DNA of 64,000 bases, from assembly GCA_958009085.1 (NCBI GenBank), contig OY253671.1, positions 1 through 64,000 on the forward strand, written 5' to 3'. How positions within the stretch are numbered: position 1 is the stretch's first letter; each line of letters begins with the position of its first letter. Both the position numbers and the translations under genes were made by a program. This document shows positions 1 through 64,000 of the stretch, piece after piece. A model generated the notes under the pieces. The model had not been told where the DNA came from, searched no databases, and worked only from the letters and a program-made list of their open reading frames with translations. Origin of the DNA: Protoeuglena noctilucae. Lineage: Eukaryota.

Positions 1-238
1 CCCTAACCCTACCCTAACCCTAACCCTAACCCTAACCCTAACCCTAACCCTAACCCTAACCCTAACCCTAACCCTAACCCTAACCCTAACCCTAACCCTA
101 ACCCTAACCCTAACCCTAACCCTAACCCTAACCCTAACCCTAACCCTAACCCTAACCCTAACCCTAAACCTAACCTACTACCCTAAAACTGGCCCTAACC
201 CTAAACCTAACCTAACCCTACCTACCTAACCCTAACCC
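1..238. repeat. Telomeric repeat array (CCCTAA)n / (TTAGGG)n, degenerate over the last ~70 nt
   Basis: Perfect ccctaa hexamers from 1 to ~165, then variant units (cctaaa, cctac, cctaac) to ~238, at the very start of the window. Confidence 0.98.
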
Positions 239-1112
239 GACTCGAGTGCGCCGCGTCATCGCCAAGACGGTGCGGTGTGCCTACTTCGCTCAGCGCCGAC
301 CCGTCGTCCAGGAGATCACGAAGGCGAGGAAGTGGTTCGGCATGGATCGCGAGCCAGCACCGGGTGTGGGGTGCGCCCTCCCCTTCCCCATCGGCTTGCA
401 CTCTCGCGCCCCACCTTGAGGGGGCTGCCAGCCCCGAGGCGCAGAGACAGGTGGTCTTCTCTGCCTTTTGACGCGCTCTCGGTGCCCCTATGGTGGGTAG
501 GCTGCCACGGCTGTCCACCCTATCTCCCCCCACCGCCGCCGGCCAATCGCCGCTGCGTCTTGTCCGCCCTTGTAGGCCGCCCCCACTTGTCGGCCCCCTC
601 AGAGTGGGGGGCCCACCCAGCCCCCCCCCGGTTGCTGTGATCCTTACCGTGCTGCAGCAGTAGCTGTGGTGCTGCAGCCACCTCGTGCCGCATCCCACGC
701 GGCACCTGCTCCCTCTCCCGTCTGTATCTGACGCTGCATGACCCCTCCACTCCTCCCCTCCCCTGGGGGGGTGTGTTTACAGTCCCTCAGGGGGCTCTTC
801 CTCTCCAGGGCCCCTCGCCCTGCTCAGTAACTTCCCAAGGGACCCCTCCCTTGACCGGCTCGCCGGGTCCAGGGCCTCGCCCTGTTTCTGGCTAGGCGGT
901 GGTGATGTATGCTACACCGTTGATGCGACCTTCCCTGGTGTTGGTAGCTGCTGGCCCTGGCGCTGCCAAAGCAGCTGAAGCCACTGCTCGAGGGCCCCGG
1001 GCAAGAGTGGCAAGAGATAGGTCAGCGACCTTAGCTGTGAGCCTTGTTGAAGGAAAGTCAGTCAGCAGCCCCCGAGGTCTCGCAACACGCATGCGTCGCA
1101 GCCGCCCTCGCC

Positions 1113-2100
1113 TGGTAAGCAGCAGGCAGAACAGGGCCCATGTCATACGCTGGCGTCCACGCAGCCTCGCGGGAGCGTCACTGACGCCCTCCACGCTGGC
1201 AGCCGCCGCCTGCCTCGCCACCCCACGCCGATTGCGCTTCAGCATGCGCAGTAACTACGCCCCGGTTAGGTAGCAGCATTGTGCGAGTGGCAAGTCAGCA
1301 CTCCTCTCCTTGCATGCCAAGATAGAGGCTGACAAGACGGCCTCGTCAGCTGCTTCATTGCATGGGACAAGGCGGGTCGCCATGGCGCCGCATGGATGCC
1401 AAAGCTTACCTTCACCGCACCGCATCTGCCAGGCCCTACAAGGACGCCCCCAGACACACCTGCACTCGGCTGTACAGGACGATGCACCGCCCACACGCCT
1501 CATTGCATCGGCGCCCCATCGTCACCGCCGCGACTTGCACTCTGCTGCGATGCTCACGCCTCCTGCATCAGACCGTACAATGCAACAGCATGAATGCACT
1601 CCGCACACCAAGTCTCTGCTACGCCTGGACTCGCCGAGCTCATCCGCCGCATCGCACAGCGACAACGACACAGCCCATGTGCCCACTCCAATGCCTGTAC
1701 CCATGCGACCATCGGAGCCCTCCACGTAGCGACAGCGGGTGATGTGAACGGCCTACAGCACTTTCATATGATAGCACTTACCTCGAAATGCACAGCCAGC
1801 CTCCTCCCCTAAGGCAATCCGTGAGGTGCAGCCACGCGTCATAACTGCCCTCAACAGGTAAGCAGCAGGTGCAACAGGGCCCCTGTCATGCGTTCCTGCC
1901 TTCCACGCAGCCTAACTCAGAGGCTGACAAGACGGCAGCGCCAGCTGCCTCATCACAGCAGCTAGCGCAGGCGCCTCGGCGCCGCACAGGTGCTGCAGCT
2001 CACCGGCCCAGCACGTCATCAATCAGTCCCTGTGCGGAGCGGATGCATCCAAATACACTGCCACTCCGATGTACAGCGTGGTGCGCCACCCACATACCTG
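1113..2100. repeat. Degenerate subtelomeric direct duplication
   Basis: ggtaagcagcagg..aacagggccc.tgtcat..tccacgcagcct at ~1114-1167 and ~1857-1912; agaggctgacaagacggc..cagctgc.tcat at ~1324 and ~1919; weaker similarity at ~1453 vs ~2053. Confidence 0.6.
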
Positions 2101-2266
2101 ACCGCATCCGCCGCTCCAATTCCTGTCCGCTGCCGCCTGCAGCAGACTTTCCTGCCCAGCCTTGCCTGCGCATCCCTTAACATTCAATACGCAGCCCGCA
2201 GGGCAGCCAAGGGACCCTAGCTGGCGAGCATACACTCCAGCACGCCGCGGCAGCGACTGGTGATCG

Positions 2267-5200
2267 TCAGTTCAGCACCCCGCCATTCAGCCCCTCGCTC
2301 CTCTTCCCGTCGTCGTCCTCGTCGTCGAAGCTAATTACGTCCGCCTGCACCGCCGGGGGTGGCGTCACCAGCACGCCGATGCGCGGGGGGGTCCGACCGG
2401 GCCGCGCGGCGGGACGCGCCGCAGCCGGCGGGGCCGAGGACGCGGGCAGCGCAGGGGGAGCCACCGGGGCCGGCAGGGGAGGCCCGGGGGGGTTGGGGTC
2501 GTGCTCCACCGCCGCCTCTGGCAGCGCCGCCTCGGGCAGCGCCTGCACGCCACCGCCGGCAGTGGGGACCGACCCCGTGCGCCCCGTCTCCCATCGCGGC
2601 ACGTCCTCCCGCACGAACCCATCAAGGATGTCCCTCCGGGGGGCTGACACGCCCCCGCGAGCAGCGGGGCCCAGCCCCCGCGGAGCGTGCGGGCCTGGGA
2701 CCGCAACGCCTGCCCCACGCGACCCTCCCGGCTGGGGCAGGGGCAGCGGCGCCGGCGGAGGCAGGGCACCCCGCGCTCGCGCCGGAATCTCGGCAGCCGC
2801 CGCAGCGGCGGGGCCGGGCGCCTCCCAGTACCCCCGTACGGCCGCCTCGAACTGTGCACGCGCATCCCAGATGGGGGAGTCCATGTGGGCGGGGACCATC
2901 ATGTCGAAGTCCCAGGAGAGGACGCGGGCGGCCCACACGCGCACGGCCTCGGGGTCCCACGCCCCCACCATGCGCGCCAGGAGCTCCCCCGGCTGCCCCC
3001 CCACCCCAGCCCACGCGACGCCCCTCCCCCACAGCTCCTGCAGGCCATCGCTGAGGCGCACACGCAGCCACTGCCCGGAGGCCTGCACCAGGGCGTCGGC
3101 CACCAGCGCGCACCGCGCCGCCCGCACCAGGGCCGTGGCCTCCTCGTACGCCCCAGGCGCGGACAGGAGCGAGAGGTCGATGGCGCCGCCCCACTCGGGG
3201 GGGGAGCGGCCGTGCGCGAGCAGGCGCACGCGTCCCGGGCGCAGGAGGCGGGCCACGCGGGGGGGCGTCAGGGGGGGCCGGAGGAGCTCCGGCACGGCCC
3301 AGACGTCCGCCATGGGCCACCGCTCGGCGTAGGCGGGCGCGAAGACCGAGTGCTCGGGGGAGAGGGCGGGAAGCACGATGTGGGCGACGCGGCCCCCGAT
3401 GGCGTCCAAGTGCGCAATCACCTCCTCCGTCAGCGCCACGGGCGACCACACCCACAGGGAGCCGTCAGGGAGACTGCGGAGGGGGCGGGGGCTGATGTCG
3501 GGGTCAAGGGCGCGAGCGGCGCAGGCGGAGCAGCGGCAAGGGCAGTCACGGCAGTCGCGACGCACCGGTGGACGGCCATGCGGACGCAGAGGTCGTGAGC
3601 GGCGAGCTCCCACGGCTGCGTGAAAACCCAGAGCTCCCCGGGGTACTCCACCACCGTCGTGGGGCGCTCGGAGGGGCCGAGGAGGGAGACGTAGCGGCGC
3701 GAGGCGTCGGCGGCGTGGGCCGGGGGTGGCAGGACGCGGCCCCCTCGGCCCAGGGGCTGGTGCGGCGCGGAACGCGGGGGTGGGTCCCGCTCCGCCCACC
3801 GGCGCGGGGGAGGGGGTCCCGGCCTTTCCTCGCGGCGCCCGCGCGGATCGCCGTACCCTGAAGGCGCGCCTCCCATCGGGAACTGCCCCTGCGGCATTGG
3901 CTCCTGGCGCGGGCCGCTGCCGCCCCTCCCCAGCCGCTCCCACGCACCCAGCTCCTCCCACGACGACCCAGGCCCATCCTCTGCACGCCATCCGCGTCCA
4001 ATGCCCCATCCCTGGGCGTCCCGAGAGCCCGCACCCGGCCCCCAACCAGGGGGCGGAGGTCCCGGCGCCCTCCCCGGCTGCGGGGGATCCCAGGCCGCCC
4101 CCGCACCGCCGTCTGCCCACTCCCCGTCCCTCTCCCAGGCCCAGGCGTCCCAGGCAGGAGCGGCCTCGGCTTCCCTCGCCTGCCGCCAGCCACTGGGTCC
4201 GCGTGGCGCGTCCCCAGCCGCCCCGCCAGCCCCTCGCCAGGGCGACTGACGAGGAGGCGGCGCATGCATGGGGCGCTGCGCAGGACGCTGCGCGGGTCGC
4301 TGTGGCGCTGCACCCGCGCCCGGGCGTGCGCCCCGCGGAGGCCCGGTCGCCCTCCACGGCCCATCCTCGGGCGGAGGTCGCGCGGTCCACGGCCCACGCT
4401 CCGGGACACGCCTCCCTCCCACCACCCAATCGCCTGGCGTGCCCTGGGTCGGGGGAGCCACACCATCGGACCATGCACCCGGCCACGGACCTGGCCACGG
4501 GTAGCCGAGGCCCTGAGACGCCGCGGGGGGCGCGGGCGGGGGCGGGGCACCCTCCGCCGCCCACGGGGCCCACGGCTGCGGTGGCGGCAGCATGGGCGGG
4601 GGTTGCAGAAGAGGCGGCTGGCCCTGCACTGGCACCCACACCCACTGGCCCCCCTGCGTAGGAGCCACAGCCCAGGCAGGTGCGGGGGGTGGTGTGGCGG
4701 TGGGCGGCGGAGGCGTGCTCGGGACCGGAGGCGCCACGGGCGGTGGCGTCGGCCATGCGGCGGGCGCCGGTGCCGCCACCGGTGGTGGCATGGATGCTGC
4801 TGTCGGTGGAGCTGCCGGTGGTGGTGCTGCCATCGGAGGTGCGGTCGGTGGCACTACAGGTGGTGCCGAGGACGGTCGCGTGGGCAGCCCTGTGCTCGGC
4901 CGGCGACTGGGAGCTACGCTGGAACTCGGCCCACTGGGACGGAACTCATCGCCAGGCATGAACGAGGTGCCGGCGCTCCGCTCCACGGTGGGTGCCGGGG
5001 GCGTCGCACGGCGCTCACCGTCCCGCTGCCCCTCCTGCGGGATGGGCCCTAGGGCGGCAGCGACGCCGTCGATGAGGAAGCGCGCGGCCGTGAAGAGGGC
5101 GTCCTCGCGGTCAGAGGCCCTGCCGTCGCCACGCAGGCCCGGGGGAGGGGCACGGGGCAACGCGGGCGAGGAGGACGACGGACCAGGGCGTGGGGCGGGC

Positions 5201-7563
5201 GGAGGGGGAGCCGCGGGGGGCGCGTCCTGGCGTGTGGGCGGCGCATCTCGGCGTGTCGGGGACACCCCGCCCGTCCTCGCCCTCCGCAGCCCCTCTGTCA
5301 GCGCCGCCACGTCCCCCTCGCTCGGCCGCCACCGGATGGGGTCGGGTCGCCGCGGCGCCTGCCCCGGCTGCGCCCTCTGGTCGCCGCCCCGCATGCGCAC
5401 GAACTCGTCGCCCGGAAGGGCGGGGCCAGGGCCAGGGGCGGAGGCAGGCGTGGGTGGAGAGGACGGCGAGGTCTGGCGGGGCTGCACCGCCTGCGGTGGC
5501 TGCGTCGGCTGCCGGGGCTGGGGTGGCGGCGATGCCTGCGGGGCGGAAGACGGAGGCGGGCGGGGCCACGAGGCGGCGTCCCTGGCCGCCGCGTCCAGGC
5601 GAGGGGGAGGCGCGGTGGTATCGACCCTCGCCGCGCTGCCCGCGGGGGCGGTGCTGGCCGCAGGAGCAGCCCTGGCTGCAGGAGCGCCCCCTGTCGGTGC
5701 CGCGCGCCCCCCGCCCAGCAAGTCGACGGCCATGCCCAGCAGCGTCGCCCCCACCGTCGGCTGCATGGGGTCCCCACGGACCGGGGCGACGCCTGGCTGC
5801 TCCACCCTGCCCGGCGGCGCCCTCGTGGCGGGATCCGGCCTCGGGCGCGGGCCGTCGCGTGCAGAGGCGGCGGCCGGCGTGCGGGGGACGGCTGGCGGCT
5901 CCTCCCGCATCCGGAGAGGCTGCGTTGGGGGCTGTGGGGCCGGGGCGGGGCGCACTTCCGCAGGGGCAGGCGGAGTGGCCCCGGGGACGCCGTTGCGGGC
6001 GGGACTGGAGACGGCCGAGGGGGCAGCAGGCTGCGGGGGCCTTGGCTGTGGCGGTCTCGGCTGTCCAGGCGTGGCGGTCCCTCGGTATTGGAATCCCTGG
6101 AACGCGTCGCCCGTGGTCGATGCCCCTCGCGGATCGGGAGAAGGTGCCTGGCTCGGCGGTGTCGGCGGAGCCGTGCCTCGACGCGCCTGGGACTCTGCCG
6201 GCGGGACCCGAGGGGGCTGAGCAGGGGCAGCCGATGGCGGGGCAGCCGATGGCGGGGCAGACGAAGACGGGCCAGCCACAGGCGGTGCTGATGGGCCCAG
6301 GGTGGTCGGTGCCCCGTTGACAGGCCGGGGCAGGGATGCGCTTGGGTCCTTGTGGGGCTGAGTGGCCGGCGCCCGGGCCTCAGCCGGAGGGGCGGGGGCG
6401 GGCGGGGGTGGCCTCGCCTGTGCCTGGCTGGCAGGCGCACCCGGCTGCGTCCCTCGCGGGGAGGGCGGCGCGGCGACCGTTGAGCGCGGGGACTGTGGGG
6501 CGGGTGCTGGCGCCTGGGGGCGGGGCGGGAGGTAAGGGGTTGCGCGTTGCGCAGGCAAGCCCAGCGACAGCGCTTCGCACTCTGCAACGACGCCCAGCCG
6601 GCGACCCAGCGCACAACCGAGTAGCCAACTCTCTCGGCACGCACCTGGGGGGGCTGCGTCTGAGCCGGCGGCTGCCCCGGGGCAGGCCCTTCGTAGGCCG
6701 TCGCAGCTGCCCCACGCAGCGCGCCTTGCAGCCCCTCCCCGACCAGCGCACCGATGGCGCGGAAGAGCTCCGCGGTGGGACTGGGACCCGCCGGCATGGC
6801 CCGCGGGGTCCTCGGGGTCGTCGGCGGGGTGGATGCAGGCGGGGTAGGGGGCGTGTCCGGAGTCGGCTCCCACGGCCCATCCCTGCGGCGGTGACGAGGG
6901 TGGTTGAGGGCCGTGGGATCGCTTCTTAATCAACTGCCCCGCTTTGTCCCAGCGCAGTGTCCGCTCCCGCCCTCACCCGCGCCCCACCGCCACTCGGGGC
7001 GAGGGGAAGAGGTCGGCGGGCAGACCCGCCACTCCCTCGGTGCTGGGGGCGGGGTTCACGGGGGGCGGAGGACGCGGACGGGGTCGCGGGGGCTCCTTCC
7101 GCGCCGTGGAGGACGGCGACACTGCGGGGAGGCGGTGCTGTGCTTGCCATGCGCGTCACGGCCGGCACGCAGCCACCCACGCTGGCACACACGCAGTCCC
7201 AGAGCAACGCAGCGCCGGCAACTCACCGGTGGCGGGCGGCAGACCCGGCGCAACGGGGGTGGCGTCGTCGGCGAATCCCCCCTCGTCCCGCGTCTTGCCC
7301 CAGCTCTCAGCGCTCACGGCACCGGGAATGGATGAGGCGGGGTCCTGTGCCTCCCCTCCTCCCGAGGGGCCGTCCCGTGCGGCATGCACTCGCGGCAAAG
7401 GGCTCAGTGACGCACCTGGGGCGGAGGAGGAAGGCGCGATCGCCTGCGTCGCGGCGCCTTGTCTCATCGCATGCGCGCGCTTGTCGTGGCTCTCACCTTG
7501 GCGTGTCGGCCCGCGATGGGGCACGCGCGCACGCGCAGGTAGTCCTTGCAGTTGGACATTCAT
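2267..7563 (-). CDS. DUF4336-family (metallo-beta-lactamase-like fold) protein with a very long Pro/Ala-rich N-terminal region; multi-exon
   Basis: ELWVFTQP...VRMAVHR spliced (intron ~3566-3477) to SLPDGSLWVWSPVALTEEV...HIVLPALSPEHSVF...WPMADVWAVP...WDFDMMVPAHMD, recognised as DUF4336-like. Stop TGA at 2267. Start at 7563 and the 5' exons are inferred. Confidence 0.7.
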
Positions 7564-8432
7564 GCTTTCCAGTTGGACCTGCGCGAGAGACGACAGAGGC
7601 GCACGCTGTGGGTAAAAGTGAGGATACTCTCCGCACCCGCGACGAGCAGGCCCCGGTCGACGCGGTGCGTGTCCCAGAGCCTGACAAATGGACAGAACAG
7701 CTATGCTGAAGCCATCCGGCGCTTTGCGAGGCGACGCTTCCCCGCAAAGAGCGCGTAACAGCGGAGGCATCTCTGGGAAGGCGGGACGCACCTCGGCGGG
7801 GCCGAAGCCCCAGAAAGGCGGCAAGCATCAAGCACGGCATCATCGTGAGGGCTCTCACCGTGGCGGCAACTCAGGCCGTGCCATGGAGCGGCCGTAGTGG
7901 TGGCTGTTACAAGCCCGCCACGGCCGGCAGGTGAGCGGTCCTTGCGACTCGCGGTGCGACGCGATCACCCGTACACTTCACTGGCAAGAAGTCCCTGTGC
8001 GCGATCCACGCGGAGAGGGCCTCTCGGGCTGCACGTCGAGGCTGATGTGGGCACACGGCAAAGAGCAGGTGCCAACGCGGTGCGGCGGCGACCTGGCGGA
8101 ACTCAGCACCTGTTCACGATGTGTGGAAGGTGCTGGCTGAGCCGCGGCGCTTGTCTGGCGCCTGGACCTGCCCCAAATCACTGACACCGTGGGCGTCAGT
8201 CGCGAGTAGCGAGTTCGCGCTCCCGCGCCGTGTCGCTCTGTCATGTGGAGCATTCGCTGGAGCCCGGTAGCCATCGACAAGCTCGCGCGACGTGCTGAAG
8301 GACCGCTGTGCACCTGCGACACGTGATCCGCTCCCGAGCCCAGTCGAACGCCTTCGCTGCCCGCGGCACCGTCCGTTGCCCGCTCCTGAACTTTACGTGA
8401 CCTCATCGACGCGTCCTCTCGGCCCGTTGAGG

Positions 8433-9251
8433 ATGGCGCTGGTCGCCAGCGCGGCCAGGGGCTCCCTTTGGGCGCCCCGTGGGGCCTCTCGGAGGCCAGA
8501 CGCGCTGCCTTCGCGCTTGCAATGCTTCTATGAGCTGAACGCGGCGGTCATTGGCCGTCCTCGGGGGCAGGTGTGCTGCGCGGAGCCCATCTGGCGGAGC
8601 ACGGCGGGGCGCGTGGAGACGTTCCAGCTGGACCCTTCCGACGACGACGGGAAGATCCGCGAGGACGCTGCGTGGTTGGGGGACATGATTCGGCTGTGGC
8701 TGAACGAGGAGTGGTCGGAGCTGGAGATCCACCGCCGCATCGGGTGGGGGGCAGAGGGCGGGCTTGCACCTGCGGCGCGGGTGAGGCACTGGGCCCTCAC
8801 TGACTGCCTCTCCACGCCTGCCCCATGTCTCAGGAAGGAGGTGGCGCGGGTGTTCGCCAACGCCCGCCTGGAGGGCTGCCACGAGATCCAGGACGTGCTG
8901 GTGGCGCTGACCACGGAGCTGCAGGCGTTTGACTTCTACGACTCCTTCACCGACGCATTTAGCGTGTCGAACAAGTGCGTGGAGCTGCTCATGATGCGGG
9001 CGGGCATCGACTGCGGGTGCTCGACCGAGGCCGACAGGCGAGGACGGGGTGGGGCGGGGCTGGCATGGGCGAGCAGTGGCAGGGGCTGGCATGGGCGAGC
9101 AGTGGCAGGGGCAGTGCTGACCCATCGGCTGCGGTGATAGAGTCCCAGTGCGTATGTGCCTGCTTCACATGTTCTCATCTGCAGGACGTGCATCCCTCGG
9201 TTCGAGGCGGCCCTCGCGGAGGAGAGGCGTGGGCAGGAGGGGAGCAAGTGA
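8433..9251 (+). CDS. Conserved hypothetical protein, probably plastid-targeted (cyanobacterial/plant-type WLxEEW...FDFxxSF protein)
   Basis: ATG at 8433 with a transit-peptide-like start; introns ~8743-8832 and 9038-9184 (GC-AG). Spliced product IRLWLNEEWSELEIHRRIGKEVARVF...LQAFDFYDSFTDAFSVSNKCVELL; TGA at 9249-9251. Family resemblance is from memory only. Confidence 0.7.
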
Positions 9252-9381
9252 GAGTGGGGGACGGAGAGCCTCGCGAGTGCCGCGGCGGCCGAGCGCTCAG
9301 TGGGTCGATGGCGGCTAGGATGCATGCAGAGTGGACGCCGCAGATGTTCAAAGTCACGCGCGCACACAGCCGCCCGCTGCC

Positions 9382-12300
9382 TCACTGCCCCGCCCCCGTC
9401 TCCGCCGCCTTGGCCGCCCTCTTGGCGCACCTCCGCATGTTCTTCTTCTGAGCCTTGGTCAGGCGCGGGCGAGAGGGGTCCTGGGCCGCGGCGTTCCTCG
9501 CCTCCCCCTCCTGGCGCTTGCGCTTGCGGTCCTGGCGGGCCTGGGGGGGGCAGTGGCGCGGGGCGCGGTCAGACGAGGGTCTTGCAGTTGCCGGCCACAA
9601 ATCTCTCGCTCACCGCCAGCACTGGCAGTGGCTTGCGAACAGGCATCCGGTGCTGCGGATGGGCCGTCTTGTGAAGCAACTCCCTCTCCCCCCTCACCTT
9701 GGCATCCTCCACCTTCTCCCCTCGCTTGACCAGCAGGGGACGCTCGTATGTCTCCCGACGCGACGAACCCTGCCCCTGACCCTGCCCCTGCCCCCCATCA
9801 GACGCGCCATGCGTCCCCCTCCCTGCCCCTCCCCCGGCCCTCCCCCTCCCCCGCCCCCTCCCCTCCCCACCTGTGCCCCTCCCCCCCACCTCTCCCCTTC
9901 CCTCTCCCCCCACCCCGAACTGCTGCAGCTTGTACCTCAGCGCCTTGCCCCCCACGCGCCCCCCGTCCTCACGGTACGGCGCCAGCTTCTTCAAGCCCAC
10001 GATCTGATTCAACTCGCGGTCCTCGAGACGAAGGATCTCCCTCGCAGACAGGCCGTACGACTGCGGCTCCACCTCCCTGCATGCATGCAACAGCGAGAGT
10101 GAGCGCACGCGTTGCACGGTATGTGCCACTGCGTTGGTGTCTCCACCCCACCTCACCGGTACCGGAACCGCGTCTTGATGTCCCCTCCAACGACGTCCTC
10201 GTAGTCCAGCTTGTAGTACTCCTCCAGCATGCGGTGCATCTCGTCACGCACGCGCGCCGCGTCAGAACCAGCACCACCCTCCCCATCCCCATCCTCTCCC
10301 TCTCCATCGCCATCTCCATTCTCCCTCTCTCCCCCGCCCCCTCTCCTCGCCAGCGCCGCCCTCCTCGCCGCCTCGAACCCCGCCTCCTCGTCCCCACTCC
10401 CGAACCCGGCAATCTCCTTCATTAATGCCTCGTCGTCCCACATGCCCTGCAGGAGAGTCGCGGGAAAGGTCAGTGTCACTTCCAGGCCCGCGCCTGCAGT
10501 CCGGGTGTGGCAGAGAGAGGGCAGTAGGTCACGCATCGCGCATGCGATGTTGTCCCTCACCTCCCCGTCGTCTTCTGCCCCGTAGTACCCCTCCCCGAAT
10601 GCCTCAGCCATGACGGCGTCGTATCGGTCAGGGTCGAAGTCCCCCTCGATGGCCTGGCGCAGGGCGTCCAGGGGGGCAGACGACCCCGCCACGCCGTACA
10701 CCTCGGACAGGCGCGACTCGATCTCACGCTTCTTCAGATTCTGCAGAACAGAGAAGCAACGCGACACGCTTGCTCAGTTTCTGAACAACAGCATGACGAG
10801 GGATGTGCAACGGGTCGAGCTAGGAGGCATGGGGTGCCTCGGCAAGGTCCCCAACCCCACTGCCCCCACCTATGCATCGCTCCCACATGCATCCCCCCCC
10901 TCGCCTTGAGTCTCTTGACCTCGTCTGCCCTCGCGTCCGCCTCCGCCCTCTTCCTCTCCTCCCGCGCCTGCCGCTTGGCTGCCCGGGACGTCGCGTCCCT
11001 CCGCACCGTGTCCACCGCCCGGGGGTGCGTCACCAGGCGATCCGCACCGGGCTCCTCGAACCTGCGAGGGTGCGGGGGTACAAGGGGCATCATGTTGAAG
11101 ATACACAGCAAGTCAATACATGCTCACATTGCAGCGACGCTTGGCAAGCACACGCAACGACACGACACGCGCGCACTGCCCTGTCCCTCCCTTTGCTCGA
11201 CCACCCATATCCTCACCTGAAGTTGTATCGATACTCGTGCTCCTCCTGTTTTTCCAAAAAGGCAGCGTCCTCGTCATCCCCCACCTCCATACCCGCACCC
11301 GCACCCTCCCCATCCCCCTCCCCGTCCCCGTCCCCCGCCTCCCGCCACCGCTGCCCCGCAATGTAGTCTCGCAAGAACGCATCCCCCTCACTCAGACTGC
11401 CCCTCCCAAAGTACCCATCCAATGCAGCCGCCACCTCGGGCGCCACCGCGCCATCCGCGCCCTCCGGGGAGTGTCGTTGCTTGCGGCGGAGCAGGCCGCC
11501 AAAGTCAGAGCCACCCGACTCGGTGTCAGAATCAGAATCAGATAATGTGGATGAGGATGATGATGAGGTCGATGATGATGAGGATGACCCAGCACGCCCC
11601 TGTGCGGCCGCCAGGAACTCCCGCTTGATGCGACGCTGCTCCTCATCTGCGGGAGAGAGAGTGGCAAGACACGAGTAATGTACACGCCCTCAATGCTCAC
11701 TCCCCGCATCCGCACGCCTGTGTGCTGCCCTGCACTCTTCCTCTCACCGTACGCCTTCCCACCGCCCCCCCGCTCCTTGCCCGCCCCCTCCTCGTCGCTG
11801 CTGTCCACTGCACCGTTCGCCAGTGCCTGCTCGGCAATCACATCTTTGAGATACTTGGGACGGGCGGCCTTGCCACGAGGCTCCCTGCGAGAGATGCGAG
11901 AGGTGGCTGGGGTGGCGACATTGGCCAAGCTGAGACACAGCACCAAGGGCGCTGCTCCCTTCAACTCCTTCGATGCTGACTATACCACCGCCCATGATTC
12001 GTCATTCAGTCATTCATCATCAGTCACCACCATCACTGCCCATCACCAATCACCCCCCATCACCACGCACCCCGCGTCCCCCGAGTCCTCCGGCGTGGGC
12101 AGATCCGTGTAGAACTTGGCACTCTTGTCGTAGATGCTCGGGTCCCTGTCGCGGATCTTCCGAAGAGTCTCGAAAATCTCACGCTCTGCGACAAATGAAC
12201 GGGCCAGGTCACTTTGCGCACAGCTGAGCCCAGCCCTGCCGCTGTGCCGCCCTTCCGACCCCGACCCCGCGCACCCGTGACCTCCGGAATCTCTCCCATG

Positions 12301-12625
12301 TCCTCGTCCTCATCGTCCGACTCCTCCGTCTCCGAATCGCCGCCCGCCGCCGCCCCCAGCTCCAGCCGCGCATACGCCTCGGGGTGCTTCTCCTTCAGGC
12401 GGTGCAGCTCCTCGCGCTCCTTGTTGTGCTGGAACCGCCGCGCGTACTCCTCGTTTACCTTGAGCTGCAGCGGCAACGCGCGGTCGGAGAACGGTCGAGC
12501 CGCGACAGGAGGCGCTTCAGCAGCAAACGCAAATTGCACCCGCCCGCGGCGGCCACCTCGACGTCCTCCACCGGCTCATCGTCGCCGAACAGATCCGCAA
12601 TCTTCGTTTTGTTGCGCTTGCCCAT
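9382..12625 (-). CDS. KRI1: KRI1 homolog (40S ribosome biogenesis, KRR1 interactor); multi-exon
   Basis: LKVNEEYARRFQHNKEREELHRLKEK; EHEYRYNFRFEEPG; EVKRLKNLKKREI; LEEYYKLDYEDVVGGDIKTRFRYREVEPQSYGLSAREIL...LNQIVGLKKLAPYR. Confidence 0.93.
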
Positions 12626-13104
12626 CTCGCTCCGTCTCCGCCGCAGCCCTCGCGCGGGGGACTCCCTCCGTGGCGGCTGGTCCGAGCAGCCAGTCCCGCC
12701 CAGCGCCGCTGCGCAGCTGAAGAACACGCGGCGTGCTGGACGACACGAAGCAGACTGGAACTTGCCGAACAGCGGCGTGGAATAGCTGGCAGAAAAGGCT
12801 GCTGTACGATGCGCGTTTCCTGCACGGGCGTACCGGCGCCGGGAAGTCTCTTGGGAGTGGAAACGCTGCGCACCTGGAACGAATCCAGCAGTAACGCTTG
12901 CCTTGTCGCAGCTTCCTTCGCTGCTTCTCTATCCAGGTCATATCTTCGGAGATTTGAAGCACCTCCTGCACGCTTTCTTCGCTTTGCGCTGGACTCGCAG
13001 CCCCTGCATCCGTCCGCGGGGGGGCTGTCCGACTATCTTTGATCCATATTACTGCTTGCGAGATCCTCGGTGGATCCGGACCCTTCTGCAAACCAGGCCC
13101 CGCC

Positions 13105-13884
13105 ATGGCAGCGGCAGGGGAGGCAGGCCAGGCCGCGGAGTCGCCTCAGATGCGTGCGCTCCGTCTCCAGCGCCTCTTAACGCCTCTCGTGGCGCAGGGT
13201 AAATGGGAAGGCGAGTTTAGAAAGGCGCGGTCGATCAGGGGGACGCCCAGCATGCTTGTTGCTGATGAATTGCCAAGGCTCTCTGATCCTCTCCGATCCC
13301 CGCAGAGGCCATTTCCTTGGCGCTGGAGATCCGGAGCCTGGATCCCCGCAACGAGCGCGTGCTCCACATCCTGGCCCTGCTGGTGAGGGGCCGCCACGCT
13401 GGCATGCTGCGAGCGTGCTTCCCATACACAGAAGTGGCATTGCAGCAAACCCCTGGTGCAGCAAACCCCTGGCGTTCCCCATTCGCAGCGGGAGAAGCTC
13501 CTTTTGGACCGCGCTGCTCGCGAGGGCGACGGCGATGATGAGTTGGGCGAGGAGGACGACAGTGACCGAGGCTGTGATGTCGCCAATGGGGACGGAGTGT
13601 CCTCTTCACCCTCCACGTCGTCGTCTTCCGGTGACACGGACGATGCGGTCGAGGAAATGCTGGAAGACGCAGCGGCGGTGGGGGAGGGGCGGGCGGGCGT
13701 GGCTGGGAGGGGCCCGGTGGCGGCGGGGCGCGTGATGGGACGCGGGGAGCGGGCGAGGATGCGGGATGGCCTCGCGCGGCAGTTGCTGGGGCTGCGGCTG
13801 CAGCAGGCAATGGCACCCGGGCAGGAAGGGCGGGGAGCAGGTGCTGGTGCAGGCGCGGGTGCGGGTGCGGGTGGGGGCAGCTGA
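13105..13884 (+). CDS. Small hypothetical protein with a short helical (TPR-like) N-terminus and an acidic tract; possibly ERICH2-like
   Basis: Three exons splice in frame: ...LLTPLVAQ-EAISLALEIRSLDPRNERVLHILALL-REKLLLDRAAREGDGDDELGEEDD; TGA at 13882-13884. Confidence 0.55.
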
Positions 13885-14111
13885 CGCGTGGCAGTTGAAG
13901 GGGATTGTGCGTGGGTACTAGGCTGATATCACGCGACGCAAAGGGGCGCGGCTACTCGACGGCAGGGGCAGAGATGCCCGGAAAACTACGGAAGGCAGCG
14001 GCGGTGCTGCGGGTGCTCCAGCTGTGCTCTCAAGGCGCTGTGCTTGGGTCAACTGTGGCTAGAGCGCAGGGCGGCGCGCGGGGCAACAGACGAGCCCGCG
14101 CGCCCCATGCG

Positions 14112-17100
14112 TTACCGGCCACCCTCCTCCTGCCCCTCGCTCACACTCCCGCTCCCACTGTCGCCCTGTCCCCCGCGTCCCTCCACCCCACGCCCCTCCA
14201 GCGACACTCGCTCCCACGGAATCCTCGACGGCATTGCGATGCGCACCTCCCCCTGGCTGCGACGCCCGGACTTGTTCCCCAGCTGATGCCCCACTGCCGC
14301 ATCCGACTGAGCCGACGCGGTGCGGCTGTGACCATGGCTATGGGCGTGGCTGTGGGTGTGGCTGTTGCCGTGGCTGTGGGTGTGGCTGGGGGCGCGAGCG
14401 GGGCCATCCTCGGCGTGGGATGGCCCCTCCGCGATGGGGCGCAGCTGGGGCGGAGGGCCGAGGACCACGGTGTCGGGCAGAGGCCCCAGAGACGGGTAGT
14501 GGCGCACGCGTCCGTGCCGCGAGGCGTCCAATGGGTCGGTGCTGCGTGGCGTGAAGGGTCCGGGGCTGCCTGCGTCGCTGGAGCGCGCAGACCCGGCGGA
14601 CGGTCGGGTGGACGGCCTTGCTCCCTGCCGGACGAGTGCGGGGTGGATGAAGCGCTCCTCCACTTGCTTGAACGTCGGGATGCTCCTGCGAGGGAGAGCA
14701 CGACAGGGGGTATGCTGGGAATGCATGGAATGGCACAGGTCACATGCGTTGGTCAACTGCTATCCCTGCCACTCCTGCAGCCACGCACTTGCGCATGGAC
14801 GCGAGCCTCGCCGATGCCCGCTGCACCGAGGCGCGGAAGCTCTTGGCATGGGGCACGCCGGCGGGGGTGGACGCGGACTTGAAGAGCGTGGAGGGCTGGG
14901 TGCTGTCGGTGGAGGGAGGGCTCTCTCTGCGGGAATGGAAAAGGTGGGGGTGGGTGAGACAGCGCTCTGGTGTGTTACTACATGACGCAATGCATGGCGA
15001 CGGTTGAGAGAGCGTCATGATGTGTTACTACATGACGCGATGTACAGTGCCTCTCTTACTCACCCCCTCTGCCCCGTCGACCGTGGCGCGTGGGGACGTG
15101 GGCGCCAGTTCCGCATACATGGGCAGCCGCGTGCCCCCGCGAGTGCTGTCGTCGGCCCTCAGCTTGAACTGCGGGCGAGGGAGAGCAACCATTGGTATCC
15201 ACATGGGGGGAGATGGCAGAGTCAGTGGGCGAATAGAGAGGGTGGAGTGAGTGGACGGGGGCATGGCGAGCGCTGGGGTTAGGACATGGCAGGTGGCACG
15301 AGGCGTTCTCGCGTCCTCACCCGGTCGACGAGGTCGTGGGACACCCCCCCCAGGAAGAGGATGGTGAAGGCGGCAATGCCCAGCGTGACGCTCATCACCG
15401 CACGGGCCGAGGCCTTGCCGCTGAGGTCGCTGACCATCTCAATCGCCAGCGCCACTGCCACGCCGCCGCGGAGACCTGGGGTGGCGGAGAATGGATAACG
15501 GGTGTCATTCAGTCTCACCACGCGGTGGGTGAGACACACAGGTGGCTGGCGAGCGCGTGCGCGTGTTGCCTGACAGGGCGAGCATGTGCTTGTGGGTCGA
15601 GGGAATGGCCCTTTCCTTCGCCCGCACAGCGTTGATAGCCGCCACACCCGGGTAGACGTGCATGCACCGCGCGATGTTGATCAGCACCAGCGTGGCCAGG
15701 AAGAGCATGAACTCGTGCCAGTCAGTGCCGAGGAGGAACATCGAGGCGCCGATGTAGACGAACACAAACGTCTCGGCAGTCTTGGCGAGGATCCTGGGGA
15801 TGAGGGGCAGAGGGGGGAGGGGTTGATGGGTGGGTGCCCGACTGGCATGGACCGCAACAGGTGTCCTCATCATCAACATCCCCTCTTCTAAAAACTCACT
15901 TGAAGAAGCCGATGATGGTCTCGCGGGCACTCGCGGAGAGGTTGTGGATGGTGTACCGCGCCACCACGATGCCGCAGAACAGCACCGCCACGATGCCGGA
16001 CATCTGCACGCCGTCCGCCAGCATGTACGCGACGTAGGCGAACAGGGCCAGCATGGACGCCTCGATGATGTGGCCGTGCTGGCTCTCTGGGGACAAGGGC
16101 ACTGGGGAGCCGGTGGGGATGATACGATGGGCGGCAGCCTTCATCGCATCGCAGACGGCAGCGGGGGTCGTCGGTGGTGGGACGTGCATGAGGGGTGCGC
16201 CTAGCGGATGCAGACTAACCACAACAGTCTTAATATGACTTCCATCTATCCACGCATCACACTCCCATGGCCCCAGCCTGGCTGCTTCCTTGCCTTCCCC
16301 GCCCCGGAAGACGCCCGTGCGGAAGAGGAGGGCGGCAATGATGCCCACGCCTGCCCCGATGGCCAGGGAGCCGACAACGATGGCCAGGAAGGAGCCGACG
16401 GCGAGGAGGGACTCGTGGGCCGTGATGGGCTGCGCGGGGGGGAGGGAGGAGTGGGGTGTGGGTGTGGGTGTGGGGGTGGTGAGGGACGCGCACATCTGGG
16501 CATCTGCTGTGAGAGAGCCTGAGAGTATCGGAGAGCATTTAAAAGACTCTTTGGCACTCACCACGATCAGGAACCTCTTGAATGCGCGGTACAGGACGAG
16601 TGCGACAGCATCATTGAGGACGCTCTCCCCGAACACCAACGCGTACATGTCCTCTTGCACCCTGCGAGGGGCCAGGGGGGGAGGAGAGTGACACACATGT
16701 TGTGTGGGAGTGTCACTGGTAATCACGCATGCCCAATCACGCATGTCTAGTCGCTGCACGCACCCCAGCTGGTTGAAGATGGCGAGCACCGTGACGGGGT
16801 CGGTGGCGGAGATGAGGGCGCCGAAGAGCAGCGACTCCACCAGGGTGAGGCGGAAGCAGACGTGGGCCACTCCCAGGAAGAAGAGAGCCACGCCGACCAC
16901 GATGGCGGAGACTGGGGGCGGGGAGGGCGACATGTTACATTGCATGCATGCTAGGGTGCACTGCGGGCGCGTGCGCAGTGGGAAGCATCGCTGAGCCGCG
17001 TGGGCGTCGCTCACGCAGGGTCCCCGCGAATGCGAAGTAGGAGATGGCTCCGAAGTTGCGGAAGAAGGGCCCTGGGTCCATGGAGATGGCCGACTCGAAG

Positions 17101-17962
17101 ATGATGGGCGGGAGCAGGAAGAGGAAGAAGAACTGTGGGAGATGGGGGGGGGAAGGTTGGGAGGTGGGTGAGTCGGGGCGCAGGAGTTGTTAGGGTAGAC
17201 CGTTGGGGCATCCCCAGTCATGGGTAGCACAGGCAGTGATGGCGGTGAACGCAGCGGTGGCGGTGAGCAGCGCGTCGCCGTCAGGGTGCATCTCCATTAG
17301 CAGTCATGGCACTCGCCTCCGGGTGGAAGGAGAGGAAGGCCCGTTCGTTGGCCTGGCTGGACGCCGCGTTGACGATGGCCCCCGCCACCGCCCCCAGCAC
17401 CAGGGCCGCCGATGCTTCGGGGATGTACCGGGCCACGCGGCGGGGGAGGGCGCGGTCGATCCAGAACCCCAAAGCCAGCGCGGCGAGGAGGAAAACGATG
17501 TATATCATGATGGAAATCGAGGCCACCGACTGCGGGGTGACAGGAGGGCGGGCGCGGGGGTGCAGACTTGAGTGTGAGAGACGTGACCCCGCAGCGGCAT
17601 CGCCGGGTGCGACAGCGCGAAACGAGGACTAAACAAAACTTTTCTTCCCAAAGATACACCCTGTCCGCGGGCAAGGCGCCAAGGTGCCCGCCACGTCGCG
17701 CCCGGGACAAGTGTATAAAAGCGGCGCCGTACCCGACTTGCCAAGGCCGCAGCCGCGCGAGCCCGGGCTCCCGCACGACATGCTCGGTAGTTCGGCAGCT
17801 TACGTTGCAGTATCACATGTCGTCGGAAACCATCTCATCGTTCCGAAGGCCCTCCGTCGGGAGCACGGGAGGCGGTTGCGGGCTCACCTCGCTCGTCTGC
17901 AGCACCCCCTCATTGACCACCACGGTGGGGGAAGGGACCGCATCGAGAAGCTTCATGGTCAT
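14112..17962 (-). CDS. NHX: Na+(K+)/H+ exchanger, CPA1/NHX (NHE8/NHX5-6-like), tandem copy A
   Basis: [83 protein letters not shown]. First coding exon [25 protein letters not shown] (17962-17888); TAA at 14112. Confidence 0.93.
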
Positions 17963-18553
17963 CGCTGCCTCGTGGAGGACTCGCTCGCCCAGCGCTTCAG
18001 CGGTTCGCACACAGCGAGCCGCAGCACCCCCGTGCCGTACCCCGCACCGGGGCCGCGGTCTGCAGTGGCGATGGGGGCCATGGGCGATGTCACGCGGCTC
18101 TCCTGATACCACATTGGTCATATCGAGCAAAATTTGGGCAGAAAGCGGCCCGATGAGGTGGAAACGTTGCAGACACTCACCTGGACCTAGCGCTCGAACC
18201 GACGCCCACGCCTTTGCGCTTGCGTGGCGAGGATGTCGAGTAGTTATCACAGGACACGATAGCTAGCTGAAAGCAGCGATGTGCGCGCTTGACTTTGGCG
18301 GCGCGAGGTTTCCCCGACGAGGCCGCTTTCCGTCCTCCGACGCGGGCGTGTGGTGATTTTGTACCAGAGAGAACCCTCGGGACTGGCCGGTTCGGGCGAA
18401 AGCGGCGCTACGAGCGCGAATCGCGGGGACACGTGATTGAAACTCTAGGGTGTTTTACCCAGAGCGATTCGCGACGCCTTTCAAAGGCCCGCCAACGGAT
18501 AGAGAACGACAACATCATCGTGTGCACGAACCACAGGAGCGCCCGTCGCGCCG

Positions 18554-21500
18554 CTACTTGCGCGCGCCGCGGCCGCGCCCCAGCATGGACGACCCAGGGA
18601 TCTTCCACCCCCCGAGGTTGCCCAGGGACCCGGGCAGCTTCCACCCCGACGCCGACGAGGGGCGGTCGCCCACGAGGGCCCCCGACTCGGTCTCCCCCTC
18701 CCCGTCTTCGTGCAGTTCCATCTCCTGCCACGTGGCGGGACCGGGCCCCGCCTCCTCTCCCGCAGCGCCCGCCGTGGCACCCACCCCCCCGCGCCCCCCG
18801 TCGCCCAGCCCGGCCCCGCCCATCCCCGCGCTCGCCTCCCTCGCCCACGTCTCCTGCGCGGGCGTGTGCCTGCCCCCCGCCGACCCCTCGGGGTGGCCGG
18901 TTGAGGGCGAGTCGTACTCTGCGTACTCGAGGGCCGCCGCAGACATGGACACGGTCGCGGGACCGTGGTGGGAGCCGCGGTGGTCGTGGCCGGGCTCGTG
19001 GCTGATGCTGTGGCTGTGGCTGTGGGTGTGACCGTGGCCGTGGCTGTGGCCGTGGCCGGCGGGGGTGTGGGGTGCGGTGGAGCTGGCGCCCTTGTGGAGC
19101 AGGGCCGGCTGGATGAAGCGCTGCTCGAGGGTGTCGAAGGAGGGGATGTGCCTGGGGAAAGGGGAGAGGCAGGGGCGGTGGGCGGCATGAAAGTGCGGGG
19201 GTCAGTGATGGGCAGGCTTATTGCTGACGGCAGCTATCCGTCAGTGTGTCGGGAGTGCTGCCGCGACATCGCCGCTCACTTGCGCAGCTTCTCTGACGCC
19301 ACCTTGAAGACGCTGGGGGAGCGGCGGTGGCCCACGGCACCATCCGCGATCTTGGAACCCTGGGGAGGAGGGGGAGGGGGTCACAGTCGCACCCGGCAGG
19401 CTCCTGCAAAGCTCAGGACAGGAGCCATGTTCGCACGCCCCCCTGCACACCATATCCCCGCCGGTTGCTCACCCCGTTGACGATGGGCGTGCCATCGTCC
19501 GCGTCCGTGGGGGCCTGCAGTGCGCTGTACTGGGGGAGCTCGACGCTGATATCGGGGGGGGAGGCCGCGCGGAGGTCGAGCTGCGGGGGCCGAGAGCAGC
19601 GGCGCGTCAGCCTGGGTGGTGCAGCCGTGCGTGATGTGAGATGCGGGCCTCTATCATGCGTGACATGTAATGCTATCCTCTCTCCCTCCCTCATCCGCGC
19701 TGCCACCCCGCTTCCACCCGCTGCCACCCCGCCCCAGCCGCCTCGCCTTCTCCACGAGGTCGTGGGAGAGGCCTCCCAGGAAGAACACCGTGAAGGCGGC
19801 CAGGCCGAGCGTGACGCTCATGATGGCGCGGGCCGAGTCGGAGCCGTCGAGGTCGCCCACCATGGAGATGGCGAGGGCCACGGCCACGCCGCCGCGGAGA
19901 CCTGGGATGGTGGGGAGAGGCACGAGTCGGTCATGCCAAGGGTCAGAATAGGGCCGGTATGCAGGGCACGCGACCGCCACCCTCTCAGCAGCTGGCATCA
20001 CTCAGTCTGCCCCCTCGTGTCTCTCTCACCAGACACGAAGAGCATCTGCTTGTGGGTCTTGGGGATGCGCCTGCCCGGCCGCCGGATGAAGTTGATGACC
20101 ACCACGCCCGGGTAGACGTGGATGAAGCGGCCGATGTTGACGGCCACCAGCGTGGCCAGGAAGAGCATGAACCGGTGCCAGTTGGTGCCGAGGAGGAAGG
20201 CGGAGAGGCCCATGTAGATGAAGACGAAGGCCTCGGCACACTTGGCAAGGATCCTGGGTGAGTGAGAGGGGTGCGTGTGAGCGTGAGCGTGAAGGGAGTC
20301 GTGTTAACACCGGTGCCCATGGGCATGTGGGCTAGAGGGCTGCGCGGGTCTCGTGCCAAGTGGTCACTTGAAGAAGGTGAAGATGGTGTCCCTGGCGCTG
20401 TCCGACAGGTTGTGGATGGTGTAGCGAGCCATGACGATGCCGCAGAAGAGCACCGCCACGATGCCCGACAGCTCCAGGCCGTCCGCCAGCATGTAGGCGA
20501 CGTAGGCCCACATGGCCAGGAGGGACGCCTCGAGGACGTGGCCGTGCTTGTTGTCTGCGAGGGGGGTGCGCGGGTGTGGGTGTAAGTGCGGGTGTGACGG
20601 AGCGGGTGCGGGTGCGTCTGCGGGTGCAGTCCTGTCCAATAAGCGACCTCTGCCACACCACGTCTCACCCTCCGTGGATCGGAAGGTCCCGGCCCTGAAG
20701 ACGAGCGCGGAGATGACCCCCACGACCGTGCCAATGGCGAAGGACCCCAGGAAGATGCCGAAGAAGGAACCCACGGCCTTGAAAACCTCGCGGGTGGAGA
20801 AGGGCTGCGGGGGGTACACAAGAACAGGGATTTTAGTGACTGGCAGCTGTCGGCAGTGAGACTGCTTTGCCTTGCATGCCAACCATGTCGACCATCGTCG
20901 GGATGGCAGGGTCATGAGACATGACGCACCACGTCGAGGAACCTCTTGAATGCGCGGTACAGCACGAGTGCGACGGCGTCGTTCAAGACACTCTCCCCGA
21001 ACACGAGGGCGTAGAGGTTCTCGTTCACGCTGCGAGGGGCAGCGGGGCGAGGCGGGTGGGTGACGCGTGTGACATGCGCACGTGCCCAGGTCACGCATGC
21101 GTAGTCTAGTCGCTGCACGCACCCCAGCTGGTTGAAGATGGCGAGCACCGTGACGGGGTCGTTGGCGGAGATGAGGGCGCCGAAGAGCAGCGACTCCACG
21201 AGGGTCAGGGGGAAGCAGATGTGCCACACGCCCATGAGGTAGACAAACCCGCCCACGAAGAGCGCAGACACTGCAAAAGAGCAAAGCAGAAATGTTGAAT
21301 AGGACAGAGTCAACAACCATGCGCACGCGTGTTGCTGTGGGATGCAAAGGCCACGCGGCGCACCGAACGTCCCCGCGAATGCGAAGTAGGAGATGGCTCC
21401 GAAGTTGCGGAAGAAGGGCCCCGGGTCCATGGAGATGGCCGACTCGAAGATGATGGGCGGGAGCAGGAAGAGGAAGAAGAACTGGGGAGACGGGGCGGTG

Positions 21501-22185
21501 GGTGCAGGTGTGCAGAAGCCGGTGGATGCACCACAGCCGATCCGCGCCATCTTATGATCGACGCCGCCCGCGTCTTCTCACCTCCGTTTTGAAGGCGAGG
21601 AACTCTGTCTGGCTCTCCTTGGACGACACGATGGACACGATGAAGCCGGCAAGGGAGCCGATGAGGAGGGACGAGGAGGCCTCGGGGATGTAGCGGCTGA
21701 TGCGCGACGGGAGCGCGTGCTCGACGAGGAAGCCCAGGACCACGGCGAAGATGAGGAGGAGGAGGTAGATCACGATCGAGAGCGACGCGATGGACTGCGG
21801 GGAGGGGCCACACAGGGGCGCAGGTCGCGCGGCGCGCCTCGACAGTCGTGCGGGGGTGGAATTGGCGGATGCGTACTCGTTGAGACGAAAAAGCGAGTTC
21901 GGTATCCAGCTGGCCGAGCTCCGATGGAGGCTGCGGGCGGTGAGCTCCCTAACGCTGCCGCAAGACGTTGGGACGTGGCACGCCCCCAGCGCGCCATTGG
22001 CCCTGAGAAATCGCCTACGACTGTCGCAACATAACAGTCGAGCGGCGGATGCCACCGCGCACGCATATTCGACCTCCGGCGAGCGCGTAGTCCCCCCGAC
22101 CTACGCGCACCTCCGCAGACACGAAGATGCCCTCTGCCGCCGCCGCAGGCGTGGCTTCGGACGCCAAGAGCTGCATTCCCGACAT
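18554..22185 (-). CDS. NHX: Na+(K+)/H+ exchanger, CPA1/NHX, tandem copy B
   Basis: Same motifs and matching intron positions as copy A ([45 protein letters not shown]). First exon [28 protein letters not shown] at 18554. Confidence 0.93.
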
Positions 22186-22492
22186 GACTTCCGATATGTC
22201 GCAGCCGTCACGGCCAAGAGCCCCGGGATGCTCGGGCTGGGAGCAGGTTTTCTTAACTCCCCTGCACCCACACGTGCGCGGCGATCCCCCCGCCGAATCA
22301 CGTCTGTCCGGTCCGACGGGTGCCGCGGCCAGTCACAAATATGTTTCGCGGGTGCCCTGCGCCGCACTCGGCCGCTGCCGCGCGCGCCTTGCGGCCAGAA
22401 ACTGCCGGACAGAGGTGGAGCGCCCACGCTTTGGAATCCCCGCCCGCGCCGCCTCTACTAGCTCCCTTGATTCCTTCCGCAAGTGTGCCGCT

Positions 22493-22979
22493 ATGCAGGT
22501 GAAGGCCCGGGCGCGGCGGGCGCTCGCGTCCGTCCGGTTCCTGTGCGGCTCCGGAGCGCAGCGAGCGGGCTGCCCCCTCGCCCGACCTCGCGACGGGCGC
22601 TTTCCGCTCGTTTGCTCCGCATCGGCCGATCATGTACCGGCCGTCCCCCGATCCTCGAGCGCGGGGGCAGGGCCCGGCCATGATCCTCCGATTGCGCCCG
22701 ACGCCGCGCCTCTCGCCGGTCTGCGCAGCGCACGGAGAAAATGTCGTTGCGTCATCTCCAACTGGCCACCGCCGATCCGTCCCGCAGGCGCTGGCGTCGA
22801 CTGCCGGTCGGGCCCCCTCTGTGGGCCTGGCCAGGCCCCAGGGTGCAGTCAGCCGCCCCGCGGTGGCCCGGGCGGTGAAGGACGTGTTCATGCCGGCTCT
22901 GTCGTCCACGATGACGGAGGGGAAGATTACGCAGTGGCTCAAGAGCGAGGGGGACAAGATTTCCAAGGGCGAGCCCATT
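22493..22979 (+). CDS. LTA2: Plastid pyruvate dehydrogenase E2 (dihydrolipoamide acetyltransferase), 5' fragment truncated by the gap
   Basis: A two-codon first exon ATGCAG|gt at 22493 splices to ALASTAGRAP... (transit-like), followed by the lipoyl-domain start VFMPALSSTMTEGKITQWLKSEGDKISKGEPI. Confidence 0.88.
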
Positions 22980-23179
22980 NNNNNNNNNNNNNNNNNNNNN
23001 NNNNNNNNNNNNNNNNNNNNNNNNNNNNNNNNNNNNNNNNNNNNNNNNNNNNNNNNNNNNNNNNNNNNNNNNNNNNNNNNNNNNNNNNNNNNNNNNNNNN
23101 NNNNNNNNNNNNNNNNNNNNNNNNNNNNNNNNNNNNNNNNNNNNNNNNNNNNNNNNNNNNNNNNNNNNNNNNNNNNNNN
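22980..23179. other. Scaffold gap (200 N)
   Basis: Run of N. Both flanking genes lack their 3' ends. Confidence 0.99.
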
Positions 23180-25628
23180 GTGAAGCGATGGCAAGCGAGG
23201 GGGCACTAGTGACGCAGCAGCACGCGAGGAGTGCTACTGGTGTGAACAACCAAGCAGTTGTACTCAGTCGCACCCCCTCCCATGTCATCGTGATCATTGC
23301 GTGTGTCTCTCCACCCGACCCCCCCCGGCGCCAGGTTGCCGTAGAGGATCTGGATGTGCCCGGTGGGCTTGATGGGCGTCTCCATGGGGAGGATGACCTT
23401 CTGGCCCGCGGACAGGTCCGGGCAGCTGGCCAGGTTCTCACCCAGGGTCTTGCCCGTCACCGTCATGCTGGGGGCAGGAGAGGGGGCGACACGCATGTGA
23501 TCTCTCGGCAACAGCGACGATCCACAACACTGGCCCTTATCTCTATCCATGCTCTGCTTGCACGTGTGTTCGCCTGACCCCCTCGCCTTACCCCTCACCA
23601 CCCCTGTCACCAACTCGCACCCCCGCTATGCTCCCCACATCTAACCCCTTTAACCCACCCCCCTCACCACCTCCCGTCGATGAGTCCCTTCTGCATCAGG
23701 TACTTGAGCACCGCGGGCGTCCCCCCGACCTTGTGCAAGTCCTCCATCACAAACCGACCCGAGGGCTTCAGGTCGGCCAGGAAGGGCACACGGTCCGAGA
23801 CACGCTGATAGTCATCCAGCGACAGGTGGATGCCCACCGCGTGTGCCATGGCCGTCAGGTGCAGCACGGCGTTGGTCGACCCCCCCAGGGCCATCACGGT
23901 CACCAGGGCGTTCTCAAAGGCAGCGCGCGTCATGATGTCGCGGGGCTTCAGGTCCATCTGTGGGGGTGTGTGGGTGGGGGAGAGTTTACTAGTGGTCATT
24001 GCATGTAACGGAGCATCTGCGCATGCCACATTAGAGCAGCAACGGTAGCAGCAGCCACAGATGTATAAGCAACACGGACAACGGCTCTCTGTCGAGCAGT
24101 CACCGACAGTTGTGCATGTATAAACACAATCGACACGGACAGCGGCGCTCTTCCCCTCAGCCACCCTCTCTGGCCCTCTCAGCCATGCATCCACCATAGT
24201 GCTATGCATCTCCCTAACCCCCCCCCTCGCCTGCAGCAGCTTGAGCACCGCCTGCCCCGCCATGCGGCACTCGTCGGCCTTCAGAGGGTCCTCGGCAGGG
24301 ATCGAAGACGAGTAGGGCAGGGTCATGCCCAGCGCCTCGATCGCGGACGCCATCGTGTTGGCCGTGTACATGCCGCCACACGCGCCCGCGCCGGGGCACG
24401 AGTTGCGCACTGCGGGAGAGGGAGAGAGGGCGACGATGGTGAGGTCACCTGCCGCAGCATGCTAGCAACAGTCGCACCCACACCCGCCACAAGCGAGTCA
24501 GTGACACAGCTAGCTGATGTGGCTTCCAGACCATTGCCCTTGATATAATACAAAGTGAGTTCCCCATTGGTGTCTCTCACCGATGTCAGCCCTCTGCGCC
24601 TCGGTGATGAGCCCAGCGGAGTATGCCCCGAAGGACTGGAAGGCCGACACGATGTCAAGGGTCGCGCCGTCGATCGTGCTGTGGCCGGGCTTGATGGTCC
24701 CTCCGTAGATCATCAAAGCGGGGCGATTGAGCCTTCCCATAGCGATGAGCGTGCCCGGCATGTTCTTGTCGCAGCCGGGCAATGAGACGTTAGCGTCGTA
24801 CCACTGGGCAGACATGACGGTCTCAATCGAGTCTGCGATCAGGTCGCGGGACTGGAGGGAGAAGGACATGCCGTCCGTGCCCATGGAGATGCCGTCCGAC
24901 ACACTGGGGGGGGAGAAGGGGGGGATGGGTTAGGGTGGTATGTGGGTGTGTGTGGGGGAGAGGGAGAGGGGCGGATGAGTAAGGTAGGTGTATGCGTAGA
25001 GAGCGTGGCAGCGACAGCAATAGAGGCGCAGGAGGCGATTGCGACATCGCGAGGTGCATGCGATGCGCCTGCTCAGCTGGCTCACCCGATCGTGTTGAAT
25101 CGGAATCCCACCATGCCGGCCGCCTCCACGCCGCGCTTCACCTCCTCGGCCAGGCGCATCAGGTGCATGTTGCAAGGGTTGCCCTCGTACCACACGGAAG
25201 AAATGCCAACCTGAAACGCGGACGCGATATGCGCGTCGGACCGCGGCGCATTTCCGCGGAACGCCCGCACGGCCGCACTCCCACGAGCAGGGGAGCGTCA
25301 CGCGGCGAGCGCTGGGCGCGAATACCCACACCAAGCCCGCGTATACGGCCGATGTGACCGCAGCTGCGTGCACGCGGTCGTCATCGCCAACGCGCGGGCC
25401 GCCGGGGCCCCTCCGCACCTGGGGCTTGTTCAGGTCCTCCTCCTTCAGCCCCGTCGCGTACAGCATGGCCTGGGACGCACCCTGCGACCGAGGCTGAGTG
25501 ATGCGAGACGAGTACTTGTTCAGGCCCTCCGTCGCCACCTTGGTCGCCGCGGCCGTGACCCGGCGGCCGCGCTTCGGGCCATCGGCCCGGCGCGGGGCCG
25601 CCTGAAGACAGACGGACTGCGCGATCAT
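23180..25628 (-). CDS. ilvD: Dihydroxy-acid dehydratase (plastid), 3' end lost in the gap
   Basis: [97 protein letters not shown]. Confidence 0.97.
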
Positions 25629-25817
25629 GGCGAGGGTCCAATCGCGAAGAAATCTTAGCCTCGGCAGCAAAACCGCGGCCCCAATCGCGGCCGGCCGCAG
25701 GTCATCATGGGGCATACCATGGATGACTGGCGCCGGCCTCGAGTTCCGCCGCCTCGCAATGCACCTGCCCTTTCCTTCTCCTCTCGCTGCTGCCGTCGTC
25801 GGGTCCCGTCGCCCGGG

Positions 25818-27195
25818 ATGGCGTCCCTCTCCGCGGTGCGACCGGCAGGGCCGGTCCGGGCCAGGTGTGAGCCCGCGCAGTGCCCGCCCTCCTCGACGCG
25901 GCTCATATACGCACTTGGATTAGCATGATTAGGCCGCGGAGCATCGATATGGCCTCATCGGATCGACGAGCGGGCTCGGCGAGGGAGTTGTCGTGCGCGT
26001 CGCCATCCGCTCCCCCGCCCGCAGGGTCGCGCCGTCCCCGTCCGCGCTGAGGCCCTGCGTGGCGTCGCAAAGAAGCGCCGTCCGTTCCCGCATCATTTCC
26101 CATGCCGCGGCCGGCGCCAGCGAGAACCCGTACCAGGCGCGGCGCGTGCATCTTAGCGTCGCGCCCGCCGCCGCCCTTGTCGAGCGATACGCCCGGCGCT
26201 GAGGCCGCTGCCTTTAACTGCCGATTTTGCATGACTGGAGACGCGCGCATCGCCCCCGCCCGCAGGTCCTGGGCCTTCCCGACGGCGCCGACTTTGACGC
26301 CGTCAACCGCGTCTACCGCAAGCTGATGTACGACGCCAAGCGCGCCAACGACAAGGATCGGATGGAGGCGATCGAGGCGGCGCACTCGGTGCTGATGACG
26401 CGCTTCATGATGCAGCGCATCCAGTCCGGCGCCAACCGATCCGTGGCCCAAGCGGACACGGCCCCCCTTCTGCCCTGGCGCCCCCGCCTGCTCCTCTGGG
26501 CGTATCGCTGGATGGCCCTCTCCCTCGCCGTCGGGTCCCTCCCGGTCCTCTGGGCCCTGGCGTCCCCCCACTCGGGCCCCCAGCCCATCCAGCTCACCTT
26601 CTTTGCCTACCTCATCCTCAACGGCATGAAGCTCTGGCAGTGGAGCCCGCCGCCTCAGAACAAGTGAGGGAACGAGCGAGATGCTGAGTGACGTCGCACA
26701 CGCTGCGACAGTCACACCCATGCCTCAGCCGCACCAACCCCGCTCTCTTTCACGCACCGCTTAGCTGATCTGCGCTTGCACTGGCCCACCTCTCCACCAC
26801 CCCACTGCTCCCGCGCAGCCCATCTATGCTCCCGATACTACCCATCTCCCCACTCTCACCGCCCCCTCCACCACTCCCCCGCAGCCCCACGTACGCTCCC
26901 ACTCCCCATCTCCCACTCTCATCTATCCCCCACTCTTACGTCCCCCCCCCCCCCCCCCCCCCCCCCCAGCCCCGCCGAGAGTCAGAAGGCCGTGGTGTCG
27001 ATCCTCCTCCGCGCCGCCGGCCTCACCCTGGGCTCCGTCTGCCTGGGGGTGTTTCTGGCGTGGTCACTCCCAGACATGGCGATGGGGGCGATGGTCAAGG
27101 GCGCACTCCCCGCGTGGTTCTACGAGTCTCAGTGGGTCATCATGACGGCGGGGGCGTCGGCGGTGGCGTGCCTGTTCAACTGCCTCTTCCGCTGA
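25818..27195 (+). CDS. CPP1-like (DUF3353) J-like-domain plastid membrane protein
   Basis: Transit-like MASLSAVRP...; [25 protein letters not shown]...IEAAHSVLM (J-like domain lacking HPD), followed by several hydrophobic helices; 4 exons; TGA at 27193-27195. Confidence 0.75.
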
Positions 27196-27622
27196 TATAT
27201 AGGTCATGACGGTCACTCGGCGGTGGCGTGCCTCTTAAACTGCCTCTTCCGCTGAGAGGGTGTTGGTTATGATGGTCACTCGGCCGTGGCTTAGCTTTCA
27301 CTGCGTCTTCCGCTTACGTGCTAGCCATGCCGGACATGACCACCAGCTATGACAGTCACGGGCATGTGCGTGTGTGTGCACTCTTTTCAAAGAGGGGAGG
27401 GGCACGGGAGCACGGGAGCACACGGCAGGTGGCGTTAACAAGTCAGGGCGATGAGCCAGCGACACCCAACCAGCAAGAGCGAGTGCGCGCGTGCTGAGAG
27501 CAAGGGGTGGCTATCGTGGGTAGTCTGCAAGTCTGCATTCCACCCCCCTGTTTCATGTCCCCCTCCCTAGACTGCCAGTCTCTTTAAAGGAGAGCCAATC
27601 AGGGTGCCAGTCAGGGTGCCAG

Positions 27623-30600
27623 TCAGGGTGCCAGTCTGCCCCTCCACACCGCCTTGAGGTCCTCGCTGGCCTCGATGGACGGCTCCTCGTCCTCATCCTG
27701 ACCCAGCACCTTGAAGTACAACTGAGAGTTCCTGCGACAATTGTGACGGGGGGTGGGGGTGCTCACGGGGGGTAGCGATGTGGGAATGGGGGGGTGCAGT
27801 GGGTTTGTGATGTGGGTTTGATGAGACGGCGAAGGCGCGGGTGCGGTGATGCTGAGAGTGGGAATGGCTGTGGTACAGTCGCATGAGAGAGGGCAGAGAT
27901 GCCAGACATTAGCGCCCCATTGCCAACTGGAATGCGATGTCGCAGTGCCGCAGCGCCATGGCAACGCAAGACGGCAACGACTGCTCTCATCGCACATATA
28001 CACACACACATACGCAATCCCACCCCATTCCCTCCCTCGCCTCCCCGGGTTGATCTTGGCCCTCCGGGGCTCCGGCAGTTTGTTAGATAAATGCGCGATG
28101 CCCGCGTGCTGGAAGCCCCTCTGCATGAACCAGTCGGCGGTGCGTGTCGTGAGCAGCACCAGCTCCCGTATGCCCAGGTCCCTGGCTTGCTGTTCCAGGT
28201 ACTCCAGCAATGCGTCCCCGCGGCCGCCGCCCCTGGGGGAGTTTAGGGGAAGGGAGGGAGGTGAGTGCATTTGGATTGCATGGCATTGCATGGGACTGCC
28301 ATGGGTGGGGGGAAAGACCATAGGGAGGTGAGTGCACTGCGTTGCGATGCATGTGCATGGGACTGCGAGGGGTGGGGTTGGGGTGCCAGGCACACGCACG
28401 TGCAGATGGGGAGCATCCGAACAGCGCAGGATGGAGGGTGACTGAGTGACGCATGACGCATGCCTGGAGAGCTGAGTGCGCTCCCACACATTCACAAACC
28501 CCCTTCTCTCCCATTCACCTGTACTTGGAGTCCACCAGTCTGCCCCCATCTACTCTCACACACATACAATGCTCTCACATACATACATACACACCATGCC
28601 CTCACCTGTACTTGGAGTCCACCACGAACGCCCCCACCTCCGCCATTCCCGAGGGCCCCCCGTCGCTGTCAGGCAGCGGCACCAGAAACGCGCACGCCAG
28701 CACGCGCGCGTCCCTCTCAATCACGTAGTAAAAGGCCAAATCACGCGATATGTCGTCCAGCGATCTGGGTGCGAGGATTCCCGCTTCTACCAGAGGGTGC
28801 AGCAGAGCGTCGATGGATTGCAAATCGTCCGGTCGCGCATGCCGGCAACCCTCGTAAAAGTCCCGGGAGACCATCGTGCCCACGCCGTCGCGGGTGTAGA
28901 GCTCTAACAGAAGGCCGCCCCTGCGAGGGGTGTGTGGGTGGGGGTTATATGAGCGGAGGGAGGGAGTGAGGGGGGTGGGGATGAGCAGGGGTGTCAAGTT
29001 AAGAGGGACGCGAGTGTGAGGGTGAGGGTGTCAAGCAAACACGAACATCATAAACATTCCTTTCTCGTAGGAACGTCCCTCGATGCACACGTGTACATGT
29101 GCTTGCCATGACCATTCCACCACCACCCCGTACCCCCTCGCCTGTCGCGAATGTCCACCAGGCTATCTGTGCATGTGTGTACATGTCTGTGCCCTCTCCA
29201 CCACCACCCCATACCCCACCCCCCCTCGCCTGTCGCGTATGTCCACCAGGTGCGCCCGCTTGACCCCCGCCCTCAGCGCCGCCACCGCGCACGACAGCTC
29301 CCACGGCGCCCCCTCCACGAACCAACTGTCCAGATCCACAGGGACGTCCGCGGGCGACGCGGGGAGGGGCTTGCCGGGGCGGGAGGGGCCGCGTGCCAGG
29401 ATGCGGTTGAAGGCGAACTGGCGGATGAGGTCCTCGGCGTCCTGGAGCCTGCGACGGGTGAATGGGTGGGGAGGGGTAAGTGAAAGTAGGGTAAGCAAGA
29501 GATGTGAAAACAAGGGATAGAGTGAGCACGGGATGGGCAAGTATGAGGTCCTCGGCGTCCTGGAGCCTGCGATGGGTAAGGGAGGAGTGGGGTGGGGTGG
29601 GGTTGGAAGTGTGAGGGACGAGCTGAGGGAGGTGTTAAGTGAGGCAACATTGTGAAGGCTTCCTGTCGCCTCGCCTGAGCAATCTGGGAAGTTCTTATCA
29701 GCAGCTCATGCATCTAATCACCTGAGCCACTTGGGCAGCTCCAGCTGCTCGATGTCGTTGAGGGTGTGGAAGATGATCTTGTCAGCCTGGAGCGCGGTGG
29801 CCGTGGCAGTGGCCACCTCGTAGATGTTGCAGTTGAGGACGTGGCCACCCGCGGACGCACCCAGATTGCTGACCAGCACGATATGGTCTCTCTCCAACAG
29901 CGCTTGTATGTCATCGGCCGCCACCAAGCGCACCTCGCCCGTCTGACCGAAGTCCACCCCGTCCACCACCCCCCTCCTTTTGGCCACCACGAAGTTGCCA
30001 GACGAGACGCTCGCGACGGGGCGGAAGTGGAACGCCTGCATGGTGCGCTGGTGGCGCCGCACCATCGCCACGCTCGGTCCCTTGGACAGTCGCGCCTCCG
30101 CCAGCGCCCGCACCACCCCCGCCGCCTCCATCGATGCGACCAGCGACGCGGGGCACGTGATGCGGTATTCCCCGTGGAAGCTGGACGACACGCCTCGGGC
30201 AGCCAGGCGCTGCTGCAGCTGCGGGAAGCACCCCAGCACCAGCACCACCCGCACGCGCAGGGAGTGCAGGAGGGAGAGGTTGTCGAGCACCTGTTCCACG
30301 ATCGCAGGATCCTCGAAGGCCTCGCCTGTATAATAAGGGGGTTTGAGGGGGAGGGTGAGGGTGTGTGTGTCATGAAGGGGACACATGGTACAGGCAAACA
30401 GGAGGTGGAGAGGGGCAGAGAGGGACAGGGGGGGCACAGGGCATGCTGCGGGTGTGTCAGAACCACATGTTGCTAGCTACCCATGCAGTACATACAACTC
30501 TTATGCACTACAACATCCCAACACATGCCCCACCCCACCCCCTCCCCCTCACCCGGCACGACCACCACGAACGTCTTGCCCCGGTGGCCGGCGATGTAGG

Positions 30601-31159
30601 GCGACGCTTGCATGAAGAATTTGACGAAGCTGTGCGACTCGGGAGACGCCTCTCGACGACCGGACGCTGCCCCTCCCGTGCCCGCATTCCCCTCTGCACC
30701 GGGCCCGGGTTCATACGTCTCCACTCTCTTCATCACGCGGTCGTTCCAGCTGTGAAGGTAGCCAGAGGACACGCTGGGTCCCAGGCCATTCGCGCCGCCG
30801 TTGCCTTTGACAGGAGTGGGGGACGCGGAGGGGCTGGGCTGCTCTGCGGGCAAAACAGGGGGGCCGGCGTGCGGGGAGGCGCGTCGCGGGGGAGGAGAGT
30901 CGCCGCGTTGGAATCTTGCAAATGTAAATATGCGCAAACGCACCTCTCTCCGACCCCGCGTCCGCTCCGCCGGCGGCCGAGGGAGCCCGGAGGCGCGGGC
31001 GGGTCACCCCGGCATCCCGACCCCGCCGCGCGTCAGGACCGCCCGAAGCATACGCACGCGGATGGAGAAAAATACCGGCTTTGACCCGCGCCGGTGTCGG
31101 GCTGCGTGCGGCGGGGGCGGCGACGCGATGGGCGCACGGTGTGCGGGACGCCCCTTCAT
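27623..31159 (-). CDS. argA: Amino-acid N-acetyltransferase (N-acetylglutamate synthase; AAK + GNAT domains)
   Basis: FVKFFMQASPYIAGHRGKTFVVVVPGE, GVVDGVDFGQTGEVR, GVKRAHLVD..GGLLLELYTRDGVGTM, LLTTRTADWF, RNSQLY. The 5' exon and start are uncertain. Confidence 0.93.
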
Positions 31160-31799
31160 GCACGTGCGCGCCGATCGTGGGCCGCGACGCCGCTCGGAGC
31201 ACGCCAGCGGGCGATTGTGATACAACACGTTCGTGGAGTATGCGACAGGCCGCGGCGAGGGGCGCGCGCGGCCCCCCGGGCGGTGCGAGCGCGTCACCTC
31301 CCACTGTGGCGCAGAAGGGGCCCACGAGGACCGGGAAGGACGCCTGAGGCCCCGGCCATACCCAAACCGACAAACGTGCAGCTGCGGCGCCCGGCACGCT
31401 GATATTCTTACTATTTCTCCCGAGGTGGCAAGCGCAGGGCTGCGCTCTCGATATCTCGGGATCCGTGGGGCGAACTAGAGCAGGATGCCGTTACCACTGC
31501 AGAAAAGCGACACTCAGGTGAGGAATGGTTGTGTTGACAGATGCGGGGAACGGGTTTGCGGGGAGAAAACCTGCCAGCTCCTGGCGACTTGGACCTTCCT
31601 CGCTGCCACGCAAATAAAGCGTTGGCCACGCCGTCGATGCAGACGCCATGCTCCCGTTTCCGATCGATCGCCTGCATCTGTCTGCGCCTGCAGCGCCGCA
31701 TCCCTGCGCGGCACTGGTGTGCCCAAGTGTGTGCTCGAGTGCTTGCTGGGAGTACAGCAGATCCAAAACCTTTCAGAGCCAATCCCGTCCTCCGCCGCA

Positions 31800-32850
31800 A
31801 TGGACGCCGATTCCGGGGTGAAAGCGCTCATCGCGTCGCCCGCGGCGGAGACGCAGGTGGTGCAGCGTTTCGCAGCGTGAAGATTAAACGCGCGACCCTC
31901 CTCCGCATCACAGCCGCCCCGGCCGCAACCGCAGGACGTGCATTTCATGCCGTGCACCATCCAGCACAATGGACCTGCCCGCGTTAGCACTTTCTTCGTC
32001 CCGAGGCCGGACCCGGAGAACGCCGACGTCCAGGTGCTTTCACGGGCTCATCCCTGCTTCTCCGAACCCCTGCATTGTAGCGCAGTTTTACTGTTATCAG
32101 TAACTGCGCATCGGATGCTCTCATCGCATCTGACGTCGCCGCACGAGGGATTCCCCGGCTCGCTCCACGCTGCGCACGTCACGCTGCCCCCCCGACGCCG
32201 CCGCCCTCCCCCGCGCCCAGGAGGCCCACTTCCGCGGCCGATTGCTGAAGGGGAACCGCGTCGAGTGCCCTCCCGGCACCGTCGGCCTCGTCCTCAAGGT
32301 GATGAGCCATCCAGAGTGTGCGCCAATCGACACTAGCGCAAGTGCATGCAACGCTCTCCTCCTCAGGTCCCTGCATGCCTCCATCGTGTTACCCAGTCAG
32401 TGCACAGTCGACCCATCTCTCTCCCCACTCACTGCCCCAGTTAACCCCCCAGCCGCTTCGCTTCGCATCTGCAGAGTGATGCACCAAACCCCGAAAGCCG
32501 CACCCTCCGCGCCACAGCTACCTTCCGCTCCTTCACCCAATGGGGCCACGACAACGCACCGGGACCCTCGGACCGACTGCCCAAGTGCTTGGCCTGGGCG
32601 GCAGTGGCGGACAAGGTGACGGGTGATGGGGCGATGGTCGCAACGCGCTCGGCTAAGCATCGAGGCATTCAGCAGCCTGCTGCACTGTGCAGTGTTACAT
32701 GTATCTCTGTATATATTTATATCTCTCTCGACCTTCCCAATCTCACATTGCTCATCTCCCATCGACCCATCGCAGCTTCACGCGCCCGTGGATCCGAGCG
32801 CGGTGGACGCGGCATTGCAGGCAGCCAAGGGGGCGGCGGGGGCGCATTGA
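31800..32850 (+). CDS. RNASEH2C: Ribonuclease H2 subunit C
   Basis: VHFMPCTIQHNGPARVSTFF, EAHFRGRLLKG, FRSFTQWGHD, WAAVADKLHAPV; five exons splice in frame. Confidence 0.88.
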
Positions 32851-33041
32851 ACGCCACTTTGTTGCATAGCTCCTATCCATCTTTTTCGCGAGCAAACGAT
32901 TCAAATTCCCGAGTCTGTCTATGGACACAAACGAACGCTGCGGTGTTATCAGGCCCCACTCGCACGCTGCGGTTGCGATGGACAACCCGCCTCCTGCTTG
33001 CAACACCGGTCCGCATGCCAACCCCATGCAACAACCATCCA

Positions 33042-40025
<6,984 letters not shown>

Positions 40026-41806
40026 TGCGGCGGGGATGGGAGGAGGCTGCTTTACACTAAGCCAGGGTGGCCCCCTGCAGCGCCTGCCCGGCAGCCCGGG
40101 AGGTCTCCGGAACGCGAATAGAGAAGCGAAACGGTCATTTGCTGAATGTATAGGATAAATATCAGCGCAGAGAGCATCGAGAATGGCGGCAACCGGCCTC
40201 CCGGACGCGCGCGTCCTGCCCAAGCGCGTCGCACCCGCTGCTGCAGGACGCCCCCGGCGCGGCGACCCTTGTGGCGCGCGTGCCACGACAGGACCTTGAA
40301 CGCCACGAGAATTTCTGCGTGAAAGGAGCCGCGGGTCGCGTCGCGCGCGCGAGCGCCGCCGGTCGCACACCGGGGCTGGGCGTGGCAGACACCCTGGGCA
40401 AGGCTGGGCATCCCACGCGCCGGGATCGCATGCGCTCGTCGCACCCGGCGCTTTAAACATGCCGATTGCCGCGCGACGAGTCATTCCCTCTCGCAACGGC
40501 ATCGCGCCCGGGCAGCTCTGACCGCGCGCCCCTCACCAGTCGGGGGCTTCTCGCCCCGAAAAATGACGTGCTCGCACATGTGTCCGGGCGACCTCGGACC
40601 CGACGCTCGCAGCGCTCCCCTCACTCCGTCGAACCCGACTCCCCACGCCGCGGCATTGCCTCGATGTCACTCTGGGGGAGCGCTGGCCGGACTATATCGA
40701 TCCAGTGCCGCGGTCGCGGACTATTGAATTCACATGGGTCGCAGATACGCGCGCAGCGGATCCCGCGGGGGCGTCAGCGGGGTGCACTCGTGGCACGGCG
40801 CCGCCCTCACTCGTCACGAGCCCGGCCGCCGTCGCGGAGGGTCCCTTCGCGCGCAAACGCCTTCGACCAAAGTGCGCAAGGAACAGACAGAGGGTACGGA
40901 ATCGAGAATCGCGCGCGCGGTGCCCGGGGCACGCAGGGGGCGGAAACGCACTGTTCAGCGCGACGAATCGTGCCTCGCCAGTCACTCTGCTACGCGTCGT
41001 ATCCGAATCGAGAATACAAGCACGGGTATCATGCTATCGGCGAGTCGGGGCGCTCCTATGCGCCCACGCAGCGTTGGCTGGCGCTGGGCTGGCAACGCGG
41101 GCGTCTTTCACGGGCCCCGCGTTTCGCTCTGGGCTTGTGAGCTTGTTGAAGAAACTCGCTTGCAATCACAGCTGCTGAACCCCGCTGCTAGCGGTTTATG
41201 GGCGACAACCAAGGGACTGCGTTTCGTCCCTTCCAGTGTCACTCCGTTGCTTTCCCGCGTGACTGGCAGTCCCTCTTGATACAAGGGATCTAACGTGGTT
41301 TGCAGCAATGCAGAGCAGCCACGTGGCTGGCCCCCGCGCGCTGCTCTGCGGAGTCGCGCACGGGCCCGGCAGGGCGAGCGCCCATGCGCGCCCTGCGCCG
41401 TCTCCCCGGCCACGCGACGGATCGATGAGTCGTGGGCTATCCACTCTTCTCCGCCGTCACCGAAACGCGGCGTCGCAGGCTGTGGCAGGCGAGCGACGCG
41501 CGCCGCTGCGACATCCACTTGCTGCGTCCGCCCAGGGCCACGCCGCGCGCGCCTGCCCCGTCGGCGCAATGTTGCATTCGTAGACTTCCAATCGCGAGCA
41601 AAGACGCTCTCGCATATCGCGTCACGACGGCGCCGGCGACCCCTCTTTTGGTGTCACTCACGCAGGCGACGCCGTCGCGGGGAGCCCAGCGGAAGACCAA
41701 ATCGACCCTCTCGGGTGCGTATTGGCTAATATTCCATCGTACTTACCTATCCCCGCACCTCCCCGGCCTCCCCCCGCATCGCCAGCCGCGCGCCTGCTTT
41801 CCGCAG

Positions 41807-44800
41807 TGGCATTCTCCGCTCTCTCCGCTCCCGCAGCGTCGCTCCCGGCTCCATCTACGGCATTCCCCGCGAGGAGTGGCTCGCTCTGCAGACTCCCGCT
41901 CGGTACCTGGGCAACGAGCACGGCTCCATCCACAAGTCCTTCGACGACGCAAGGGTGCGCTTCGTCATGACCTACCCGGGTGAGATGTGCGGGTGGGTGG
42001 GTGTGGGTAGCAGTGTGGATGTGGGTAGTGTGGGTGTGGGTGTCTCTCTGTGCGTATCGCCTTTCAGCCCTGTCGGCCCCATCTCAGTTCACCCCCACCC
42101 CTGCCCCTCATCTAGTCACCCCCGCCTGTCCGCAGAGATCTACGAGGTCGGCGCATCAAATCTGGGCCACGTCCTCCTCTACACGTGCCTCAACCGCGAG
42201 GAGGGGGTCATGTGCGACAGGGCGTACTTCCCGGGACCCGACATGGGTACGTGGGGGTGGGGAAATGGGTGCATTCATGGCATTATCTAACCCTGTAGCC
42301 TGTCGCGGCCTTCCCACCCCCTTCTGCACTCTGCCAACCGCACCCCTCAACCCCTCCCTCCGTCTCGGACTCCCTCACTCTCTCACCTCTTCCCCTGCAG
42401 TGGAGATGCTCGCTCGCCACGACCGCCCCCCGCTCATCACCATCACCCCCACTCTCCCTCTCACCTGCAGTGGAGATGCTCGCTCGCCATGACCGCCCCC
42501 TCTTTGCCGTCGAGTCCCGCCGCCCCCTCCGCGACTTCGATGCTTTGGGATTCTCTCTGGCATACGAGCTGGGGGGCACGAATGTGCTGGAGATGCTGAG
42601 GCTGTCGGGTGAGATAGTGATGATTAAGGATGGATGGTAACAGAGTGTTTGATGATGATAACAGCAGCCATCCAGTCTTCTATCCCTTTCTATTCAAATT
42701 TAAACCCATCCATGCCTATCTCACTATCTCTCTCTCCCCCTCTCATATCCCAGGCATCCCCATCACGCGCCAGGAGCGCATGGGCAGCGACAGGGCGGGG
42801 GCGTGGGAGGTGGGGGGTGGGTCGTGGCCGCTCGTCTTCGCGGGGGGGCCCACCGCCACCTCCAACCCAGAGCCGTTCAGGTGACAGAGGGAGGAATGTG
42901 AATAGTCACTGCGATGGGGTAGCAGCAATGCTGTGAATGATAAATATGAGAGGGGGAGGTGACGCGTCGCCCTCTGCACCCACGCCATGCACCCTCACAC
43001 CGCATCCCACCCCATCTGAGTCCAACATCTCCATATATACAACTCCATTTCACTCTCTTCACCTCTACCCCACCCCCCAACCCCCAGTGATTTCTTCGAC
43101 TTTTTCTGCATCGGCGACGGGGAGGACGCCCTGCCCGAGGTGTCCCGGTGCCTGGCGCGGTGCAGGGATTCGAATTTGAATCGGGAAGAGACCCTTTTCA
43201 AATTGGCCACGGAGGTGCGGGGGGTGTACGTGCCCGCTTTCTACGAGGGCATCCCCGGGTACGGGGGGGCGGTGTTTCCTACGCGCGAGGGCGTGCCAGA
43301 ACGCGTCGTCAGGAGGGTGGCCACGCCGGACCCATTCATGCAGGCGAGGGGGGATGGGGATGTGCGTGTGTGGGTGTGTGTGTGTGGGTGGGTGTGGGTG
43401 GGGTGTAACTCTGGCTTATTATCACTGCAGGCAAACGGACAGTCCCTAGTTGTAGTCACCACAAAGTGACTCAGTTAGACGACTAATACTGACACTTCTC
43501 AGTAACTGATCGTTTTCAATATGCTACTATTATGTGACTTACTTGCCCTCCCCCTCCCCCCCCAGGTGGGCCTGGTCCCGTTCGTGAGCACGGTGCATGA
43601 CCGCATGAGCATCGAGATTCGCAGGGGGTGCACGCGGGGGTGCAGGTTCTGGTGAGAGTGAAATGGGATGCGGATGCAGCGAGGGAGACGCTCGATAGTC
43701 TAATCATAGTAGCAGTAGTTGTTTGTTAATGCTTGGTCAATGCTGCCAGCAAGGATGCTCACTCTCCTTTCATCCACACAGTCTAGTAGTCACCATTACT
43801 TTCCTAACCAGCCACAACTTCTCTCCTCACCAATTACAACCCCTCTTCCCCCACCCACCCACAGCCAGCCCGGCATGCTCACGCGCCCCGCCCGTGACGT
43901 CGACCCCGACGATGTGGTGACTGCGGTGGAGGAGGGCATCCGTAAAACGGGGTACAACGAGTTCTCGCTTCTGTCGCTGTCGTGCTCCGACTACCTCTCC
44001 CTGCCATCCGTGGGCATTCAGATCAAGGTGAGGGTGGGAGTGGTGGGGTGGCAGTGGGGGTGGCAGTGGGGGTGGCAGCGAGAGTGCGATTGATACTAGT
44101 AATAGCCACACCCACACCCCCACCCACACCCACACTCCCCCCCCTTCCCCATCCCAGAATCGCCTGAAGGACGCCAACGTGGGCCTGTCGTTGCCCAGTC
44201 AGCGCGTGGATCGCTTCGACGAGACAATTTCGAATATGCTCACGACGGGGGGTGGCAAGAAGGGGGGACTCACCTTTGCGCCGGAAGCGGGGACGCAGCG
44301 GCTGAGGGACATCATCAACAAGGGGCTCACCAACGAGGAGCTGCTGAGGTGAGACGATGTTAGATAATGATAGTAATAATGGTAATAATATAGATTAGAC
44401 ATCATCAACAAGGGGCTGACCAACGAGGAGCCGCTGAGGTGATGAGGGGATGATGTGTTGCATATATATTGCTCTGTATATATGATGTGATCTGTATATA
44501 AGGTGTCATAACGTCTTCTATTCTGTTTTCTCTGCAGGGGCGTGCGCACGGCGTGGGACCAGGGGTGGCGGCAGGTGAGGGGCGGGGATGTGATGGGATG
44601 GCGGCTGCTATCGCATGTTATGGCCAGCCTCTGTTTTCATATCACTAACACTAAGCATCCAACCCCCCCTCTTCCCCCCCGGCATGTCAAGCTCTACTTC
44701 ATGATCGGCCTCCCCGGTGAAACGGACGCGGATGTGCTGGGCATCGCAGAGACGGTCGCGTGGCTGCAGAGGGAGTGCAGGAGGGGGAGGCAGCATCTTG

Positions 44801-47800
44801 CGGTGTCCATCACCGTCAGCAACTTCACGCCCAAGCCGCACACGCCCTTCCAGTGGCACAGGCGAGGGGTGTAAGGGGGGTGGTGGGTAGTGCTTGTGGC
44901 AGTGGGGGTAATGGTGGTGATATCGGTAATGATTCATCTATCTATCTAAGATCACCCACCCCTTCCAATCTCCCCCTCCAGTGTCTCCACCGAGGAGTTC
45001 CGCCGCAAGCAGTCCCTCCTCCGCGACGCTTTAAAAGACCTCCCCTTCGTCAAATGCAACATGACGCCCGTGGAGATATCAGCGATGGAGGATTTCGTGG
45101 GCAGGGCAGACAGGAGCGTGGGTAAAGTGATGCGGAGGGCGTGGGAGATGGGGGCGACCAATGACGGGTGGTGGATGGGGCACGAGGAGAGCTTCAAGTG
45201 CTGGTCGAGGGCGATTGAGGAGGAGGGACTCACGTGGAAATACCGACAGGTGAATATAACGTATTATGTTACGTTATATTATATTATATTATATTATATT
45301 ATATTATATTATATTATATTATATTATATTATATTATATTATATTATATTATGTTATATTATATTATATTATATTATATTCGTTCCATTCACGCAGGTGG
45401 ACGAGGGGGAGTGGAACGTGATGGACAAGCTGGGGGACGCGCGTTACCGCAAGCAGGGGGGGGGTGGCAAGGGGCGCATCGACCGGTGAGGGGGGTGGTG
45501 GTGGTGGTGGTGTGTAGCATGGATGAGTGTGGATGGATGGGGGAGTAATGGAAGCACGCACTTGCCAACACGCACACATGCATGAGCCGTTCCATCTCTC
45601 ATCCCTCCCTTCACCCCACCCCCACTGCCACCCTCAACACCACCCCCACTGCCACCCTCAACACCACTTAACCTCCCCCCCCCCCCCCCCAGCGGCGCCC
45701 TTGCCGATGCTCGCCTGGACGCCCCGCTCCCCTGGGACCACATAGACACGGGAATATCCAAGAAATGGCTCAAGACGGATCTGCAGAAGGCACTGGAGGC
45801 AGCCACGGTGCCCGACTGCTCGCATTCTGGCATCTGCACCGAGTGCGGGGTGTGCGACGAGGAGGGGGGGGAGGGTGAGGGGATGGGGTGGGATGGGTTG
45901 CAATCGTGTGATGTGTCAGTTGTGGTTGTCAATAGCACTGCTCACATTATTAAAACTAAACCCCCCTCACATCCAACACCCCTTCCCCATCCCCCCCCAA
46001 TAATCTTCGGCCACAATGTCGTCTTCCCCCATCACTAATTACCATCAAATAAATAACACTATTAAGATAAATAATGCTATTTAAATAATTAACACTCACC
46101 CTCTCCCTCTCCCCATCCCCCCAGCCGTCTTTGGCCACAACGTCGTCTTCCCCCCTCCCCCCGTCCCCGCTTTTGAGGGCCACTCCCGCCCCGACACCAC
46201 CCCGGCCCAGCGCATCCGAATGACGTTCTCCAAATCGGGAGATATGGTGTTTATCGGTCACTTGGACACTTTATCTGCGATCGACCGAGCGTTGCGGAGG
46301 GCGGGGCTGCCGGTGGCGATGGACGGATCGCCCTATAGCCCCCGCCCGCGCATAACGGTGGGCCAGCCGCTGAGTTTGGGATATACGGGGGGCGGGGAGG
46401 TGATGGAGGTGGTGTTGACGAGGGCGGTGGGGGCGGAAGAGGTGGCGAGGGCGCTGCAGGCGCAACTGCCGGCGGGCATGCAGGTGAGGGGTGGGGTTGA
46501 TATATGGGGGTGTTGTTATAAATGGGGGTTGATAAATGGGGGGTTGATAAATGGGGGGTTGATATAGGCTGATATCGGCTGGGTGTTGGTTGTGTGGGGA
46601 TTTGTGGTGATGGGTGCAGTGCTGGGGATTGGGAGATGAGAGAGACGGTGACGATCGGTGCGCCGCAGGTTGTATGCCCTAGTACTACTGTGTATAGTAC
46701 ATGCGCTATGTTAAGCACTGCTTTATCTATTCATTAATTACATGTGTCTCCGTCCCCATCTCTCCTCAGATCCTTTCCTCCTGCGAGATTCCCATTCGCA
46801 AACTGGACGGCAGTTTGGTGGAGTCTCTTCCCGTGTTGATGGATGCGGTGGAGTATTACGTGCTTATACAGGACGACGGCGATGGGGGTCACGCTCTGAC
46901 CATCGAGGGGGCGGTGGAGAGGGTGAGGGAGAGGGGGTGGGGTGGGATGGGTTGAAGTTGGTTCGTAGATTACAAGCATTATATACCCACTATTTCTACG
47001 AGCACATCAATCAGTAGCACGATCGATGCATGCATCATCCATGCACATTGATTTTCTTATTATGAGTTACTTACTTTCTTATTATTAGTTACTACTCACC
47101 CTATTCAAACACCGTCCCCCCCCACCCAGGTCCGCTCCGCCCCCTCCCTCCGCGTCCCCCACCGCACCAAAGCCGGCAAGCGCAAGACGCGCGACTTGCG
47201 GGAGGGATTGATTGAGATCGAGATATGCCCGAAGGGGAGAGAGGGGCCGATGGCGGCGTTCGCGGGGCCGCTGTTGAAGAGAGTAACGGAGGAGGGGCGG
47301 CCATGGGCGGTGGTGCGGGCGAAGGGGAGGGTGGAGAAGGGGCAGGTGAATGGGTGTGTTGTGTTTGATAATAGTGACTGTTACTATTGTGGGTGACAGT
47401 GTGGGTGTTTGTGGTTGTTAGTGAGGGAGGGAGAGAGGGGGTGCGGGCGAAGGGGAGGGTGGAGAAGGGGCAGGCGAGCGGGTGTGGATGGGTGGGTGTG
47501 GATGTGGGGGTGTGGGTGTGGGGGTGTGGGTGTATATAGTGTGTTCATACGTTTCTGTTTGCATGCGTGTGTACATAACCTATTCCACCCCTCCCTCTCC
47601 CCCCCCGTACGCAGATCCGCCTGCGTGCGGATGACGTGCGCCGCATGATGCAGGAGGTTTCTGACATTGCAGAGAACAGGCCCAGGGATGCATCGGCAGA
47701 AGAAGAGGGGAGGCGATTTGAAGTTGTGCATGTGCACCGGGCAGGGTTTGACATGAGGGAGCCGGCCAAGGTGAGGGGATGCAGGAAGTGGTATATATAT

Positions 47801-48275
47801 ACAGTGGAGTTGATATATATGTATATAATGGAGTGAGAGGGGGTGCACGTGCACAGGGCGGGTTTCGACATGAGGTAGCCGGCCAAGGTGAGGGGGGGGG
47901 TGCGGGCGGGGGATGGGTCTGGGGGTGTGTGTGGGTGGTGGAGTGAGAGGGGGGGTTGCAGTACATGGAATTATCGGTAATGCTGGTAACACAGCTTATA
48001 CTGGTTCATTCAGTCTATTTTATCTCGTCCTTCACTCCCCCAGCCCCGTGTGGACCACCTGCGCCTGCGTCAGTTGGTGCAGTGTGTCACATCTCATCTC
48101 ATATCATCCCATCTTATATCTAAATCACTTATATCCAATCCACATCTCTGTCCTTCCCCCCCAGCCCCGCGTGGACCAGCTGCGCCTGCGTCAGTTGGTG
48201 CGGTGGGAGGGGTTCGCGGGGGCGGCCAGGGCGTTCAACAAGGGGCCGTGGGCAGGGCCACTTGAGACGAGGTGA
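41807..48275 (+). CDS. TIGR03960-family (B12-binding-type) radical SAM protein fused to a TIGR03936/DUF2344 domain, cyanobacterial type; about 16 introns
   Basis: PARYLGNEHG...TYPEIYEVGASNLGH, FAGGPTATSNPEPF, EIRRGCTRGCRFC (CxxxCxxC), LTFAPEAGTQRLRDIINKG, KLYFMIGLPGETDAD, FTPKPHTPFQW; C-terminal FSKSGDMVFIGHLD...RALRRAGLPV. The N-terminal exon is not resolved. Confidence 0.9.
45274..45380. repeat. (ATATT)n pentanucleotide microsatellite, intronic
   Basis: About 20 tandem atatt units fill most of an intron of the radical SAM gene. Confidence 0.95.
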
Positions 48276-48639
48276 ATGGGCGTGATATGTGATAACATAT
48301 TTGATTGCACGTGGGGTTGCTTGAGAGCAGGCAATGATGGGTGGTGGCATGGGGCTGGTACGCACCACCCATCAACGTCCCATTCCCTTTGCTGACATCG
48401 CAGGGACCCGGTGGCAGACGGCGTCGTCCACGTGTGACGATGATGGTGGTTATCATGATGGTTATGGACGAGATGGGGAGAAGGGGAGAAGCGGTGCCAT
48501 GCAATGCGACACAGTCGACAGGTGAAGTGCGATGCCTCACTTAGCCAGTGCCTGTGGCGAGAGCGTTGATGGCGATGTCACGATGCTTATCGGCCATTCA
48601 AATCAGAGACGAGCTCCCTATAGATATAGCAGATAACAT

Positions 48640-49413
48640 TCAGAAGTCCCCCGGCCGCCACCCCGGCCCCGGGTCCCGGCCAAAGTGCATGCGCTTGACA
48701 AGCTGCCGGTGACGGCGGTACCTGCGGGGCACGAAAGCGAACGTGATTGGCGGTGAATAAGCGTCGCATTAGCACTGTTTGACGGGATTCGAACGCGAAA
48801 CCAGGCCGCTCACAGCTCGCCCACGTCGCGCGTCGGCGCCACCGCCGTGTCGCCGGGCCCGCGCGGCTGGGGGTCCGCCTGCGCGCGACGAGAGAGCTTG
48901 CAATGAAAGCTATCGATATTTGGAGAGCCAATCGACTTGCTTTGCGCGGACACCGGCCTCGCCTGCACCGCCACTCCGTCGCGCATCACGAAGGTCCCGC
49001 CGCGCGCGGCGCCGGCGAAGCCCCGCGGGACACGCATTCGAAGGAACGCAATATTGCCCTCAAGATCCCTGCAGAATGATAGCCGCGTGGATCGCGTGAT
49101 GGAGACGGAAATCGCACGATGAGAAACCAATCATCCCGACCGCATCGCGGGGCTCACCGTAGCAGATCCTGCAGCTGCATGTCCGAAGAAACGTCGCGAT
49201 TGGCGCGGAAGCTGCGGTCGGATGGCGATTGAGATGTCAGCAAGCCGCGAACAAGGCGGCGCATGGGTGTGGGAGTGCGCACGCTCACCCCTCGCGCGCG
49301 CGAGACAAAGCGCCCGGTCTCTCCGATGCGGGGAGTCCGCGAATGAGACGCAGGAGCTCCCGGTAGGCGCCGAGCACCACGGCCCGGCTCGATGTCGCGC
49401 CCGGCGTGCCCAT
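48640..49413 (-). CDS. LYR-motif (Complex1_LYR) family protein
   Basis: VLGAYRELLRLIRGLP...AREGFRANR; later exons IAFLRMRVPR...FVMRDG and HRQLVKRMHFG; TGA at 48640. Confidence 0.72.
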
Positions 49414-49776
49414 CACCCCCGCCCAGCGAACAGCAAGCAGCGGCGCCCTTACATATCCGTGCCTGGCGCTCGGATGGCCAAAGCGAGGCACTGAGAGCAC
49501 GTGAGCGCGGAGAATGAAGCGAAATAGCGCATGAGCGAACTTGCACCGAGCGTCAGAAGGGCACAGGACAGCGAGAGGGCGCTTTGCTACGCTCTTCCGT
49601 CGCGCGCTGGGCTGCGGCTTGCATATATCTAGCCGTCTTATCCATCGCTTAGCCAAGAAATCAGCTCCTCTCGCACCTGGCCCCGCCAGCAGCCCGCCGC
49701 TTCCTGTCGGAAGCCGCGGCGCCCCCGGCGGGGACCCTACACGCCTTCTGAGGCAACCGAGGGACTCGTCTTTAGC

Positions 49777-52700
49777 ATGACAAAAGACAAACAGCCCGAT
49801 GGCCCGTCCGGGGCCCCTCCGCGGGTCAAGCAGAACCTGCGCGTGAAGGCTTCGCTCGAGGTCTTTTTCACGGGAGGTGTGTCACCGGAAGCCCGCCGCA
49901 AGCTGCGATGCGATCCTTCGCATCTATAAGGACCTTTACAGCCACTCCGGCACGCCTGCTCGGGCACCGGGGCGTCCCGGTTCGCTGCGGCACGAAGCCC
50001 GCCGATCCCGCCGCCGTCGCGCGCATCTCCCGCGCCGCGCCCCTCCTTCCGCAGGTTCCGTGGCCTTTTCTCGTACCGGCAAGCACCTGGCGTGCGCCTG
50101 CGGGGACGAGGTGAAGGTGCTGGACGCGAACACGGGCGCCGTGGCCGCCACGCTGCCCGGCGACGGGGAGGCCGTCACAGCGATCGCCTTCGCAGGTGAA
50201 CGATCGATATTTATTATCAAACACCAGCGCGACCGGTATCTCGCGCCCCCGAGCTTCGTAAACCTCGTTTCGCTCCTTGGTGACTCGCGCAGTGGACGGT
50301 CAGTCGGTGTTTGCGGCTTCCCGCTCCCTCACCAACCGCCGCTTCGCCCTCCCCGACGGCCGCGTGACGCGGTCGTGGCGCGGGCACTCTGCCCCGGTGC
50401 TGGACATGGCCTTGGATGCGTCCGGGTCTCTGCTGGCCACCGCATCGGCCGACGGCAGCGCGAGGGTGAGAGGCAGCGCCTCCAGGCCACCTGCGGGGGT
50501 AGTGATGATGAGTAAGGGAAGAGTGGGTGTGTATTGGTATGGTGGGCGTGACTCAGGGATGGGTGTTGTGGTGTGATGAGCAACAAGCTTCCCGTCACGC
50601 ACGCTTCCCTCACCACCACGCCTGCTCTCACCACCACCCTCACCCCCTCACCCCTTCACATCCAGGTGTGGGACGTGGATGCCGGCCACTGCACCCACGC
50701 CTTCCGCGGCCACAATGGCCTGGTGCTGCGGGCGTGCTTCCACCCGGACGCATCGCAGCCACGGTTGGCCACGTGCGGGGATGACGGGACGGTGAGGGAG
50801 AATATGCGATGTTGCTCATGCCTGTGAAGCTGTGTCACTCTCTCATCTATCTCGTTCTCTCTCTATATAGTTTATAGTTTTCCTCAACCCACCCCCACCC
50901 ACCGCTCCTTTACCCACCCAGTGTGCCCCCCCATGATGCCCATTATGCCCAATCCATTCCCACCCTCCCATTACCCCCTCAGGTGCGTCTCTGGGACCTG
51001 GTCCGCCGGTCGTGCTCCCACGTGATGAGAGACCACACCGCAGCAGTCACGGGAATGTGCTTTGCTGATGGCGGGAGGCTGCTGTTCACTTCGGGCAGGG
51101 ACAGGCGAGAGACGGGGGGAGAATAGCTGCAATTGGAGTGGACAGTTGGTAGTTGATAGTTGCGATGTGACTGGCACGGCAGGGAGTGGAGGCATGCAGG
51201 TTTGTTGCCATCAGTTATAAAATAAACAAGTATCAATTTCAAAAAAGAAACTTTCCTTTGCTCCTCACCCCTCTCATTGCAGCGTGGTCCACTGCTATTT
51301 GACGGACGAGGGTCGATTGGTGGGTGCCATCCCCACCTATGAGGCGATTGAGGGGGTGGCGGTGCTTCATAAAGATAGTCGATTCCCGGGATCGAAAGCA
51401 ACGGCACCGACGGAGCGGAAGGGGGCATTGAGGGTGGTGACGGTGGGGGAGAGGGGGCAGGTGAGTGTTGAGTGGGGTGTGAGTGGGCGAGAGCGTACGC
51501 TGTTGCGTGAGTGTGCGTCGTGATTGCTCTGACACCAACCACTGCCCTCTATCCGAATCGTACCTATAAACATAATTACCCTTATCTCTCCACTCCTTTT
51601 GTATCTCCCAGGTCAAGGTGTGGGACCACCTTTCAGGCCAGTGCATGTATGAACAGCCGCCCCCCATCACGACTGGCGCATCGGCCACTTACGCCGATCT
51701 GCTGCCAGTCCCCCACGATCCCGACTGTGTTCTGGCAATCACGTCTGACGAGAGGATGCTAATCGTGGGGCCGACTGAGGGGGCGGGGGAGGGGAGGGAG
51801 GCGTGGGCGGATGAGAGGGTGAGTTGGGGGGGTGGGATATGTGTATGGGTGGTGGCAGTGACAGTGTCAGTGACAATAAGCTGTTATTGATTGTTCCCAT
51901 CCGTTCGTGCTACTTTCATTGACAGTTATGCTTTGAGCTGTGAGTGGGGTTGGATGGCGACGGGTGTTGCGGGTGCTGCGAGGGTGGCATGGGTGACGCT
52001 CGTGATTACCTGAGAACGTGATAACTCATTCCTTTCTTCTCATCTCGCCCACCCGCAGAGTGGCCTGTCTGCCTGCGTGCGCCGTGAGTGGGTGGGCAAT
52101 GTGGGGGAGGTGACAGACGTGCGATTGGTGGCGGTGGGGGGGGGGGAGGAGCCGACGCATGTGACAGTAGCAACCAGCGCAGAGACGGGTGAGGGGGGGT
52201 GTTGAATGGGGGTGGCAGTGAGTGGGGTTGATGGTGGTAGTGGCAGTGATAGTGGCAGTGGCGACAAGCGCAGAGACGGGTAAGGGGGTGGGGTTGAATG
52301 GGGGTGGCGGCAACTGAGGTGGGAGTGAGAGTGCCAATGGAGGTGGTCTTGAGGGTGGGAGTGGGGGTGGTGATGAATGCGGCAGCGAGGGTGGCAGTGA
52401 GGTGACACCCCCCACTCACCCACACCCACCCACACCCACTCTCCTCCCCCCCTCAGTGCGCCTCCATCGATTGGCGACATTGGAAGCGGATGTCTCTTTC
52501 CGCGGTCACACGGATGCGGTGTTGGGATTGGACGTGCATAAGCGGAGGGTGGGGGGGGCGTGGCGGGCGGCGGTGGCGACGGGGGGGAAGGATGCGGGAG
52601 TGCGGGTGTGGGATGCGGAGACGGGGGCGTGTTTGGTGAGTGATGGTGGGAGTAATAGTGCGAGGGATAGTGATTGTTATTGACAGGGGTGGTTGCAAGG

Positions 52701-55530
52701 ACTCGGGGGTGTGGGTGCAGTTGCCAACCCGTGTCACTCCCCTTTTCCCCCTTTCGCACCATTTCATCCTCTCCCATCCCTCTCATCTTATCCACTCTCA
52801 TTCCTCTCTCTCTCAATCCGCAGGCCATCGGCGAGGGCCACCTCAGCGCCGTGTCTCACCAACACTGATCTCTCCATCAATTTCCATTTCTCTCATCTTA
52901 TCCACTTCAATCCCTCTCTCATCCACTCTTATCCCTCTCAGGCCATCGGCGAGGGCCACCTCAGCGCCGTCTCCGCCGTCGCCTTCTCCCCGACTGGCGG
53001 TTTACTGGCATCCGTGGGGTCAGACAAGCTGCTCAAGATGTGGGACACGAAGGCGGTGCTCAAGGCGTGGGGGTGAGTTGGAAGAATCGAGTTAGGGTGA
53101 ATTGACTGATATTTGAAATGTGGGACACGGGGGCAGTGCTCAAGGCGTGGGGGTGAGTTGTGAGAATGGGGGGGGAAGGGTTAGAGTGGGTGGATGTGCG
53201 ATGGGTGACCGGTTGCGGTCATCATTCTGCAAAGATGACTAGAGGCCGTCTTTTGTACTCGCTATATCAACCAATAATAAATGTTACATCGCTCCCCTCT
53301 CTCTCCTCCCCGCAGCAAGGTGGTGAAGGGCGGGGGTGCGTCGCAGCTGCCACTGATGGACCCCAAGCCCCTCACAGCACGATCCGGGGTGGCAGCGCAT
53401 GACAGGGACGTGAATTGCGTGGCGATTGGGCCGACGGGGGTAGTGGTGGCGACGGGGGGGCAGGACAAGCTGTGCAAGATATGGGACGCGGAGACGCTCA
53501 CGCTCACGCTCACGCTGCGGTGAGGGTTAGAGTGAGAGAGTGATTGTGATTGTGATTAGGAGTGTGACTGACTGTGCAAGATGTGGGACGCGGAGACACT
53601 GACATTGACGCTCACGCTGCGGTGAGGGAGGGTGGGGTTGGGGTTGGTGGGTGGCAGGGGTTGGGGTGATGACAGAGGTTGAGCAGTGCGAACCTACTCT
53701 TACCCACACCCACGCCCTCTCCCTTACTCTCACCCGTCACTCTCCCTTCCTCTCCCCCACTCTCCCTCACCCCCCTTCAGCGGCCACAAGCGCGGCGTGT
53801 GGGGCGTGTGCTTCTCCCCCATAGACCGCGTCGTGGCAACCTCAAGCGGAGACCGCACCGTCAGGCTGTGGTCACTCAGAGATGGGGCGTGCCTCAAAAC
53901 ACTCGAGGGACACAACGGCAGCGTGATGAGGAGCGTGTTCGTGTCGCAGGCGAGGGTGGCAGAGGGGGTGGAGGTAGTGGGGTGGTGGTGGCAGTGGGGG
54001 TGGCAGTGGGGGTAGGATTGTTGGTATAAGCCGCCCCCACCCCCACCCACCCAACCCACGTCTACTCCCTCGCCCATACCACCCCCAGGGCACCCAGCTC
54101 CTCACCTGCAGTGCGGACGGCCTGTTGAAGCTCTGGTCATCCGCGACCGGCGAATGCACGGCCACTTTCGATCGCCATTCGGATCGAATCTGGGCGGTGG
54201 ATGCGGGGGGTGCGGGGGACGGGGTGGCGGTGACGGGGGGGGCGGATGCGGCAGTGCGGGTGTGGGAGGACTGCACGGCAGAGGACGACGCGGAGAAGAC
54301 CAGGTGAGAGTTAATTAGATAGGGACGATAAGGTGGTGGTGGTAGTGGTGGTGGTGGTCGTGGTCGTGGTGGTAGTGGTGGTGTTGTGTGGGAGGATTGT
54401 ACGGCGGAGGATGATGCAGAGAAGAGCAGGCGAGGAGATGGATAGTGTTGGTGATGATAATGGTGGTGGTGGTGGTGGTGGTGGTGGGTGTGTTAATATC
54501 ATGTGTAACATACATATGATTTTTCTATAAGCTAGAAATACCATTTTCCACACTCACTCCCCCCCAGGCAAGAGGCGGCGCTCGTCGCCAAAGAGCAGGC
54601 GCTTGGCAACGCGATGCGAGGCGGCCATTACGCCAAAGCAGCCAGGCTCGCGTTGGAGTTGGGGCACCCCGGTCGCATGCGGGAGGTGGTGGGGGAGGTG
54701 CTGGGGACGGAGGGGGGTGATAAAGCGCTGGAGGGGCTGTGCGGGGCGATGGGGGCCGAGCATGTACGGGTGGCGATGGGGTGGGCCAGGGAGTGGAACA
54801 CGTCGCATAAACACTGCCACGTGGCGCAGGTGAGACTTTAGTTTGAAGGGGTCTGTTTATGTAATGTGCAATGTATTATCTTCCATAAACACCCACCCAC
54901 CCTGAGCTCCTCACCTCTCGCTCACCATCTCCCCTCACTCACACACACACACACACACACACTCCGTCGCACTCCCTCATTCTTCACTAACACCCACGCT
55001 CCTCCCTTATCCCCCAGGCCCTCCTCCGCGCCATCCTGGCCACCCATCCCCCCTACTCCCTCCAATCGATGCCCGGGGCACGCGACATCATCGAGGGACT
55101 ATTGGCCTATTCAAAACGACACATGGCACGAATGGATCGTGCTGTGAGGTCCACGTACGTCCTGGACTACGTGCTCGCCAGGATGGCCGTGCTGCAGCCG
55201 GAGGGGAAAGGGGTGCTTGAAACGGGGGCAGAGGGTGGGGGTGGGGAGGAAGTGGGGGAGGGGGGGGATGCGGGAGAGGGGGAGGGAGTGAGGAAGCAGC
55301 GTGGCGGTGGGGAGAGTGGTGGGGAGGGAGGTGGGGAGAGTGGGCATAAGAAGAGGCGTGGGGAGGGAGAGGGGAGGGAGGCTGCGGTGGTTGCGAAGGG
55401 GAAGAAGAGGCGGGGGCAGGGGGAGGGGGAGAAGGTGGGAAAGAAGAGGGTTAAGGGAAGTGCGGGTGTGGAGGGGGATGGAGAGAGGGCGGGTGCGATG
55501 AGGAAGGGGAAGCGGATGGCAAGCGCGTGA
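49777..55530 (+). CDS. UTP13: U3 snoRNA-associated protein 13 / transducin beta-like 3 (WD40 repeats + Utp13 C-domain)
   Basis: LEVFFTGG start; many WD40 repeats (GHSAPV..., GHNGLV..., AHDRDVNCVA, GHKRGVWGVCFSPIDRVVATSSGDRTVRLW); C-terminal WNTSHKHCHVAQ...LLAYSKRHMARMDRAVRSTYVLDY. Confidence 0.93.
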
Positions 55531-55702
55531 GAAATGAGTACTAGAGGGCGGCTGTGCTTGTTGCCGGGCCGGCAGCGCAGCGCTGCGGCGCGCAGTGACA
55601 TGATAAATGTCGCGTTTGCTCGCGTTTGCTTGCATCATAGCCAGATGTTAAGGTTGAAAGATGTTTACGAGGCATTCACCGGGCCGCTACGAGGCCCTTA
55701 GA

Positions 55703-56287
55703 TCAGATGCTGAGGCCGAAGACGGTGAGGACGATAAACATGTTTTTATGCTCCAATTTGAATGTCTTAGACCCGTCCATCTGGTTGTCCCACCAGCACG
55801 ACACCCCCGTGCACATCCCTGCGTTGGGTGGAAGAGCGCGATCGACGATCGATGAGAAATCGAATCCAAAACATTTGCGCATGTTTACAATATACGATTC
55901 CCCGCGCAGGCAATGCGCAGCATCGCTGCAGCGCCGCGTCAATCCACGCCAGCGCTCGCCCGCTCACCGGCCCCCGTCTTTTGCATGATGACGCACGTGG
56001 TGACGTACTTGAAGGGCTTTTGCAACGCCGCGAGACGCTTGATGACGTTTTCGAGAATCTCCGACGTCCACTGCCCCACCTGCGCGCGCAGAGACGCCGG
56101 GGAGTGAGCGACAGTGTCCGCGCCTGCGCAGCCCTCCCGCCGCGCGAGATTGCGGGATGTCGCCGACGCGCGCCCGGCTCCTCACTCTTTCCGGCACGTA
56201 CGGCTCGTTGACGGGAAGCACCTCGTCCACCGCGGTCTTGATGATCGTCTGGACCTCGTCCGCGACGAATTCCACGTCGCTCGTCAT
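55703..56287 (-). CDS. DYNLT1: Dynein light chain Tctex-type 1
   Basis: FVADEVQTIIK..VGQWTSEILENVIKRLAALQKPFKYVTTCVIMQKTGAGMCTGVSCWWDNQMDG...VLTVFGLSI; three exons. Confidence 0.92.
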
Positions 56288-57210
56288 CGCGACCAATGCC
56301 CCGCGCGCACCAGCGTGCGCTCCTTTCACCTAGCAGTGCGCGCAGACCAGCGGAAACAGGCGACGACGACGCCGCGGGACGCGCGCGACCGCCACGTTGC
56401 GCCGAGCGATAGGCAGGCCGGGGAGCGAGCGCTGCGGTCGGTCCTTCTGCGCGGTCGGAAGCTTTGTGCTCGAATGAGACGTGGCATGCACTGCACGAGG
56501 CCAAGCACCCATGCGAACGCGAACACAGCGCAGCATGTGCCTGCATCTGAAAGTGGCCCTGGGCCCGTCGCAAGCAGAGGAAACGCAGCTTCGAGGAGTG
56601 TGCACGAACCGGCTTACCTTTAGTGCTCCTTCCTCAGCTCCTGAATCGGCGTAGCAGTCGCGGCGCGACACACAGCGCGAAGTTCGTGCAAAGTACGGTT
56701 GCCTGACTCTTTGGGGACGAAGTGCAGCAGTCTTGCGATCGCATGCGCTCTACACGACCCATCTCTACTCGCCGGGCGCGCTGCCCGGGCTGACATGGAG
56801 AGCTGCAGGTGGCGTGCCAGCGACACGTCCTGCATGTGCGCAAGAAGCGGCGGTGCTGCAAGGTGCCAACGCTCAAACCAGAATGCTTACTTCCCAGTTT
56901 AGCTCGTGCTCGCCGCGAGCCCCGAGACACGAGGCGCTTCCTGCCTGCCAGCCGTGCAGCATTGCGTGAACGAGACGCGCGCGTTCGCCTGCGTCTCTTC
57001 CATCTGCTGGTTTATTACAATCGTGTCTTGCCCCATCGCGCCGACACAACCCTCAGTCGCGCCTCGTGCGCGCCGCATTGCCGCCCTTGCCTAGCTCGGC
57101 GTGTGTGAGCAGAGCGAAGCGCGCGCCCCCGCCCATGACAAGAGTCGGCGAGTGACCGCGAAGTGTAACTTGCGGTGGTCGTCGGTTCCTCTAAAAGCCC
57201 CGGGGTCACC

Positions 57211-60200
57211 ATGGCGATTGCGGAGGACATCCGGCAGGGCGTCCTCTGCGTGGGCCCGCGATGCCCGCCGGCGTACGAAAAGCGCAGCCGCGTGCGTCTG
57301 ACGCGGTTCAAGAACCACGAGAGGTGCGGTGCGGGAAGCTGGGGCCGCCTCGTGAGTCACCAGAGCGGGCGTTGGCATCGGCATGTCGCGGCCTACCCGG
57401 GGCCCTTGCGCGACCCGCGGGGGGTGGCGGAGGTTGGCAGGCCGGAATCGGGGATAAATTTGCGTATCTGTGCACACTCGCATTGCCATCGGTGGCCCTC
57501 TCTGCCCCGCCGCCCCCGATACTCGCCCGTGGCGATGCGCCCCTTCCGCGCCCGTCCCCGCACTCCCCTGCGCACCTCCCGCCGCGCTGACGTCCACCCA
57601 ATATACTTTATTTACAGGATAGGCGGCAGGAGTCCCTGGTCGGTGTTCCGCGCGCTGGACACGAGCACGGGTGGCATCGTGATAATCAAGGTGTTGGATT
57701 TGGGCGAGGCAAAGCCGGAGGTCCGCGAGGACGTCCTAAAAGGAGTCCATGTGCACGCGAGACTTGGTGAGAATCGGAGCCGGACCCGACGCGATGGGCG
57801 TGAGACTGCTGGGGTGCTGCATGGTGGGGTGTGGTCCGCAACCCCACACATTGCCTTATCGACTGTGCCCCGCCGACCACCCCCGCATGCCCCCACATTG
57901 CCCATCACCTGTGCCCCGCACACCTCATTCCCGCATTTTCCCATCACACCTGTGCCCCGCAGACCACCCCCACATCGCCCCACCTTGCCCCCATCACCTA
58001 TCTGCCCCGCAGACCACCCCTACATCGCCCCTCTGTGGCTGGCGTTCCGTGAGGGTGACCTGCTGGTCCTGCTGATGCCCGAGGCCCGGGGGTCGCTGCG
58101 GAAGCTCTTTGGGAACGTGTGCCGGGACGAGATGTCAGTCGCGAAGGTGAGAGAATGGGAGGGGTGGATGTTGGTAGTGGTGATAGTGAGAGAGATGTCG
58201 GTGGCCAAGGTGAGAGAATGGAGAGAGAGGGGTGTTGGTAGTGGTGATAGTGAGGATGGTCAAGAGAGATGTTGGTGGCGAAGGTGAGAGATGGGGTTGT
58301 TGTTGGTGATGGTGAGGAGAGAGATGTCGGTGGCGAAGGTGAGGCAGCAGTGAGAGAGAGATGTCCGCATCCACCCACCACCCCACACCTGTCTTCCCCC
58401 ACTCAATCACTCCCACCATTCACCTCTCCTCGCCCTGCCCAACTCAGCCGCACACACCACCCCACACAATCACACCCACCACTCCACCCCACCCCCCTTA
58501 ACCCCCCCAGAAGGTCATCCTCCCCCTCCTCTCCGCGCTCGGCCACATGCACCACTCGGGCCTGGCACACCACGACGTGGCGTTGGAGAACGTCCTCGTC
58601 AGTTTCTCGGGCCGCGTGATGCTGGCGGACCTACAGAGCGCGCGCGCCATGCCGCCCTCGTACAACGTCGACGAGGAGATCGAGCCTGGGTGGCAGAAGG
58701 TCACGTGGTCGAGTCGGGACCTGGTCTCCCAGGCGGAAAAGAAAAAGAAGGCGGAGGAGGAGCTGCCGGACAACGCGAGGTTCATGCGGGGGCGGTTCGG
58801 GTGGGCGGGGGACGTGTGGGGGATCGGGCTGCTGACGTGGGAGCTCATCAGCGCGGGTGAGGGGGGGGGGGGGGTGGATGTGGGGTGGGGTGGATGGTGT
58901 TGATGACCTGGGAGCTCATCAGCGCAGGCGAGGGTGGGGTGGATGTGGGGTGGGGGTTGGAGAGTGGGGTTGGGGTGGATGAGTGGGTGGGAGTGGGTGT
59001 CGTTAAAGTGGGGTGGTGAATGAGGGTGTCTGTCATCTCCTGAAGACTGACTAATCAGCTCAGCAATCGCGTGAATGTGAAATGTACCGCACCTGACTTA
59101 TCTACGCCTGCCCCACCCCCCCTTGCAGCGGTGCTGGGCGGCGTGATGCGTCTGCGTGGCTACGAGGGTTCAATCGACGACATCGTGCTCCGTCACGACT
59201 TCGTGTCTCTGATGCCCGAGGCCCAGGACTTCATCCGCAAGTGCCTGCGCACGCGGCCCATGCAGAGGCCCACGGGTGAGATGGACTGACTGGCTGACTG
59301 ACTGACTGTCCTTCAATTACAGCCACAGTAGAGACCCATGGGTGAGACACGGACTGACTGACTGACTGACTGACTGACTGACTGCATGGGACACGTCCGT
59401 GCGTGCATATGTCAGGGGTGAATGAGACACGATGCCCCTTACCAGCCCCCATCTCTCTCCATCCACCCCATTCATACCCCCCCGTTGTCGAGCAGCTCAC
59501 CACCACCCCCATGCCATATCACATCTAGTCTACTAGCTACCATTTACGCATCTCTCTCTCCCCCCCCCCCAACCGCAGTCGAGCAGCTCTACCACCACCC
59601 CTTCGTCACCCAGGCCGCCAGTCTGCTGTCGTGGATCCGCCAGAAACCACGGGCGCGCCAGGCGGCTGCAGCCAGGCACGGCCACGGCCGCACCCACGGG
59701 CCATTCCTGCCCATGGTCAACAGGCGAGTGCAGGCTGGGTGATTGGAAATGACCAAAAGTCATTAATTAACATGGATATGTGTATATCATCACAGACACG
59801 GTAGCATTGATGGTCTACAATAGCGATAGCAAAGTCGACGCACCACCCACTCTCACTCCCACCCCCTCTCTCCCACGCAGTGCGCTGTCCGCCGCACCCC
59901 CCGCGCTGCCCGAGTGGGCCAGGCCGGACGCCGACCGTCGCCGGTCCGCCAGCCTCGGCCCAGGGCCCCGCAGCAGCAACCCGGGGAACGCCACCGCCAC
60001 CCCCAACGTCCCCGCCGCATTGCGCGCCCCCACCGCCACCCCACCCACCGCCACTGCCACCTCCCGCGCCCCCACCGCCACCTCCGGGGCGCCCTTCCGC
60101 GCACCCCCGCCCCCCCCCCCGCCGCTCGCCTTCCCCCCCGGTGCCTCCCTCGGGGTCCGCCGCAGCGTGGCATCGCTGCCAGCCATCCTGTCAGAAACGT

Positions 60201-60508
60201 CGTTCGGCACCCTGGCGTCGATGGCCGGGGTGGGGTCAGCCGTGGCTGCCAAGAAGCGTCCGCTGATGCGGCCCATCGTTCATCCTGACGAGGCAGTCGA
60301 TAATGGGGAGAAGGAGGGCGGGAGGCATGGGGCGGGTGCAGGGCAGGCGGGGGTGGCAGTGCGGGGGCAGATGGGGATGCAGGCGGGAGCGCCAGTGGGA
60401 GTGCAGAGTGGAGCGCATAGGGTAGCAGAGGGCGGTTTGCCGGGTCTCATGGACCCACAGGCGCGGCTGCCGGGGATGGGCAGGCGGGGAGGGCGTGACG
60501 TGACGTGA
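57211..60508 (+). CDS. Divergent Ser/Thr protein kinase-like protein (Aurora-like scaffold), probable pseudokinase
   Basis: IVIIKV, HPYIAPLW, HHDVALENVL, LADLQSA, DVWGIGLLTWEL, AQDFIRKCL..RPMQRPT..LYHHPF; low-complexity C-terminal tail. Confidence 0.8.
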
Positions 60509-60731
60509 GCGGGTGGGATAAGTGATGTGTGATGTGTGACGGTGCTTGGTGAGGGCTGGCGATGTGTGCGACGGTCGATAACAACGAATGAATACATACA
60601 GTTTAATACTAACGTATGTACTTGACAGCATAGCACGGATATGCATGGATTGACGCTCGCAACGGTCGATAGCCCCATCAGTGCAACTCAAATGCACGAT
60701 TTACGAAGCACATTACATAAATTCCCTCTGT

Positions 60732-62512
60732 TCACATCAGCCGCAGCATCTCCACCGCGTATCTCCCCTTGGCCGTCTCAGTCACCGCCCGCACCTCCAC
60801 GCGCCCCTTCCCCGTGCACGATATGACGTCCCCCGCATGCACTGTCGCGCTGGGCTTAGACACCACGCGCCAGTTGACCTTGACGTCGCCCGACGAGACC
60901 AGGTCGGCCATCTGGGTGTGGTGAGAGGAGGGGGGTTGATGTTGGGGCAGTGAGGTTTGCGATTATGGGGAGCAATTATGGGAGTGACAAACACCAGGTC
61001 GGCCATCTGAATGGGGAGAGAGGAGGGGAGGGTGTGTGTGTGACAGTGAAGCTGTTATGAAGCCATCTGATTGGGGATGTCCATTCTCAAGTCCCCAATT
61101 ACAGAGCATTGGATTTGCTCAACACATTATCACCACCTGCCATGCCCCTTCACCCTCATCCCCCCTCACCTTCCCCCGGCTGACCCCGAACCCGGCCGAC
61201 GCCACCGCGTCGACCCTCAGCGACGCCTCCACGCTGCGCACCTCCCTGGCACGCGTCTCTGGCACGATGATGTCAGAAAACGGCACCTCTGTCACGGCCA
61301 CCGGCACGGTGCGTACGGAGGTGAGCGAAGCCGTCACGTGCATCGCCACCTCGCGTTTGATGAGCAAGTGGCATCCTTTCTCGCCGTTCACAATCACGTC
61401 CCCCACGCACCCCCTCTCGATGCCCGTCGCCAGAATGGCACCTAAAAAGTCGCGGTGGGTGGCGGGGTCGAAGAGGAAGTTGCCGTCCACCTGAAGGGTG
61501 GGAGAGAGGGGGGGTGGAGGGCGAGATGTGAGGTGTGAGGGTGGGGGGGTGCTGAAGTGATGTGGTGCAGTGACTGTAATCCACCTGCACAGCAGTGATG
61601 CAATGTGATGGGGAGCAGGGGCGCAGGTGGGCAGTAACCAAACGTACACACCGCCACTACCCCACTCATGACAACACATCGCAAGTGTCCACAAGTAAGC
61701 TAAGCTAATTGTAGTAAGTAAACCTTTGCATCCAATCGCAACTACCATCACCTGCAGCGCCGCGATGCCCTCCGCAGCCGCCCCCTCCTCTCCCAGCGCC
61801 CCCACCACCTCGGGATGCCCCACCACCAACGCACGACGCTCGGCACCCGCGTACCCGCCCACCGCCACGCCAGAGGCAGATGCGAGGCGGGAGAGGGCAT
61901 CTAGCGCTGATTGTTGCACGGGAGGATAGAAGAAATCCGTTGTCGCTGCGGGCGGGGTGCGGGAGAGGGTGGGCGAAGGGAAGCGTGGGTTGGGGATGCC
62001 AATGCACATTAAACGGGCTGCTCCGTGTATCTGGCGGGTCCTCGCCTGTGCTCCATCGGTCGGCTGCTGATTCTGCCTTTTCCAGCACGCGCTCGACCAT
62101 CGCCCTCGTCTGCGCGAACGAGGAGAGTCGAGAAACTCGCGCCGAGTTGCAACCCGGTCCCTCGCGTGGCACGCGCAGGGCGTCCGGCGCTGGTCTGCGC
62201 GTCCAGAGCATATCACCTCTTGATCCAAATGCTGCACGAAGCTGGCGTATCGCTGGGCGCTGCGGGGAGGGGCCGCGCGGCATCGATGAAGGTGCAGACC
62301 CACACGCAGCGCCGCGAGCGAGCGGCCGATGTCGATTGCGCGCAAGTAAAGCACAAGATACTTTGGGTATCAAAGTCCTCGGCATACCTGGCGGCGACGT
62401 TACGCTGCCGGCAACGTAGCTGCTCGGCTGCGGGGCTGCGCGTCGGTCTCCGGCTGCCCAGGCCGGCCCATCGAGCCCGCCGGGCGAGGAGGCCGAGAGG
62501 TGCGCGATGCAT
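60732..62512 (-). CDS. YlmH/Sll1252-family photosystem II S4-domain RNA-binding protein
   Basis: TDFFYPP, GGYAGAERR, GNFLFDPATHRDFLGAILATGIER..VGDVIV, EASLRVDAVASAGFGVSRGK, GDVKVNW...GKGRVEV; TGA at 60732. Confidence 0.92.
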
Positions 62513-62780
62513 AATGCCGCAGAGCACAGAGTGAGACAGCCGGAGGATGGATTAAGCGGCCAACGGTGACTCTCTTAGCAACCACCTCCACGACGGCCAC
62601 GCGTCTGAGAGACCGCAGCGCTGATCAATGGCGGATTGCGCACGACAGACTGCAGAACAGCAGTGACATTTTATCGGCAGCACATGACACGCGCAGCGAC
62701 ACGTGCCAGCAACGCTCGCGCCAGACCATCGATTCAATGTCGTGTTTACAGCTGCGCTGTCAACTCCCATCCCACGCAGC

Positions 62781-64000
62781 CTATCTCCCCCGCCCACGCT
62801 CCTCATCCCTCTCCCTGCCCCTCCCCCAATCCCTGTCCCTATCTCTCCTATCCCTCTCTCTGTCCCGATCTCTATCCCGCTCCCTCTCTCTATCCCGCTC
62901 CCTATCCCTCTCCCTCTCTCTATTCCTGTCCCTATCACCACCACCACCACGCTCTCTCCATCCATCTCCACGCCCCTCACCCCTCCACCGCCCATCCCCA
63001 CGACCCCCACCCCTGTTGCCACCCCTCTCACGCTCACCGCCCCTCTCACGCTCACGCTCGCTACCCCTATCCCTGTCCCTGTCCCTCTCCCTCTCTCTCT
63101 CTCCACCCCTCCCATCCCCCCTCTCCCTCTTCCCCCCACCCCACTCCCCCCCCCTCCCCTCCTCCCTGCCCCTCTTTCGCCCATCCCCCCTCCCACCCCC
63201 CACCCCCCCCACCCCCTCATCCCCCAACAGCATATCCGCACCCCCCCTCGCATTCCCCCCCATACCCATACCCATGCCCACCCTCGCCCCCCGCACCGCC
63301 CCCTCCTTTATTTCAATGTTAGACCACGCGCCCTGGCCGCCCCCACGCACGTGACTGCGAAGGGGAATAGAGATGGGAATGGGGATAAGAAGTGGTGTGT
63401 GCATCTACTTCCATCACCGGTAATGTGATTGCTACCAAAGAATATGAACCACAATCTCAACTATCACAACTGATAATCTATTGTCCACACTGATAGACTG
63501 TTACCATTCATTAATAGTACTTAATACTATTAAGTAGCATCCCCCCCTCACCGGTCTGCCTCGGCCGCCATCCCCGCGTCCCCCCCCCCTTTCCCCCTCA
63601 ATTTGAATTGCTTCCATAGCTTGGCCACCGATTGAGAGAAGTCCACCTTGATGCGGCGGTCGTCGATCAGGCTGGGGGGAGTGGGGTGGGGAATCCACAT
63701 TGATTAGTATTACTGAGAACTAACCAACATCTTGAAGTACGCTTCACCCACCTATTATTGTCCATCAAGTAAAGTATACTATATATTAGTATACTTAGTA
63801 TATAGTATACTAGTATATTTACTATGTACTAGTATATTTATGCACAACCCATCCCTCACCAGTTGTTCATCTTGAAGTACGCCTCCTCGGCCGCCTGCTC
63901 CGATTCGAACCCGATGAATCCGTAGTTGAGACTGTCGCCCGTCTTGTAGTCGCGAATGATGTTGCAGTCCACCACCTGAGATGGGTTGGGGAAGGAATGA
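62781..64000 (-). CDS. PPIL4: RRM-containing cyclophilin CYP59/PPIL4, 3' part (5' end lies beyond the window)
   Basis: [55 protein letters not shown] followed by an RD/RE-rich tail; TAG at 62781. Confidence 0.9.

Follow-up and report, generated by a model that had tools for sequence, protein, structure and literature searches.

The 64,000-nt window, the whole stretch of DNA that we analysed, comes from a marine green-alga-like genome and carries, with gene identities backed by Pfam, genes for NAGS/argA, a UCH protease, a radical-SAM/DUF2344 protein, Utp13, a kinase, an S4-domain protein and an RRM protein. In these genes an exon end together with its splice site recurs in the same orientation 40–140 nt away in the adjacent intron; we term such a copy an echo. 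Exon models were built with a simple gene finder and manual fixes, and were independently confirmed only at three argA and three RNA-contig junctions. They yielded 111 predicted introns, that is, 222 junction sides, and for each side the 60 terminal exon nucleotides plus 10–15 intron nucleotides were aligned to its own intron. The top score in a reversed-intron control of the 222 sides, 14.5, was taken as the cut-off, and 23 of the 222 real sides scored 15–42.5, above every control, with 14–50 exon nucleotides copied at offsets of 47–182 nt (NAGS/argA, 3; UCH protease, 1 plus 2 low-confidence cases; radical-SAM/DUF2344, 6; Utp13, 5; kinase, 4; S4-domain, 1; RRM, 1). A preliminary description of the window had claimed copies of exon ends with their splice sites in these same genes, and on both counts it was borne out.

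The echoes are direct and local only. Alignment to non-adjacent introns gave no score above 14.5 at any of the 222 sides, reverse-complement copies exceeded it at only 1 of 222, and each accepted echo includes the splice site, keeps the orientation of the exon and sits within the adjoining intron. An ungapped self-comparison of the window (offsets 20–400, low-complexity rows excluded) left 32 local direct repeats, 20 rows of which are junction copies 50–192 nt apart, consisting of an exon end followed by GTGAG/GCGAG or of CAG followed by an exon start. The echo-bearing part of the window measures about 36 kb: 23 of the 118 junction sides at 27–64 kb have an echo (about 1 in 5), versus 0 of 104 at 1–27 kb, a neighbour region that is intron-rich too. 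In the list below, X1 and X5 denote de Bruijn contigs assembled run by run from the read sets of two separate studies, X5 being a marine metagenome; offsets are in nucleotides.

27157..27290, plus strand: stop-codon repeat; a second copy of the last 12 codons and TGA lies in the 3′ UTR at a distance of 60 nt downstream, and part of a third unit is also present.
28515..28639, minus strand: NAGS exon end 28606–28639 with GT donor; echo 28515–28551, offset 87–88; identical core of 23 nt, 1-nt indel further upstream.
29133..29250, minus strand: NAGS exon end 29230–29250 with GC donor; echo 29133–29162, offset 88; one synonymous difference (ATA/ATT), spacer homologous to the next unit.
29425..29577, minus strand: NAGS/argA exon start 29425–29448 with acceptor flank; echo 29543–29577, offset 118; 24 exon nt without change, one difference in the flank.
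35024..35430, minus strand: two low-confidence cases in the UCH gene, low-complexity insert; a 19-mer that resembles an exon end, with GGTGAG, arrayed in multiple copies (family D6), and one 20-nt pair.
38591..38733, minus strand: UCH protease exon start 38591–38617 with acceptor; echo 38695–38733, offset 104.
42386..42500, plus strand: radical-SAM exon start 42471–42500 with acceptor; echo 42386–42430, offset 70–71; one synonymous difference (CAT/CAC); bridged by X1 and X5.
44308..44442, plus strand: radical-SAM exon end 44308–44348 with donor; echo 44398–44442, offset 90; AT-rich spacer; bridged by X1 and X5.
45984..46157, plus strand: DUF2344 exon start 46125–46157; echo 45984–46033, offset 124–126, without AG.
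47309..47483, plus strand: exon end 47309–47345 with donor, radical-SAM/DUF2344 region; echo 47437–47483, offset 128; family D10, echo donor GC.
47726..47895, plus strand: exon end 47726–47770 with donor, radical-SAM/DUF2344 gene; echo 47843–47895, offset 117, containing an in-frame TAG; bridged by X1 contig record 4.
48027..48205, plus strand: exon start 48165–48205 with acceptor, same gene; echo 48027–48084, offset 121–123; bridged by X1 and X5.
52161..52288, plus strand: Utp13 exon end 52161–52188 with donor; echo 52252–52288, offset 91; spacer homologous to the next unit.
52821..52973, plus strand: Utp13 exon start 52942–52973 with acceptor; echo 52821–52855, offset 118; family D19.
53038..53160, plus strand: Utp13 exon end 53038–53072 with donor; echo 53118–53160, offset 80; bridged by X1 and X5.
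53470..53628, plus strand: Utp13 exon end 53470–53519 with donor; echo 53572–53628, offset 102; six differences, five in third codon positions; bridged by X1 and X5.
54260..54434, plus strand: Utp13 exon end 54260–54303 with donor; echo 54386–54434, offset 126; six synonymous differences and one non-synonymous, echo donor GC.
57866 (approximate)..58031, plus strand: kinase exon start 58013–58031 with acceptor; two upstream echoes, 57953–57981 and about 57866–57893; family D18; bridged by X1 and X5.
58129..58343, plus strand: kinase exon end 58129–58146 with donor, unit 1 of a 4-copy array; periods 63, 74 and 55, echo starts 58192, 58266 and 58321; family D17; bridged by X1 and X5.
58832..58937, plus strand: kinase exon end 58832–58856 with donor; echo core 58903–58937, offset about 67–71; echo donor GC; bridged by X1 contig record 6.
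59477..59601, plus strand: kinase exon start 59579–59601; echo 59477–59509, offset 90, with a 1-nt deletion and AG gone.
60898..61021, minus strand: S4-domain gene exon start 60898–60911 with acceptor; echo 60993–61021, offset 95.
63728..63885, minus strand: RRM gene exon end 63868–63885; 18-nt echo 63728–63745, offset 140; the weakest of the pairs accepted, scoring 15.5.

Exon copy, spacer and echo lie in series on single, independent contigs: of the 16 pairs in the 20-kb stretch compared, 13 are bridged by X1 contigs and 8 by X5 contigs, in every case with 0 differences. The concern raised in the preliminary description, that each molecule holds one copy and the assembly merged two, is thereby excluded as far as the contigs show. 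Nothing pointed to a second haplotype or a paralogue either: the X1 contigs contained no variant letters, and across 20 kb a single 1-nt indel was all that set the metagenome apart from the window.

At the junctions visible in the data, mature RNA leaves the echoes out. Three transcript-derived NAGS proteins (539, 552 and 552 aa; two from Logan, one from JGI) cross three echo-bearing junctions and contain each peptide once: LQDAEDL is single at the 29425–29448 junction, VVDSKYR/GGGRGD is present once in protein P0005 at the 28606–28639 junction, and P0005 also confirms the junction at 29230–29250. RNA contigs begin at or join canonical sites (46125, 58511 and 60911/61170); X10 record 10 begins at 46124, leaving the DUF2344 echo outside that RNA, and X10 record 15 splices 60911 to 61170 with the S4-domain echo absent. 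No echo splice site was used in the transcripts seen, which cover few junctions in thin RNA and are blind to rare or NMD-degraded isoforms.

Gapped alignment of exon and echo (21 pairs, 196 codons; both UCH cases at 35024..35430 were kept out of the codon counts) gave 31 synonymous and 19 non-synonymous changes. The synonymous skew of the preliminary count, about 33:11, persisted at a smaller size, and three synonymous differences of that count, in the 47726 pair, are equally readable as two 1-nt indels in GGG/TTT runs. The synonymous share was 62% in the true frame versus 15% and 13% in two shifted frames, which ties the skew to the true reading frame. Its excess over neutral expectation varies with the mutation model (P from 0.0002 to 0.18): uniform and transition-biased nulls expect synonymous fractions of 0.36 and 0.41 against the observed 31/50 (P = 0.0002 and 0.002), and transition/GC/CpG-biased neutral models expect 0.48–0.55 against 0.62 (P = 0.03–0.18). 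Set against neutral simulation, as proposed earlier, the skew is thus larger than simple nulls allow but within reach of strongly GC/CpG-biased ones. GC and AT mutability at codon positions 1 + 2 were 4.4% and 4.8%, showing no GC excess, so that the biased models that rescue neutrality lack support in these data.

Codon positions 1 + 2 differ at 18 of 392 sites (4.6%), versus 16.3% at third positions and 18 of 189 (9.5%) in the co-duplicated intron flank; the first value is about half the last, as would be expected if the intronic copy alone were free to change at positions 1 + 2. Where a CpG stands in the exon copy only, the transition fell on the synonymous member 10 times and on the non-synonymous member 0 times (NCG and NNC/G contexts; a post hoc count), and CpG losses in either copy (10 exon-only, 7 echo-only) fell almost only on synonymous members. 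Because strand polarity is opposite in NCG and NNC/G, strand bias cannot account for the 10:0 ratio. The divergences of the 21 pairs fit a single age (chi2 17.1, 20 df), uniform and exponential age distributions were rejected (P = 0.006 and 0.0008), and none of the pairs was identical. Together, the CpG ratio and the uniformity of the pair ages are a hint of a single episode, which may have involved diverged alleles.

The echoes show signs of decay. They hold one in-frame stop codon and 3–4 frame-breaking indels, and their acceptors keep AG in 7 of 9 cases and have lost it in 2 of 9. All 12 readable echo donors have G at +1 and a pyrimidine at +2, then GAG/AAG, with GC where the exon has GT in 3 of 11. 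Given the stop codon, the indels, the lost AGs and the model-dependent excess, the coding constraint on the copies that had been proposed is not established; the mostly synonymous differences are intriguing and fall short of proving a new system.

We infer that the echoes are probably short tandem duplications across a splice junction, harmless leftovers beside outermost splice sites that stay in use. A duplicated unit of about 50–140 nt that has one breakpoint within an exon and its second within the neighbouring intron would place the exon end and its splice site in two copies. If the outermost sites stay in use, meaning the donor that comes first or the acceptor that comes last, the spliceosome would remove the inner copy with the intron, at the sole cost of about 100 nt more intron. 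Wholly exonic duplications would be purged by selection and, as introns measure just 100–200 nt, most tolerated duplications would straddle a junction. The intronic copy could then decay freely and the exon copy change only synonymously, an asymmetry that alone would skew the differences towards synonymous ones. Slippage would scramble the low-complexity intron part of the unit faster, often leaving just the exon-derived part alignable.

Seven of the 21 spacers are significantly homologous to the sequence after or before the echo (P ≤ 0.01 versus shuffles; 19% mismatches), the signature of whole-unit tandem duplication. The other 14, several of them AT-rich (GC 0.22–0.36), have no detectable homology to the neighbouring unit, which counts against tandem duplication, as do the synonymous excess over simple nulls and the CpG ratio of 10:0; nor would independent neutral events spread over time predict the uniform divergence and the absence of echoes from 1–27 kb. 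FEN1/rad27 mutants form short duplications, tens to about 100 nt long, from unprocessed Okazaki flaps, and inter-allelic conversion at human minisatellites makes tandem duplications of the same size range and inserts repeat units of the other allele. For the mechanism here, both may serve as leads only.

The preliminary description knew of no matching system, yet an analogue exists in the 37-bp VNTR of human F7 intron 7, where unit 1 spans the exon 7/intron 7 boundary and the repeat creates 5′ pseudo-splice sites that are silent (Borensztajn et al. 2006, PMC1557585). There as here, unit 1 holds the exon end and the authentic donor, later donor copies are silent and the most upstream is chosen; the kinase array at 58129–58343 has exactly this layout. 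Unlike the single F7 locus, 21–23 of 118 junction sides in seven genes are affected here, acceptor sides as well as donor sides; most cases consist of just two copies that have diverged by about 10% and whose spacers are scrambled, and no copy-number variation was seen between two read sets. In the Rogers model (Hellsten et al. 2011, PMC3265369; Lehmann et al. 2010, PMC2891723), introns are gained when an exonic AGGT segment is duplicated in tandem, and there too a short tandem duplication doubles the splice signals and leaves a stretch of exon sequence within an intron. There, however, the intron arises from the duplication itself, is as long as the unit and repeats the upstream exon end at its 3′ end, whereas here the intron is pre-existing, the copy lies on its splice site's side and introns are 2–4 units long. 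Direct repeats at the borders of introns, interpreted as footprints of insertion (Rogers and Bendich 2025, PMC11782384), and introner target-site duplications (Gozashti et al. 2022, PMC9860276) likewise contain splice-site sequence and are read as scars of DNA insertion or repair. Those repeats, 4–30 bp long, have one member at the 5′ border and the other at the 3′ border of a single intron; the echoes, by contrast, measure 25–58 nt, pair a border with an internal intron site and enclose DNA of no repeat family.

Unequal crossover between diverged alleles, one of the routes suggested earlier, is still alive within a wider reading that we consider unlikely. The two copies would stem from non-identical functional alleles, joined by unequal crossover, inter-allelic conversion of the minisatellite type or replication template switching between diverged haplotypes, and each echo would be the fossil of the other haplotype's exon end, different from the start mainly at synonymous sites and since decayed. 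If only exons were still homologous, the switches may have fallen at exon/intron borders, in one regional episode. Three results would be covered by adding one parameter, namely alleles that initially differed by about 0.09 per silent site: the third-position divergence relative to positions 1 + 2, the 19% mismatch of intron parts where alignable and the CpG losses in both copies. The CpG pattern, the uniform divergence and the confinement to 27–64 kb suit a single episode or tract. The allelic reading is also favoured by the intron at 47771–48164, which the pairs 47726..47895 and 48027..48205 share in a nested layout: the outer spacers, AT-rich and 72 and 78 nt long, stand on either side of an inner block made up of an exon end, 156 nt of intron and an exon start, with near-equal backward offsets (117 versus 121–123). 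However, such deep divergence is hypothetical, as a second haplotype or paralogue leaves no trace in the contigs today; the excess so explained comes to only about 11–14 differences, and loss of young identical repeats together with a detection limit could also yield uniform ages.

A role of the echoes as spare splice sites that would regulate or buffer splicing where introns have lengthened, be it as decoys, in recursive or nested splicing or as in-frame cassette micro-exons, is very unlikely. The donor motif kept in 12 of 12 and the AG kept in 7 of 9 would fit such a role, GC for GT in 3 of 11 would be a specific weakening, and a gene finder can thread three echoes as in-frame micro-exons. 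Retention of the motifs is, however, no higher than about 10% divergence predicts, the transcripts seen, in which rare or NMD-degraded isoforms would escape detection, use 0 echo sites, and a pattern in phase with the codons would not follow from a role in splicing.

Slightly more doubtful still is ongoing coding-type constraint, in which gene conversion or cycles of duplication and collapse swap copies into the exon and selection acts against non-synonymous variants of the echo. The synonymous skew and the CpG asymmetry speak for it, as does the Utp13 pair at 52821..52973, with 32 identical nucleotides (CAG + 29 exon nt) against a co-duplicated intron part only about 76% alike. Yet the stop codon and frame-breaking indels in the echoes are about as many as 4.6% divergence predicts, exchange visible to selection would be expected to homogenise the copies, and steady-state two-way conversion would give equal per-site divergence in both classes, without a synonymous excess. 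With silent divergence at about 0.2, conversion would exceed the mutation rate at most a few-fold and so be too slow for effective selection, which makes the swapping of copies into the exon proposed earlier quantitatively implausible.

Each spacer could formally be an insert between 25–58-nt direct repeats, and several are AT-rich, unlike their surroundings, as small introner-like or retroelement-like mobile insertions with unusually long target-site duplications over the junction would predict. Transposon target-site duplications are usually far shorter than 25–58 nt, seven spacers are homologous to neighbouring intron, and the spacers form no repeat family, sharing only short, low-complexity words and having no further copies within the window; we find this origin scarcely credible. 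An assembly artefact that set two alleles in series by haplotype merging or gap closing would suit the scaffolding indicated by a 200-N gap at 22980–23179 and the largely synonymous differences expected of alleles, but it is close to refuted by the serial copies in contigs of two studies, by arrays of 3–4 copies and by the restriction of copies to places that selection would tolerate.

The anatomy of a tandem duplication is also visible where the kinase donor forms unit 1 of its four-copy array, and the same kind of event has occurred over a stop codon.

The window is rich in introns, with a GC content of 56–79%, and an ungapped self-comparison at offsets of 20–400 nt returned 273 segments, reduced by a complexity filter to 32 rows, 20 of which were copies of exon–intron junctions. 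On the donor side, the last 20–50 nt of an exon and the following GTGAG or GCGAG recur in the same orientation about 50–140 nt into the adjacent intron; on the acceptor side, CAG and the first 14–41 nt of the exon do the same. We call the intronic copy an echo and the DNA between the two copies the spacer. Exon models came from our own codon-usage and splice-site exon chainer, with the strand chosen by coding signal, and contained 111 introns; because the chainer merged adjacent genes, the exon lists alone were used, with 5 exons removed and 4 inserted manually. At argA, exons and junctions match three transcript-derived N-acetylglutamate synthase (NAGS) proteins exactly, RNA contigs start or join at 46125, 58511 and 60911/61170, and Pfam verifies the kinase, Utp13, UCH, S4, RRM, DUF2344 and Tctex-1 identities; junctions beyond the NAGS and RNA-contig checks are predicted. 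The terminal 60 exon nt and 10–15 intron nt of each junction side were then aligned to the remainder of its own intron. Scores above 14.5 were obtained for 23 of 222 sides (15–42.5), with 23 of 118 sides positive at 27–64 kb versus 0 of 104 at 1–27 kb. Across the same 222 sides, no score exceeded 14.5 with reversed introns, none did with non-adjacent introns and one did with reverse-complement queries. Two of the 23 sides fall within an insert of low complexity in the UCH gene; without them, 21 pairs with 196 aligned codons remained.

The copied portion comprises 14–50 nt of one exon end and one splice site. For 7 of the 21 spacers, duplication can also be recognised in the intronic part of the unit (P ≤ 0.01 versus shuffles), with 61 mismatches in 314 aligned pairs (19%) and 13 gap columns; for the remaining 14, several of them AT-rich, the alignment is confined to the exon-derived part. 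The kinase donor opens a four-unit array with periods of 63, 74 and 55, and the kinase acceptor has two echoes upstream. A tandem array at 27157–27290 (+), with a period of 60–63, has as its first unit the last 12 codons and TGA of the gene at 26266–27195 and extends into the 3′ UTR; it represents the same type of boundary-spanning duplication, at a stop codon instead. The echoes are probably junction-straddling tandem duplications, the inner copies of which are silent and decaying. A duplicated unit that spans an exon border would leave a spare exon end and splice site inside the intron, and this inner copy, being silent, would decay afterwards. Introns measure 100–270 nt (median 156 in one part of the window and 224 in the other) and units are about 100 nt long, so a duplication that leaves the coding sequence untouched must in most cases cross a junction. 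Much of what echo-bearing introns have gained in length appears to come from such duplications, which scatter intact spare splice sites through them. If so, the window is a natural example of intron lengthening, with a bearing on the evolution of intron size and on how a short-intron spliceosome chooses among near-identical sites. Hairpin arms were rejected as a driver of copying, as the folding of two echo-bearing introns was no more stable than that of shuffled sequences (z −1.1 and +0.4).

A full-text literature search turned up no account of introns that frequently contain same-side copies of exon ends, though such an account may still exist in print; it did find one precedent. In the human F7 intron-7 minisatellite (PMC1557585), the first unit crosses the exon boundary and the downstream pseudo-donors are silent. 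The layout here is the same: the first unit of the kinase array spans the exon–intron boundary and the echoes keep functional-looking splice sites. Canonical splicing, which would parallel the outermost-site use in F7, was seen at three NAGS and three RNA-contig junctions. In the model of intron creation by duplication of an AGGT-containing exon segment (PMC2891723), a second copy of the upstream exon end forms the 3′ end of the intron, which is one unit long, whereas the introns with donor-side echoes are 188–394 nt long and hold the echo 63–140 nt from the donor, not at the acceptor. Unlike tandem exon duplications or mutually exclusive exons, echoes contain one exon end and one splice site, never a whole exon with both.

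The 21 pairs show 79 differences in 835 columns, with a dispersion within single-age expectation (χ2 = 17.1, 20 df); uniform and exponential age distributions were rejected (P = 0.006 and P = 0.0008, respectively), and none of the 21 pairs is identical. Loss of young identical repeats and the detection limit could mimic this single-age look. Taken with the 0 of 104 sides in the adjoining 27 kb, it suggests an episode or regional event over a steady trickle, from which the density (about one in five junction sides over 36 kb), the similar ages and the absence next door are unexpected. The left part is free of echoes except for two borderline, echo-like matches, at 10741–10904 (−) (score 14.5, offset 40) and 23468–23667 (−) (score 12.5, offset 70), which may be older, more decayed events.

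Exon and echo differ at 31 synonymous and 19 non-synonymous positions (Nei–Gojobori, gapped alignments, 21 pairs), so that dS is 0.23 and dN 0.042, a dN/dS of 0.18 versus 0.5 expected, the 50 differences being unpolarised; counted in the two shifted frames, 15% and 13% of differences are synonymous. The analysis as a whole draws on these 50 differences, our own exon models and this window alone, with minimal RNA and population data. The observed share was compared with a neutral null in which the echo is free to change and the exon changes synonymously only, the expected share being set by the mutation model.

Expected synonymous share under neutral null models
Uniform: 0.36, P = 0.0002
Transitions ×3: 0.41, P = 0.002
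Transitions ×3 and G/C sites ×3: 0.48, P = 0.03
Transitions ×3, G/C sites ×3 and CpG ×5: 0.52, P = 0.11
Transitions ×3, G/C sites ×3 and CpG ×10: 0.55, P = 0.18

The preliminary description had claimed a synonymous skew beyond neutral decay. This stands against the uniform and transition-biased nulls, but a strongly biased neutral spectrum reproduces the excess, the outcome that the description itself had named as telling against it. Two observations speak against settling for such a spectrum. First, at codon positions 1 and 2, change is no more frequent at G/C sites (9 of 204) than at A/T sites (9 of 188). Second, where a CpG is present in the exon copy only, the echo has a transition at the synonymous member in 10 cases and at the non-synonymous member in 0 (NCG and NNC/G contexts), the affected strand being opposite between the two contexts; CpGs in the echo only number 7, at synonymous members. 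This symmetry test is post hoc and covers 17 sites. Exon-specific CpG hypermutation was rejected as a complete explanation of the skew, exon-only CpGs (10) being as common as echo-only ones (7). Third-position divergence is 16.3%, and 10 of 17 exon codons ending in A/T differ from the echo.

One assumption would cover the surplus of third-position changes, the CpG pattern, the 19% divergence of intron parts, the evenness of the ages and the restriction to one region: that the copies were born different, with the same anatomy and the two copies derived from diverged alleles in one episode. We give this a modest chance only, as the present data contain no second haplotype and the metagenome differs from the window by one 1-nt indel in 20 kb. 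Should the synonymous and CpG pattern hold genome-wide, the echoes would sample ancestral or foreign alleles of many genes in preserved form, and would serve as a new kind of internal clock that also records how a marine alga hybridised, or how diverse its alleles were, in the past. A fuller version, which we consider improbable, makes them fossil alleles, left by repeated switching within one episode between two deeply diverged haplotypes (for example, through hybridisation or by exchange in a non-recombining, mating-type-like region), such that the synonymously diverged exon ends of the other haplotype remained in introns. Replication or recombination would have switched about 100 nt out of register at exon–intron borders, only exons being still homologous, and introns would have grown from about 150 to 250–400 nt in a single burst, leaving a datable record of a lost haplotype.

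Ongoing coding constraint on the echoes, as the preliminary description proposed, would fit the low exon–echo dN/dS and the 10:0 CpG asymmetry, but it is unlikely: the echoes carry one in-frame TAG (pair at 47726) and 3–4 frame-breaking indels, and some have lost the acceptor AG. Divergence at positions 1 and 2 is 4.6%, half of the 9.5% in the co-duplicated splice-site flank, as predicted for a freely decaying copy beside a constrained partner. Nor can gene conversion that swaps copies into the exon, also suggested there, account for the third-position excess: we infer that conversion at a rate visible to selection would wipe out a silent divergence of about 0.2, and that two-way exchange predicts zero synonymous excess.

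A splicing function is likewise unlikely, even though all 12 readable echo donors have GT or GC followed by RAG and 7 of 9 echo acceptors keep AG (lost in 2 of 9). The duplicated peptides occur once in each of the three NAGS proteins, across KWLR/LQDAEDL, VDIRDR/GGLLLE and VDSKYR/GGGRGD, and neither the echo at 46004 nor that at 60993 is included in the RNA contigs there. Splicing is canonical at the 6 of 21 junctions visible in spliced RNA, three of NAGS (three transcripts) and three covered by RNA contigs; no echo-site use was seen in these NAGS transcripts or RNA contigs, a thin sample that rare use could escape. GC–AG introns are present in two genes:

29221–29229, − strand, NAGS GC donor, GCGAGG after 29230, junction backed by transcript-derived protein
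53950–53955, + strand, predicted Utp13 GC donor, GCGAGG, exon end most plausibly at 53949

The echo donor is GC where the exon donor is GT in three pairs (47345, 54303 and 58856). The contigs shown from one RNA set (X9) span exons and flanking intron, indicating unspliced RNA or DNA carry-over, and the table of RNA-contig joints is dominated by repeat joints and gives no readout of echo-site use. A 619-nt contig of another RNA set (X10, record 11) covers 53315–53610 (+) without a break, passing from the Utp13 exon across the spacer into the echo. Its match ends at 53610, from the base after which exon and echo are identical again. Unspliced RNA is one possible source of this contig, a graph switch between exon copy and echo another.

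A mobile-element origin of the spacers, as in introners or transposon target-site duplication, is unlikely since they form no repeated family: all-against-all matches were at most 20 nt and all low-complexity, and no further copies occur within the window. An assembly artefact is unlikely too. The preliminary description had allowed that haplotype merging might have set single copies side by side, which is contradicted by DNA contigs holding both copies in series. On 42000–61999, contigs of the organism-labelled run (X1) bridge both copies in at least 13 of 16 pairs, and those of X5, a marine metagenome belonging to a different study, in at least 8 of 16, among the pieces listed, with 0 differing letters and 0 gaps. 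X1 is possibly the assembly's own source and X5 is independent, both consisting of short-read graph contigs; no copy-number difference was seen between these two near-identical read sets. A paralogue as echo donor was rejected, no variant letters at 90–99% identity being found over the exons in X1. A 200-N gap at 22980–23179 indicates that the source is a scaffolded assembly.

By the NAGS search, the organism lies closest to green algae and plants (53% to a pedinophyte). Protein searches found the organism's own transcripts with NAGS only, and not with a Utp13 or a DUF2344 exon; a metagenome scan for relatives' DNA with a Utp13 exon yielded two WD-repeat loci, both distant (identities of 42% and 33%) and of no use for polarising changes. 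Two genomic-ORF proteins from different public contigs (P0070 and P0075) differ by one residue within 28921–29030 (−), an intron in the real gene, indicating some natural variation there. Adjacent genes at 15064–18000 and 19280–22170 (−) have closely similar predicted multi-pass membrane products, which we take from their translations to resemble Na+/H+ exchangers, and about 10 short introns each (about 95–210 nt) with 0 echoes. Introns at 27–64 kb in general (for example, 53520–53780 and 58147–58510) are strongly strand-asymmetric: on the sense strand, the 5′ half is rich in G and T and the 3′ half in C and T. Long microsatellite or minisatellite tracts lie at 45235–45395, 37786–37982, 36386–36577 and 62760–63270, the types being (TATAT)n, (CATCA/CATCG)n, (TGCNNN)n (inside the UCH gene, where the sequence is predicted to be coding or is of low complexity) and a stretch rich in C. 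Introns of several genes share a G-rich minisatellite of 12 nt (GGTGGCAGTGGG-like; 44028–44092, 37334–37477, 52208–52399 and 53952–54024, with its reverse complement near 45616–45657); it must be highly repeated genome-wide, as judged from an X1 contig word depth of 11102 in the 44001–44667 bin, versus about 100–180 elsewhere, and from the many contig joints that connect its sites.

Follow-up and report, generated by a model that had tools for sequence, protein, structure and literature searches.

What does it signify when an intron contains a second copy of the preceding exon end (hereafter the echo), which carries a stop codon and otherwise differs from the exon only at silent positions: a coding past, a present function in splicing, or an ordinary by-product of duplication? 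The question arises in the window, that is the whole 64-kb stretch of DNA analysed, which represents a eukaryotic chromosome end (CCCTAA repeats at 1-238, GC content about 63%) and is matched by marine metagenome and metatranscriptome runs as well as by runs of a single organism. The host gene of the echo encodes a radical SAM/DUF2344 fusion: exon 46127-46486 matches PF10105 (E 2e-27), and a homologue with the same three Pfam domains aligns piecewise from 41886 to 46486. RNA contigs and the homologue alignment together give a gene model of about 18 exons and about 17 introns with 34 junctions, three of which are shown directly by the RNA contigs. Pelagomonas calceolata, with its TTAGGG telomeres and 63% GC, came into consideration as the source, but 0.45 introns per gene are reported for it (PMC9481584), against about 17 in the present gene. 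The Pfam match to DUF2344 falls on an upstream exon and not on the one adjoining the echo. A search for homologous proteins returned 34 matches of 33-45% identity with no close relative among them, the few that bear a source name being bacterial.

A repeat search of the window found the echo as part of a direct repeat of 53 nt (47726-47778 and 47843-47895, spacing 117), of which 47/53 positions (89%) are identical, and the same 53-nt pair was returned by self-BLAST of the window with 88.7% identity and E 1.4e-11. Compared codon by codon, the exon-like 45 nt agree at 39/45 positions without any indel, and the six differences comprise five silent ones (exon/copy CAT/CAC, CGG/AGG, GCA/GCG, GGG/GGT and TTT/TTC) and a sixth, GAG/TAG, which puts a stop into the copy. 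Both copies then run into GTGAGGGG, 8 nt that are identical at 47771 and 47888. The sequences and coordinates of exon end and echo are as a sequence-only reading of this DNA had described them, and the codon comparison bears out its claim of five silent changes among six, with the first-position change CGG/AGG counted among them; it was likewise right that the copy, with its TAG, cannot now code. A further in-frame stop, TGA at 47834-47836, lies in the spacer. The features of the locus are collected in Table 1.

Table 1. Features of the echo locus and of the neighbouring exons and introns, with the evidence for each
Feature	Position	Strand	Evidence
Real exon of the radical SAM/DUF2344 gene, 52 codons	47615..47770	+	Open frame; RNA contigs X8 record 25 and X11 record 12
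Source copy, last 45 nt of the exon	47726..47770	+	Sequence comparison
Whole intron, 394 nt	47771..48164	+	Skipped by RNA contigs
Authentic donor GTGAGGGG, in use	47771..47778	+	RNA contigs leave the exon here
Spacer, putative intronic remainder of duplication unit 1, 64 nt, 36% GC, in-frame TGA 47834-47836	47779..47842	+	Sequence, frame check
Echo of the exon end, TAG at 47876-47878	47843..47887	+	Repeat search, self-BLAST, codon comparison, DNA contigs
Pseudo-donor GTGAGGGG, same as the real donor, no use seen	47888..47895	+	Sequence; RNA contigs without cover
Putative degraded intronic remainder of duplication unit 2	47896..47953	+	Repeat family, alignment, spacer similarity z 2.9 against other intron pieces
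Second echo: pseudo-acceptor CCCCCAG followed by 41 nt copied from the start of the next exon (period 121)	48037..48084	+	Repeat search, self-BLAST, codon comparison
Next exon, 107 nt (inferred coordinates)	48165..48271	+	107-letter RNA gap and depth
Further intron	48272..48403	+	Removed in RNA contigs
Last coding exon, stop 48523-48525	48404..48525	+	RNA pieces begin at 48402, 2-nt ambiguity; ORF 48325-48525

Most probably, the echo is the relic of a tandem duplication of about 117 bp across the exon-intron junction, after which the outer donor was kept and the inner copy became intron. The unit 47726-47842 starts 45 nt inside the exon and spans the exon-intron boundary, the second unit starts at 47843, and a shared 15-mer closes both (47829-47843 in unit 1, 47939-47953 in unit 2); this 15-nt identity at the unit ends and the spacer similarity (z 2.9) speak for a tandem origin. 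A duplication of this kind would have produced a pre-mRNA in which the exon end and its donor each stood twice in identical form, and if the spliceosome kept to the upstream, authentic donor, the entire second unit would have been removed within the intron, rendering the duplication cost-free and the intron longer. The copy would then have drifted and gained its TAG, the low-complexity intronic part may have been scrambled by microsatellite-like turnover, and the real exon would have been free to change only at silent sites. It counts against a tandem origin that the exon-like part has survived far better than the remainder of the unit, the alignment giving an identity of only about half, with indels, in mid-unit as compared to 87% without indels in the exon-like part; such uneven preservation requires either a very fast turnover of low-complexity sequence or some constraint on the copy. 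The surplus of third-position and silent differences in the window as a whole and the 9/21 spacers without the expected similarity, both discussed below, also count against it.

The same intron holds a second echo at its acceptor side, which shows one silent and two replacement differences from the exon and may go back, in the same manner, to a separate event of 121 bp. The resulting layout is nested (exon, GT, donor-side copy, GT, then AG, acceptor-side copy, AG, exon), and two separate events are needed. A single large duplication comprising the exon end, the intron and the exon start was considered and rejected, since the acceptor-side copy should then precede the donor-side copy, contrary to the order observed.

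Such copies are frequent in the window. A scan of its whole length for high-complexity direct repeats at a distance of 30-400 nt gave 25 segments, compared to 0 in each of 10 block-shuffled windows; in all, there are about 23 short-range repeat loci, 21 of which straddle a boundary between coding and non-coding sequence (the loci 14967 and 36403 were left out of this boundary tally). Twenty pairs could be placed with their reading frame, 13 of them at donors, 6 at acceptors and 1 at a stop codon, and the acceptor series at 57863 is a further boundary case outside this 20-pair tally. Reading frames were taken from Pfam and tblastn for the radical SAM/DUF2344 gene, which alone contains six echoes (at about 6/34 junctions), and from protein-like translations for the other genes. 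The latter we take, from their motifs, to be WD40-like, kinase-like and USP-like. In 12/21 pairs, the spacer between the copies resembles, with z of at least 2.5, the sequence on the side expected for duplication of a whole tandem unit, and in 9/21 pairs no similarity is seen on that side. Among the individual cases, an 18-nt exon end with its donor occurs four times in the array 58129-58350, and in the 27157 pair the stop codon of a gene is duplicated together with its 3' flank (60-nt unit, 2.2 copies). This latter pair suggests that the effect belongs to boundaries and is not specific to splicing. Relaxed repeat scans of the window yielded no new high-complexity pair, and TRF misses most of the echoes.

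Why the visible repeats should sit at boundaries may be explained by what becomes of duplications elsewhere. A duplication wholly within an exon would damage the protein, and one wholly within a low-complexity intron would soon be unrecognisable; a duplication crossing the boundary would do no harm while the outer splice site continued to be used, and the half of it that resembles exon would stay recognisable. Boundary duplications being both harmless and recognisable, the repeats that can be seen would be expected to lie at boundaries, the stop codon included. The nested layout of the present intron would be accounted for in the same way.

The silent changes of the echo have to be judged against this background. 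At three of the five silent differences, CpG in the copy stands against TpG or CpA in the exon, for which a loss of CpG in the real exon is the simplest reading; the earlier argument that simple CpG decay of the copy does not account for the differences is upheld. In their presumed direction, the other three differences are transversions from G:C to T:A, two of them at first and one at a third codon position, and the stop is due to one of these. Because one of the two copies is a working exon, changes in the exon lineage would all be silent, and those in the lineage of the copy would be free. Under a null of a constrained exon and a copy taken as neutral, simulated under five mutation models, the probability of 5 or more silent changes out of 6 at the echo is 0.0175-0.0725, a value that is unremarkable since the echo was picked from about 20 similar copies. 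Taken by itself, the echo therefore does not testify to coding constraint in the past, and an ordinary explanation is at hand for most of its silent changes: the site itself is a spliced-out duplicate, whose silent changes mostly are those expected for a constrained exon beside a drifting copy.

A count over the 20 pairs (630 nt) gave 55 differences, 53 of them in complete codons. Third positions account for 37/55 and other positions for 18, and 34/53 differences are silent with 19 non-silent. The five-model simulations (400 replicates each) lead one to expect 23.5-28.5 third-position differences (P 0-0.0125) and 20.0-27.0 silent ones (P 0-0.0325); a class-matched null expects 25.2-25.7 at third positions (P about 0.001), and 28.6 (P 0.015) once directional CpG loss is included. 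CpG transitions make up 21/55 differences with a third:other ratio of 18:3, while the transversions of the A-C/G-T class run in the opposite direction (3 third, 8 other). CpG losses that were assigned to the copies fall 9 at third and 2 at other positions, where 41% third would be expected (P 0.008). The third-position surplus of the window is modest and unexplained, and as it depends on the null, differs between classes and comes from a small sample, we do not take it as evidence of coding constraint. A possible link of the in-frame periods (117, 102, 126 and 63) with the most silent-biased pairs was also considered and discarded, their third:other ratio of 21:6 against 16:12 in the rest not being significant.

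This surplus (37/55 over 20 pairs, P 0.001-0.015) is the main reason for considering that intronic copies are under indirect constraint at the protein level: if the exon were often converted by the copy, replacement changes in the copy would become visible to selection, and a very large population would purge even those of weak cost, leaving mostly silent differences. The better preservation of the exon-like part in each unit would fit, as would single pairs, namely 54260 with 6 silent changes and 1 replacement, 53470 with 4 silent and 1 replacement, one of its changes being at a first position in a silent Leu-Leu codon swap, and 58129 with 2 silent and 0 replacements. Stops nevertheless occur in the copies (the TAG of the echo, TGG to TGA in pair 60898), the pairs 46127 and 58823 show radical changes, and the surplus varies with the null and is reversed in the A-C/G-T class. 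It should also be noted that simple models of conversion, as far as can be reasoned, expect equal differences per site and no silent surplus. We therefore regard constraint by way of conversion as unlikely. The same reserve applies to a wider proposal, which we put forward as a speculation with rather little in its favour: that tandem duplications of 55-130 bp at junctions may be frequent enough to form a main route of intron growth here, and that the copies may also stay protein-like, with few replacement changes, because gene conversion into the exon would lay them open to selection, the population being very large. If true, it would mean purifying selection on sequence that is never translated. 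As an ordinary spliced-out relic, the site itself is of limited weight; it is the abundance of such relics, along with the small silent surplus, that merits a genome-wide count.

That the echo is spliced out can be read from the RNA. The contigs X8 record 25 and X11 record 12, from two runs belonging to one metatranscriptome study, cover 47611/47629-47768 and then continue from 48402 on, and in each of them the two pieces are exactly 107 unlisted letters apart. In both runs, the RNA depth is zero in the bin 47776-48072, and in the bin 48073-48369 it equals the contig depth multiplied by 107/297. From the junctions of the RNA contigs and the zero depth it follows that the authentic donor is used and that both echoes are spliced out with the intron; the echo is intronic and removed by splicing, as seen by contigs, which are blind to rare isoforms. 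Since the intron that follows the 107-nt exon is removed as well, the gene does not stop at the TGA 48273-48275. Sequence alone would suggest that the gene ends at this TGA.

Could the pseudo-donor be a working alternative 5' splice site at 47888, the product of which is lost to nonsense-mediated decay, so that the locus acts as a switch to unproductive splicing? The pseudo-donor equals the real donor over 8 nt, and its use would insert 117 nt in frame with two stops, TGA 47834-47836 and TAG 47876-47878. No RNA contig of either run covers 47776-48072, however, and the same layout recurs at about 20 other junctions, where periods out of frame and degraded donors are found as well, which fits better with by-products; we consider such a switch very unlikely. 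Use of the pseudo-acceptor at 48043 would leave the stretch 48044 to 48164 open, but with its 121 nt it would shift the frame. Pseudo-donor and pseudo-acceptor enclose an inner stretch of 156 nt (47888-48043). Across the window, duplicate donors that are intact, or duplicate acceptors with AG and a pyrimidine tract, lie 55-130 nt from the real site in about 20 cases, and those under RNA contig cover are ignored. A single window of 64 kb thereby offers about 20 natural experiments on the choice of splice sites in a GC-rich alga, in which introns are seen growing by swallowing duplicated exon ends. Pairs of a constrained and a free copy could further serve to gauge the mutation spectrum and, if counted genome-wide, selection on silent sites.

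The order of copy, spacer and copy also calls to mind a mobile element, the spacer being an introner-like insertion and the copies its target-site duplication. Introner elements known from marine algae (PMC9481584, citing Huff et al. 2016) share with the echo, as far as they are characterised in the citing text, a short intronic sequence flanked by a duplicate of the host gene and the occurrence in GC-rich marine algae, and introner-type elements that duplicate their target are described there from this group. They differ from the present case in that the 64-kb window contains no dispersed family and no terminal inverted repeats, and in the length of the duplicate, 35-55 nt here against a few bases in the elements of that account. 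The spacers are AT-rich in many pairs (22-46% GC), which would suit an inserted element, yet comparison of all 21 spacers with one another within the window gives background scores, no inverted repeat is present at their ends, and in 12/21 pairs the spacer itself is duplicated in the manner of a tandem unit. To our knowledge, target-site duplications are far shorter than 53 nt. An inserted element thus appears highly improbable.

The echo is real DNA. A contig assembled from short reads of run X1 (record 5) spans 47545-52850, 5.3 kb that include both copies, and matches the window there without any difference or gap, and a contig of the environmental run X5 (record 18) covers 47545-47860, reaching over the first 18 nt of the echo with three diagnostic bases. 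As X1 possibly represents the source strain, X5 provides independent evidence for the echo, which is partial, no piece among those listed for X5 covering 47861-47905, the stretch with the TAG. The environmental contigs listed show no difference from the window. An assembly artefact, by which a collapsed or mis-joined haplotype would have produced the echo, has in its favour only the general risk in repeat-rich, G-rich DNA and has a negligible probability in view of the 5.3-kb contig without differences across both copies and of the environmental contig that continues from the exon into the copy.

Among known systems, the tandem duplication proposed here comes closest to the minisatellite in intron 7 of human F7 (IVS7), a 37-bp VNTR that begins with a unit lying across the boundary of exon 7 and intron 7; the repeated downstream donors are reported to be silent and the most upstream site to be used (PMC1557585). 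In both cases, the repeat begins in the exon and enters the intron, an identical pseudo-donor follows the authentic one, and the upstream donor alone is used, at the echo in RNA contigs, which do not reach rare use. The echo differs from the F7 repeat, as portrayed there, in having two copies 117 nt apart that have diverged by 13% in the exon-like part, while F7 has a multi-copy polymorphic array; by the same description, the four-copy array 58129-58350 is the closer match. Unlike F7 IVS7 in that account, the window shows the phenomenon at many junctions, among them acceptors, and at a stop codon, where it is known from sequence and contigs. In the model of Rogers, introns are gained by tandem duplication of an exonic AG|GT proto-splice site, with cases in Drosophila (PMC2891723); the intron then equals one unit, its start copying the downstream exon and its end the upstream exon. 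Common to the model in this form and to the echo is a small tandem duplication that adds a splice site and is hidden by splicing; at the echo, unlike in the model, an existing intron is enlarged and the copy lies in the intron interior with a donor of its own. Birth of the present intron from a proto-splice site was rejected: it measures 394 nt compared to units of 117 and 121, and its ends, GTGAGGGGATGC... and ...TCCTTCCCCCCCAG, are unlike the opposite exons.

Searches of openly accessible article texts found no genome-wide account of junction duplications. Metagenome contigs held no related locus by which the changes of the copy could be polarised, and in a protein atlas only generic eukaryotic Na/H exchanger clusters were matched. 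Three of the pseudo-donors in the window (47474, 54430 and 58928) have GC in place of GT. A reading of these sites as inactivated donors was dropped, since GC is a widespread donor in marine algae of high GC content: in E. huxleyi its share is about 60% (PMC4028052), and two pelagophytes have about 14-17% (bioRxiv 10.1101/2024.10.30.620910).

The copying of an exon end or start into the adjoining intron, seen in the radical SAM/DUF2344 gene (47843-47895 copying 47726-47778), is not confined to that site; about 20 more intronic copies of adjoining exon ends or starts were found at 42394-61030 and in minus-strand genes, with periods of 55-128 nt (see the table). In one intron of a kinase-like gene (so labelled from its motifs), the exon end together with its donor forms a four-copy array with units of 63, 74 and 55 nt (58129-58350), and in the intron preceding it the acceptor and exon start are present in three copies (57853-58031). 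A 60-nt unit repeated 2.2 times at 27157-27290 comprises the last 12 codons of a gene, its TGA stop and 3' flank, and is a boundary duplication of the same kind as the exon-junction copies, here at a gene end.

Comparison of 20 exon/copy pairs (630 nt) gave 55 differences, 21 of which are CpG-to-TpG/CpA transitions, the difference rate being 16% at CpG sites vs 7% elsewhere; this excess hints at CpG methylation in gene bodies. In the spacers given in the table, the DNA between exon and copy is AT-rich (22-37% GC vs 63% in the genome), and several of these spacers have an AT microsatellite-like character.

Most of the intronic pseudo-acceptors, that is, acceptor copies inside the intron, have retained the AG and the C-rich tract (sites in the table); no use was seen of the one with RNA contig coverage, at 48043. 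One minus-strand intron has GC in place of GT at its real donor, and so do three pseudo-donors lying within introns. The TGA directly after 48271 in the radical SAM gene is not the gene end, because RNA contigs show an additional intron (48272-48403) and a final exon within 48272-48525.

Coordinates of copies, spacers, splice sites and minisatellites
Feature	Positions	Strand	Remarks
Genes with intronic copies	28511-29577; 38591-38751	minus	
Exon/copy pair	54260/54386		6 silent, 1 replacement
Exon/copy pair	53470/53572		4 silent, 1 replacement, one first-position change within a silent Leu-Leu codon swap
AT-rich spacers	44355-44397; 46036-46100; 47779-47842; 48085-48157; 53082-53117		
Pseudo-acceptors	42394-42400; 48037-48043; 52821-52823; 57950-57962		
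Pseudo-acceptors	29567-29577; 38727-38735	minus	
Donors	29136-29141; 29224-29229	minus	GCGAGG
Pseudo-donors	47474; 54430; 58928		GC
12-nt minisatellite	37336-37465; 44028-44086; 51852-51875; 52234-52260; 53982-54013		G-rich

A G-rich 12-nt minisatellite, its consensus close to GTGGGGGTGGCA, occurs repeatedly in the introns of different genes, and near it the short-read contig tables contain many spurious joints, as well as loose ends, between the repeat regions at 45616-45668 and 53980-54015. The window starts with telomeric CCCTAA repeats (1-238) and contains a run of 200 N at 22980-23179.
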